From positions 24,614,001 to 24,678,000 of the forward strand of contig OX597823.1 in NCBI GenBank assembly GCA_951406725.2: DNA of 64,000 bases. Direction: 5' to 3'. Both the position numbers and the translations under genes were made by a program. Source of the DNA: Octopus vulgaris. Lineage: Eukaryota. The notes under the pieces are model-generated. The model was not told the origin of the DNA and did no database searches. It worked only from the letters and a program-made list of their open reading frames with translations. Of the stretch, positions 1 through 64,000 are shown in pieces (position 1 is the first letter of the stretch; the number at the start of each line of letters is the position of its first letter).

Positions 1-378
1 ATCATGGCAATCCCTTCACCAGGGTATTGTTAATGAGGGAACATTAAAACTAGTGAAGAGGATATCAAGCTCCAAGTGTGGCCTGTTAGTAGGAAAGCAT
101 TTTCACACATTAAAATTAGCATATCGCATTCAGCTTTTGGTGAGGAGGACAGGAAGGTTCCACTCCCTTAGAAATTGGCCTACATCATGGATTGCATGTT
201 CTGGTTTCCAAGTAACCTTCATCACTGATGTGAATGTGTGCATATGTGTGTGTGCATGCAAATGATTCAGTTTTATTTAGTCAATAACTTTTACTCTAAA
301 TTTGTTACTATCTCCTCATTCTCCCTTTCCTCCTGTCATAAACTCAAAATTGATATGAATTTCTCTCATCATTTCCAG

Positions 379-546
379 TTGTCACAAAAGTTAACTGTGG
401 AGCACCAAAAGATGTTGTTGGTGCATCTAAATCCTATGATACTACTACCTATGAATCTGAAGTGATCTATACTTGTCAAGATGAAGAAGAATTAAAGGCA
501 ACATGTAAAGAGAATAAGAAATGGGCTCCAGAAGTGTCTTGTAAAG
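379..546 (+). CDS. Exon S1: compact Sushi/CCP domain (internal exon of the Sushi-PAN-PAN repeat gene)
   Basis: Acceptor tttccAG|TT, donor AAAG|gtaatg; 168 nt, phase 1-1. Reads VTKVNCGAPKDVVGASKSYDTTTYESEVIYTCQDEEELKATCKENKKWAPEVSCK, with 4 Cys, C-G-x-P, Y-x-C and the CCP Trp. Five paralogous exons occur in the window. Confidence 0.9.
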
Positions 547-2086
547 GTAATGTAAATAGGTTCTCTTTTTGACTCTATCTCAGTAATTTTGTTTTAGCTT
601 TGTGTTCAATTTCTATGTCAGAGGAAGTCTGACTGTATCCATAAAAATTTCCATTGTTCATGACTGGTAGGAGGGTCAGAGGTAGTTATCTTCAGACCAA
701 AGACCTTCCTAAATGCTTGCAGCACAGTGGGCTTCATTAAAGATATTGAAGAGCCAGGTAATGTTATTAATTTGGTATATGGGTTAAGTCTGTCAAACAA
801 GAGCAGTATACGAGGAAGTGTGTTCTTTCCAGCAGGCTTAGCATAGTTTCCATCCACCAAATTTCATTCAAAATCTTTACTCATGAAATAGATTTTTGAC
901 CATGCAGCCATAAGTCCAGACACTACCACATTCTTGTTAAGTAAACTTGTTACATCCACAGCTCTATCTCAGCCAATCTAGGTATTTTTTTCCTTAAATT
1001 CTACCCTCAGCTTTCTTCCCCATACTTTGTTTCATTCTCTGATACTCTGTACAATACAATTCACTGAATTTTTCTTTGCTAGAATTCAGCAATCCAAAAC
1101 TTCTGATCCTCAAATGGTCATCCATTCCACCATCCTTAATCATAATGAGACAAATAATAATTGTGGTTCCTGATAAAAAGAGCATCAATAATTTTTCTAT
1201 AGAAGGATGTTAGTCAGTATCATTACCTCCAATACTTGGTTGCTATTTTTTGTTGTTGACCCACTCCCATTTAGCTGAATTTGAACTGAAATCAGGAAGA
1301 GTTTGGATAAATACCATACAGCTTTTCTTTCAACTTTTTATTTGGTATCCATGTATACATTAAAGATAAAGATGAGAATGATGATGTAATTCTGATGAAT
1401 TGAAAATGAAAATTGCAGAATGCCACTATCAAAGACTACATGAACTCCAAGGACAAGACTCCTCTCCAGTTAATATTGTGGCATACAGGTTTATGCACTG
1501 TGTGACCCACCCATTCTCACATTTCTTTCAATAATTTTTGCTGGGGGAGAATATCTTCTTCTCCATCCTCATCTTCTTTACAAGTAAAACATGAAAAATA
1601 CAGATTAGGGATTGACCAAAGAGAAAAGTCCTCATTGTTATACCTTTCAACCTCATTCACCACAAACCTCTTTTGCTATAGCTAGCAGACAGGGCTAAAG
1701 GGACTTCTCTGCTCAGTTAGAGGAGGATGTGAGGTAAACATAATGATGGACTTGAATGCCAGCTGGGCCTGTCTCATGCATGATACCTGCTGTTTGACAT
1801 AAACCTACAAGTCAATAATGCCTGGACACTGACAGACATGTAAAATTAATTTGTTCTACCATGAACAGCACTGTCTGTTAGAACTTCTATGACTACATTT
1901 TATCTTGGTTTTGTAGAGCAATTTGATAACACTCTCAAGGGCTCCAACAAGTTGCCCATAGTATTTCATGGCCAAAAAGTTCTTTGAAACAAATTTCCCA
2001 CCTCATTCACATCAAACCCCAGAATATCTCCCTGAGAATATCAATGATCTTCCACTCAATTTGTCTTCTATAGATTACATGCATGT

Positions 2087-2617
2087 CACCTTGATTACCT
2101 TGACTGACCAGTCCGTTGGGCGTCCATTTGACACCGCTGGTCACAGCACGCTGTCCACTCCTCTCTGGATCATGCCTTTCTCATCCACGTGATCCCAATC
2201 GTCCTCCTAAAATCATAACTCCACCATGGTGGAGGCCTTCCGGGTGGTCGTTTCCACTCACGTGGGTACCACTTGATAGCTGCACAGGTCCACTGATTAT
2301 CTGTGAGCCGGGCTACGTGTCCAGCCCATCTAAAGTTGTAGTGTGTATGCTCTGCAATGACATCCCTCATGCCGGCTTCTTTCTGATGATCTCGCTACTG
2401 ATGTGCTCTCTCAACGAGATACCAAGCATTGACCTTTCTATGGCTCTTTGAGCCATTACCAGTCTCTGGTCTTCTCTCTTCGTGGTATCCCATGTTTCAC
2501 TACCATATAACATTGCAGGTAGAACTGTACTGTTAATGAGGTTGGCATAATGGATGTGCTCAAGGGAAGGTTGGACATGACCACCCACGCCAACCTCATC
2601 AACAGTACAGTTCTACC
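2087..2617 (-). mobile_element. 5'-truncated RTE-clade LINE 3' fragment
   Basis: Minus-strand ORFs read VLPAMLYGSETW..AQRAIERSMLG and RWAGHVARLTDNQWT..WYPREWKRPPGRPP. The insert is absent from the paralogous intron near 61710 and is flanked by a degenerate 11-bp TSD. Confidence 0.85.
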
Positions 2618-4058
2618 TACAAGTATGTAATGCCCACTAATTACATTGCCCAAGTCAAGTTTGATTTGGTATACTTAAGATTATATGAAGTACCCTGACT
2701 TTCCCATTTTTTAAATTGTGGCATGTGATTGAGAGAGATTTTGTTAATATATCTGACATGTTGGGCATACATATAGCAAGCTTCCACAGTGGCTGGCCCA
2801 CAGTAAATATTGAACTTAATATTGTAAGCTAACAGATTAGACACAGTTGATCCTAAGGTATTATTATATTACGCCCGACTCAATACAATCACCTGGCCCT
2901 TCAGATGCTTATAATGTTGGTGATGGACAATATTTGGTATAATTTTAATATATTTATTACATTAATAAACAGGTGCATTGACACACAGTTGCTCTTGCTG
3001 AATGTGGACTGCAGGTTACCATAGAGTTCATGACATAGCTGTTTCTTTCATAACTAGCTTATAAGGAAATATAAATACCACCACAGTGTAATCAATTATG
3101 TATTCATTATTTAATTACATGACCAAACATATTTAGAAATGCCATGAGTTTATGAAAAATACATGTCTTCCTCAAGCTCACTAATTGTCTACATAAAGTA
3201 AACTGACTTAAACTGAGAATCAGACCCAAATCATTGACTCACACTATTCAATCCATATTTGTAGTAGTGGAAAATACTCAGGGTCACTTTCTGCCTCAAA
3301 ATTAAATAGAAAAATGGCTACTTATTGAACCAAGTTGTGATGTCTAATTAAAATTACACTCTCAACAGCTGGTAACATCATTATGCTAATCACTTTTTCT
3401 TGTCATTAAATTCAGAAGAGAGAACCTCGTGAGATAATCACTTTTTTTTCTCATCTCATTAATAGGATAATTTTTGAAGAAATTAAATTCCCTAGCTTGT
3501 TACATGAAGTTGTGAGTGTTCACATTAACTTCTTAATATTTATTTACTTGGTGATGAATGTGAGATTTTAATTTTCCAAGACAAAACACTGCAAAGTCAA
3601 TATAGAGATGGGCAATAATCTTTTCCATGACTATTCATATTCAGTTACATCCTTTCACTTTCTGGGTTCAAATACCATCTAAATGTGCTCCACCTTTCAT
3701 AATTCTGCAGTTGATAAAACAAGCATTAATTAAGTACAGAGTTTTACTTACTTTAATCTACACTCACTGCAGAATGTGTTATCATGAATGTTTGTAACGT
3801 CAACAATAATTGTAAATATTTTTGTTGGTGATGGATTGAGAGAATCATCAGAACATCAGACGAAATGTGTTGTATTTTTTCTGGCCCTTTGACTTCTGAG
3901 TTTGGATCTGGCTGGTGTCAACTTTTCCTTTTCCAGTCCAATAAGATAAAATACCAGTCAATCTGCTCCTACCTCATATTTTTGTCCATTTTGCTATATT
4001 AGAAATTATTGATTTTGTTTTTGTTGTTTACATTTTTTCAATCTTATTTTAATTCTAG

Positions 4059-4298
4059 TTAGTAAGATCAATTTTGTGAAAGTAAAAGGTGCAATTCTGG
4101 ATGTACCTGGCAAAACTATGTTGAATAAGAAAAATGTAACAGCAGAAGCCTGTGCAGAAAAATGTTTGTCTGACAAAACTTGTTTATCATTTGAAATAAC
4201 AAAGAGAAGTGGAAATTGTTATTTATCAAAGGCGACGGCAGCTTCCACCACAGAATTGAAAACAGCCAAAGACAGAGATTACTACCAACAAATAAAAC
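4059..4298 (+). CDS. Exon PA1: PAN/Apple domain, type A
   Basis: Acceptor attctAG|TT, donor AAAC|gtaatt; 240 nt, phase 1-1. Reads SKINFVKVKGAILDVPGKT..VTAEACAEKCLSDKTCLSFEITKRSGNCYLSK..RDYYQQIK (C-x3-C-x5-C-x-SF..C-x-L PAN pattern). Confidence 0.9.
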
Positions 4299-5799
4299 GT
4301 AATTATTCTTTGTTTCTCTCTTCTTCTGAAACTTGTGATTCATTTGTACTTCATAGTTTATAAATAACCATTTCTGTAAAGATATTGACAGATTTATCTA
4401 TAAGGACAGATATAAACACATTCCAGAAATCAGTAATTTTAGGAACCATAGATACTGTTAAGGTATTTTCACACTGCATTTGTTTATCTTGATCACTTTT
4501 CTGTAATATGTTTTCTTTTGTTCCTTTTTTGTGTGCAACAAAAGAAACATTTGTCATTTTCTTAAACATGAATAGTATTGTAGTAGTGGTGGTTTCAAAT
4601 TTTGGCACAAGTTTTGAAGGAACAGTGTTAATTCTAACCATCAACCCCAGTTCTTGACTGGTATTATTTTGTATCTTCACTGGATGGATGAAAGGCAGTT
4701 TTCCTTGGCAGAATTTTGAACTTGAAATGTATGAATTGGAAGATATATAGCTAGGTAGTATGGTATTTTCACAGTATCTCACCATTTATTGCTCTACTCC
4801 ATAATATGATATTTAGAATTATAGAAGAATGTAATGCTAATCTATTTAATTGTGTATTTCTGATATATTTACATGGTTATTATGGCTGGATGCCCATCTT
4901 ATCACCAATGCTTTTACCAAACTTCTGCCTTATTACTTTAATATCTGAGGAATTGTGAGTGAAGAACAAGTTGATGAGGAACTGTTCTTGTCCAGTTATA
5001 TTTTAATTTGCTTTGTGAGTGAATGTGAGCTCTGAGGCAAGAGTAACTGGTTTGTCTTTAGCAAGCTTTACCACATGTGTACATATTGCCATGCTACTAA
5101 AATCAGAGAAATTGTATGTTGGAACTAAAGAGTTCTCACAACATAAAATAAAAATAGTTCCATAGCATAATTAAAAGAAGACATCCAGCAAATTCACTTA
5201 CATTCATCTCAAGAATTTTGTCCTTTCCTATCAAACTTTCCTTCTTGATACCCTTGTTAAGGGGAAATTCACTAGATCTTGTAATCCCTAAGTAAGAATA
5301 TCCATGATTCCTAGAATGACATTCAATATTTCTTAGTCAAAAAGAAATGTGAGCCATTTATTTGTATATTTATGAGAAGCTTTAACATGACTTCACCGCA
5401 ATATTTATCTTGGATACCATCAGGAAGTTCAAACACATTTACAGCTCAGATTTATAGATACAGTTGCACAACAATTTGAGGTGATATGAACAGCCATGCC
5501 TGGATTCTTAAATGAGTTTGATTGTTGTCAATATAACTACATTCAAATAATTGGACATCACTGCAAACATAGTCAGGTACCACACAAAGTATACTCCTAC
5601 AGAAAGCCTAATAAGATGAATGAACGCTATAAGAATTTCAATTCTAGCTTCTAAGCTCTAATATGACACAATTCTTGGTTCCAAGCTATAATATGACTTC
5701 AGAAATGGATATTTTAGACACGTTTTACAGCATACAAGCCATTAGCTGGAATGGAATTTAGTAAAATGTCCATAAAAAGCAAGCATTCACCACCTTCAT

Positions 5800-6800
5800 A
5801 AATGAAGGCAATTAGAAAGATAAATTCATTCAGTCCTCCTTTCAACCTAAATATCTCCATGAATATTTTCAGGAAAATTTTATCATGCTTTAGACACCAT
5901 TTTTCAAGTGCATAAGTATCACAAACTTATGAATGTGCATAGTGTTAAAATTTATTATTTTTATCTAGATAACAAGGCTTCTAGCATTGTTTTTTACAAT
6001 GGGGAAAACATACACTTACCCAGACTTCATCCAAGACACCCACCTGTAACTGTTAAAATCAATGCAATTTCCCATGGTGAGAATTTTGTTGTTATGAGAG
6101 TGGTATGTATAGCAACCTTCACTCCATCTGATAGTCTCTGGAAAAAAATACATGGGACTTACAACCAGTGACCTTAAGTAAATTTTCACTCAGCATATAT
6201 ACTATTTCGAGTTTATGAATAAGAAAAAGCCCACTTCTTTGTCCTGTTTTCTGTGAAGACTTTAGGAACAGGAAAGTGATGTATGCTCAAGCTTACTCAA
6301 CAGACCCTTCTCTATATTTACCTGCGGTCTCGTGGTTATTATTTGCTAATAAATAACCACGAGACTGCAGATTCAACTGACTTCTATCATTCTACCTCAC
6401 AGTGGATTTAATAAACTGTGAACCTAACTATAATGTAAAACTTTCGAACCTTTGAACATTTTCTTTTCCGATGTATCCCCCTAACTTTTGCTTTTTTCTC
6501 TACCTCTGACTTCTTCATTCTGATGATGTCTACCATTGGCAATGAAGTAAAAATACAAATATATATTTCCCTCAGCATGGTACACAGATATGATCGTAAA
6601 CTACTCTTACTCTCACCTTTCTTAACTAATTAAATAATGGCTTCCTAGCACAAAAGACACACTTCTTATTGTTATTTTTCCACCATTTTCTTATCGTCTA
6701 TATAAATTAAACTACGGTTTACCCTCCAAATTACCTGATGCTGTATACCTTTCACCAAGGGCTATACCTACTGAAGTATTTACCAGGAGTGCTTTGGATA
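5800..6800 (+). mobile_element. Degenerate Penelope-like element remnant with 3' hammerhead-like motif
   Basis: Decayed SPPF..RKILSCFRHHF..HKYHKLMNVHSVKI resembles the PLE post-RT region. A homologous fossil lies at ~33200-33650 in the paralogous intron. Boundaries are approximate. Confidence 0.5.
6520..6598 (+). ncRNA. Degenerate minimal type I hammerhead ribozyme-like motif
   Basis: CTGATGA, stem II tgtctaccat/atggtacaca, GATA (for GAAA), t-GATC-g with a palindromic tetraloop, then TA. It lies at the 3' end of a PLE remnant. Confidence 0.45.
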
Positions 6801-7029
6801 TATCTATCACTTAGAGGGTTTAAACACCTGTAACTTGTACCTGCATATTATATATATAGATAGATAGACAGACAGACAGACAGATATGTGTATATATATG
6901 TTTGGAAATTGATAGATATGTGTATATATATGTTTGGAAATTGATATATTTGTAATTTTAAAAATCATTAGGTAAAAATTGATCAATTTCACCCAATAAA
7001 TGTGAAACAATTTTTTAGTCATAGATCTG

Positions 7030-7900
7030 CATTATTATGAGGAGTTTTTACAAAATAACCAATATCAGCCAATGAAATGTTGTATGTGCTGAACATTGTG
7101 TGGGGACCAAATCAATAGGACCTGCACTACACTCTGAGCTGTATTTGCACCTGAAAAACATGTTCACTCCCATCTTGGAAGCCATCTACTGCAATTTGCA
7201 GCAGAGTGTAAGGATTTGGGTGGGGAGGGGAGGCATAGTAGCACAGCTGGAGATGGTGCTGAACAAGGGGGATTGCATAGAATATTTCAGACCCAGAACT
7301 TTCTACAATACAAAGTTAAAGATTTTTGTAAATGTGCTTGTCCAGATGTTCTTGTTTTGATAGAGGATTGATCAGTTTGAATTAGTGAAAAACATTTGAC
7401 GAGGTGGACTATTGCTACCTAGTAGCTGTTCTAGGACCTGTCAGGGTCCTTCTTCAGGGACTGGATCACCACAATGTACATTGGCATCTATTGAGTGTGC
7501 GTATCAAATGTTTTTTGTCTGTTGAGGATGCCTCTCTCAGCTTTTCAGTTAGTTGTAGCCCTGGAGCTTTTGCTGCTAAGGTTGGAGAGTTTTAGGCTTA
7601 TCTTGATATAGGCTACAAGAGGGCCATGCTGGAGGCTTATCTTACTTGATTTAGACTATAGGAGGGCCATATTGGCTTACCAGTACAATATCACTTACAT
7701 GGTACTGGAGACTTTTGATATAGATGGACATAATATTGAAAGAGTATCTCATGTACTACAGCAAATTGGTGGTCATACAACAAGGCACATGGAGGGGCAA
7801 GCCCATGTTGGTCAATGGGGATTTGTGCCACCTTTACAAGCGTCAGTATGGGTGCATTTACATTGCACTGGCACAGGTGCTTTATACATGAAACCTGTTC
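7030..7900 (-). mobile_element. Degenerate Penelope-like element fragment
   Basis: Minus-strand peptides ISLKLSNLSS, ILCNPP and LDKH resemble the PLE at 34680-35340. Boundaries are approximate. Confidence 0.5.
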
Positions 7901-7979
7901 CCACAAGGCAACAATATTAGGATTACTCAGCTGAAGAGTGATGCAGGGGACATGCTTGTATGTGTGGATGGTCATGATT

Positions 7980-9590
7980 GTACTTAGCTCGACATGTGTT
8001 CTTCAAGCAGAGCAAACCACCTGAAGTTTCAATCCCTTGTGTGGACCAAATTCTGTAAGGCCAAAATTCTGAAGATCCTTTCTCACCACTTTGTACCATG
8101 TCTTCCTTGGTCTACTCTTTCCACAGGTTGCCTCCACAGTTAGAGCTCAGTGCTTCTTGATACAGCTATCCTCATCCATATACATCACATGACAATAAAA
8201 CGTCAGTCTTCTTTCTTGCACACTACATCTGATGCCTCACATATCCAGTTCTTCTCTCAAATCACTTACACTCTACTATGCATACACACTGACATTACCC
8301 ACCCGGCAGTGCATGCTGGCTTCATTTCTTTCAAGCCTTTGCATATCCTCTGTACTCACAGCCCATATCTTACTGCCATGTAGCCGAACTATCTGTACAC
8401 AGGTATCATACAATCTGTCTTATTACAAACAGAGGTAGCAGCTCTCTGAACATTGCCTAACCCATTCTTATTCCAGTGACTATGCCTCTATTGCCAACTT
8501 GGTCACTTAAGTAATGTAAACACTTTACTACTTCTAAGGATCCACCTGGACATTTGAGGGAGTCTATGTTCTGTACATTCCTAGTGTTTAATGTACCGGT
8601 ACATCTGCCACACACAAAGACTACTTTTTCTGTTGATCTTCATGTGATACCGCTGCACCCCTTATGTATCTATAGCTTTCACTGAGTACACTGTATGGAG
8701 CTTCTTCCAACACCTTTTCTACATATCCAGCAGGGCCATCTCCTTGAAAGAATCAGTGATTTGTTTGTTTTCCTACTTACTACGGCTTTGATCTTTGCTA
8801 AATTAACTTTAAGGTCCTTTGATTCCAGACCTTGCTTCCACACCTGAAATTTCTTCTCTTGTTCTGGTAGTGATTCAGCAATAAGAACACAGTCAGCAGT
8901 CTAGAGAAGCTCCTAAGGGCAGTCAGTCTTAAATTCCTTGGTTATAGCCTGGAGGACTATGATAAATAAGAGGTGACTGAGAACTTATCCCTGGTGGACT
9001 CCTATTTGTACACTAAATTCCTTTCAGAAATCATTGCTAACTTTCACCTTACTGACAGTATCCCTGTACATGGTTTGTGCAGCTCTCACCAACAACTAAT
9101 ATGTTCCTAGATTCTGCATTGCCCACCAGATAAAGAAACAGGGGACCCTGTCAAATGTTTTATCCATGTAAACAAAAGGCAAATCCAGAGATATTCTGGA
9201 ACAATTACTTCACCTGAAAGATAGCATCAGTAGTGCTCAGTCCTGGCACCAATCCAAACTGCATCTCATCTAGGATAATTCTCTTCCTAATTAATTGAAT
9301 TATAACCCTTTCTGTAGTTTTTGTCACCTGGTCCACTAATTTGATACTTTTGTAATTTTTTGGTTTAAGGTGTCACCTTTACATTTATAGCAGTTGACTA
9401 TAATGCGACCGCAGCAGTCACTGGCTGTGACTCCTACATAGATAACCTGACTAATTATAAGGGTGACTATTTTATATTCCACTCCAACAGATATTTTGTG
9501 CATCTCAGCAGTGATTCCTGATGCGCTGGGGCTTTTTTCTGTCTCCATATCCTTAAATTGTATTATCTACTATGTTGTTATCGATTTAGA
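7980..9590 (-). mobile_element. Degenerate RTE LINE (RT to C-terminus)
   Basis: KSPSASGITAEMHK..IIVNCYKCKGD; collinear with the copies at 51275-54672 and 57454-59746; many stops and frameshifts. Confidence 0.85.
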
Positions 9591-11054
9591 TAGTCAGTCT
9601 TTCTGTTACATCCACACTAGGCAGATTGATTGGTTATCAGGTGACTGGCTGGCTTCCTGAATTTGACATTGCAGATCATTAAGTTATTCCCACCACAGAA
9701 GTCCAGTAGCCTAGAAATGAGAAAATGCTAAGCCTGAAAGGTCAAGCAGAAGTCGTAAACAATTACATCAACTCGATCATATGTTACCACATGACTTTCA
9801 TGCCACTCCAGTTCATTCTCTCAATGGAGTGGAACATCAACTCATCTACTTTTTATAGAAGTGATGTGTTTCACTAGCCAGGTGCTCCATTTCATATCAA
9901 CACTCACTGAAAGACATACTGAGCATGCCATGGTTGAGGATGCAGTGACACCCACTAAAGCTGCAATATCTCCAGCTATTCCTTGTCATCATTTGTCAAA
10001 TGTGTTTTCACAGATCTTCTCTTTGACAGAGATGCATTTCTGCACCAAGGAGATATACAGACAGGGTGCTTGGCATCTGAATGTTGTCAAACATTTACAG
10101 TCTGCTTCCAGTTAGGGAATATGGTTACTGGAAGTTCCATATTGATTTTCTTTCAGTGATTATGGGAGAACAAGAATGACTACATTCTCAAGGAAACTCT
10201 GGGTGTTAAAGGAAATATACTGGTTGGTCTGTTCCTGAGGACTTTCAGTTTGGGGGTCCATGGAAAATTTGCAGAAATCTCTGGCCAGGCATTGCTGCCA
10301 GGAAGAGAATTGCAAGTTCAAGATAGATTCTACAGCCATGGAAATGACATTGGCAAAGCCTGTCCAAGTTGTTTGTAAAGTGATAAAACTGTTCTGTATG
10401 CATTTGTCATTTGCCTGTGCTTTACTGATTTGTGGAGTTTAGATTTGAACACCTACTGTCATATGTCAGACAAATCAAGCTATCAGTCGACTCCATTGTG
10501 AAAATTATTCCACCACATTTCTTTAACCAGACTGATCAGAGAACTGTAGTCTGTCTGGTGGCTTTAGTAAAGTAGATTGAATAGAAGGACTGAAGACAGA
10601 TGCCTTTCTCTTTGGCCAAGTTCTCCACTTTTCCAAGTTTCACTTGCAAAGGAAATTGAAAGTAGAGAGGGAAGTGCTGTCTCCTAGAAAATTTGTTTAA
10701 AAGTGGGTAAGTGTGGTCAGCATGGTTGAAGGGAACAGGGCAGCTCTGAACATACACATTTATTGGAGAACTACTAGAATAGTGCTCATGCCTTAGTGTT
10801 TATGGTGGCCATGGTTTTGTGTTTTCATCAGTAACTCTGAGATTTCTTCGCTTTTGGGGAATTATTATTTTTGTTTTTTTGGTTTTTCCCGCCCATACTA
10901 GTATGGAAGTCAGATGTTAAACAAGGATGTTGACAATGGCTTTCTTTTTGTGATTTTACTTTTTACATACACTTTTGTATTTTCCCACATTGCATCATTC
11001 TATATCAGTTCCAGCTTTTTGCCAAATCTTAGATGTTAATAAAGAAACATTAAT

Positions 11055-11082
11055 GGTGTTGTTGTTGTTGTCGTCATCATTG

Positions 11083-11133
<51 letters not shown>
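11055..11133. repeat. (GTT)n/(GTA)n microsatellite
   Basis: Directly visible; (GTA) is repeated about 17 times. Confidence 0.95.
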
Positions 11134-11134
11134 T

Positions 11135-11830
11135 AAGGGACTGAGCTGCCAGAATTATTAGCACACCAGACAAAATACTTAGAGGCATTTTGCCCATCTT
11201 TACGTTCTGAGTTCAAATCCTGCTGAAGTCAACTTTTCCTTTAATCCCTTAAGGAGTCAATATAATAAGTACCACCTGAGCACTCAGGTTGATGTAATCA
11301 ACTAGCCCTCTCCTCACAAAATTTCAAGCTTTGTGCCAACAGTAGAAAGAATCCTAAAGGCAGCAAACCAGCAGAATCATTAGCATACCAGACATAAAGC
11401 TTACTGGCATTTCATCCATCTTTATGTTTTGAATTTGAATTTCCCACACAGTTGACTTTGCCTTTCATCTTTCAGCAGTCACTGAAATGAGTTGCAGTTG
11501 AGCACTGGGGTCAAAGAAACTGACTTACATCTCCTCCTCACAAAACTTCACATCTTGTGCCTATAGGAAAACGAATCATCATCATCATTACAGCATTATT
11601 ACTCTTTCTAAGACAAAGAGCTGGCAGAATTATTAGCAAACCAAACAAAATGCTTAGTGCATTTCTTCTGGTTTTACATTCTGGGTTCAAATTCCTTTCA
11701 AATTACCTTTGCCTTTCATTATTTTGGATCAATAAAATGGATATCAGTTGATCATTGGAGCCAGTGTAATTGACTGAGCCCCTAACTGAAAAGTTCAGTC
11801 CTTGTGCCTATAGTGCAAAGAATCTTTATT
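11135..11830 (+). mobile_element. Three head-to-tail tRNA-derived SINE copies (~220 bp each)
   Basis: Each copy follows gagctggcagaat..ttagca, a B-box-like (g)agttcaaat(t)cc, actttgcctttcat, gagcactgggg and cttgtgcc. Copies start near 11135, 11357 and 11608. Confidence 0.8.
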
Positions 11831-12494
11831 TTTAACACTAATATTATGTTGTATATTTAAAAATTTAGATAATTATGTACAAGTACCTTATAACAGAAAT
11901 TTTTTTTAAATATTCAAAACTCATCTGGTTCATTATTTTCTAAAAGGATAATTCAATATAAAAATACAGTCCATCCATGAAATTATTTTTCTGCATGAGC
12001 TGCCCTTCTCAGATTTAATGTAAATTCTAGTACATCATAAGACACACATGGAACCTTGCCTCACTGCTTTAGGTTGTACATAGTACATTTGTACATCCCC
12101 TCTTCTGGTGGTGTACTTTTGTTTAAGATTAAATGATCATAAGGATACTTCACATGCTGGTTGACGATCTTTTGCATTATGTTAAGATTCTACAAAAGCA
12201 CACTGTTAGATAGGAAGGCACAAATGGATTACATGCAACTTAAATTTTGAAACTAGGTTTCAAATGTGTCTGAGATGGTCTACATTCACATGAACTATGA
12301 CTAAGTTGTCATTTTGTGGATCAATTAATTGTTTATAATGCAGGCATGTCCAAACCCTGCCTGCATGGAAAATGAACATTCATTGATGATGATAATGACC
12401 ATTTAAAACAAATTATGCAACAGATGCTATATTTAATATACGTGTGTGAATATAAAATGTCTTTTTTGTTTTCTTTCCTTTCTTTTTTATCTAG

Positions 12495-12728
12495 CTGATG
12501 ATGATGCTTTTACACTTAAAAGAACTGCCATACCAAGGCCTGATACATCTAATTGGATTAAAGGAGTCACTTTAAAGGAGTGTGATCATGTTTGCCTTCA
12601 AATTCCAGGATGTAAATCTTATGAGTATCATGAAAAAAAAGAATTCTGTAATCCATCTAATGAGTCTCACCTGACTTATGAACTTAAACCCAACAAAGAT
12701 GGATGGGATATACATATCATGAGCCCAG
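12495..12728 (+). CDS. Exon PB1: PAN/Apple domain, type B
   Basis: Acceptor tatctAG|CT, donor CCAG|gtcagt; 234 nt, phase 1-1. Reads DDDAFTLKRTAIP..VTLKECDHVCLQIPGCKSYEYHEKKEFCNPSNES..GWDIHIMSP. Confidence 0.9.
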
Positions 12729-13118
12729 GTCAGTGGAGTGTATTCATTTAATTTTATGTGTGTCTGCATGCATGCATGTGTCACTTTGTGTGTATCTAGA
12801 CATGCACATATTTATTATATATATGTTTATAATACACGCACACACACATACATATATACCTCAGTTCAAGGGAATATTGTAGCTTATGGTCAGCAGCTTG
12901 TTAGCATCTAGTATACATATGTCTTGTATAGAACACTCAAGGGCAAAAATAATAGATCAATAAAATTCATTATTCAATATATCACAGCCACTTTACTGTA
13001 TATCAAAATTGATGACGTAATTTTAAGATGGCAAAGGCTCCAGATTGAATAGCTATGTACATTGCACAGTATGTGATGAATAAACATAGGATGGAAAATG
13101 GACAAATAGACTTAAGTA

Positions 13119-14381
13119 TTGGGTTGTCCGGAAAGTTCATGCTGATTTTTAAAGGAAAGAAAAAGGTCAATAAATACTTGCCATTACATTTTTAATCAAC
13201 CAAATCTAAATCATTTTGTTGCACAATGCATCTCCATCTTTCTTTTAACTTGAAAACACCCTCTTCCCAGAATTAATGTGGTTTCGTGGCAAAGAATTCA
13301 TCAAGGTATCTTTTTACGTCATCCACGGAATTGAAATTTTTACCATTAAGACTATTCCGCAGAGACCTGAATAAGTGGAAATCCGAAGGAGCAATATCTG
13401 GTGAATATAGAGGGTGAGGTAACACATCCCAGACAAGCTGCAACAATTTTTTTCTGGTTCCCAAAGAAACGTGCAGTCCCACATTATCATGTTGGAAAAC
13501 AAAACCCTTCCTGTTGGCCAATTCTGGACGTTTCTCTTGAATTGCAGCTTTTAACTCATCCAGTTGTGTGCAGTATTTCTCAGAATTAATTGTCTGGTTA
13601 CTTGGGAGAAGCTCATAGTACAGAATGCCTTTCCAATCCCACCAGACACAAAGCAAAACTTTTTTATGGTGAAAACCTGCTTTTGGGTCGCTTACTCCAG
13701 GATCGCTTTCTCAGAAAATTTCGGTAGATAACCCATTTCTCATCACCTGTCACAATTTGCTTTAAAAAAGGCATTTTCATTCCGTTTATAAAGTGAATCA
13801 CAGATGGAGATGCGATCCAAAAGGTTCTTCTCACTCAACTCATGTGGTACCCAAACATCGTAGCGATTTATGTTCCTAAGCTTTACCAGGTGCTCATGAA
13901 CAACAAATTTTTGATAGGTTGAGGCTTTCTGCCAATTCTCAGGTTGTGCAATGTGGGTTATTCTCAATTAATGACTTGATTTGGTCATCATATGTAGTGG
14001 ATGGTCTGCCTGATCGCTCTTTATCAATGAGTCTCCAATCTCCAGCTCAGAACCTTGCGAACCACTTCCGTACAGTTCTTTCAGATAAAGAAACATCACC
14101 GTAAACTGTGCATATTTCTTTGGTTGCTTGTGAGGCATTTTTCTCTTTACGGAAAAAGAAAAGAATCAAGTGCCGAAAATGAAATTTTTTATCTTTCATT
14201 TTAAAGGGTTACAGAATTAACATGGGTTATAAGAACATAAACCTTCTTCAATGAAAAGATAGCTTAAACTATGTTCTAAATGGAGGTGTAGTCAAATCCT
14301 ATTTTATGGACTTAACCATGTTCTAAAATAAGTTGAAAGGTAAGCTACAATAAATCAGCATGAACTTTCTGGACAACCCAA
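13119..14381 (-). mobile_element. Full-length but inactivated mariner (DD34D-type) transposon
   Basis: ~30-bp TIRs ttgggttgtccggaaagttcatgctgattt / aaatcagcatgaactttctggacaacccaa, with TA on the left and TG on the right. Transposase motifs WVPHEL, LCVWWD, FQHDN and HPLYSPDIAPSDFHLF are split by frameshifts. Confidence 0.95.
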
Positions 14382-16114
14382 TGCAATGCACTTAATGGAG
14401 AAATGCACTTCAGAACAGTACATATTTCTGAAGCAGAAAATTTCAAACTATAAGTGTAATTACATCATAAAATAATGATATATGCTTCATCTTCAGGTAT
14501 GACACCACTTAGATCAAATCAAATTCCACATTTAGTATTGATGCAAATATCAAGTGTATTATGACACAACTACACTTATGATTTGAATTTTTCTACTTTG
14601 GTAATGTGCTGTATTTAACTGCATTTGTTTATTATTATTATTCATATGGCAGTTTGACCAAGGGAGCCCGACAGAGTAAGTACCAGATTTGAAAGCGGGT
14701 ACTTATATACACACACACACACTTATATACACACACTATATATATGTGCGTGTGTGTGTGTATGTGTGTATATATACACATAATTATAGTGGCCATCCTT
14801 TGACACGGGATTTCTTGCTCCTGGAAAAAGTTTCGAGAAATTGCTAAAGATTAGTTGAGTACAGAATTGATAGAATTTTCTGATTGAGATTTATAAAAAT
14901 TATAATTATTAACATGTCATTTTGAAAAAATGGTGGAATTTCAGAAAATGTTGCCCACATAAGTTGGATTTTCTTCATTTTGACAGGGATTTTTCCTTTT
15001 TTTTACTATGCACATCAAAATGAAGCAGAGTAGCCTTTTATGAAAAAGAATGTGAAAATCTAAAATTTTTTTCTCACCCACTCCTTCCTAGGACCCTTTT
15101 AAATTATTTTCCAATCCTACACTTAGAAACGAGGTGGGGAAGCTTATATTTTTTTAACTAGACGTTGAAATTTATGAAAATCCACAATTGTGTGATATTG
15201 AAACATGACTGCAATGACCATCATCATTCTTTCCCCACTCCTTTTATTTTAATGCATTTAGATTTTTTGCAAACAACTTGCAGATGCAAGTGCCACCAGT
15301 TGAAAGCTCTGCATAACAGATGCTAGCAAACATATGAGGTCATCAGGAGAGAATGTGCACCATTTTGGGGCCTAATTCTCAATGGCGTCATTGTGCACCA
15401 GCCCCATCAGCACCTCACTGAAATGAGGCCCCACTTGCTAGATCAACTGGTTATCAGGTTTTGCTCAATATTCTTCCAGCCATTGCTCATCATCTCTTTT
15501 TAATCAAATCCAGTAGTTTGCATTTTTCGCTGTAGTTTTGATATCACTCATGGTGGTATATGCTTTACAATGAGTTAGGCATAATGGTAACAACCGTTGC
15601 CTCACACTGTGTCCAAGAAACCCCTACATCTAACTTTGATTTTAAAATAATCTGCTTTCCAGCAAGCATCTTCACATTCTTCAAGGAGGTTTTCATAAAG
15701 ATCAATCTTTCAGACCCAAGTGGCATCAATGCTATTTTCATGAGGAACCATTAACTCAGCTAGATTTACAACTTTCCCCCATCATTTTCAAGTTTGTGGT
15801 GAAGAAAATTTTTTTTTTAATTCCTATCAAAACAGAAAATACATGTGGATGACCTATTCTGAAATAGCACCAATTAATAAATTGATTGATTTCTCTTCTC
15901 ACCTTTTCCTTATATGGTATGAAACAGTCAAATTTCACATCATTAAAAATAGAAAAACATGCATGTATACATACACGTTTTTATATGTGTAAGCAAATTT
16001 CTTCAATTTGATTCATGCAATATGTTTTATTGTAACATTGTCATTATTTCCTCATTCTTACCTTCCCACTAAAATGCACATACCATTGATGTCAATTTCT
16101 GTTTTCAATTCCAG

Positions 16115-16285
16115 CTATTGACAAAATAAACTGTGGACAACCAAGAGACATTGCTGGTACATCAAAGTCCTACAGTTCCACCAACTACAGAGATGAAGTG
16201 ACCTACACATGTCCACATGGAGAAAAACTAAAATCAAAATGTGGAAAGGACAAAAAATGGACTTCATTAGATTCTACCTGTGATG
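16115..16285 (+). CDS. Exon S2: Sushi/CCP domain
   Basis: Acceptor attccAG|CT, donor GATG|gtaatg; 171 nt, phase 1-1. Reads IDKINCGQPRDIAGTSKSYSSTNYRDEVTYTCPHGEKLKSKCGKDKKWTSLDSTCD. Confidence 0.88.
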
Positions 16286-16829
16286 GTAATGCAAATAGCT
16301 TCTCTCTCTTTTTATCTCTGTCTATGTAATTTTGTTTTATTTTTATGCTAAATGCCTTTGTTAGAGTAGGACTGGCTGACTCTATGGCAATTTCTGCAGC
16401 GATTATGGATGGAAGGAGGGAGAACAGAAGCTATCCTCAGTTCAAAGACCTCCCCAAATACTTGCAACAGAGTGGACATCATTTATTCTACCCAAGGGCC
16501 ATGTATTAGATTGGATGATGGATTAAGTCCACCAACCATATAGGTGATACGTGGCAGTTTCTCCCTCCAACAGCCTTCCACATAGCTTTCGTCTACTAAA
16601 TTTCATCCTTAGTTGTGGAGCAAATTCTTAACCACATAAGCAAGCTTCACTCAGGACCACAGAGTTGTGAACGAACCTTCTTAACCTCACACTCATACCC
16701 AAAGGATTCTATGTGTGTCTTCTCTTAATTTCTAACTTTTTCACTTGAGCTTTCTGAATCTTGTCAGTGGTGGAGGTTGATGGGTATCCTGTGCCCTCTT
16801 CATGCTGGTAGCCAGAAACTGCAAGAAGC

Positions 16830-17060
16830 CAGTTGTGTATGTGTGAGCACAAGCATCTTTCTGTCTATGTTTGTTCCCCACCACCACTACTTGAAAATGG
16901 TGTTGGTTTGTTTACATCCCTGTAACTTAGTGATTCAGCAAAAAGAATAAATACCAGTGCTTTAAAAAAAAAGTACTGGAGTTGATTCATTCAACTGAAA
17001 TTCTTCAAGGCAGTGCTCCATCATGGCCACAGTCTTATGACAGAAACTAGTTAAAGATAA
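16830..17060 (+). mobile_element. SINE 3' body (second family)
   Basis: tgtttacatccctgtaacttag..ttcaaggcagtgctccatcatggccacagtc..gaaac; similar to 56895-57110. Confidence 0.55.
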
Positions 17061-17915
17061 AAAATTCTAATTCAATTAAGGGAGCTCATATGATATTTAG
17101 ACTATGTATCAGTAAGAATCAGAGGTAGATGTTTGACCACAATTAGGTTTGTGGTAAAATTTAAATGATTTTGAAAATTTATGGTCACATATAGAGAAGG
17201 CTTCATGTTGCTCCTTTAATAATTGTGTGGGGATATGTGATAGGATTTATATAGACTCCTTCAAACATAGCTATCAGGGGGCATTTTAGCCTTGGTATGG
17301 AGGACCTGAGTCAGTGATGGACCAAGCTGTATCATATGATAAGGTAGTGTATATGTTCTGCAAAAGATGTAAATCTACTGTCTTTCATATTTAGATGAGT
17401 TTAACTGCACTGAGTATCTTTGCTTAAAATGAATATAAACCTTGGTTGAATTTTGGAGTTAAGGACTGTGCACTTATAAACTACATTAAACTTCCTGCAC
17501 TGAACTTGTAACAGGCATTTATCCCAAATTTTGAAGTTATATATGTATGCAGACAGACAGACAGACATAAATATCCAAAAGCCAAAACCTGGTTTATCGA
17601 TATCCCTAATTCCAAAATATTTTTATTTTGTGCTGTTAAATGTTTTAATTCTTTCTGTTTTCCTCGCATACTGTTTTTCTCTGTTATCTTAGTGCAGTAT
17701 GGTGGATTAATTTAAGACTTCAGCTCTTATTTCTAGCAGGTAGATGCTTGTTAAGCATCATTACGCTTCGTGCAAATTTATAAGTCATAGCTATATAATG
17801 CTATTGCACCTGCAATCCACCTATGTCACTGCTGGTGATATCAATTTTAAAATTTATCCACAGATGATGTGAACAGTAGTGACATCTGGTTTCAAATCTC
17901 AGTGTTTGAATGTTT

Positions 17916-17959
<44 letters not shown>

Positions 17960-17964
<5 letters not shown>

Positions 17965-18144
17965 TGTTGTGTCTGAGGAGAGTCATTTTATTTTTGTGCC
18001 TTATAATTTAACACACTCACCGGTAAAATTTCCTCTTATTATTTATTTTTATTTTCCTAAAATTGTTGTTGCATCTTGCAACCTTTCCAATGGTCTTGAG
18101 AGTCAAGACTATTGAAAATGACTCTCCCCAGACACAACAGAATA
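17960..18144. repeat. 185-bp element bounded by 30-bp inverted repeats (MITE or inverted PLE terminus)
   Basis: tattctgttgtgtctgaggagagtcatttt (17960-17989) matches the reverse complement of 18115-18144 with 1 mismatch. It follows a (TA)n tract. Confidence 0.75.
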
Positions 18145-18399
18145 TGTTTCAACACATGAACTCACATAAAGAATCTTGCAAACCAAATCCAAAAATGAAA
18201 TATATATATACACACACACACACACATATATCTATATGTATGTATGTTGATAGATATTTAGGTAAGTAGCTATGTATCTAGATAGGTAAGTAAGTAGGTT
18301 AGTATAGTGGTTGATTGGTTCATTGTAATATGTGGGTGGAGAACACCATATATCAGGCACTTGTAGAACTTTATTTTACTGAGGTGGGCAGGTTGTCTA

Positions 18400-19140
18400 C
18401 TTTGTATATTCAGACAGCTCCATCCTTTGTCATCCCCTTTGTGTGGTTCAACATTTAGAGATCAGCTCACTACCTGACCTAATATCTTACTGGGTCTTCT
18501 TCTTTCATAAGTTCCTTCCACTTTAAGCGATTGGCATCTTCTTTATATAGCTGCCTTCATCCAGACATATCACATGGCCAAGTCACCAGTCTTCTCTCTT
18601 GTACATTATATTACACCTATTATGCCTAATTTTTCTGTCAACACATTTACACTTTTTAGAGCATGCAAGCTGATATTACACATTCTGTGGAGCATACTAG
18701 CTTCATTCATCTCTACTCTTTGCAAATCCTCTCCATTCACAGTCCACATCTATTGCTATATAGTATAGCTGTTTGTACACAACACATAAAATCTGCCTCT
18801 CACTCAAAGAGAGAAATGTTTTGTTGCTAACAAGAGTAATAGCTCTCTGGACTTTCTCTGTTTCATTTTTAATCAAGCAAAAATACATTCAGAATATCTT
18901 CCTCTACTGCTAATTAGGTCACACATGTAACAGACACTGTCTACAACCTCTAGGAAGCCTCCTGGAAAATCCAATTCTTGTGTGTCCTCAATGTTTATTG
19001 TTCCTGCACATCTGACACATACAAAGGCTACTTTCTCTGTTAACATACCTGTAATTACACTGCACTTCTGATGTGTGCATGTCTTACCCTGAGTACCATA
19101 TTGAATTCCAACCAACATCTTTCCTACTTATTTAGCAGGG
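18400..19140 (-). mobile_element. Degenerate RTE LINE C-terminal fragment
   Basis: THQKCSVITGMLTEKVAFVCVRCAG..LEVVDSVCYMCD resembles the younger RTE copies. Confidence 0.75.
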
Positions 19141-19193
19141 CACGCACATAATATATATGCAACATTGATGTCAATTTCTGTTTTCAATTTCAG

Positions 19194-19364
19194 CTTTTGA
19201 AGACATTGACTGTGGAAATCCAAAAGACATTACTGGTGCAGCAAAGTCCTATGAAACCACCACTTATAAATCTGAAGTGACCTATACTTGCCCAGAGGGA
19301 GAAAAACTAAAGTCAATATGTGAAAAGGACAACAAATGGACTCCAACTGTGGAAACTTGTAAAG
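19194..19364 (+). CDS. Exon S3: Sushi/CCP domain
   Basis: Acceptor atttcAG|CT, donor AAAG|gtaaca; 171 nt, phase 1-1. Reads FEDIDCGNPKDITGAAKSYETTTYKSEVTYTCPEGEKLKSICEKDNKWTPTVETCK. Confidence 0.9.
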
Positions 19365-21639
19365 GTAACATATGCTTCTTCTTTCTGTTCTCTCTGTCTA
19401 TGTAATTTTGTTTTAATTTTGTGTTAAAGAGGAAGACAGACTGAATACATGACAAGTTCCTCAATGTATGTGGGGGAGAACTCAGACCAGGGATCTCACA
19501 AATGGTTGCAGCAAAGTGGACATCTTTAATTCTACCTAAGGGCCGGGTAATAGCATTACACTGGATGATAGCTTGATTCCACCAACCAAGAGCTAGAAGT
19601 GTAGACAGTTTTTCCTCACCTCTTCCACATAGTTCACATCCATACATTTCATTTACAAGGCTTAGTTGTGAAGTGAATTTTTACCCATACAGAAAAATTC
19701 TACCTTGTACCTTATGTTTGTCAAGTAAATTTACTACCTCCATCTTGATAGCTTTTCTCTTAACTTCTAGCAGGACATTTCTCTACCATACTTTGCTATC
19801 ATCTAGAACTCTGTAAATATAATGTCTGAGTTTTTATTTGCTAAAATGTAGCAATCCCCTAATACAGATTTCTGATGCCCTTGTTATCTTTCATTCAACT
19901 ACCTATAATTATAATACTACTAATAACAATAATGGTTTCTGATTTAGGCACAAAGCAGTAGTTTTTAATGGATTGCATTTAGTCAAAACCTTGAACACTG
20001 CTAATTGCCTGGCACATTGTTTTATTCATCCTCACAATATTGAAAGCCAAATTTGACCTTGGTTTAATCTGAACTGATGGCCAAATGAGCCTGATTTCTT
20101 ATTGTAAAGCATTTCTTCTAATATTCTAATTAGTACACATCATCATCATTATTAACATCATCATAATTTAACATCTGTTTTCTATGCTGGCATGGGTTGG
20201 ACAGTTTGACAGTGTCCAAATAACTGCAATGCTGCATTAGGCCTAATATCATCTTTGGCATGGTTTCTGGATGTTTTTCCTCACACTAACCACTTTACAG
20301 TGTGTACTGGATCCCTTTCCTTGGTTCTGGTAAGATCACCAGTAGCTTGCAAGACAAAATACAGAAATGGTAACAAAATGCCCCCTAAGCTAAGTGGGAG
20401 TGTATTTGAGAGAGTGAGAGGTAGATTTGTGCTGTGTGTTGAAGGCTAAGGTATGATAGAGCGACAAGCATAGGTGTCTTACTATAGAGGAGATACACTG
20501 GTACTCCATATTACATGATGATAGGTAAGAGTAACTATAAAAGAGATAAAGTTGGTGATAGAAGGGTACTAGATCTTGCTCTCAAGGTAAAAGATAATGA
20601 ATATAAGGGAGAATATAGATTGTGGGTAAAGAAGGAAGAAAAGGATGCATAATTTCATAAGGGTGTGGGAAGAGATTGGGCTAGAAGTAAGTGTATTGAG
20701 TGATAAAAGAAGGTGAAGCTTTGATTACCGGTAAATATTGGTATGAAGAGAGAGGTGAGAGATAGAATTGACTCAGGAAGGAGGAAGTGACGAGTACAGT
20801 AGCAATGTCATATATTTGTTAGTTGATGAGAAAATAGGGAGGTGATATATAGAGTTTTAAAGTGGAGGGAGGTGAGAGTATGATGAAATGTGGAAGTTAT
20901 GGGTGTTAGAAGATCATCAGGGTGGGTATAGTGAGTGGGGAAACAAATGTGGGAGAAGGGGTCATTGAGAGTGTGTAGAGAACAATAATAGATAAGAGTG
21001 ATGTTGAAGATGAGGTGTGGCAGATGTAATATGTAGCCTAGTGTGGAAGGAGAAACTACTGAAAGTACAGAGAGTGGGGTAATATATGGAAAGTAGTATG
21101 AACAGGGATGATAATGAAAGAGAGAGGGATGTAACTGGTAGTGCCAGAGGTGAGGATGAAATATGTGCTGATTCTGCCCTCAAATGACTTCAGCAGCTGA
21201 GTAGTACCATGTACACATTGAATATAAAAATGAGGATAATGTTACAATCTTCTTGAATGTAGAATAATCTCTGTCCAGAAACATTTCAAGAAACCTGCCA
21301 TCAAAGATTACCTTGGACTCCAAAGATCACTGTGTCCTCTCCAATTATTGTTCTCTGAGCTACAAATAATCCTCATCCACACAAACCAATTTTGCCACTC
21401 TCACATAATTTCGCCTGAAGACAGTAGCTTCCTCTCCATCCTCAAATTCTTTACAAATGCAGATTAGAGATTGACCAAAGAGCAAACACACTGTTGTCTG
21501 ACCTTTCAGCCTCATCCATCATGCAACCTCTTTTGCTATCAAACACAGAAATACTGCCCTCACTTCCTAGATAAAGAGTGTGAGGTAATCATTCCACACA
21601 TAACAACAGCTATCTGACATAACTTCATAATGCAGTGGT

Positions 21640-22979
21640 TGCTTGGACATTGAATAAGTGCATGCTACATGATTTCATTTTACTTCATGCTTCTCAAAGA
21701 GGTCGGCTTCCCAATGTTCTTCCCTGAGGAAAAGTCTTCCAAAACACATTACCAGTTCATTGTTGTCATCGATGACCAAAGCAACCCCGAGAAAAAGGTA
21801 ATTAAAATTCATTAAAATGACAGATGTATTGGACTTTCAAAGAGGTCAAATTGTTGGTGCTCATATGACAGGTGCTAGTGTAACGAAAACAGCTGAAATG
21901 TTTGGTGTATCAAGAAGTACTATCTCGAAAGTAATGATAGCCTTTGACAAAGAGGGAAAAACCTTGTTGAAACAAAACACTGGAAGAAAACCAAAACTTT
22001 CAGATAGGGACTGTTGGACTTTTACACGAATTGTTAGAAAGGATCACAAAAGTACTGCTCCCAAAATTACTGCAGAGCTTAATGACCACCTCGAGAACTC
22101 ACTTTCCACAAAAACTGTTCACTGGGAGCTGCACAAAGCCAGATTTCATGAGAGGGCTGCAATCAGAAAACCACTACTTTCAAAAGCAAATGTTGCAACA
22201 TGTTTAGAGTGGAGTAAAAATCTACAGAATTGGTTCCTAGATCAGTGGAAGAATGTTATTTTCTTGGATGATTCATCCTTTACCTTATTTCCGAACACCG
22301 GCTGTGTATACATGTGGAGACAGCCAAAAGAAGCATTTAACGCAGACTGCCTTCTTCCAACTGTTAAACATGGAAGAGGTTCTGTGATGATCTGGGGGGG
22401 CAATTCACTCTCAGTATGTGTGTATGTGGTCGGGTGTCAGGGTTAAAATTCTTTTAACGTCTTATTTTGGTCATGAAATTCAAAAGAGAGAGCCTTTGAA
22501 ATCTGCTGGTTCAATGGTTTCTTTTCATGGCAGAATTAATAGTCAAGACTCCTTAAGCTTTTTATCTTATCAAATTCATCCTGTTTGCAGAACTGCTTCT
22601 GGAAACAAATGCAATCTTTCAGGATGATAATGCCCCTATTCAAACTAAATTTGTTACTGAATAGCATAAGGAACATTCTAGTGAAGTTGAACATTTTATG
22701 TGGCCACCACAGTTCCCAGATCTCAATATTATTGAACATTTATGGTGCATTTTAGAAAAGCAAGTAAGGAGTCAATATCCTCCACTATCATCACTACAAG
22801 AACTGGAGACTGTTTTATTGAATAATGGACAAAAATTCCTTTGGAAACAATTCAAACTTTGAACAAGTCCATACCTCATAGAATTCAAGCTGTAATTACT
22901 TCCAAAGGTGGTCCTACCCCATATTAAAATAAATTTGTCTGAAATTTTAAGGTGTTTCCCTTATTTTGTCAAACCCCTG
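21640..22979 (+). mobile_element. Tc1-like transposon, inactivated; left end not recognisable
   Basis: ORF 21817 reads FQRGQIVG..HTH..GRKPKLS..WKNVIFLDDS..TVKHGRGSVMIWG, followed by FQDDNAPI and WPPQFPDLNIIEHLW. The right end is TIR-like (..aaacccctg|TA). Confidence 0.9.
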
Positions 22980-23978
22980 TATTTAGGGTAAACAATGAGA
23001 ATCTGTGATTTTAAGTGCACTAAATGTCTCTATAAAATGAAGTGAAGTGCACTGAGGATCAAACCCATATCGTTGACACACATCACTTAATTCCTATTTA
23101 TACTAAAAGAAAACCTATGGCAAAATAATCAGGGTCGCTTCCTGCATGGAAAACAAATAGCAAAGTGACTACTTGTTGAACTAAAGTATTATGATTAATT
23201 AAAGATTCACTCTCAGTATGTGTGTGGTGGTGTGTCAGGGTTAAAATTATTATGTTCAAATTATTATGTATTATTTTGGTCATGAAATTCAGAAGCGAGA
23301 GCCTTGTGAAGATAGTCTCTCTTCCTTTTTTCAACTCATTAAAAGTAAAATTTCAACAAATTAAAATTTTTTGGTTTGCTACTTTAAGTTGTGAGTGTCC
23401 ATATTTACAACATAGTTATATGATTCACAAAATGGTAATGGAAGGGAAATGATTTTTACTTTCACAGACAAACCTTTCAAAAATAATAAAGTGGTGAGCT
23501 ACATTCTTTTACATTCTCAGTTCAAATCCAAAAAAGCAGTGTTTCACCTTATATACTTCTGAGGTTGATAAAACAAGTGCTAGTCAAATACTGAGGTTGA
23601 TGTATATTCACTGCTCAATGTGCAGAGAAGCTATTGAGTTGTTCCTTGTGTTTGAGTTAGGAACCATTATCATTAATATTGTTACCATCAATAAAAATTA
23701 TAAATATTTTTCTATTAAGGATGTATCCATAGAATCATTGAGTGTAAGATAAAATGAGTTGTGGCATTTGTTCTTGTTCTTTAGCTTCAGAGTTCAAATG
23801 CTTATGATGTTAACTTTGCCCTTCTAGGGCCAATGAAATTTGATAGTGGTCAGTTGTAGATGCCAATTTCATTGATCAATTCCTACCTCAAAGTTTTAAC
23901 TTAACCTCGATGATGGAAAATTATTGCTTTTATAGTAGATGTTATTGTTTATTGGTTTAAATTTTCCTTTAATTGTAG

Positions 23979-24218
23979 ATGCTCAGATCCATTTTGTGAA
24001 AGTAAAAGGTGCATCTCTGGCTATAGCTGGGAAAACTGTGTGGAAGAAGAAAAATTTAACAGCAAAAGACTGTGCAGAAAAATGTTTGTCTATCCCAAAA
24101 TGTTTATCATTTGAAGTAAATATGGACAAAGGAAAATGTTTCTTATCAAAAGATACTGCAGCTACCTCCAAAAAAATTATGACAACCAGAATCAGAGATT
24201 ACTACCAACGAATAAAAT
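23979..24218 (+). CDS. Exon PA2: PAN/Apple domain, type A
   Basis: Acceptor aattgtAG|AT, donor AAAT|gtaatt; 240 nt, phase 1-1. Reads AQIHFVKVKGASLAIAGKT..KDCAEKCLSIPKCLSFEVNMDKGKCFLSK..RDYYQRIK. Confidence 0.9.
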
Positions 24219-26656
24219 GTAATTATTTTTTGTATCTTATTCTACAAACTAGCAATGCACCCCAGCATTGCCTGGGTGTTATGACCTACAGCCACATTGT
24301 ATTATTTGTTCCTTTCTTATGGGCAGAATCAGCACTCGAGGAGCATCAAGTAAATAACTTTTCTTTATAAACATGTTTATAAAAATATTTTCCTTTATAA
24401 ACATGTTTTTCAGTCATTTTCTGATGAACAATATTTTTGGCACCAAAAATATGTACAATGGCAGCTTAGATCAGAAGGAAATCCTAACATTGACCTCAAA
24501 ATTACCTCAATATTGTGTGATACAGCCTCGTTTTGGTGTTAATTTTTCTAGTAAAATAGAGTTACTGTTCAAAAAACTTACTTCATGCTGGTAGCTGAAA
24601 AATTGCTCAGTCTTTTGATACCCCATATAGCAAATATTGGCAACTCAGTTTCATGACTACAAATTGGGTAATGTAGAAGCTGAAACAATTCTTCCTCATC
24701 CCATAATATTTGTTGATAACACACATATACATGTACATTAGCTTCCCCAATGAAAAGGCTATGTTCAAAAGTATTATGGTTTTCTGCAAGCATATTTGGT
24801 ATCAGTTTATATCAATGTTGAGGCCAACAGAATAAAAAGGGACTTTTTGGTTGTATGTATATGTACATATGTAAGGATATGGGTAAATAGGGTTAGTGGT
24901 GTGGGCAGTTTGGCATAAATGTATAGGGACGCTGTGCTTCTTGAAAATAAATGGGTTATGCTGCTATGCAGAAGTGGGGCAATAGTAAGAAAGCAATGTA
25001 TGGCTTCATGACAGATGAATGGTGAAAGCCTAAGAAATAAAGTAAAGTATATTAACAAGTTGCACAAGAAAAGGACTTTGTGTTGCTTTTGAGTGCAACC
25101 ATGCAAAAGTAAGCAATCAAGACTTAGGGATGTAAAGAAATTGATGCCAAATGAGGATGTAGAGGTATCCATATTGCAGAAGGTGAGGTACATGGAAAGG
25201 AAGCTGCTTCATTATAGCACCATCTCTGTAATGTTTGGGCAGACTGCATACTTCAGCAAATGTTCAGTGAAGCTGGCAAAGCTTCTAGGTAAACTATGTT
25301 TCATATATCTCCAGTTTTGGTAGAATAAACATACATGTGATCCTTCTTTTCAAAATATCTTGTTGCTGGTAAAATTGGAAGAATGACACATTAGACACTC
25401 TCTCTAAGAAAACAGATAATTGGATAATCGTATTAATTCCATTATGCAGAAGACAGAATTGAAAAAATTTTGTGAAAAATTCTGTGAAAATTCTTAAAGA
25501 AAGCCCTTGTTCCAAATCATTGCCTGATTCATGAGCTCATTTTCAGCAATCTGAAACCTATATAGCTGGTTCCAAAGTTCTAGTGCTCTTTTGCTGGCAG
25601 CTTTACATTTTGCTATTGCTCTTGTTTAGTAAGTCTTGTTCCTGACATTTGATTCCTTTTTCGTTTACATCAGTAGACCACTTGGGTGGTTGGCATACAT
25701 ATTGCATATTTTAAGCATGACTGGATGCCAACAGGTCTTCCATTTCATTGCCCTATGAAGGTCTCCTACTAGGCTTGAGAGCTCCAGTATCTTGGATACT
25801 CATGGGAATCCATGCCATTACCCGGGTAGGTATTAGTTTCCATCATTGAAACAAATGAAAGTGATTTTCTACAGGATTTGCTCCCTGAGTGAGTTTTGTT
25901 GAGATTTTACAACATCAACCCTAACTTGCCTGCCAGCCAAAGCTTAGAGATGCAAAGTTCACCCTGTGTAATCTCCCATGTATAAGTTTAGGGTGCTAAA
26001 AAAATTTAGTGAAATCACTGCCACTATTATTATCACTACTATTGTTGCTTGTTGTTGTTGCATTATACATATTCTTTAAAAAGATAATTATGCAGAAGAA
26101 ACAGCAATTAAAATTTGGAATAGAATATTTAAAAACCATCTCATGCATCATTTTATGAATGGACAATATATTATTAAAATAAAAAAATTCATCCAGAAGA
26201 TAATTTTTCACCTTAAGACACACTTTTAAGAATGAATATGTATTCTAGTGCACCAGGATACATAAACAAGAGCCCACCTGAATGTTTCAGTTGTAGGTAA
26301 TCCATTTGTATATCTCTCTTTTAATACTCTGCTTTTGTTTAAGACTAAATGGTCATAAAAACATTTGATATGTTGGTTGACAACCTGTTTAAGGGAATAT
26401 TAAAACTATACCATTAAAGAAGACAAAGTTTCCTATAAGTCTAAAGATATTCTACAACTCTCATAAATTCTGATTAGGGTATCATTTTGTGGATCATTTA
26501 TTTGTTTATAATAAATCGGCTATTTACAAAATTATGCACCACATTCTCCACAGTATTAAATATATGCTTGAAAATGTGTGTGTGTGTGTTTTTGTTTGTT
26601 TGTTTCAGTAGGTGAATGTGTATAAAATATATTTCTTGTTTTCTATTTTATTTCAG

Positions 26657-26893
26657 TTGATGGAGAGCCTGTTATGCTGAAAAAGGTTCACATACCAAAG
26701 AAGGCTACTTTAGGACGGCTTAGGGATAAAACCTTAAAGGAGTGTGATAAGGCTTGTCAACAATATGAAGGATGTAACACTTATCAGTACAATAATAAAT
26801 CTAAGTTGTGTGATCTGAGTAATGCGACTCAGTTGAGTGATGATGTACTTAAACCCAATGATGGAAATTGGGATATATACTTATTTAACCCAG
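26657..26893 (+). CDS. Exon PB2: PAN/Apple domain, type B
   Basis: Acceptor tttcAG|TT, donor CCAG|gtcagt; 237 nt, phase 1-1. Reads DGEPVMLKKVHIP..LKECDKACQQYEGCNTYQYNNKSKLCDLSNAT..NWDIYLFNP. Confidence 0.9.
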
Positions 26894-27009
26894 GTCAGTA
26901 GAGTGTTTCTATTTTTATTTATTTTATGTGTGCTATGTGTATATAAATATAAATATATATTACATGCATATATGTATACATATATACTTATATATATATG
27001 TATTAAGAC

Positions 27010-27276
27010 CTTTGGTACTATGTTGTGCCAAAGAAGACCCATCAAGCCAAGTAAAATCCCAGTCAAAGCAGACACTGGTGTCATGCAAATGACACCCATG
27101 CCCGTGGCACGTAAAAGCTCCCATTACACTCTCAGAGCAGTTAGCATTAAGGAGGGCATCCAGCCATAGAAACCTTGCCAAATCAGATTGCCAGCTTGCC
27201 AGCTCTGTTTAAACTGTCTAACCTATGACAGAAAGGACAACAGATCTTAAATAGTGATGGTGTTGATGATGATGAA
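27010..27276 (+). mobile_element. RTE 3' UTR/tail fragment
   Basis: gggcatccagccatagaaac.. ending in (GAT)n; same tail family as the end of 39432-40950. Confidence 0.65.
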
Positions 27277-28387
27277 ATATATATATATATATATATATAA
27301 TATAAATATTATAAATTTCTTTATGAAGTTAATTTTTCAACTCATTATTGTAAAAGCTAAAATGTGATTATCCGTCTGTTACTTTATATATTTTTTGTGA
27401 CATAATTCTAATAATTATTTTATCCTTAATAATTAATGTGAAAAGGAATAATCTGACTTATAGGAGAAAAAGATAGTTTTCTTAGTTAAAAAGAGTTCAC
27501 CCTGTCTTCAGTTTGAGAATATATTCATATCCTAGCCTGAATAACAACTTTTCCTTTAATTTAGCATTTAGGTGGAATTTTAATTTGCTCTGACCTGTGT
27601 TTGCTACAACTCTGAATCAAATAGAGAGAGATAATAAATTTCAATGCTTTCTTGTCAGATAAACATAAAAGTGGAGAACTTTTATGTTTATTTTGGTAAA
27701 GGCAACTCACTTCTCTCTCATTAGCCAAGTATTAGCCAAAACTGGCTCAAAATAAGTGATATTGTTCCTACTACTATTTTGGTCAAATTTCTTCCCTGAC
27801 AGACAATATGATTTAGTTCTGGAGAAGATTAATGGAGTCTGTTCTCTACTTTCCTCAATTGTTTGATTATGGAATTGATTAATAAATGAGATTATTGTAT
27901 TAAGGAAGTATGATTCTCCAACCTTATCAGAAACTTGTGTAAGGTAACTGGAATAAAATTATTGTATTTGGGAATTCTGATATTCCATCCTTATTAGAAA
28001 TTTGTGTAAGCTAGCTGGAATAAAATATGTGAATATCCTTTATCTTTGTAACTTTTCTGTAACATTTTGTAACTACATACCAATTTTACTTGAGATTTAC
28101 AAATTGGATTGGTGATGTTTTATTAAAGTATGGATCATCTGGATTTCTAAATCTATCACAGCCCAATTTTGTTAGCCTGGTTTCATTTCCTTTGCAGAGA
28201 GCTTACAAGATATTTCACTAGGCTCCTTAATCATTTCCTTTCACGTGATATGTCTGTATGTGTGTGCAGATGTCTTCAGTTTGTTTCAGTCATAATCTTT
28301 TATTCTAAATTTGTCATTATTTCCTCATTCTCAGCCTCCTCCTAACATACATTCACCATTGATATCAATTTCTATTATCACTTTCAG

Positions 28388-28558
28388 CTATTACAAAAGT
28401 TAACTGTGGACCGCCAGAAGATGTTATTGGTGCAAAGAAGTCCTACACTAACACCACCTATAAATCTGAAGTGACCTACACATGCCCAGGAGGACAAAAG
28501 TTGAAGTCAAAATGTAAAAGTGACAATAAATGGACTCCAGTTGCATCTAATTGTGAAG
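28388..28558 (+). CDS. Exon S4: Sushi/CCP domain
   Basis: Acceptor ctttcAG|CT, donor GAAG|gtaatt; 171 nt, phase 1-1. Reads ITKVNCGPPEDVIGAKKSYTNTTYKSEVTYTCPGGQKLKSKCKSDNKWTPVASNCE. Confidence 0.9.
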
Positions 28559-30658
28559 GTAATTTAAATAGGTTCTCTCTCTTTGTCATTGTCTAAGTAT
28601 TTTTGTTCAGTTTTTTTTTATATCATTGTGAGAGGAAGAGTGGCTGACTCCATGACAATTTCCATGGTATTTGTGGCTGGCTGGCTGGCTGGAAGGAGAG
28701 AAGAAGGTATCCTCAGATCAGAGGCCTGCCCAGATACATGCAAGTTTGAACTTCATTAAATATAACCAAGGGTTTTTTAATGGTATTAATTTGTGTGCTG
28801 AATTAAGTTTGCCAACCAAGAGTAGCCAGTGTGGATGTATGTTATCCCCTGCAGGCTTCTACATAGTTTCCATCCACCAAATTTCATTCACCATCCTTAT
28901 TCATGATGCAGATTTTTAACCATGCAGCTATAACTCCAGACAATGCCACATTCTTGTTAAGTAAACTTGTAACAGCCACAGCTCTATCTCAGCTAACTTA
29001 TGAAGTTTTTCTCTTAACTTTTTCTATTTTCAGCTCTCTCACCGATACTTTGTTTCATCCACTGAAATCCTGTGCAATACAATGCACTGAGTGTTTCTTT
29101 ACAAGTATTCAGCAATCATCCAAAACTTTTGATGCTCTAATGGTTTTTCATTACACGACCCTAAATTATATTGAGACAAATAGTAATAATGGTTTCTGGT
29201 TTCAAAGAAAAATCTAACACATTTCAAAAGAAAGTGTTTAGCCAATATCATGACCTCCACTATTTGATTCATATTTATGTTATTGATCACCTACAAGAAT
29301 GAAAGATAAAGTTAATATTGGCTGGATTTGTACTGAAAACATGAAGAACCTGAATACATGCCATAAAGCATCTCTTCCTATAACCTAATTAGTATACATG
29401 TATGCATTTAAAATAAAAACAAAAATGATGAAATCCTCTTGAATGTAGAAGGATTTTTAACTAGGATCAATTGAAGAACCCCATCACCAAAGAACTCCAA
29501 GGACAAGTATCCTCTCCAATGAATACTCTTTGACCTACAGGTTTGAGCACTGTGGGACCCATCCACTCTCACATCACTTTCAATAATTTTTCTCCTCTCC
29601 ATCCTCATCTTCTTTACAAATGAAACTTTAAAAATACAGATTAGGGATTGACCAAAGAGGCAAGCCCCAGTTGTCAGACCTTTCAACCTCATCCAGCACA
29701 CAACCTCTTTTGTTATAACTAGCAGATATTCTCAGGATTACGTTACATAATCTAACCTTCCCTTCTTAAGATTGTGGAATGTGACTGAGAGAGATTTTGT
29801 TAGTATATCTTACATGTTGAACATTCAATAGGGGACTTCCACCATGGTGTTCAACAGTAAATGTTGACCTTCTGACAGATCTTATACAGTTTATCATTTG
29901 GTATAATATGATGCCTAGTTCAGCACTACCACATGGCCCTCCAGTGGGTTGTGGCAAATGAATTCCAGAATATATGGTCAATGATAATGTATGTATTACA
30001 GATGCAAACATTCATATTGAGCCACAGATGCTCTGGTTGGGCAGTGATGATATGGATCTCACAAGTGTAGGATGTAGAATGCCATCAACACTTCATGAGA
30101 TTGCTATTTCTGTCATGATTTGCTACTCAAGAAATAAAAATACGACCTCATTTTAATCATTCATGTATTTGTTATTTAGGTGTATAACCAAACCCAATTA
30201 GAGAAAGCAATGAGATTGTGTGATATTCACGTCTTTCTGAAGGGCAGTAATTGTCAATGTAAAGTGAACTGACTCAGACTGAGAATCAAGCCTAGATCAT
30301 TGATTTACACCATTCAATCCATATTTATATTAAAAGAACAACTAGGAAAATATACTCGCATCATTTCTGCATGGAAAACAAATAGTAATATATTGTGTGA
30401 AAGTGCATTTACTAACATGCAAGTATCTTGTTACTCTTTCTGAAATTCTGTTAAAGAGCATCTCTTTGGTCCACAAAATGCATAGCGATTCTTCAGAAGC
30501 TAGATATTATGATTAATTAAAATTTCACCCTCAGTGGTAAAATCATTATTTTAATGACTTATTCTGGTCATTAAATTTAGAAGAGAGAACCTTGTAAAGA
30601 TAATCACATTTCTTTTTCCATCTCACTCAAAGTATAAAAACTGTCCACATATAAGATA

Positions 30659-30800
30659 TCATCATCATCATCATCGTTTAACGTCCGCTTTCCATGCTAG
30701 CATGGGTTGGACGGTTCAACTGGGGTCTGGGGAGCCCGAAGGCTGCACCAGGCCAGTCAGATCTGGCAGTGTTTCTACAGCTGGATGCCCTTCCTAACGC

Positions 30801-30803
<3 letters not shown>
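30659..30803 (-). mobile_element. Short RTE 3' tail
   Basis: (CAT)n cgtttaacgtccgctttccatgctagcatgggttggacgg..ctggatgcccttcctaacgcc; nearly identical to 37118-37258. Confidence 0.85.
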
Positions 30804-30840
<37 letters not shown>

Positions 30841-31033
30841 TTTTCTGTGATGAGTTTTTGGTAAGCAGTGTCAATTTTACAATTATATATTTGTTCACTA
30901 GATGATGGTGAAAATGAAACTTTGTTTTCCCTAGTCAAAATATTTCAACATCAGTAAAATGATAGGTCTTGCCATGATTAGCCGATTTACCTATATGCAT
31001 TTACATTCTGGGTTGACATCCCATCTGGAAGTA

Positions 31034-31865
31034 CAGGGTGCAGTGGGTAAATTGTTGTATTTTATATTTTTAATTCTGCACATGCACATTGTTTGTTTTT
31101 GATTTTGTTGACTACATTGTATAGTAGAGTCAGATGGGAATCGTCTGTGAGAAAAATATCACCATGACACAATTCACTCTGCCAGAAATTTCAAATGATG
31201 TGCTGTACTGCTTGACATTTGCACTGGAAGCTCCAATACAAACATTTCAGAGTGTTTGGGTGTCAATCTGAGGACATGTACTGAGGGTGATAAAAATCAA
31301 ACATCCAGTCAACATCATGGTGTTTGGTATGATCACTAGGGATGGTGACATTATGCCTCCATTCATCTTCCCACATAGCCTCAGACTCAACACAGAGGCC
31401 TACGTTAAGTGCCTGGGGGAGGTAGTGCTGCCCTGGATCAAGAGGGTGGCTGCTGGAAGATCCTATGTCTAGCAACAGGACTCTGCACCATGCCACACAA
31501 GCAGGAGAAGCCAGTCATGGCTGTCAGACAATTTTTGCAAGCACATCACCCCTAATATCTGGCCACCTAATTCCCCAGACTGCAACCCCCTTGATTATTA
31601 TGTGTGGAGTGAAGTTGAGTGACAGACCAGCCAAACTCCTTGTAACACCAAAGAAGGCAAAGATTATGGCAGCATTCACCAACTTAAACAAGGAGACTGT
31701 CTAGAGAGATGCAGGAGATTCTGAAGTCGTCTGGAGACCATGGTTGAATCCAATGGCAATTTTATTAAATAAATTTACTATTTTAGTAAATGTATATGTT
31801 AAAATGAGATGTCTGTTATTTTCATTTTTGCATATCTTAGACAACAGTTTATTCACCAAACCCTG
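31034..31865 (+). mobile_element. Internally deleted maT/DD37D Tc1-mariner element
   Basis: TA|cagggt..accctg|TA ends. Reads KHPVNIMVFG..QQDSAPCHTS..WPPNSPDCNPLDYYVW with 37 residues between the 2nd and 3rd Asp. Paralogous introns show the empty site. Confidence 0.9.
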
Positions 31866-32269
31866 TATTTCACCTTTCATAATTCTGAGGTTGACAAAAT
31901 AAGCCTTTGTCAAGTACAGAGATAGAGTTCTTCATATGTGTCCTCACTGTGGAATTTGTGGTTTTGTGTTTAAGTTTAGAAACTTTTATCATAAATATTG
32001 TTAACATCAACAGTAATTATAATTATTCTTGTTAACGATGGATGGAAAGAATGTGTAGAGCATCAGACAAACTATGCTGGGTATTTGCTCTGGCTCTATA
32101 ACTTCTGATTTCAATTCTGCTTTTCCAGGACCTGTAAAATAAAATACCAGTCAAGTGTCAGAGCCAATTTAATCAATTAACTTTTACCTTAACTTTTTGT
32201 CTTCTTTCTACGTTAGAAACTAGTATTGTTTTAGTGTTTACATTTGTCTCAATATTCCTTTAATTCCAG

Positions 32270-32509
32270 CTTCTAAGATCCATTTTGTGAAAGTAAAAGG
32301 TGCAATTCTTGATGTTCCTGGTAAAACGTTATGGAAAAAGAAAAAAGTAACATCAGATGTCTGTGCAAAAAAATGTTTGTCTGACAAAAATTGTTTATCA
32401 TTTGAAATAAAGAAAGAAAGTGGAAAATGTTATTTATCAAAAGTAACTGCAGCATCCAACAAGAAAATAAAAGCAGCCAAAAGCAGAGATTACTACCAGC
32501 GAATAGAAC
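32270..32509 (+). CDS. Exon PA3: PAN/Apple domain, type A
   Basis: Acceptor aattccAG|CT, donor GAAC|gtaact; 240 nt, phase 1-1. Reads SKIHFVKVKGAILDVPGKTLWKKKKVTSDVCAKKCLSDKNCLSFEIKKESGKCYLSK..RDYYQRIE. Confidence 0.9.
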
Positions 32510-34288
32510 GTAACTATTCTTCGTGTTTTTCTTTTCCACTTTTTCTAAAACTTGTGATTTCATTTTTACTTCATAATATAGTTTGTTCTAATAGAACATC
32601 CACAAATAGGGATAAATATTACCTCATTATATTTATATTGCTTCTGTCTCTAATATATATTTTTCAACAAGCTAGCCAGCATCTCGTGACACACCAACAC
32701 CTGTTCTGGCACTGCTTTACTGTAATTGCTGCTGAGGAGATGAATCACTGCTGCCTTTAGCAGTCAAGTACCCAACATTAATAAGACCAAAGAACATCAA
32801 AGCAAAATGATCTAGTAGCCTCACCAGTGGAGGCAGCAAGGATTTATCTCCCTTCTAGTGATATAAAGAAGAGTGCACTTTGCACCAAAAAACCGATATG
32901 ACTATCTGTCATGGTAACCACAACAGTAAACATCACTTTAGACTTTAAGACAGGTATTACACAAAGTGTACCCAACAGAAAACTTAATAAGAAGAACAGA
33001 ATACTTCATGGGGATTTCAACTCCTACTTTCAAACTATGATATCAAACTTAGTTGTTAGTATTACTAAAAAGAATCTCCAATTCATCCACAAAAAGATAT
33101 ATTTTTGAAAGCATCTTTTACAGTACAGCAAGGTGTTATTTTGGATTGGCTTTAGAGAGAATATAGTATAAACAGAGCAACTTCCACCTCCACACCAGAA
33201 TAGAGTTAGAGAGGGAGCACCTTTAATTCAATCTTCAGTTCAACCTAAAGGTCTCAATGAACATGGCCAGGAACTTCTTATCCTGTATTAGACACCATTT
33301 CTCAGGCACACTTAAGTATTACAAGCTTATGAATGTGCATAGTGTTAAAGTTTGTTACTCTTCCAGCATTGTATGTTACAACAGGAAATGCATACACATA
33401 TCCAGCTTTTATTCATGATGCCTAGTTATAACTGTCAAAATTCATTCACTTCTCTGCTGAAAGAATTCTACCTTTCTATGTCAGTGGTATACAGAACAAC
33501 CTTCACTCCAACTGATGGCTTCACAGTGAGACTTACTATCAGTAACTTCAAGAAAAGTTTCACTTAACTTATTTATTCTTTTAAGTTCATGTACAGGGAA
33601 AAGTTCACCTCTATGTATAGTTTTATTTGGAGTGTCCAAGAACAGGAAAATGATCTACCTAGCATAAGCACAAGCTTACTCACCTAATTATAAACAATGT
33701 TCTATGTTCAAACATTATGTAATTATATAGAAATACCATGTAATCAGAATTTGAAAGAAAATATTAGAAAGCCATCTCATTCAGTATTTTTTATATAGAC
33801 AATTTGTTATCAAAAGCACAGTCGGTCCATGAGAATATATTTTTGCATAATCACCCATCTCAAAATTCATGTGCATTCTATTTTATCATAAGATGTACTT
33901 GGAAGCTCACCTAATTGTTTAAGTTGTACATAAATTATATGTACATTCCTCTTCTGCTAGTGTGCTTTTCTATAAGATTAAAGGATTTTTAACAACACTT
34001 GCCACACTGGCTAACCACCTGGTGATCAGCACTTAAACAATACTAAATTAATCAATTAGAAAAAGATATACAAATGATACACAACTTAAACTTTGAAAGA
34101 AGTTTTCAAATGAGCCTGAAGATATACTAAAACTCACATGAATTCCAAGTTGTAATTATGTGGATCAATTATTTGTTTATAATAAATTGTCCTTTTAAAT
34201 TAAATTATGCACCAGATGCTATATAATGTTTAATGAGTGTGTAGGGGATTATGAAATGTAATTCTTGTTTTCTTTTTTTTTTGTCTAG

Positions 34289-34522
34289 CCAATAAAGATA
34301 TTTTAAAATTTAAAAGCACTTCCATACCAGGAGAAGATATATTTGAACAGCTAAAAGATGTGACTATAAAGGAGTGTGACCATGCTTGTCATCAAACTCC
34401 AGGATGTAACTCTTACGAGTATAAGGAACAAGCTATGTTCTGTGATCAAAGTAATGCAACTCACTTGACTCATGACCTTGAACCCGACAAAGACGGTTGG
34501 GATACTTATGTCATTAACCCAG
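34289..34522 (+). CDS. Exon PB3: PAN/Apple domain, type B (not in the ORF track)
   Basis: Acceptor ttgtctAG|CC, donor CCAG|gttagt; 234 nt, phase 1-1. Reads NKDILKFKSTSIPGEDIFEQLKDVTIKECDHACHQTPGCNSYEYKEQAMFCDQSNATHLTHDLEPDKDGWDTYVINP. Confidence 0.9.
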
Positions 34523-34679
34523 GTTAGTAGAATGCTTCCATTTTATTTGATTTTATTATGCACATGCTTGCATGTATGTATGTGTTTGTGTGTATTTACA
34601 TAATCATACATGTGTTTGTGCAATACATGTGCTTGCATGAGTGTAAACATACATACATATGTGACCTCATTGACTATAC

Positions 34680-36150
34680 ATCCGGGATACCTTAGAGAAG
34701 AAGTTCCTGTCTGTCCCCTTTGGTCTCTACAGAGATGATGCTCTAGCCATTTCTAGAAGAGCCAATGAGCACCCACTTTATAGACCTAGAAAGGACCTGT
34801 TTAGTGCCCTAGGCTCTATGGGACTCAAAATAAATATTGAGACCAACCTCTCCGCTGTGAACTTCATAGATGTCACTCTAGACTTAGGCTCCAGTACACA
34901 CAGACCCTACCGCAAACCAAACAAGAGGCTGTCCTACATCAACACAGCTTCCTGCCACCCCCTATCGTGTTCAAGAATCTTGTGAAAGGTGTCAGCAAGA
35001 GGATTTTGAACTTCTCCTCAAGTCAAGAAATTTCCAATTCCACAGCCCCCCATTACAATGAGACACTGGTGTCCAGTTGGTTTAAGGAATGCATCTCCTA
35101 TAAGCTGGGCCCTAGCACCCACAAAAGGAAGTGCTGCAGGAATGTTGTTTGGTTTGCCCCACTCTTCTCACTCAGTGTCAAGACATGTGGGAAGAATATT
35201 CTTCAGGTCAGTAGACAAACACTTCATGCAGACACACAGATACAGGCATTTGTTCAAAAGGCACAACCTAAGGGTTTCTTTTGGTTGTAAACCCAATATG
35301 CAAAGTATATTAGCAAACACCCATAAAACATGGGAGGAGGCTCAAGCAGGGTGTAGACTTTCCAATGTGTTTGTGTGTGTGTGGGGAGAAATGTTAGGCT
35401 GAGTGAGTCATTTATGAGGCTGTGGTGGTACCCAGACCTAGTGACCATATTAATAACAGCAATGGTCCATCCAACAACATTGACGGCAATGGCAACAGTG
35501 ATTGCAGCAGAGACACCAGTGCCATTGCCAATGGCCCCAACATTAGTTCTACTGCCAGAAATGACAACCACACCAACACCAGCAGCACCAGTGAAGCTAC
35601 CAGCCCCATGCCTAGTATCACCAATGACAGCAGCCACATAACCTTCAGCGACAGCAGCAGCAACACTATGGCCAAGGATGACTACTACAATAACAACAAC
35701 AGTCACAGTGATATCATCAGACCCACACTCCCTAATAACAGTACCAATAACAGCAGTAGTAGCAACAATATATCCAGTTCCAGAGCCAATGGAAGATGCA
35801 CTAGCAATGTGAACAAAACCAACACTGCAATCCAGAAATATATTGGGTCAGCTGGAACTGCCTTCAAGCTGTGCCTGTACAACCACAGGTGTTCTTTCAG
35901 TATTCTGGAAAGACAATTCATCATATCCCTGGCAAGCCATGTGTGGCATCTCAAAGATGAAGTGACCATATATGATATCAAGTGGAGAATCATAGAGTGG
36001 CCTTATTCTTTGTTTACTTACTAACCAACTGACTATAACAGATTTCTACCTCCAACGATTGAAGAACAATATGGCCTTCAGCTTTAGTGTCTGACGAGTT
36101 GTCCATAGGGCTAAGACCTTTATGGATGCAAATCGACTAGTCACTCTGTG
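34680..36150 (+). mobile_element. Penelope-like retroelement (RT C-terminal half + GIY-YIG), degenerate
   Basis: GLYRDDALA..VNFIDVTLDL..PYRKPN..YINTASCHP; RNVVWFAPLFS; VDKHF; and KYIGSAGTAFKLCLYNHRCSF..LASHVWHLKD..YDIKWRII. Confidence 0.88.
36086..36147 (+). ncRNA. Degenerate hammerhead ribozyme-like motif in the PLE 3' terminus
   Basis: CTGACGA, stem II tccataggg/cctttatgga, cAAA (G of GAAA missing), a short stem III, then TC; partial stem I agtgt/actct. Confidence 0.45.
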
Positions 36151-37117
36151 ACTGGACATATACTTAACTGCATATGAATATAGATATATTAATATAATCT
36201 GCGTAAAAAATAAACCTTGTGTTTATTTTTTTTCCCAGATTATAGATATCAGTTACCAAATTCTATCATACAGTGAGACTTTTGTCATTGGATAGAAATG
36301 TTGAAATCCTTAAAAATCTGTAGAGTTTATACAGATATAAATAAGAGGAATTGAACAAGTTTTTTTACATACCAGTACAATTGTTTCAACAAATCACAAC
36401 CAACCATTCATTGCTGAGTGTTAAATATATTACAAACAACACACTGTGTTAATTGTAACTATTCAGCAACACCAGCAAATGCTTTTCCTCAAATGAGTAT
36501 GATAAAAAAACATTATTAAATCAGATCTTCTTTTCACACATGATATATCCACACCAAAATACTATTTTTAGCAATCTATAAACATAAACATACAAACTGT
36601 TCTAAACTTAATCACTTGTTCATTCTCTACAAACACTTGACAGAAAACATTCAGACCATTGATTGTTTGGCAGTGCCACTAGACATGTTCAGCGAACCGT
36701 GTCAGCCTTAACTTACAACACCAAACATTGTCACTTGAAACTAACACAAGGACATAGTGGGGAACCTACAAAAATTTCTAAGACCAGTCATATGACTATC
36801 CTGTACCAGTCAAGTCCTATAAAAGACATATACTTGTTTGAGCCATAAACTCCCTATAAAAATAGGACAAGCTTCAAACACTAGTCAGAAACAAGACAGT
36901 TGTAGCATAAACCATGTCTTTCTATTTCAACTTTTTGAAAATCAGTGTAAACTGAAACCAGTTAAATCTTCAAATATAATAAAAAGATATTCTAACTATT
37001 CTCAGTGTATTTTCAACTTCTATTTTTTTTTTATATTTCCACCCATGTAGAATAAAATAACTTTGTTTTCTCTGTGCATGTGTGCACACATGTAATATAT
37101 ATATATATATATATATA

Positions 37118-37739
37118 TCATCATCATCATCATTTAACGTCCGCTTTCCATGCTAGCATGGGTTGGACAGTTCAACTGGGGTCTGGGGAGCCCGAAGGCT
37201 GCACCAGGCCAGTCAGATCTGGCAGTGTTTCTACAGCTGGATGCCCTTCCTAACACCAACGACTCCGAGAGTGTAGTGGGTGATTTTATGTGCCACCGAC
37301 ACAGGTGCCAGACGAGGCTGGCGAAAGGCCATGCTCGGATGGTGTTTTTATGTGCCACCGACACAGGTGCCAGACGAAGGCTGGCGAACGACCACGCTCG
37401 GATGGTGTTTTTATGTGCCACCGACACAGGTGCCAGACAAGGCTGGCAAATGGCCACGCTCAGATGGTGTTTTTATGTGCCACCGACACAGGTGCCAGAC
37501 AAGGCTAGCAGACGACCACGCTCGGATGGTGTTTTTATGTGCCACCGACACAGGTGCCAGATTAGGCTGGCGATCGGCCACGATTGGATGGTGATTGTTA
37601 CGTGCCCACAGCATGGAGGCCAGTCGGTGCGGTACTGGCTACGGCCACGTTCGGATGGTTTTCTTGTGTGCCACCGGCACTGGTACCACAAAGATACAAA
37701 TTCCATTGATGTTCATCTATTTTGATTTGATTTTGTTTG

Positions 37740-37740
<1 letters not shown>
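37118..37740 (-). mobile_element. RTE 3' UTR copy with an internal ~60-bp tandem array
   Basis: (CAT)n tail followed by about 5 copies of tttatgtgccaccgacacaggtgccagac..ggctggc..ctcggatggtgtt between 37283 and 37590. Confidence 0.85.
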
Positions 37741-37779
<39 letters not shown>

Positions 37780-37783
<4 letters not shown>

Positions 37784-38035
37784 TCATCATCATCATCATC
37801 ATCATCGTTTAGCGTCCGTTTTCCATGCTAGCATGGGTTGGACAGTTCTACTGGGGTCTGTGAAGCCAGAAGGCTTCATCAGGCCCAGTCAAATCTGGCA
37901 GTGTTTCTACGGCTGGATGCCCTTCCTAATGCCAACCACTCCATGAGTGTAGTGGGCGCTTTTTACGTGCCACCCGCACAGGTGCCAGACAGAGCTGGCA
38001 AATGGCCATGAACGGATGGTGCTTTTTATGTGCTT
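37780..38035 (-). mobile_element. Second RTE 3' tail, inserted next to a (TA)n tract
   Basis: (CAT)n cgtttagcgtccgttttccatgctagcatggg..; same family as the adjacent copy. Confidence 0.85.
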
Positions 38036-38606
38036 TTTATTTATATATATATATACACACACACACACAAGATACACACATTCACTCAAGAAGTACATAC
38101 ATGCACCAATGAACTGATGTTAATAATAAACTATGCTCCACTTGCCAAACAGAGAGATTTACCTGCTACTCACCACCCTATTATAGATCATGTTCCTATT
38201 AATAAAGAACTTAATTGATATTGCTACCATATCAGTAACACCATGTGATCTCCATTGACCAATAATGGCCCAGCATTTAGGAGTTATCTCTAATTTGTCT
38301 CCTTTGATGTCTACAAACCTGATAAGATAGGTTGTTTTAAGGAGCCTATGAAGGTTTAAGCTGCATGGAACCAAGTCAAACTGTAATTAAATAATACTTA
38401 CATATGTACATATATACATACATTCACACATACATAAATACATGCATGTAAGTATGACTGTATATATGTATGCATGTATGTATATTTGTGTACTTCAATT
38501 TGATTCACTCAATATCTTTTGTTCTAAATGCATCATTATCTCCTTATTTTCACCTTCTTTCTAACATATACTCACAAATGATATCAATTTCTCTTTTCAA
38601 TTTCAG

Positions 38607-38777
38607 CTTATGCACGTATTGACTGTGGGCCTCCCAAAGACATTGTTGGTACATCAAAGTCCTACAAAAACACTGCTTATAAATCTGAAGTACTCTATAC
38701 TTGCTCAAATGGAGTACAACTAAAGTCAATATGCCAAAAGGACAACAAATGGACTCCAGTAGCATCTTCCTGTAAAG
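38607..38777 (+). CDS. Exon S5: Sushi/CCP domain
   Basis: Acceptor atttcAG|CT, donor AAAG|gtaaca; 171 nt, phase 1-1. Reads YARIDCGPPKDIVGTSKSYKNTAYKSEVLYTCSNGVQLKSICQKDNKWTPVASSCK. Confidence 0.9.
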
Positions 38778-39431
38778 GTAACATAAACACCTTCCTTCCT
38801 ACTGCCTCTGTCAAAGTAATTTTGTTAAATTTTTGTGTTAAATATCTTTGCCAAAAGAAGACTTGTTGACTCCATTACAATTTCCATGGTGTTTTTGGCT
38901 GTTGGGAGGGAGAGAGGAAGTTATTCTCAGACCAGAGACTTCTCCAAATGCTTGCAACAATATGGATTTCATTAATATTACCAAAGAGCCAGACAATGCT
39001 ATTAAATTGTGTGATGGATGAAGTTTGCTGATGAAGAACTTGAAGTCTAGAAACTTGTCACCAATTAGCTTACAAAAGGTTTCCATCCAGTAATCCACAA
39101 GGATTTTGAAGCAGATTTTTAACCACACACACAAAACTCTAAACCCAATACTTATTAGCTCATCTCGACACATTTTTCTCTTAATTTCTAATTTGACCTT
39201 TCTCCCCCATATTTTATATCATCATCCAAAACTCAGTACAATTTAATGTCCTGAGTCATTCTTTATGAATGCTCTGCAATCCTCTGAAACAAATTTGTAA
39301 TTCTTTTGTTCTCTCCCAAATCTCCACACTTGATTATAACATTACTACTACTACGACTTCTACTACTACTACTACTACTACTACTAATAATAATAATAAT
39401 AATAATAGTAATAATAGTAATAGTAATAGTA

Positions 39432-40950
39432 ATTGCTGAGTCACTATCAGAACTAGAGGAGAAGTTTCAGGTGTGGAAACAAGGATTAGAATCAAAGGGC
39501 CTTAGAGTCAACCTAGCAAAAACCGAAGTCCTAACAATTAGGAAGGCAGACAAAACACAAATCCCTTCAGGTAGATGGCCCTGCTCGATCTGTAGAAAAA
39601 GGCGTAGGTAGAAACTCTATAAGATGTACCCAATGTAAGCTCTGGACACATAAGAGGTGCAATAATATCAAAGGAAGGCTAACTGGGAAGATAGTTTTTG
39701 TATGTGGCAGATGCTCAGGAGCAATAAACACAAAATGTGCAGAGAACAACTTCCACCACATTCGAGAGAGAAAAACTAGAAGTAGTTGATAGCTTCCGTT
39801 ACCTAGGTGACCAAGTCAGTAGCAGGGAAGGGTGCACTGAAAGTGTAGCTGCTAGAATAAGAATGGCTTGGGCAAAGTTCAGAGAGCTCTTACCCCTACT
39901 GGTGACAAAGGGCCTCTTGCTCAGTGTAAAAGGTAGACTGTATGATGCATGTGTACGAACAGCCATGCTACATGGCAGTGAAACATGGGGCATGACTGCT
40001 GAGGACATGTGAAGCTCGCAAGGAATGAAGCCACTATACTCCGATGGATGTGTAATGTCAGTGTGCATATTTGACAGAGTATAAGTACCTTGAGAGAAAA
40101 GTTGGACCTAAGAAGCATCAGATGTGGTGTGCAAGAGAGACGGCTGCGCTGGTATGGTCAGGTGGTGAGAATGGATGAGGATAGCTGTGTGTAAAAGCGC
40201 TACACCCTAGCAGTTGAGGGAACCTGTAGAAGAGGTAGACCCAGGAAGACCTGGGATGAGGTGGTGAAGCATGACCTTCGAAAATTAGGTCTTACTGAGG
40301 CAATGACTAGTGACTGAGACCTTTGGAAATATGCTGTGCTTGAGAAGACCTGGCAAGCCAAGTGAGACCATAACTCATGCCTATGCCAGGGGAGTAACTA
40401 GCCCACTTATGCACACTTTTCCTTCATTGTACACTAAACTCTGCTTGCAAAGACCTGTTGAGGCAAGTGAAATCGAAATCAAATTCAATGACTAGCATCC
40501 GGGTTAGTGGCATCCGGGCTAAGAGCACCATCCATACATGGTCGTTGTCAGAGAAACAAACTGGCTTCCATGCCGGTGGCACATAAAAAGCACCATTTGA
40601 GCATGATCGTTACCAGCATCGCCTTACTGGCACTTGTACTGGTGTCACGTGAAAAAACATTTGAGCGAGGTCGTTGCCAGTGCCACTGAACTGGCTCCTG
40701 TACAGGTGGCACATAAAAAACACCATATGAACATGGCTGTTGCCAGTACCACCTGACTGGCCCTCATGCTCGTGGCACATAAAAGCACCCACTACATACT
40801 TGGAGTGGTTGGCATTAGGAAGGGCATCCAGCTGTAGAAACTGCCAGATCAGATTGGAGCCTGGCGCAGCCATCTGCTTCGCCAGTCCTCAGTCAAATCG
40901 TCCAACCCATGCTAGCATAGAAAGTGGACGTTAAACGATGATGATGATGA
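39432..40950 (+). mobile_element. 5'-truncated RTE LINE with complete 3' UTR and (GAT)n tail
   Basis: IAESLSELEEKFQVWKQGLESKGLRVN..WPCSIC..LEVVDSFRYLGD..RLYDACVRTAMLHGSETW. It is preceded by an expanded (CTA)/(TAA)/(TAG) microsatellite at ~39336-39431. Confidence 0.92.
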
Positions 40951-42632
40951 ATAAAGATTCCTGATTTGCACATGAAACCAACAGTTTTTGATGGACAGGT
41001 ATTGTCATCACCATCAACCTTACAATTTAACTGGTCCTTTATGACATTGACACCCATAAGAATTAAAAGCAAAGTTAACTTTGGCTTCATTTGAACTGAT
41101 GTCCAAAAAGAAGTATACTGTAAAGCATATCTTTCAATTCTCTAATTAGCACCCATGTATACATTGCAAATAAAGATGAGGATGGTGATACAATTGCCTT
41201 AAATTTAGCAGGATCTCTATTGAGAACCAATTGAAGGTAATATTAAATACACTTTTTGAAGATGGTTGGGAATGATCAAGGGAGATATTGTTTATAGTTC
41301 TAACATGTTATATGCCCAGATAGGGCCTTCCATAATGGCTGGTAAATTTCAGGTTTATTATTGCAAGCTAAAATATTTCACACAGCTTATCTTCTGGTGT
41401 AATTTGTTGCCTTATTCAACACCACCACCTGGCCTTTGGGTGGTGTTGGTGATGGTGATGGACACTATTTGATCCAATCTTGATATATCTATTACAGTAG
41501 CAAACATTCATATTGACTAAGAGTTGCTCAGGCTGAGCATGAACCACTTTAATTTCACATATTTAGGAGGAAAGGTGACCTGAGAATTTCATGGCTAAGT
41601 GGTTTCTGCCAGGGATAGCTTATTAAAGCATATAAATACCATCTCATTGTAATCAATTATGTATTCTTTTGTTTAGGCACATGGCTGAACATAATTAGAG
41701 AAAGCATTGAGACTGTGTGGTATTCATGTCTTTCTCAAGGGCACTAGCTGTCTATGTAACATGAACTGATTTAGACTGAGAATCAAACATTGATCATTGA
41801 CTCATACCACTCAATCCATATTTATATTAAAAGAATAACTGGAAAAATATTCAGTGTCACTTCCTGCATGGAAAACAAATAATAAAGTAGCTACATGTTG
41901 AAAGAACATATTATTAATTAGAATTTTACTCTAATTCATCATTAACATAGATAGGCTGATCAAAAAATTCAGAAGAGATACCCTTATAATCATAATTGCT
42001 TTTTTTCTTCATATCATCTAAATCAAAATTTTGGTAAAATTAAATTTCTCTACTTACTATATTAAGTTGTAAGCATCCATCATTTACTACATATTTATAT
42101 TTATTTACTAGATGAAGATGAAAGTCAAATAATTTTAGTTTTCCAAGGCAAAATATTATAAAATCATTTGAGTAATGCCTTGAGTAGCCATATTTAGTTA
42201 CATTCTTTAACATCCTTAGCTCAAATCCCACCTGGATATACTTCACTTTTCATACTTCTGGGGTTGATAAATTCAAGAACAGAGATTGATAAAATTTTGC
42301 ATATCCTTGTGTGTAAGTTAGGAACCATTATCATTAATATTGGTAACTTCAACAATAATTATGATTATTCTTATTGTTAAGGATGTTGAATTGACAGAAT
42401 CATTCAACCACCAGGCAAAATATGTTGTGGTATTTGTTCTAGCAATTTTATTTTTGAGTTCAAATCTTGTTGATTTAACCTTTGCCCTTCCTATGTCAAT
42501 AAAATAAGCTATCAGTCAAGTGTAGAGGCTAATTAAATTGACCAGTTCTTACCTAAAAATTTAGCCTACTTTTTATGTTAGAATTGTTGTTGTTGTTATT
42601 TTTCATTGGCTTAAATTTTACTTTAACTTTAG

Positions 42633-42866
42633 ATCCTCGGCTCCATTTTGTGAAAATAACAGATGCAGCTCTGGATGTACCTGAGAAAACATTGTTGGAA
42701 GATGTAACAGCAGATGAATGTGCAGAAAAATGTCTGTCTGATAAAAGCTGTTTAGCATTTGAAATAAATAAAGAAAATGGAAATTGTTACTTATCAAAGA
42801 AAACTGCTGCTACCTCCAAGAAAATAAAGGGAAACAAAAGCAGAGATTACTACCAACGAGTAAAAC
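42633..42866 (+). CDS. Exon PA4: PAN/Apple domain, type A
   Basis: Acceptor actttAG|AT, donor AAAC|gtaatt; 234 nt (an in-frame 2-codon deletion relative to the other PA exons). Reads PRLHFVKITDAALDVPEKTLLEDVTADECAEKCLSDKSCLAFEINKENGNCYLSK..RDYYQRVK. Confidence 0.9.
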
Positions 42867-44099
42867 GTAATTATTTTTTGGTATTTTATTATTGGAATTC
42901 TCTTTTCAATTATTTCGGAAATTTGTGACTCTACTTGTACTTCATACTATATAGCAATAACAGCAGCTTTTTCTAATATTTCTAATAAGCCTCACATGCA
43001 ATATATCCGTGCATGCATAAGTACACACCTACACATATATTCACAACAACAAATTTCTAAATACTACTGTGCTAGAGAGAGCTAGTATTTCAATTATGTA
43101 TGCTTTCTGAAGTAAATTCCAGTTGTAGTGGAGTGGACATGTAGCATGCATACTTGACTCCAGATTCACTGAATTAATTTTCTATGGTGAAGATGGAGTT
43201 GGCTCTTGGTCACATTGTTGACCAAAGAGGACATATAAAGGCACTCACAAGACCAAATTTTGGCCAGCAGTAATTTCTATTGCTGGATTGAGGACTCAGT
43301 GAAAGTTTTCAGAGTCTGGTTTGAGCCAAATTTCTGGTGTGGAACTGGGAAAATATGATCAAGATAACCGATCTCCCTCAGAAATTATACAAGTGGAAGC
43401 TCTCTCTGAATAGTTGGGTAGAAGCAACCAATGCATACATTAACTTAGTGGTGTACTATCATCTGACCATCACACATTATCTCAGGAAGCTTCTGACAAA
43501 GCTAGAGTAGATACTTTTCCCCTTCTTATCCAAGAAGTGGGGTTCCACTGGTTAGGAAGTCCATTTGATGACTATACTCACTTTATGGTGTTTTGGGGAT
43601 GCCATTCCTGATTACTTGTTGGGTTGCAAGAATTATCTGCACCTCTGCAATGGTGATGACAATGATGAAAACCAGTGAGAATTGGTGTGAGCATTTTTTG
43701 TGCAAAATGTCTTTTTGCAGCTCATCTTAACCAAGCTGCAAACATGAGTCAAGCATAGACTAAGGCTGGACATTTTGTATCTAGACTATTGCCAGGAGCT
43801 CACAGCAATGGATCAGCAGGTGAAAAGCATTGTCAAGAAAGCAACTATAGGTTTTTATAAAGGGTTAATTGAATATATGTGTGACACTGGTTTGGGATTA
43901 ACTCTGAGCATGAATGATAGCAGTCTTAGCAGTTTCTTCTGGAGGACTTTCAGGTTAAAGTCTATGGATACAGTTGTTTTAACCTTTATATTGTCTTCAA
44001 TCATTATAATCATTATCATCATTAGCAATAGCAGCATTTACTCAGGCAATCAAGTAATACAGGAAAGTATCATAACTAAACCCTGGCCAACATTATCAT

Positions 44100-44580
44100 T
44101 GTAAAATGCTACACAAGCAAATGAGATATTTAATGGAAAGAGGGAATTGTAGAGGTATCATATTGTTCAGTCAGGCTCTGAAGGCCACAGAGAGAATCAC
44201 AGCACAAAGGATCTAAGATGAGTAAAACTTGACAAAATGCAATTTGGTTTCATCCCCACTAAAGTACCATAGATGCAGTCTACATAGTGAGACAAGATCA
44301 GGTGAAATACCTAGCCAAGTGTAAACTACTATTCTTGACATTCATCGACTTGGTGAAAAGTTTAGACAGGATGACACAATCTGTAATCTGCTGGTCTCTA
44401 AGAAAACAATATGTAGATAAATGGCTCGTGAGAGTTGCACAAGCTATGGTCAAAGATGCAGTAAGTAAAATGAGAATCAACAATGATTTCAATGACAAAT
44501 TTTACATCGACATTGAAAGGCGTCTTGTGTGAACTTCAAAATATCCATTTTGTTATACACAGATGACATCACCATCATAG
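44100..44580 (+). mobile_element. Old RTE RT fragment
   Basis: MQFGFIP..VRQDQVKYLAK..FIDLVKSLDR..WSLRK is a decayed match to the RTE RT. Confidence 0.7.
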
Positions 44581-46014
44581 TGTCAGATACAAGGCTCATC
44601 AAAGTGATGGGCACTGCTCTAAGGGACTATGAGATAGTGATAGGATTGAAAACTCAACCCAGAAATCTCAGTGGAAAAGTCTAGCTTAGTACCCAGAGAA
44701 GTAGGTCTATGTCATCTAGCAAGATCTTGAGGCCTTGGAAGGTGGACTGGTTAAATTGTTCAGATTCTATTTAGGTGAAGATCTCTTAGTGTAGAACTTG
44801 GATGATTAGAAATGGACTGAGAGAGACCTGTCTCTGAATGGTCAGACAGAGATTGTGAATGTTCCATTATATATCATCACTTAACGATTGTGTCTTGCTC
44901 TAATTCATGCCTGACCAAATTTGAGTGACTACTTTTCCACCTCTTGTAGAAGGAATATGTTCTTCTGATCCCACATGCCATTTCCTCTCAACACCCATTG
45001 AGTGGAGGACAAAGAAAATCTTAGTTAACAATGCATAAGTATGCACTTAGGCTGTGATATGTCCAGCAATTCTTTGATGGTGAACATGTGTAGTTACCTT
45101 TTTTCAAAGACAAGCTGTGCAAAAGCATATTCTGTCTTTCAGAAAGCTACAGTCCTTGGTTAAACAAAGATCAAGACAGAGTGCTTATCATCTGAAATGT
45201 GATCAAATTCTCACAGTACTCTACCATGAAGCTTTGTGATCAATGAAATTTCCATTTGAAGTTCTATAGAAGATTATTGGATGTCCTCAGAAAGAATTTG
45301 TGCGTTGATGCAAATCAACTGATCAGTCTGCTTAAAGCCAAGGCTCATGGATAAATTCCAGAAATCACTGACCTGGCAGTACTACCAAGGGGCATTGTCA
45401 GTTTGACATAATCTCTTGACGAATAGAACATATACCAACTGGGCACGTCAAAGTTGTATGCAAGGCGAGAAAATTGTCCTACACAAACTTATTTAGTCCC
45501 TAAGCCTTACTGACACACAGAGTTATGTCAATCACCTGCAGTCACATTCAAGATTAACCTAGGTATTAGCTGAAGCTTTCATGAAGACCATAACACTGCT
45601 TTTCTTTAACTTGAAAGGACAAGTAATCATTATGTCTCAGTGCTTTGGTGTTATTTGCAATATGGTGGATGGGAATGAAAGATCTGAAGACAGGACGCTT
45701 TCATTATTAGCCAAGCTCTCGTCAAGAAAATTCTCTGACAGATGGATAAAATTGGCAAGCATGTTCCAAAGGAACAGGACAGTTCTGAGCATACACTTGG
45801 GAATTGGGGACAGACTACTGAGAAAGACAACTCCTCTTAGTGGTCAGAGTGACTGTAGTTTTGTGGGGTTTCCACAATTAGCTATTATTTTGTTTAAATT
45901 TTTTGTTTCTTTGTTATTTTGCATTTTACATGGTCTTTTACATAATCCTATTGTGTATCATCCTGTACCATCCCCCATCTTCTTGTCTAGCCTTAATGAT
46001 TAATAAAGAAATCT

Positions 46015-46084
46015 TTCTTCTTCTTCTTCTTCTTCTTCTTCTTCTTCTTCAACAAACAATGAGTTTTGTTGTTGTTGCTGTTGT

Positions 46085-46116
<32 letters not shown>

Positions 46117-46145
46117 TTGTTGTTGTTGTTTTTGTTGTCATCGTC
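46015..46145. repeat. Compound microsatellite (CTT)n + (GTT/GCT)n
   Basis: Directly visible. Confidence 0.95.
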
Positions 46146-46659
46146 GAAGTCATCACACAGTATCCAGCATTTGCGATGTTATAGATTGAAGATATTGTGT
46201 GCACTGGGGATTTGGGCTATTTTGCAAGTCACAATAAGGTACCTCAGACAGGGAGTACTTTACACAATAGACATGCATTTCCAGTAAAGCTGATTTTGCA
46301 ACACACCAAAATAGGGTATTTTTAAAGTGTCCATGCCTTCCCGTTTTCATTCATTTCCTTTTCCAGTGTATGTTAGAGGTACCAAGCACCTGCTACCTCA
46401 AATCTATACTTCTGGCACAGTAACCAGTGAAGGTTTTGGGCTATCTTGTCATGTCCACACTTACACTGTTTCTACACAAGACTTTCACAATCACTAACAA
46501 TGTGAGTTATGAATTCGACCTTCTTCCTACACATTCTGCAAAGGTTCATTGCACTTGTGTGTTATATATCTCTTTACTCTGATTTGGACAGTGGTGATTA
46601 GGATTTCAGTCCACTGTTAAAGGTCACCTTTGCTGAACTACATCCACAATCCTTTCTGA

Positions 46660-47059
46660 TCTTTTAAGTTGTTAGTTTTAAAGTTCCTTTTATGATCATT
46701 CCTAGTGTCCCTACAATCACTGGTATTGTAACTACTGTGAAATGCCACATTCTTTCAATTTCAATGAGCAAATCTTTATATTTTCTGAGTTTGTCAAATT
46801 CTTTTGCTGAAATATTATGATCACAAGAGATACACATGTCAGTCAATAAACAGACTTTATTATTTTGGCCTTTTACAACAATATCCAGTTTATTAGCTTT
46901 GATAGTTCTGTCTGTCTGTACAAGAATGACCCAAAGAATCATTACATTTTCTCCCAGTTACAGCCTTGGGATGATGCTTATAACACTTGTCAAATATTTT
47001 AATTTTATAATGCTGACATATTAACTTGTGTAAATATTGCTCAACTCTGTCATGTCTTG

Positions 47060-47062
<3 letters not shown>
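46660..47062 (-). mobile_element. R4/Dong-type (RLE) LINE C-terminal fragment
   Basis: RHDRVEQYLH..TIKANKLDIVVK..DMCISCDHNISAKEFDKLRKYKDL..IPVIVGTLG; same family as 63211-64000. Confidence 0.85.
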
Positions 47063-47090
<28 letters not shown>

Positions 47091-47646
47091 GAGAGAGCAG
47101 TGCATGTCATCAAAATGACACTGGGGTAAAATATACGAAGCCCAGTATACCCATCATGACTACCTGTCTGATAAGGGTACACCAGGCATATGACCTTGCA
47201 GGTGGGGCCCAGTTAGAATTTTCTTCTGGTTGAGTAGCCCATCCCACTCAAAAGGACCCTGAATAAAGATTGTTTAAGGATGTTGAACAAACTACCCATG
47301 TTTCCAAAGGTGAATTATCCAGACCTCTAAGAATTCCTTTCAACACATGGCTATGATGCTCCCCTACTACTTCTGCTCATGATCAGAGATGCACATATCG
47401 TCAGCCACTAAGGGACATGCTCAACTGGTTACGGTCAAACAACCGACAAGCAAATCAGTGGTATTGAGCAGAATATTTGCTATAGCCCATCTTTTATACC
47501 AAGACAAAACAATGTGCATGATAGCACTTCCAATCAGTTAAGGTCAGAAGCCACGAGAGCCACTGCCTAATACTGCATCAGGGCATTTATCATCATTATC
47601 ATCATTGTCGTCGTCGTCATCATCATTATCATCATCATCATCATCA

Positions 47647-47860
47647 TGGCGGTAAGCTGGCAGAAGTGTTAGCATGCTAGATGAAATGCTTAGCAGTATT
47701 TCACCTGTTGCTACATTCTGAGTTCAAATTCCACTGAGATTGATTTTTACCTTTCATCGTTTTGGGGGTCAATAAAATAAATACCAACTGAACTCTGGGG
47801 TCAATGTAATTGATTAATCCCCACCTCCCTCATGTTGCCCTTGTGGCAAAAAATTTGAAA
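47647..47860 (+). mobile_element. tRNA-derived SINE
   Basis: ggcggtaagctggcagaag..ttagca..ctgagttcaaattcc..ctttcatc..ggggtc; same family as the 11135 copies. Confidence 0.8.
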
Positions 47861-47884
47861 TAATAATAATAATTATTGTTATTA

Positions 47885-48305
47885 TTTATTGACTTTGCAC
47901 AGCTTCTAACTCTGGAGATGTACTATGGTGCCAGCTGTTCACTACCAGTGAACTGAAGTAATACCCCTTATTTTTCAAGCACCATCCAGAGTATTCAAGC
48001 GGTTCCAAGCAGTACTACTTTCTGCAAGTGCTCTACCCTTATTGCAACCCCTATTTGTTCTCAAGATTTTTACTCGCTGTTCTTCTCAAGATTTTTATTC
48101 ACTGTTCCCAAGGCTCTGACAATTATTGGTACTACTACCACAACTGCTTAACCTCCCAAGCTAACCTGTCATATCTATTAACTTTTCTTTCTTCCTTATC
48201 GCATACCTTGTTGTCAGCTGGACTTATATCTATGATCTAGTATTGTTTGCTTTCTTTCTCAGTTAAAACTATGTCTGGCTTCGTATTCTCTATTTCATAG
48301 TCCCA
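47885..48305 (-). mobile_element. R4/Dong-type LINE 3' end between (TAT)n tracts
   Basis: The minus strand reads ..VEHLQKVVLLGTA*IL.., like the RLE-LINE C-terminus QKIVLTGTSHILR. Confidence 0.6.
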
Positions 48306-48326
48306 TTATTATTATTATTATTATTC

Positions 48327-48545
48327 AGGTGGTGAGCTTGCAGAATCATTAGAAGCTGGACATAATGCTTAGCAACATTTCGTTCGTCTTTATGTTCTGA
48401 GTTCAAATTCCACTAAGGTCAACTTCACATTTCATACTTTTGGAGTTAATAAAATAAGTATCAGTTGAGTAATGGGGTCCATGTAATCGACTTATACTCT
48501 CCTCCAGAATTTCAGGTCTTGTGCCTTTAGTAGAAATGATTATTA
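48327..48545 (+). mobile_element. tRNA-derived SINE
   Basis: ggtggtgagcttgcagaatcattag..ctgagttcaaattcc..cttgtgcc. Confidence 0.8.
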
Positions 48546-49137
48546 TTATCATTATTTTGTAGACAATTATGTAGAAGTACTAGCTATTGAAATTTTGAAT
48601 AAAATATTGGAAAATCATCTGATGCATTGTTTTATAAATGGGCAATATTCTATAAAAAACAGTCCATCCAGAAAATTATTTTTCAGCATAAAACTATGTA
48701 TTCTAGTGCCTCAGGACATATAAACAAAAGCTTGTCTCAATGTTTCAGTTGTAGGTAATACATTTGTACATCTGTCTTCTGATGGACTGCTTTTCTTTAA
48801 GATTAAATGGCCATAGCACATGATCTGTTTAAGGGATTGTCAGCCCTACAAAAATACACCATGAGAGGAGATGTGTACAAATATAGTCTGCACCCTATGT
48901 ATTGAAACAAGCTTTTAAAAAAAAGTTTTTTAAATGTTCTGTAACATAGATGAAGTTTGATAAAGATATAATTTTGTAGATCAGTTATTAGTTTATTAAT
49001 GGAACATCAAATTAAAAAATCATGCACCACATGCTTTTCAATATTCAATATATGTGTGTGGTGCATGTGATGTGTATTTGTGATTAAGTTGGTGGATGAC
49101 TATAAAATATGTTTCTTTTGTTTTTCTTCCTTTCCAG

Positions 49138-49371
49138 CTGATGACAAACCTTTCATGTTAAGAAAAGTTAGCGTATCAAAGAAGGCTAAGATAGGACATC
49201 TTAAGGATGTGAAATTAAAGGATTGTCACAGAGTTTGCAATCACTATGCAGGATGTAACTCTTATCAGTACAATGAGAAAGATAAGTTGTGTGATCTGAG
49301 TAATGCGACTCAGATGAGTAATGAACTTAAACCTAATGATGCAAGTTGGAATATTTACATACTTAATCCAG
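49138..49371 (+). CDS. Exon PB4: PAN/Apple domain, type B
   Basis: Acceptor tttccAG|CT, donor CCAG|gtcagt; 234 nt, phase 1-1. Reads DDKPFMLRKVSVSKK..LKDCHRVCNHYAGCNSYQYNEKDKLCDLSNAT..SWNIYILNP. Confidence 0.9.
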
Positions 49372-49478
49372 GTCAGTAGAGTGTTTCCACCTTCTTTATT
49401 GTGTGCATGTCTGTGTGTATTTATATATAAATGCATGTATGTGTACAGAAAACAGATGTTAAAGGGTAATGACAATGA

Positions 49479-49514
<36 letters not shown>

Positions 49515-49533
49515 TCATCATCATCAACAACAC

Positions 49534-49589
<56 letters not shown>

Positions 49590-49590
<1 letters not shown>

Positions 49591-50765
49591 TCATCATAAT
49601 CATCCGTTGTCCATGCTGGCATGGGTTGGATGGCTTGACTAAAGCTGGCAAGCTGGACAGATGCACCAGACTGCAGTTTGATTTGGCATAGTCTCTACAG
49701 CTGAATGCCCTTCCTAATGCCAACCATTTTATAGTGTGCTGGATGCTTTTACATGGCACAGCATGCATGTTTTTTTTACATAGCACCAACAGGTGCACTT
49801 TTACATAGCACCAGCACTAGTGCTTTTTATGTGGCACCAGCACAGGATTCTTGCAGGCTAATCCTTTTCACCAAAGGGACTCGCCTTAACACTTCTGCTG
49901 TGGACCACAGGTCTTCTTGAGTACAGCAAGGCACCAGGCATCTTGGTCCTTTGACATCTCACCTGAAAGGCTCAGTGTCCTGATGTTATTCTTCAGTACT
50001 TTGTCCCATGTCTACCCATCTCTTCCATGTGTCCCATCTACTTTGAGAGATTGGCACTTCTTTATGGAGCTGTTGGCATCCATCCACAGCATATGACCAA
50101 ACCAGTGCAACTTTCTGTCTTACACACAGCATCTAATTCCTCTTATGCCTAACTTCTCTCTCAGAACACTAGCACTAGGTCAAACATATACACTTACACA
50201 TCCAGCAGAGCATACTAGCTTCATTCCTCTCTAACCTTCACATGTCCTCAGGGCCCATATCTCACTACTATGTAGCGCATTCAAGACCCAGTTCTTACTA
50301 CCATATAGGATTGCTGACCATATACATGCATCATACACTCTTCCTTTCACTTGGAGAGAGAAAACTTTCATAGCCAACAAAGGTAACAGCTCTCTAAATT
50401 TCCTGCATCCTATTCTTATTCTAGCTATCATGCACTCCTTGCATCCTCCCCCACTACTTATGTGGTCCCCTATATAGCAGAAATTATCAACTACCTCTAA
50501 TGAGTCATCAGGGCATTTGAGAGAATCAATTTTCCAAGTTTTTATGGATCTTGTACATCTTCCACAAAGACTACCTTCTCTGATAACCTTCCTATTAATC
50601 TACTCCACCTGTTGTATGTCCATAGCTTAAACTGGGTACACAGTATGGAGCTCCTATCTACACCTTTGCTCCAAATCAAACAAGGCCACCTAAGTGAAGT
50701 GAGTTGTGTCCTGTTTGTTTTCTTGCTTACTAAGGTGTAGTTAGTTAACCTTAAGGCCCTTAAAT
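49590..50765 (-). mobile_element. Older RTE LINE 3' part
   Basis: IARIRIGCRKFRELLPLLA..KGRVYDACIWSAILYGS, plus an RTE-type tail starting near 49590. Confidence 0.8.
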
Positions 50766-50769
50766 TCAC

Positions 50770-51244
50770 ACATAACTTATCATGATGCAGTGTTTTAAAA
50801 CAGACAAATGTACATAATGAAACTTTTTTACATAATGTTCATTTCAAGAAGTTACTGTACATTGTTAATATTTTGTGTACGCATCTCTTCCCAAGTGCAG
50901 TGAAGCAATTATTCACTGCACCTGGGAAGATGCGTACAAATCTTTTGCCTTCTTCACAGATATGAGCTCCTACAACTCTTCAAGATTGCGTGGATCCTTC
51001 TGACAAACTCTTCACTTTAGTTCTGTCCATATTTGCTTGGTGATATTTAAGTCAGGGCTCTGAGCTGGCTAATCTTTCAATACAGTAAAACCTTCATCAG
51101 CCAGACTCTGTTGTGTTGCATGTGATCTGTAGCATGGATCTCTGCCATGCTCAAAAATCTCACCTTCATCCAAGTCTGGTATCATATTGTCCTTTAGCAA
51201 CTGGGTGTATTTGGCACTATTCAAGTTAACATCAATTTTGACCA

Positions 51245-51250
<6 letters not shown>
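50770..51250 (-). mobile_element. Tc1-like transposase C-terminal fragment
   Basis: NLNSAKYTQLLKDNMIP..FEHGRDPCY..PAQSPDLNITKQIWTELK. Confidence 0.7.
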
Positions 51251-51274
<24 letters not shown>

Positions 51275-51275
<1 letters not shown>

Positions 51276-54200
51276 CATCATCATCATCATCGTTTAACAT
51301 CCGCTTTCCATGCTAGCATGGGTTGGACGGTTTGACTGTGGGCTGGCGAACCAGATGGCTGCACCAGGCTCCAGTCTTGATCTGGCAGAGTTTCTACAGC
51401 TGGATGCCCTTCCAAATGCCAACCACTCTGAGAGTGTAGTGGGTGCTTTTATGTGCCACCGGCACAGGGGCCAGTCACGCAGTACTGGCAACGACCTCGC
51501 TTGAATTTTTACACACGCCAATGGCACAGGTGCCAGTAAGGTGATGCTGGTAATGATCCCACTCGAATGGTGCCTCCTATATGCCACCGGCATGGAAGCC
51601 AGTTAGCCGCTCTGGCAACGATCACGCTCGGATGGTGCTCTTAGCACTTTACTAGCATGGGGCACAAGTGCCAGTAAGGCGAATCTGCCAACGATCACAC
51701 TTGAATGGTGCCTTTTATGTGCTACTGGCACAGAAGCCAGTTAGCTGCTCAGTCAATGATCATGCTTGTATGGTGCTTGTGCCCGTCATCGAATTTCACT
51801 TAGATTTTGATTTCAGTTTCACTTGCCTCAACAGGTCTTCGCAAGCAGAGTTTAGTGTACAAAGAAGGAAAAGGTATACACAAGCGGCCTGGTTATGCCC
51901 CTGGCACAGGGCACAAGGTTATGGTCTTGTTTGGCTTGCCGGATCTTCTCACGCACAACATATTTCTAAAGGTCTCGGTCACTAGTCATTGCCTTGGTGA
52001 GGCCTAATTTTAGAAGGTTGTGCTTCACCACCTCATCCCAGGTCTTCCTGGGTCTACCTCTTCCACAGGTTCCCTCAACTGCTAGGGTGTGGCACTTTTT
52101 CACACAGCTATCCTCAACCATTCTCGCTACATGACCATACCAGTGCAGTCGTCTCTCTTGCACACCACATCTGATGCTTCTAAGGTCCAACTTTTCTCTC
52201 AAGGTACTTACACTCTGTCTAGTATGCACACTGAAATTACACATCCATCAGATCATATTGGCGTCATTCCTTGTGAGCTTACACATGTCCTCAGCAGTCA
52301 CAGCCCATGTTTCACTGCCATGTAGCATGGCTGTTCGTACACATGCGTCATACAGTCTACCTTTTACTCTGAGCAAGAGGCCCTTTGTCACCTGTAGGGG
52401 TAAGAGCTCTCTGAACTTTACCCAAGTCATTCTTATTCTAGCAGCTACACTTCCAGAGCACTCTCTCCTGCTACTGACTTGGTCACCTAGGTAACGGAAG
52501 CTATCAACTACTTCTAGTTTTTTTCTCTCTCGAATGTGGTGGAAGTTGTTCTCTGCGCATTGTCAGTGTTTATTGCACCCGAGCATCTGCCGCATACAAA
52601 AGCTATCTTCCCAGTTAGCCTTCCTTTGATATTACTGCACCTCTTATGTGTCCATAGCTTACACTGGGTACATCTTATAGAGTTTCTACCTACTCCTCTA
52701 CTACAGATCGAGCAGGGCCATCTACCTGAAGGGATTTGTGGTTTGCCTGCCTTCCTACTTATTAGGAGTTTGGTTTTAGCTACGTTGACTCTAAGGCCCT
52801 TTGATTCTAATCCTTGCTTCCACACTTGAAACTTCTCCTCTAGTTCTGATAGTGACTCAGCAATTAGAGCAAGGTCATCAGCATTGAGGTGCTCCCAGGG
52901 GCATCCTGTCTTGAATTCCTCTGTTATTGCCTGGAGGACTATGATACATAGGAGGGGGCTGAGAACTGAACCTTGGTGGACCCCTAACTCTACCTGGAAT
53001 TCTTCACTGTACTCGTTGCCAACCCTCTTCTTACTAGCAGCGTCCCTGTACATGGCTTGCAAAGCTCTCACTAACCATTCATCTATCTCTAGTTTCCTCA
53101 TTGACCACCAGATAAGAGATCGGGGGACCCTGTCGAAGGCTTTCTCCATGTCAATGAAAGCCAGGTACAGGGGCTTATCTTTGGCTAGATATTTCTCCTG
53201 CAGCTGTCTTACCAGAAATATGGCATCAGTGGTGCTTTTCCCTGGCACGAACCCAAACTGCATCTCATCTAAACTAACTCTCTCTCTAATTAGTTGGGCT
53301 ATGACCCTCTCCGTAACCTTCATTACCTGATCCAACAACTTGATACCTCTGTAATAATTTGTATCTAGGGCGTCACCTTTACCTTTGTAGTAGTTGACTA
53401 TTATGCTGCTATGCCAGTTATTGGGTATGACTCCTTCGTGTATCACCTGGTTAACTATACGAGTGACTAGGCTATAGCCGACACTACCAGATATTTTGAG
53501 CATCTCTGCAGTAATTCCTGATGGGCCTGGGGCTTTCCCTGTCTTCATGCTTCTAATTGCCTTAACTACCAAGGAACTGTCAACTCGGATAGCTGGTCCC
53601 TCTGTTGGGTCGACATTCGGCAGACTCTCTTTCTCCCATTCATTTTCTTTATTCAGCAACCTTTCATAATGGTGTCTCCAAACCTCTCTCTTTGCAGCCC
53701 CATTTAGCGCAAGAGAACTATCATCCATGCAGACACATTTCTCTCCCACAACATCTCGATTCTCTCTCACACACTGTCTTGCAGCACAAAATACCTCAAG
53801 TCTTTGATCCTCACGGCGCAGAACATTGGCAAATTTTTTCTTATCTGCTTCCCCTCTGGCTAAGTAAACCTGTCTCCTAGCTTCTGTTCTAGCAGTCTGA
53901 TTCAAATCCCTGCTACCACTGTTCTTCCAGTCCTTCCAAGCCTGTTTCTTTTCATCAATAGTCCTGTCAACAACATTGTTCCACCACTACATTATTTTGG
54001 GTCAAGAGGGGACTTTGCACCATCCACAGATCTGGTCAGTGGCTCTCAGCAGGTTGTCCTGTAGAAACCTCCAGTTGTCTTCTACACTATGTGAAGCTAT
54101 TTCCTCTTCTATTTCGTCAAAGGCTTTGAGTAATATGTTTCTAAATCTCTGGCCATTCGCAAGATCTTTAAGCTTCCAGACCCTTCTTTTTCTAGTTGGT

Positions 54201-54672
54201 CATCTTCTGGGTGCCCACTTAGTCCTGATCCTAAAGTCACTAACTACCAGTCTATGTTGTGGGGTACATTCTTCACCTGGGAAGGTTTTGGCATTTATAA
54301 GCAACCATCTTTCCCTTTTTCTGGCAAGGATATAGTCAATTTGGCTAGTATGTTGGCCCAATCGGTAAGTGACTAGGTGGCTGGTAGGTTTCCTAAAGTT
54401 AGTATTGCAAACCATAAGATCATTTGCATCACAGAATTCCAGCAGCCTAGTTCCCTCCTCATTGCGGGAACCATAGCCATAGCCTCCATGTATGCCATGG
54501 AAGCCCCCTGCATGTTGTCCAATATGTCCATTGAAGTCACCAGCCACAAAAAGAAGGTCACTGTCGTTCGTCAACGAGGTAGTCTGCAGTAGGGTGTCAT
54601 AGAATCGATCTTTCTGTCCATTGGGTACCTGGCTGAGGGGCATAGGCTGATATAATGGTTGCTAAACTATGG
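51275..54672 (-). mobile_element. RTE LINE, ~3.4 kb, 5'-truncated within the APE endonuclease, inactivated
   Basis: APE motifs (AGDFNGHIG, SQIDYIL, PQHRLV) and RT motifs (GKAPGPSGI, QFGF, FIDMEKAFD, GVHQGSVLSP). YADD is mutated to NADD; there is a premature stop near 54200 and a frameshift near 52514. A 3' UTR and (TGA)n tail are present. Confidence 0.95.
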
Positions 54673-55205
54673 CGAACCACATATAATGTTAAGTATGTTA
54701 TAGAAAGTATTGGCTATTTACAAAGTGCACAGATCCAATGCGAATAAAGTAGAGGAAAATGAAAATGCAAATCCTAGGCAGTCAACCAAATTCCCAAATG
54801 CATAAGCAAAGATATTCAATCAATGTAATTAAATCATATATATTTATATACATCAACATAAATCATGCATGTATAGGCTTAAAGATTCTCCAAGGGTATA
54901 AAGAATAAAACCAAACATACATAAAAATATAGGAGAGATATAAAAGCATATAAAAATGTATAAAAATACATATAAGATTACATATAAATAAGGATTACAT
55001 GTAAAAAGTTATGCCTGATAAATATAGGGGGCACAAAACGAGTGAGAGGTTGATAAATATAGGAATAAAGATGTCAATCTTCAAAATGGCAGACCACCTA
55101 AATTGTCTAAAATTTCTAATACACCTAAAATATGAGATCAAAGTGACACAAGACATCAAGTTTAAGAACAGTAAATAAAAAGAATCCAAAAAATAGGAAG
55201 GTGTT

Positions 55206-55295
55206 CCATCTATGGCTATTTCATGGGTACACTACCGGTCAGGGTAAAAAACATTAAAACTTCCATATATGTAATGTCCCTATCATCAGGATGAC
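55206..55295 (-). ncRNA. Minimal type I hammerhead ribozyme-like motif (PLE-terminus type)
   Basis: The minus strand reads tcatc-CTGATGA-ta gggacattac..gtagtgtaccc at-GAAA-t agcc a-TA-gatgg. Both core boxes are intact and stems I, II and a 2-bp stem III can form. Confidence 0.6.
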
Positions 55296-55563
55296 ATACT
55301 CCTTGGTGGCTGCCATCATGTATATGTATATATAGTAAATCCAAAAAACCAAACTCAACAAGAAAAAACAACGATGTGAGAATGTGGTACATGCAAAGTA
55401 TTAGCAGACACTTAGGGAAGGAAAAAAGGTAGTTTTACGTTTCAAGCAAATCTCTATGTCAGAAACAGGAGATGGGAAAAAAATCCAAGAGAAAATGAAG
55501 GAGAAAAAAATCACCAACGATCCATATGTGGTTACATTTTGAAATATATATACACACACATAT

Positions 55564-55810
55564 ATAGGGTGCAATGGGTAAATTGTCACCATTTTATACT
55601 TTTAATTTTGCATGTGTGCATAGTTTGTTTTTGATTTTGTGGGAAGATGAATGGAGGCACAACATTGCCATCACTAGTGATCACTCCAAACACCATGATG
55701 TTGACTGGATGTTTGATTTTTATCACTCTCAATACATGTTCTCAGATTGTACTGTCCTCAGATTGATACCCCAAAACTCTGAAATGTCCATGTTGGAACT
55801 TCTGGCACAT
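55564..55810. mobile_element. Rearranged maT fragment (left end plus inverted internal piece)
   Basis: 55564-55640 matches the left end of the 31034 element; 55640-55810 is the reverse complement of ~31220-31372 and resumes at 56080-56100. Confidence 0.8.
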
Positions 55811-56079
55811 GTGTCTAACACATGTGGACATGCCTACAAAGTCAGAAAACAACACAGCTCCCATGACTTTCGGAAACATTTTTTCACGCTCAGAGTTGCT
55901 GAAGCATAGAATAAAGTGCCTGTGTCAGTTGTTGACTGCCATGACACTGCATCATTTAAGGCCCTCATGCTTTCCGAAATCCGCCGAAACTACACCTGAT
56001 TATATATACACTTTAGATGAGTTGTAGTGCACCTGAGCACTATACACAATTATTATTATTATTATTATTATTATTATTT
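55810..56079 (+). mobile_element. CR1-type LINE 3' end with (ATT)n tail
   Basis: TCGHAYKVRK..FRKHFFTLRVAEA*NKVP.SVV fits the CR1 C-terminal pattern RGH..KL..R..FF..RV...WN.LP. Confidence 0.8.
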
Positions 56080-57453
56080 AAATGTCAAGCAGTACAGCAT
56101 GTTGTTTCCTATTTCCAAATCAATGTGTTCACATAATGTATTTCACAAGCCTACCAAAACGCTCTCTACTTGACTTCCACCAACCTCTACTCTTTATAAG
56201 AGTTTCACTAGTCCATTTTCCACTCCCCCAGGGGTGTCAATGACTCTCGCCACAGCAGACCACATCATGTGTGTGTTTATATATATATATATATATATAT
56301 ATACACCACACACACACACATATTATGTTAAAGATATATATGTGCATGAATTATCCACTTTTCCATTCTTGCATGGATCAGACACTTGCTTACTATATAT
56401 ATAATGAAGAAATAAATAGGATAATACACCACGACTAATTAGCACTCTAATAGAGCCTCCAGAATAGAAAACCAAAAACGTGAGAGTAAATTTCAAAGGT
56501 CAGTGTTCATATTCACTCAATATATTTCAAAGTGTCAGAATACTCCACAGCAGTCATTGTTGTGGTGGTACCAGTAAGGGTTGCATTATTGTTGCGATGG
56601 TTGTTGTTGTCTCCCTTTCTCCACCATAGAAATTATAATGTTGTCAGTATTTCATAATGAAGAACATTTCTTTGTTAATGTTTTAGCATATACTTGTATT
56701 ATCACCAAATTTATTGAGAGGGAAAATTAAAAAGTTAGGTTTTTCGTAACCTGTTCATGCATCCAAATGTTCACTGGGTCCTGTTTTTCTATGTTCCCCT
56801 ATTTTAATTTGTGCTCTGTGCTGGTTTGTTCATTGACATAAAGTATTTATTATTTGTCCAATATGATCCTTACCACATCCTAAGCATGTTATTATGTGTG
56901 TGTCTTGGTGTTTTGTCTTTGTCCCCACCTCTGCTGAGAAACTGGAGTTGGTTGGATTATGTCCCTGCGACTTAGCAGTTTGGCATGACAGAGCATTAGA
57001 ATAAGTATCTCACAAATATAATTACTGAGTCCAATTCATTTCACTAAAACCCCTTCAAGGTAGTGCCCCAGTATGGCCACATTCCAATGACTGAAACAAG
57101 TAATGGATAAAAGCTTACAAAACACTCCCTTCCACATTGTCTCTCACTTTTCCTCTCCCTACTCTCCTTCCTTTTTGCCAGGTTCTCTCTGTTACTTTTT
57201 TACTTTGCTTCTCTCTATATATCTCTCTCTAGCTCCAAGATTTACAACTTATTTTATTATTTTATATTTATATATTTTACATTTTTTTCCTATTTAATGT
57301 TGTCCATTTTGGTTATTCTTTTCTCCTTTCATTGATTACAGGCCTCTCTTATTTTTTACCCCTCTCCCTTTCCGTCTGTCTCTTTCAGGCATTTGCTCTC
57401 TATCTACTTCTCTCAGTTTACTTCTAACAACTTTACAACTCCACACATTTGAT

Positions 57454-59746
57454 ATCATCATCATCATCGTTTAACGTCTGTTTTCCGCGCTAGCATGGGT
57501 TGGACGGTTCGACCGGGGTCTGGGAAGCCAGGGCTGCACCAGGCTCCAGTCTGATCTGGCAGTGTTTCTACAGCTGGATGCCCTTCCTAATGCCAACCAC
57601 TCCGCGAGTGTAGTGGGTGCTTTTTACGTGCCACCTGCACAGGTGCCAGGGGGTTTTGGCATCGGCCACGATCGGTTGGTGCTTTTAACGTGCCACTGGC
57701 ACAGAAGCCAGCCAAGGCGGTGCTGGCATCGGCCATGTTCGGATGGTGCTTTTTATGTGCCACCGGCACAGAAGCCAGTCGAGGCGGCGCTGGCAACGGC
57801 CACGTTCGGATGGTGCTCTTTATGTGCCACCAACACAGGTATCACAACTACTGTTTCCATTGATATTTGTTTCGATGTTCGTGTACATGCACTTGACTCA
57901 ACAGGTCTCCTCAAGCACAGCAAGACGTTCTGGGATCCAAGGTACTTTGAATGGGCAGGGTCTATGCGGAACTGGAGCCGGAAGCATCCTGGGTCTTTGT
58001 AGTCACATCACATCTCCAGAGATCTCGGTCCTTCGCCATTGCCTCAGTGAGGCCCAACGCTCTGAAGTCATGCTTGACTACCTCATCCCATGTCTTCCTG
58101 GGTCTACCTCTCCCCCTGATTCCTTCAACTGTTTGGGAGCGGAACTTCTTCACACATCTCTCCTCATCCATCCGCAGTGCATGACCATACCATCGCAAGC
58201 GTCGCTCTTGCACACTGCATCTGATGCTTCTTATGTCCAGCATTTCTCTCAGGGTGCTTACACTCTGTCGTGCATTCACACTGACATTACACATCCAGCG
58301 GATCATGCTAGCTTCATTTCTTTCAAGTCTACGCATGTCCTCTGCAGTCACGGCCCATGTTTCACTGCCGTGAAGCATGGCAGTTCGCACACATGCATCA
58401 TACAATCTACCTTTCACTCTGAGTGAGAGACCCTTTGTCGCCAGTAGGGGTAGGAGCTTTCTAAACTTTGCCCAGGCTATTCGTATTCTAGTGGTGACAC
58501 TCTCTGAGCATCCACCTCCACTACTAACTTGGTCACCCAGGTAGCAGAAACTATCAACTACTTCTAGTTTCTCCCCCTGGAGTGTGATGGAATCTGTTTT
58601 CTGAGTATTTGTGGTGTCTATTGTCCCTGTGCATCTGCCGCACATGAAAGCTATCTTATCAGTTAATTTCCCTTTGATGTTGCTGCACCTCTTATGCGTC
58701 CATAGCTTACACTTGGTGCATCTTATGGAGTTTCTACCTACACCTTCCCTACAGATTGAGCAAGGCCACCTGCCCGATGGGGTGTGTGCTGAGTTCGCCT
58801 TTCTGCTTACTATAACTTTGGTCTTCGCTACATTTACTCTAAGGCCCTTTGATTCTAACCCTTGTTTCCACACCCGAAATTTCTTTTCTAGTTCCGGTAG
58901 TGATTCTGCTATGAGAGCCAGGTCATCAGCATAGAGGAGCTCCCAGGGGCAACCTGTTTTGAATTCCTCTGTTATTGCTTGGAGGACTATGATGAATAAA
59001 AGGGGACTGAGGGCTGAGCCTTGGTGTACACCTACTTCTACCCGGAATTCTTCACTATACTCATTGCCAATCCTAACCTTGCTGACAGCCTCGCTGTATA
59101 GAGCCTGTACAGCCCTTATTAGCCATTTGTCAATCTCTAGTTTCTGCATCGACCACCAGATAAGGGATCGGGGAACCCTGTCAAAGGCTTTCTCCAAGTC
59201 CACAAAAGCTATGTAGAGGGGTTTATCTTTAGCTAGGTACTTCTCCTGCAGTTGTCGGACCAGGAATATAGCATCAGTGGTGCTTCTACCCAGCACAAAA
59301 CCGAACTGCATCTCATCTAAGCAAATTCTCTCCCTAATGAGATGGGTTATGACCCTCTCTGTGACCTTCATCACCTGATCCAACAGTTTAATACCCCTGT
59401 AGTTATTTCTATCTAGAGCATCACCCTTACCCTTGTAGCAGTTGACTATGGTGCTGCTACGCCAGTCATTGGGTATGACTCCATTATGAACTACCTGGTT
59501 TACAATGCGGGTGACTAGGCCATAGCCCACATAACCAGCTGTTTTAAGCATCTCAGCAGTGATACCTGATGGGCCGGGGGCTTTACTTGGTTTCATACCC
59601 TTAATTGCCTTAACTACAAGGGAGCTGTCTATTTGGATAGCTGATCCCTCTACTGGGTCAACATTTGGCAGGCTCTCCTCCTCCCATTCATTCTCCACAT
59701 TCAGCAGTCTTTCATAATGGCTTCTCCAAGCCTCTTTCTTTTCACC
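57454..59746 (-). mobile_element. Young 5'-truncated RTE LINE with an uninterrupted RT-to-stop frame (~594 aa)
   Basis: ORF 57962..59950 from GEKKEAWRSHYERLL onward, with FVDLEKAFD, GVHQGSALSP, intact LYADD and RLRWYGH. The 3' UTR has tandem repeats and a (TGA)n tail. Confidence 0.95.
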
Positions 59747-60084
59747 ATATCTATAATATAATGCAATAAAATTTTCCCTTGATGATTCATTTGTGGTTTG
59801 GCATCCAGTTGTGCTTGGAACATCCAATTCATCCAATTTAAGCAACCACAATAGTTGAATATACAAGGGGAGCAAATGATATAAAATTTTGTTTATCATA
59901 ATTTCTCCTACATTTGCCCTATGTATCATAACCAGTTTACTATACTGCATGCATGTATATTGTGCAAATGATTCATTTTATTTTAGTTAATATCTTTTAT
60001 TCTAAATATGTAATTATCTCCTCGTTCTCCCCTTCTTACTAACATATACTCACAACTGACATCAGTTTCTTTTATCAATTACAG

Positions 60085-60252
60085 TTGTCACAAAAGTTGA
60101 CTGTGGAGCACCAGAAGATGTTGTTGGTGCATCTAAATCCTATGATACTACTACCCATGAATCTGAAGTGATCTATACTTGTCATGATGGAAAAGAATTA
60201 AAGGCAACATGTAAAGAGAATAAGAAATGGGATCCAGTAGTGTCTTGTAAAG
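60085..60252 (+). CDS. Exon S6: compact Sushi/CCP domain (near-copy of S1)
   Basis: Acceptor attacAG|TT, donor AAAG|gtaatg; 168 nt, phase 1-1. Reads VTKVDCGAPEDVVGASKSYDTTTHESEVIYTCHDGKELKATCKENKKWDPVVSCK. Confidence 0.9.
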
Positions 60253-62654
60253 GTAATGTAAATAGGTTCTCTTTTTGACTCTATCTTCGTAATTTTCTTT
60301 TAGTTTTGTGTTCCAAGTCTATGTCAGAGGAAGTCTGACTGTGTCTATGAAAATTTTCATTGTGTTTCTGATTGGTAGGTGGGTCAGAGATAGTTATCCG
60401 TGGGTCAGAGATAGTTATTCTCAAACTAGAGACCTTCCTAAATGCTTGCAACACAGTGGGCTTCATTAAAGATACTGAAGAGCCAGGTAATTCTATTAAT
60501 TTGGTTGATGGATTAATCCAGCTAAACAAGAGCAGCAAGTGAGGAAGAGTGTTCTCTCCTACAGGCTTCTGCAAAATTTCCTTCCACCAAATTTCATTCT
60601 CAATCCTTAGTCAAGAAGCAGATTTTTAATCATGCAGCCATAAGTGGAGACAATACCAGATTCTTATCAAGTAAACTTATTACCTCCAAAGCTCTACCTC
60701 AGCTAACCTAGGCAGTTTTTCTCTTAAATTCTAACTTCAGTTATCTCGCCCATACTTTGTTTCATCCTCTAAAACTCAGAACAATATAACACATTGAATT
60801 TTTCTTTACTAGAACTCAGTAATCATCCGAAACTTATGATATTCTAATGGTCATCCATTTCACCATCCTAAATCATAATGAGACAAATAATAACAGTGGT
60901 TTCTAATGGAAAAAGAACCAACTGACTACCCTCCTCAACCCAGCTGGATTTGAACTGAAAACATGAGAAGCCTGAATACATAGCATAAAGCATTTCTTTC
61001 AGTTTTCTATTTAGTATTTATGTATACATTTAAAATAAAGATGAGAATGATGATGCATTTCTCTGGAATGTTGAAGGATCTTTATCTAAAACTAATTGAT
61101 GAACTCCACCATCAAAGATCATCATGAGCTCTAAGGACATGTGTCCTCTCCAATTAATATCTTTAAGATTCAGGTTTATGCAGTGTAGGATACATCCACT
61201 CTCATGTAGCTTTCAGTAATTTCCCTAGAGGAGAATATCTTCCTCTCCTTTACAAGTAAAACTTTAAAAGTACAGATTAGGGATTGACCAAAGAGGAAAA
61301 CCCCAATCTTTCAACCTCATCCATCACACAATCTCTTTTACTATAGCTAGCAGACAAAGGAAAAGGAACTTCTCTGCTCAGTTAAAGGAGGATGTGAGGT
61401 GATCATAATGATGGACTTGAATGATAGTCAGATCTGTCCCACACATAATAGCAGCAGTTTGACATGTAAAATTAATGTGTTCCACTGTGAAAATCTTGCA
61501 CAGCACTGTCTGTCAGAACTTCTATGACTAGATTTTGTCTTGGTTTTACTGAACTATTTGATAACACTGCCAGGGGCTCCAGGAAGTTGCCATAGCATTC
61601 CATGTCCAAGAAGTTCTTTGAAGCAAACTTTCCACCTCATTCTCATCGAACCCCAGAATATACCTGTGAATATCTATGATCTTCCACTCAATTAATCCTC
61701 TAAATTACAAGCATGTAATGCCCACTAATTACATTGCCCAAGTCGAGTTTGATCTGGTATACTTAGAATTACATTAGGTAATCTGACATTAATAAACATG
61801 CGCATTGACACACAGTTGCTCTTGCTGGACATAGACCACAAGGTACCATAGAATTCATGACATAGCTGTTTCTCTCATAACTAACTTATAAGAAAATATA
61901 AATACTACCATTGCAATGTAATCAATTATGTATTCATTATTTAAGTACATGACCAAACATAATTAGAAATGCCATGAGTTTGTGGGAAATTCATGTCTTT
62001 CTGAAGCTCACTAATTGTCTACGTAAAGTAAACTGACTTGAACTGAGAATCAAACCCGAATCATTAACTCACACCATTCAATCCAGGGTCACTTTCTGCA
62101 TCAAAAACTAATAGGAAAATGGCTACTTATTGAACCAAGTTGTGATGACTAATTAAAATTACACCCTCAACAGCTGGTAAAATCATTATGCTAATCATTT
62201 TTTTTTGGTCATTAAATTCAGAAGAGAGAACCTCTTAAGATAATCACTTTTCTTTTTTCATCTCACTAAAAGGGTAATTTTGATGAAATAAATTTCCTAG
62301 CTTGTTACATGAGGTTGTGAATGTCCACATTAACTTCTTAATATTTATTTACTTGGTGATGAATATGAGATAATTTTAGTTTTCCAAGACAAAACACTGC
62401 AAAATCAGTTAAGAGATGGGCAATAATCTTCTCCATGACTAGTCATATTCAGTTACATTTTTTCACTTTCTGGGTTCAAATCCCATCTAAATGTACTTCA
62501 TCTTTCATACTTCTGTGGTTGATAAAACAAGCATAAGTCAAGTACAATTTAATCAATTAGCTCCTATCTCAAACATTTGTACATCTTTCTATATTAGAAA
62601 TTATTGATGTTGTTTTTGTTGTTTACATTTGTCTCAATCTTACTTTAATTCTAG

Positions 62655-62894
62655 TTACTAAGATCTATTTTACGAGAGTAAAAGATGCAATTCTGGATGT
62701 ACCTGGAAAAACTTTGTTGAGAAAAAAAAATGTGACAACAGAAGTCTGTGCAGATAAATGTTTGTCTGACAAAACTTGTTTATCATTTGAAATAACTAAA
62801 GGAAGTGGAAAATGTTATTTATCAAGGGAGACTGCAGCTACCTCCAAGAAAATGAAAGCAGCCAAAGACAGGGATTACTACCAACGAGTAGATT
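62655..62894 (+). CDS. Exon PA5: PAN/Apple domain, type A
   Basis: Acceptor attctAG|TT, donor GATT|gtaatt; 240 nt, phase 1-1. Reads TKIYFTRVKDAILDVPGKTLLRKKNVTTEVCADKCLSDKTCLSFEITKGSGKCYLSR..RDYYQRVD. Confidence 0.9.
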
Positions 62895-63121
62895 GTAATT
62901 ATTCTTTGTATTTCTCTTTTTCTGGAATTTGTGATTGCATTTGTACTTCATAGCTTATAGAAACCCATTTCTGTAAAGACATTGACAGGTTTAACTACTA
63001 GGACAGACAAGCACATTACAGAAATAAGTAATTTTAGTAAATATAAATGCTGTAAGGGCCTTTTCACACTGCATTTGTTTATCTTGAACACTTTTCTGTG
63101 TCATGTTTTCAATTGCTTATT

Positions 63122-63170
<49 letters not shown>

Positions 63171-63210
63171 AAGAAAATACTTGTTACTTTTCTTAAACAT
63201 ATTATTATTA

Positions 63211-64000
63211 TTTTTTTTTTTCTTCTTTCAAATTTGCTTCCATTTCTTGCCGAGTGTCTTCCCGACCCCTAGGGCAAAGAAACTCATAGTATACATTGGT
63301 AGGCCATTAAACCAAACTAAATGGTTCGTTCATTTTTTTTTTTTAAAGTTAAATTAAAATACATGAGCAGCAACAGTTCTCACATCGACAATGCTCTTCT
63401 CAATATGTGTGATGTACCAGTTAAGACAATCTTTTGCACTTCTTGCAGGGATGGTAAGCCAGGGATCATTCTCATATAATTTTCGGTTCCCTTCTTGATC
63501 ATTCCTAGTGCTCCTACGATCACTGGTATTGTAACCGCCTTGAGATGCCACATTTTCTCAATTTCAATGAGTAGGTCTTTATATTTTCTGAGCTTGTCAA
63601 ACTCTTTTGCTGAGATATTATGATCACAGGGATGCTCATGTCGATCAATATGCAAACTTTATTGTTTTGGTCTTTCACAACAATATCTGGTTTATTGGCC
63701 TTGATGGTTCAGTCTGTATGTACTGGAAAGTCCCACAGAATGGTTACACTTTCTCCTTCAGTTACAGCCTCAGGGTGGTGATTATACCACTTGTCGGCAG
63801 TTTTGATATTGTAATGCCGACTTATTAGCCAGTGGAGATATTGGCCAACTCTGTCATGTCTTAATTTATACTCCACTGGTGCTAAGACTTTACATCCAGA
63901 GATTAGGTGGTCCACTGTTTCAATCATGTCGTTGCAGAATCGGCATTTTGGGTCTGCTCCATTTTTCATCACATTGGCCTGGTAGTTCCGGGTTAATAGG
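63211..64000 (-). mobile_element. R4/Dong-clade non-LTR retrotransposon 3' end (runs off the window)
   Basis: CCHC knuckle CRFC..ETVDHLISGC, RHD motif, NKPDIVV..DKLRKYKDL restriction-like endonuclease and QKIVLTGTSHILRR. The poly-A abuts a (TAA)n tract at 63200-63210. Confidence 0.92.

Follow-up and report, generated by a model that had tools for sequence, protein, structure and literature searches.

The window in a 349-exon reading frame

The window, a 64,000-bp stretch of Octopus vulgaris DNA (C10:24,614,001-24,678,000), is a slice of a reading frame of 349 exons, unbroken throughout, which likely represents one gene. The gene model spans C10:23,362,495-25,003,050 (1,640,556 bp) and contains the window wholly, at about residues 17,450-18,500 (4.3% of the coding sequence). 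Its predicted product of 24,354 residues (~2.75 MDa before glycans) would rank among the largest animal proteins. Our overall reading, to which we give an even chance, is that the window belongs to what is likely a single gene for a secreted, GON-capped chain of 343 modules, which likely serves as a multivalent scaffold, micrometre-long, within a secreted gel or an extracellular matrix.

Between window positions 379 and 62,894 (+ strand), 15 exons join into 3,153 nt with 1,050 full codons and no stop. All 15 are flanked by AG and GT, have lengths divisible by three and are in phase 1-1, and they constitute modules 249-263 of the array of 343 (domain types by Pfam):

379..546, +, Sushi/CCP exon S1, array module 249; shares 85% identity with S6, which lies 13 modules further along
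4059..4298, +, PAN-A exon A1
12495..12728, +, PAN-B exon B1, NES sequon
16115..16285, +, Sushi exon S2, opening a 13-module super-repeat; joined to S3 by a contig of run X1
19194..19364, +, Sushi exon S3; contig join to S2
23979..24218, +, PAN-A exon A2; a contig from run X2 connects it exactly to B2
26657..26893, +, PAN-B exon B2, NAT sequon; contig join to A2
28388..28558, +, Sushi exon S4
32270..32509, +, PAN-A exon A3
34289..34522, +, PAN-B exon B3, NAT sequon
38607..38777, +, Sushi exon S5
42633..42866, +, PAN-A exon A4
49138..49371, +, PAN-B exon B4, NAT sequon
60085..60252, +, Sushi exon S6
62655..62894, +, PAN-A exon A5, array module 263; followed by a PAN-B exon at C10:24,682,934

These data bear out the first-pass annotation of 15 one-domain GT-AG exons in a stop-free frame at this span and strand; the frame is open as claimed, but its given length of 1051 codons corresponds to 3,153/3 and not to the full codons. 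In the Pfam comparison, all nine PAN exons passed the PAN_1 cut-off and PF00084 matched all six Sushi exons, four of them above its cut-off of 20.7 bits and two below (S1, 19.3; S6, 18.5). The retention of structural cysteines and the Sushi tryptophan, already noted for the window, extends to the entire array, with four Cys in 343/343 modules and the Trp in 133/133 Sushi modules. Likewise, the N-x-S/T sequon described after the last Cys of PAN-B is present in all four window copies (NES, NAT ×3), and array-wide in 79 of 105. The architecture had also been called strictly periodic, which does not hold: the window's own modules already follow an irregular order (S A B S S A B S A B S A B S A), and the real period around it is a 13-module super-repeat.

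The model from leader to stop

As anticipated, the array runs off both window ends, continuing upstream for 1.25 Mb as far as a signal-peptide leader and downstream for 0.33 Mb as far as a GON domain with the stop:

C10:23,362,495-549 and 23,363,457-486, +, two leader exons encoding the signal peptide, found via the short paralog
C10:24,990,060-331, 24,994,551-727, 24,997,435-576 and 25,002,974-25,003,050, +, four GON exons, the last with the stop that closes the frame

The 343 module exons (105 PAN-A, 105 PAN-B and 133 Sushi) are all intact, on the + strand, in phase 1-1 and bounded by GT-AG sites. Leader, modules and GON exons add up to 73,065 nt with no stop in exons or junction codons. A profile search of 1.864 Mb, which contains no N bases, returned 348 matches above 25 bits, all on the + strand and none on the - strand. 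The introns hold two decayed partial module exons.

The signal peptide was called from homology to the leader of the short gene (72% DNA identity over the leader exons) together with hydropathy (2.09 vs 2.24 in the short gene). Leader-like candidates numbered 24 on the + and 20 on the - strand, and a non-homologous internal first exon may exist within the array. One recurring hydrophobic leader-like ORF was rejected as an interspersed repeat found on both strands (7 +, 4 -). The model contains no transmembrane segment, the maximal 19-residue hydropathy being 1.38 in the modules and 0.91 in GON, and the product is thereby predicted to be secreted without a membrane anchor. Of the earlier proposal of a very long secreted or surface protein, the length and the secretion are supported, with secretion favoured over a membrane-anchored form. 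With 1,375 Cys and 265 sequons in the modules, the chain is predicted to form about 690 disulfides and to carry some 265 N-glycans.

Public annotation, splicing and the single-gene question

At least five public O. vulgaris models lie on the array (CAI9728789, 790, 791, 792, 796), and among those seen elsewhere there are six in O. bimaculoides and three in O. sinensis. Annotated gene boundaries fall between modules 44/45, 125/126, 138/139, 152/153 and 279/280. This division of the locus in three Octopus species would fit a cluster of genes of medium size, as in the annotation, or one polyprotein that is cleaved into units, but we consider both improbable. The annotated fragments lack signal peptides: their start is a Met that lies either within a module or in sequence outside the modules. 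A recognisable terminal domain is absent from all except the GON-bearing ones. No second leader, GON or terminal exon occurs inside the array, the single other copy of the leader and terminal exons in the region being in the upstream short gene; C10 holds two GON copies, one in each gene. Moreover, the introns have a median of 4.0 kb and reach at most 19.4 kb, and a furin motif is found in 0 of the 342 module linkers, arguing against separate genes or a cleaved polyprotein.

Splice data came from two samples of one study, with RNA status guessed and a depth of 2-10, and covered window positions 15,800-26,925. Contigs join S2 to S3 (run X1) and A2 to B2 (run X2), covering these exons without the intervening introns; the A2-B2 join is exact at the predicted sites, and the S2-S3 join is placed 2 bases upstream of them and needs one base difference. 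Two of the three junctions in this interval are joined, equal to 2 of 348 in the model, with S3-A2 not among the pieces listed and at most two exons per read. These RNA-like contigs provide two of the spliced connections between consecutive window exons by which the first-pass annotation had proposed to check its reading as one very long modular protein, and that reading is supported; a single full-length transcript is predicted across the 349 exons.

The symmetry of all 343 module exons (phase 1-1, multiples of 3) would also suit one gene expressed mostly as shorter isoforms by skipping of module blocks, the 24,354-residue form being rare or a ceiling. Drosophila dumpy has such exons and alternative splicing, as described in PMC2930355, and some database models omit modules, though these may be prediction errors. 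Both observed junctions, however, are consecutive, and one connects Sushi to Sushi, so these are not mutually exclusive cassettes; in addition, one O. sinensis model has 36 modules in order. We consider predominantly shorter isoforms fairly unlikely, and the full-length chain is the preferred reading.

Probable origin from a short gene like the neighbouring one

Directly upstream, on the same strand and at the same locus, lies a gene of 465 residues with the order signal-PAN-PAN-Sushi-GON, the GON-Abd-1 ortholog. With the coleoid gland proteins of the GON-Abd-1 (R4G2C1)/GON-Sep-2 (R4FJA6) type the giant has in common the leader exons, all three kinds of module (PAN-A, PAN-B and Sushi, at a median identity of 42-52%) and the four-exon GON end (57% identity), whereas the short type contains one PAN-PAN-Sushi unit and the giant about 105. 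Despite its database names, the giant has no ADAMTS protease domain, and it shows the features of the molluscan PAN/Sushi-GON class, namely a signal peptide, then PAN and Sushi modules, and at the C-terminus a GON domain, without a protease. The leader and end shared with the short gene make it likely that the giant arose from a unit of this type through duplication of exons; internal duplication of PAN-A, PAN-B and Sushi exons, partly as the 13-module super-repeat, would have led from one to the other. The earlier statement that the architecture is unlike any named gene is accordingly correct for the ~105-fold amplification, which is new, but not for the building unit, known from short PAN/Sushi/GON proteins of octopus, cuttlefish and limpet. 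Among the best 150 of 737 representatives, no array-type relative was found outside Octopus; a Sepia pharaonis match (PAN-B-Sushi-Sushi-GON) is incomplete at its start and may derive from a longer cuttlefish gene.

Conservation and divergence of the modules

The O. sinensis model LOC118764742 corresponds to modules 168-203 in order with 98-100% identity, and the O. bimaculoides models are collinear with the array at 64-93% identity. Within the array, between-module identity has medians of 45-58%, and nearest-neighbour identity medians of 69-79%, reaching at least 98% in 6/343 modules. The few module pairs that are 98-99% alike and the two decayed exons in introns could point to an assembly artefact or a decaying tandem repeat; given the nearest-neighbour divergence, the collinearity in two other species and the splicing, this explanation is largely refuted and we regard it as highly implausible. 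None of 57 disjoint exon pairs at an offset of 13 is broken, where decay at the flanking rate would be expected to introduce a stop into 75% of pairs and to shift the frame in >99%.

The overall omega of 0.71-0.76 indicates weak purifying selection, with values of about 1.0-1.3 for variable and 0.24 for conserved columns, a split that is circular by construction. The frame and cysteines are conserved and other sites drift (omega about 1); the omega values fit selection for fold and length better than selection for a single binding site in each module.

Predicted folds and a proposed function

Fold predictions were obtained for the short paralog, with a pTM of 0.46 at which inter-domain shape is not fixed. 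The fold predicted for PAN-A comes closest to the N-domain of HGF (Z 12.3, with 82-83 residues aligned at rmsd 1.8-2.2 Å), and that of PAN-B to the kallikrein and MIC4 apple domains (Z 8.5). The HGF N-domain is basic and binds heparin. PAN-A modules of the giant have a mean net charge of +7.4, with at least +3 in 99 of 105, and PAN-B modules average -0.6; as a point against, A+T-rich codons favour Lys. By analogy with HGF and heparin, we infer that the basic PAN-A modules may grip acidic or sulfated glycans by avidity. PAN-B would bear the N-glycan, Sushi would act as spacer and GON as an export or anchoring cap, on an extended beads-on-a-string chain of about 1.0-1.3 micrometres, assuming 2.5-3.5 nm per PAN and 3.5-4 nm per Sushi. 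The adhesion, recognition or matrix role suggested initially is likewise putative.

A rather unlikely alternative is a diversified recognition array, immune or prey-directed, whose surfaces differ per module and which the posterior salivary gland would secrete along with the short paralog. The short paralog is indeed part of the O. vulgaris posterior salivary gland proteome (18 peptides, 43% coverage; PMC7693380 Table S1), and the giant's C-terminal UniProt fragment has 0 matches among the rows listed of that table. Variable columns at omega 1.0-1.27 and the 45-58% between-module identity would be expected of diversifying surfaces, and the MIC4 and SML-2 apple domains are both lectins and fold neighbours; an omega near 1 is, however, also expected of relaxed surfaces, and orthologous modules remain 64-93% alike across species.

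Comparison with known giant and PAN-containing proteins

Dumpy of Drosophila, about 22,900 residues long, is similarly giant and extracellular, with a three-module repeat unit and exons divisible by 3. Its unit is EGF-DPY-EGF and it is tied to the apical matrix, according to PMC2930355. Dumpy has 78 coding exons, other modules, a ZP domain and a membrane anchor, in contrast to 349 exons, one domain per module exon, and a GON end; EGF-DPY repeats, ZP domain and membrane anchor are absent from the giant model. Titin has 363 exons and an 11-domain super-repeat. At 3.7 MDa (PMC3166861), it is of similar scale, with hundreds of modules and super-repeats in both, but is intracellular and built of Ig/FnIII domains, whereas the giant has a signal peptide and is rich in cysteines and sequons.

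SVEP1/Polydom, a matrix protein, is likewise secreted with Sushi arrays, and its likeness accounts for the database name 'SVEP1-like' given to fragments, others being called 'ADAMTS20-like'. Cnidarian Polydoms carry an additional PAN/Apple domain (PMC12549020). The giant lacks the vWA, EGF, pentraxin and HYR domains of SVEP1/Polydom and has more PAN than Sushi; no vWA, EGF or pentraxin occurs in its coding exons, all of which are leader, PAN, Sushi or GON, nor in the Pfam labels of the fragments. The four-Cys PAN fold and tandem PAN pairs are shared with the HGF N-domain, factor XI/kallikrein, MIC4 and SML-2, but the giant's modules lack the third apple disulfide, known apple/PAN proteins have few copies at most, and the predicted PAN pair, taken as one unit, superposes on neither MIC4 nor SML-2 (rmsd 10-13 Å).

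The literature searched held no description of the giant gene; a skin-mucus proteome and bioRxiv supplements, outside its scope, could list fragments. Term searches gave no mention of it in 10.64898/2026.04.09.716377, PMC4280546, PMC11525497, PMC12607849, PMC7656900, PMC11431876, PMC7333891 or 10.1101/2023.05.16.540928. We see a balanced case for a single secreted chain of ~24,350 residues (2.75 MDa), a rope on the micrometre scale that carries a 13-module super-repeat. It would have arisen within octopuses when the body of a small salivary-gland protein was amplified ~105-fold and, being longer than Dumpy, is possibly the largest secreted animal protein described. One such chain would set a new scale for folding and export in the secretory pathway and, beside titin and Dumpy, reveal a third way of making giant modular proteins. 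As the single-unit paralog adjoins, the steps by which the giant arose can be followed at the level of single exons. Blocks that are old and diverged coexist with young 13-module super-repeats in one gene, which standard annotation conceals as mislabelled pieces. Its product is a candidate for a structural part of a secretion or matrix specific to octopuses.

The GON domain

A C-terminal GON is shared with ADAMTS9/20 and GON-1, for whose GON domain a role within the ER, in transport from there to the Golgi, has been reported (PMC3338439). The locus showed no exons for a metalloprotease, a disintegrin-like domain or TSP1 (Pfam on the C-terminal ortholog fragment gave only PAN, Sushi and GON, and no such long ORF was among those listed for the introns), and there is no room for an ADAMTS protease or TSP1 because the frame closes with leader, modules and GON; the giant thereby offers a protease-free setting for studying this domain. 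In the ortholog fragment from O. bimaculoides, PF08685 (GON) reached 114.8 bits. Fold searches of the GON model (pLDDT 90.6) gave no placement, as Foldseek gave weak rows (E 0.07-0.08) for domains of tenascin-R and ficolin, and the Sushi part took up the VIA list; a homotrimer prediction run without alignment gave no verdict (score 0.00). GON may share the fold of the fibrinogen/COLFI-like C-terminal domains: by sequence, the first 50 GON residues match the collagen I C-propeptide (E 1.2e-4), and Atlas clusters containing GON and COLFI were found at 0.95.

The window within one probable giant gene

All 15 module exons lie in the window where the first-pass annotation had placed them, each bounded by AG and GT, with a length divisible by three and in phase 1-1. 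Their 3,153 nt contain no stop, so the open frame stood, the spliced count being 1,050 codons rather than the 1,051 claimed. A Pfam check bore out the domain identities, with nine PAN exons matching PAN_1 over the cut-off and the other six being Sushi (four over the cut-off), and the sequon claimed after the last PAN-B Cys is present in 4 of 4 copies. Strict periodicity did not hold up: PAN-A (A), PAN-B (B) and Sushi (S) modules run in the order S A B S S A B S A B S A B S A, and the arrangement is therefore not strictly periodic.

The array had also been proposed to continue past both window edges. Extending the locus confirmed this, revealing a leader (two signal-peptide exons) upstream and exons of GON, the C-terminal domain known from ADAMTS9/20, with a stop downstream. 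Database proteins named Octopus vulgaris matched exons of the array at 100%, and single-exon genome searches returned 107 PAN-A, 105 PAN-B and 134 Sushi matches on contig OX597823.1 (C10), all on the forward strand at 23.27-24.99 Mb. Profile scanning of a contiguous 1.864 Mb of C10, devoid of N bases, gave 348 matches above a threshold of 25 bits, every one on the forward strand; of these, 346 correspond to intact exons with GT-AG sites in phase 1-1, after manual reassignment of one acceptor. Two decayed fragments inside introns of the giant gene were left out of the model:
C10:24,195,887-24,196,057, decayed partial PAN exon
C10:24,207,889-24,207,975, decayed partial PAN exon

The first three modules of the scanned region (PAN-A, PAN-B, Sushi), with the GON exons and stop that come after them, constitute a separate short gene:
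C10:23,269,851-23,294,199, short paralog, signal-PAN-A-PAN-B-Sushi-GON, 465 aa, ortholog of Abdopus aculeatus GON-Abd-1

The giant gene opens with two leader exons, continues through 343 modules (105 PAN-A, 105 PAN-B, 133 Sushi) and closes with four GON exons ending in a stop codon. The model, verified for each exon in turn, counts 349 exons, 73,065 nt and 24,354 aa and covers 1,640,556 bp. No stop interrupts any exon or any codon formed at a junction, and the predicted mass is ~2.75 MDa (at 113 Da per residue). The window holds modules 249-263, or 4.3% of the coding sequence. No further leader, GON or terminal exon copy was found inside the array, and no membrane segment in the giant (highest 19-residue hydropathy 1.38). 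Its last residue is Cys in O. vulgaris and O. bimaculoides (C10:25,002,974-25,003,050), not so in the short paralog.

The array is very probably one transcription unit. The O. vulgaris annotation divides it among at least five models, labelled SVEP1-like, ADAMTS20-like or hypothetical; no signal peptide starts any of the array fragments in O. vulgaris or the other Octopus species, and 0 of 342 module linkers carry a furin motif, which both argue against several genes or a polyprotein, a reading we consider quite improbable. Leader-like ORFs (24 on the forward vs 20 on the reverse strand) neither show nor exclude an unrelated inner start.

Splicing of the array

Two sequencing runs of one study, X1 and X2, whose status as RNA is a guess, gave contigs of depth 2-10 across module junctions. 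The X1 contig continues from the Sushi exon S2 into S3, with the joint set two bases early; it begins 4 bases ahead of S2 with letters matching a PAN-B exon end, and carries 86 additional letters upstream. The X2 contig joins the final base of PAN-A exon A2 to the first base of PAN-B exon B2. The proposed splicing of the exons to one another is thus upheld as consecutive splicing at two places, a full-length transcript lying beyond these data. That a near-full-length product is common appears slightly favoured; Dumpy-like module skipping is a less likely outcome, Dumpy being the protein whose way of working the giant's most plausibly resembles.

Growth and selection

Module copies have diverged (nearest-neighbour identity medians 69-79%; at least 98% in only 6 of 343), and the array is therefore not an assembly artefact, an explanation to which we give almost no weight. 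Modules 56-110 and 196-272 follow a 13-module super-repeat, SSABSABSABSAB (lags 13, 26, 39), of which the window contains 12 modules of one copy; modules 273-342 show lags of 8, 18 and 38, and no period was detected in the remainder.

For 57 disjoint pairs 13 modules apart, divergence per site was 0.102 in exons vs 0.155 in flanks, where indels numbered 38-47 per kb. Had the exons decayed as fast as the flanks, 75% of pairs would be expected to carry a stop and >99% a frameshift; 0 of 57 were broken. Substitutions were nearly even by codon position (367/327/396), and omega was 0.71-0.76 overall, 0.24 for conserved and 1.0-1.27 for variable columns, this split being circular. Frame, cysteines and core are held by selection, with surfaces free to drift or diversify.

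Relatives and origin

The short paralog shares 79-96% identity with GON-Abd-1 across the PAN-B, Sushi and GON exons; the GON-Abd name reportedly comes from Ruder et al. 2013. The giant's leader exons, ~68 kb downstream of the short gene, are paralogous to its two (72% DNA identity). In the O. vulgaris model CAI9728787 for the short paralog, the start of the leader and the PAN-A exon are missing. The short paralog is a real posterior salivary gland protein with 18 peptides (PMC7693380, supplementary Table S1); that the giant is itself a recognition or gland-secretion array seems improbable.

O. bimaculoides models are collinear with the array at 64-93% (modules about 45-60, 65-100, 97-122, 127-137, 290-330, and 331-342 plus GON), and O. 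sinensis models correspond to modules 149-157 and 168-203 at 98-100%, one mis-predicted module excepted. Within the top 150 of 737 representatives, the proteins with PAN-A/PAN-B/Sushi runs that were checked (19 mapped, 20 by name) all came from Octopus wherever an organism was named. Short PAN/Sushi/EGF-GON proteins occurred in Sepia, Patella, Gigantopelta and Branchiostoma. PAN-A/PAN-B pairs also exist in Argonauta and elsewhere in the O. vulgaris genome:
C13:76,174,065-76,175,090 (-), PAN pair
C13:19,980,558 (+), PAN pair
C17:45,985,658-45,988,813 (+), PAN pair
C3:25,602,680 and 25,610,567 (-), PAN pair

The two C3 occurrences, 7.9 kb apart with identical peptides, represent a recent duplicate or an assembly repeat. 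Relatives bear WSC or zonadhesin-like names. A decayed PAN-A-like fragment lies on another chromosome (C6:48,618,695-844), and a third GON exon set (C1:49,326,822-49,334,254) is likely the ADAMTS9/20 ortholog.

The PAN/Sushi unit is old, and its amplification looks octopus-specific on the present incomplete annotation. The giant shares leader, modules and end with the small molluscan PAN/Sushi-GON proteins and is grouped with them; by their membership criteria it falls outside the ADAMTS, SVEP1 and ZP giants. No published account of the locus was found in the literature searched, subscription journals and some supplements being beyond reach.

Predicted structure and function

In the short-paralog structure model both PAN domains and the Sushi were confident, their arrangement not (pTM 0.46). 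The predicted folds are nearest the HGF N-domain (Z 12.3) and plasminogen for PAN-A, kallikrein and MIC4 apple domains (Z 8.5) for PAN-B, and complement CCPs for Sushi. Of the 105 PAN-A copies, 99 are basic; PAN-B carries little net charge, and 79 of its 105 copies have the sequon. For GON, a decapodiform-type relative yielded a confident model (pLDDT 90.6) whose initial 50 residues are similar to the collagen C-propeptide; fold searches gave no placement for the rest.

The HGF N-domain binds heparin. The giant is most likely secreted as one chain, uncut given its linkers, which on assumed module sizes would extend ~1.0-1.3 micrometres and could cross-link a gel or matrix by gripping acidic glycans with the combined avidity of its ~105 basic PAN-A modules. 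We regard this scaffold reading as a whole as evenly balanced. GON may help export, as reported for ADAMTS9/GON-1 (PMC3338439), or may anchor the chain end.

Repeats and open frames

Long intronic ORFs, among those listed, belong to retroelements, to simple repeats or to low-complexity frames. Introns and flank contain retroelement-type ORFs 670-1,080 codons long:
window 57,965-59,977 (-), retroelement-type ORF
window 63,712 onward (-), retroelement-type ORF
C10:23,378,074-23,381,307 (-), retroelement-type ORF
C10:23,618,585-23,621,761 (-), retroelement-type ORF
C10:25,018,464-25,021,574 (-), retroelement-type ORF

In the window one element has three copies, at about 8.0-9.5, 52-53.5 and 58-59.6 kb. 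The intron after PAN-B exon B3 contains Thr/Ser/Asn-rich low-complexity open frames of ~200 codons on both strands (window 35,257-36,021), with no further copies in the region. At window 37,279-37,624 a 62-63 bp unit is repeated five times in tandem, within a short interspersed repeat recurring across the window. An open frame of 233 codons lying 40 kb beyond the giant's stop (C10:25,043,690-25,044,388, +) is rich in Ser/Pro and starts like a signal peptide; it is probably the next gene.
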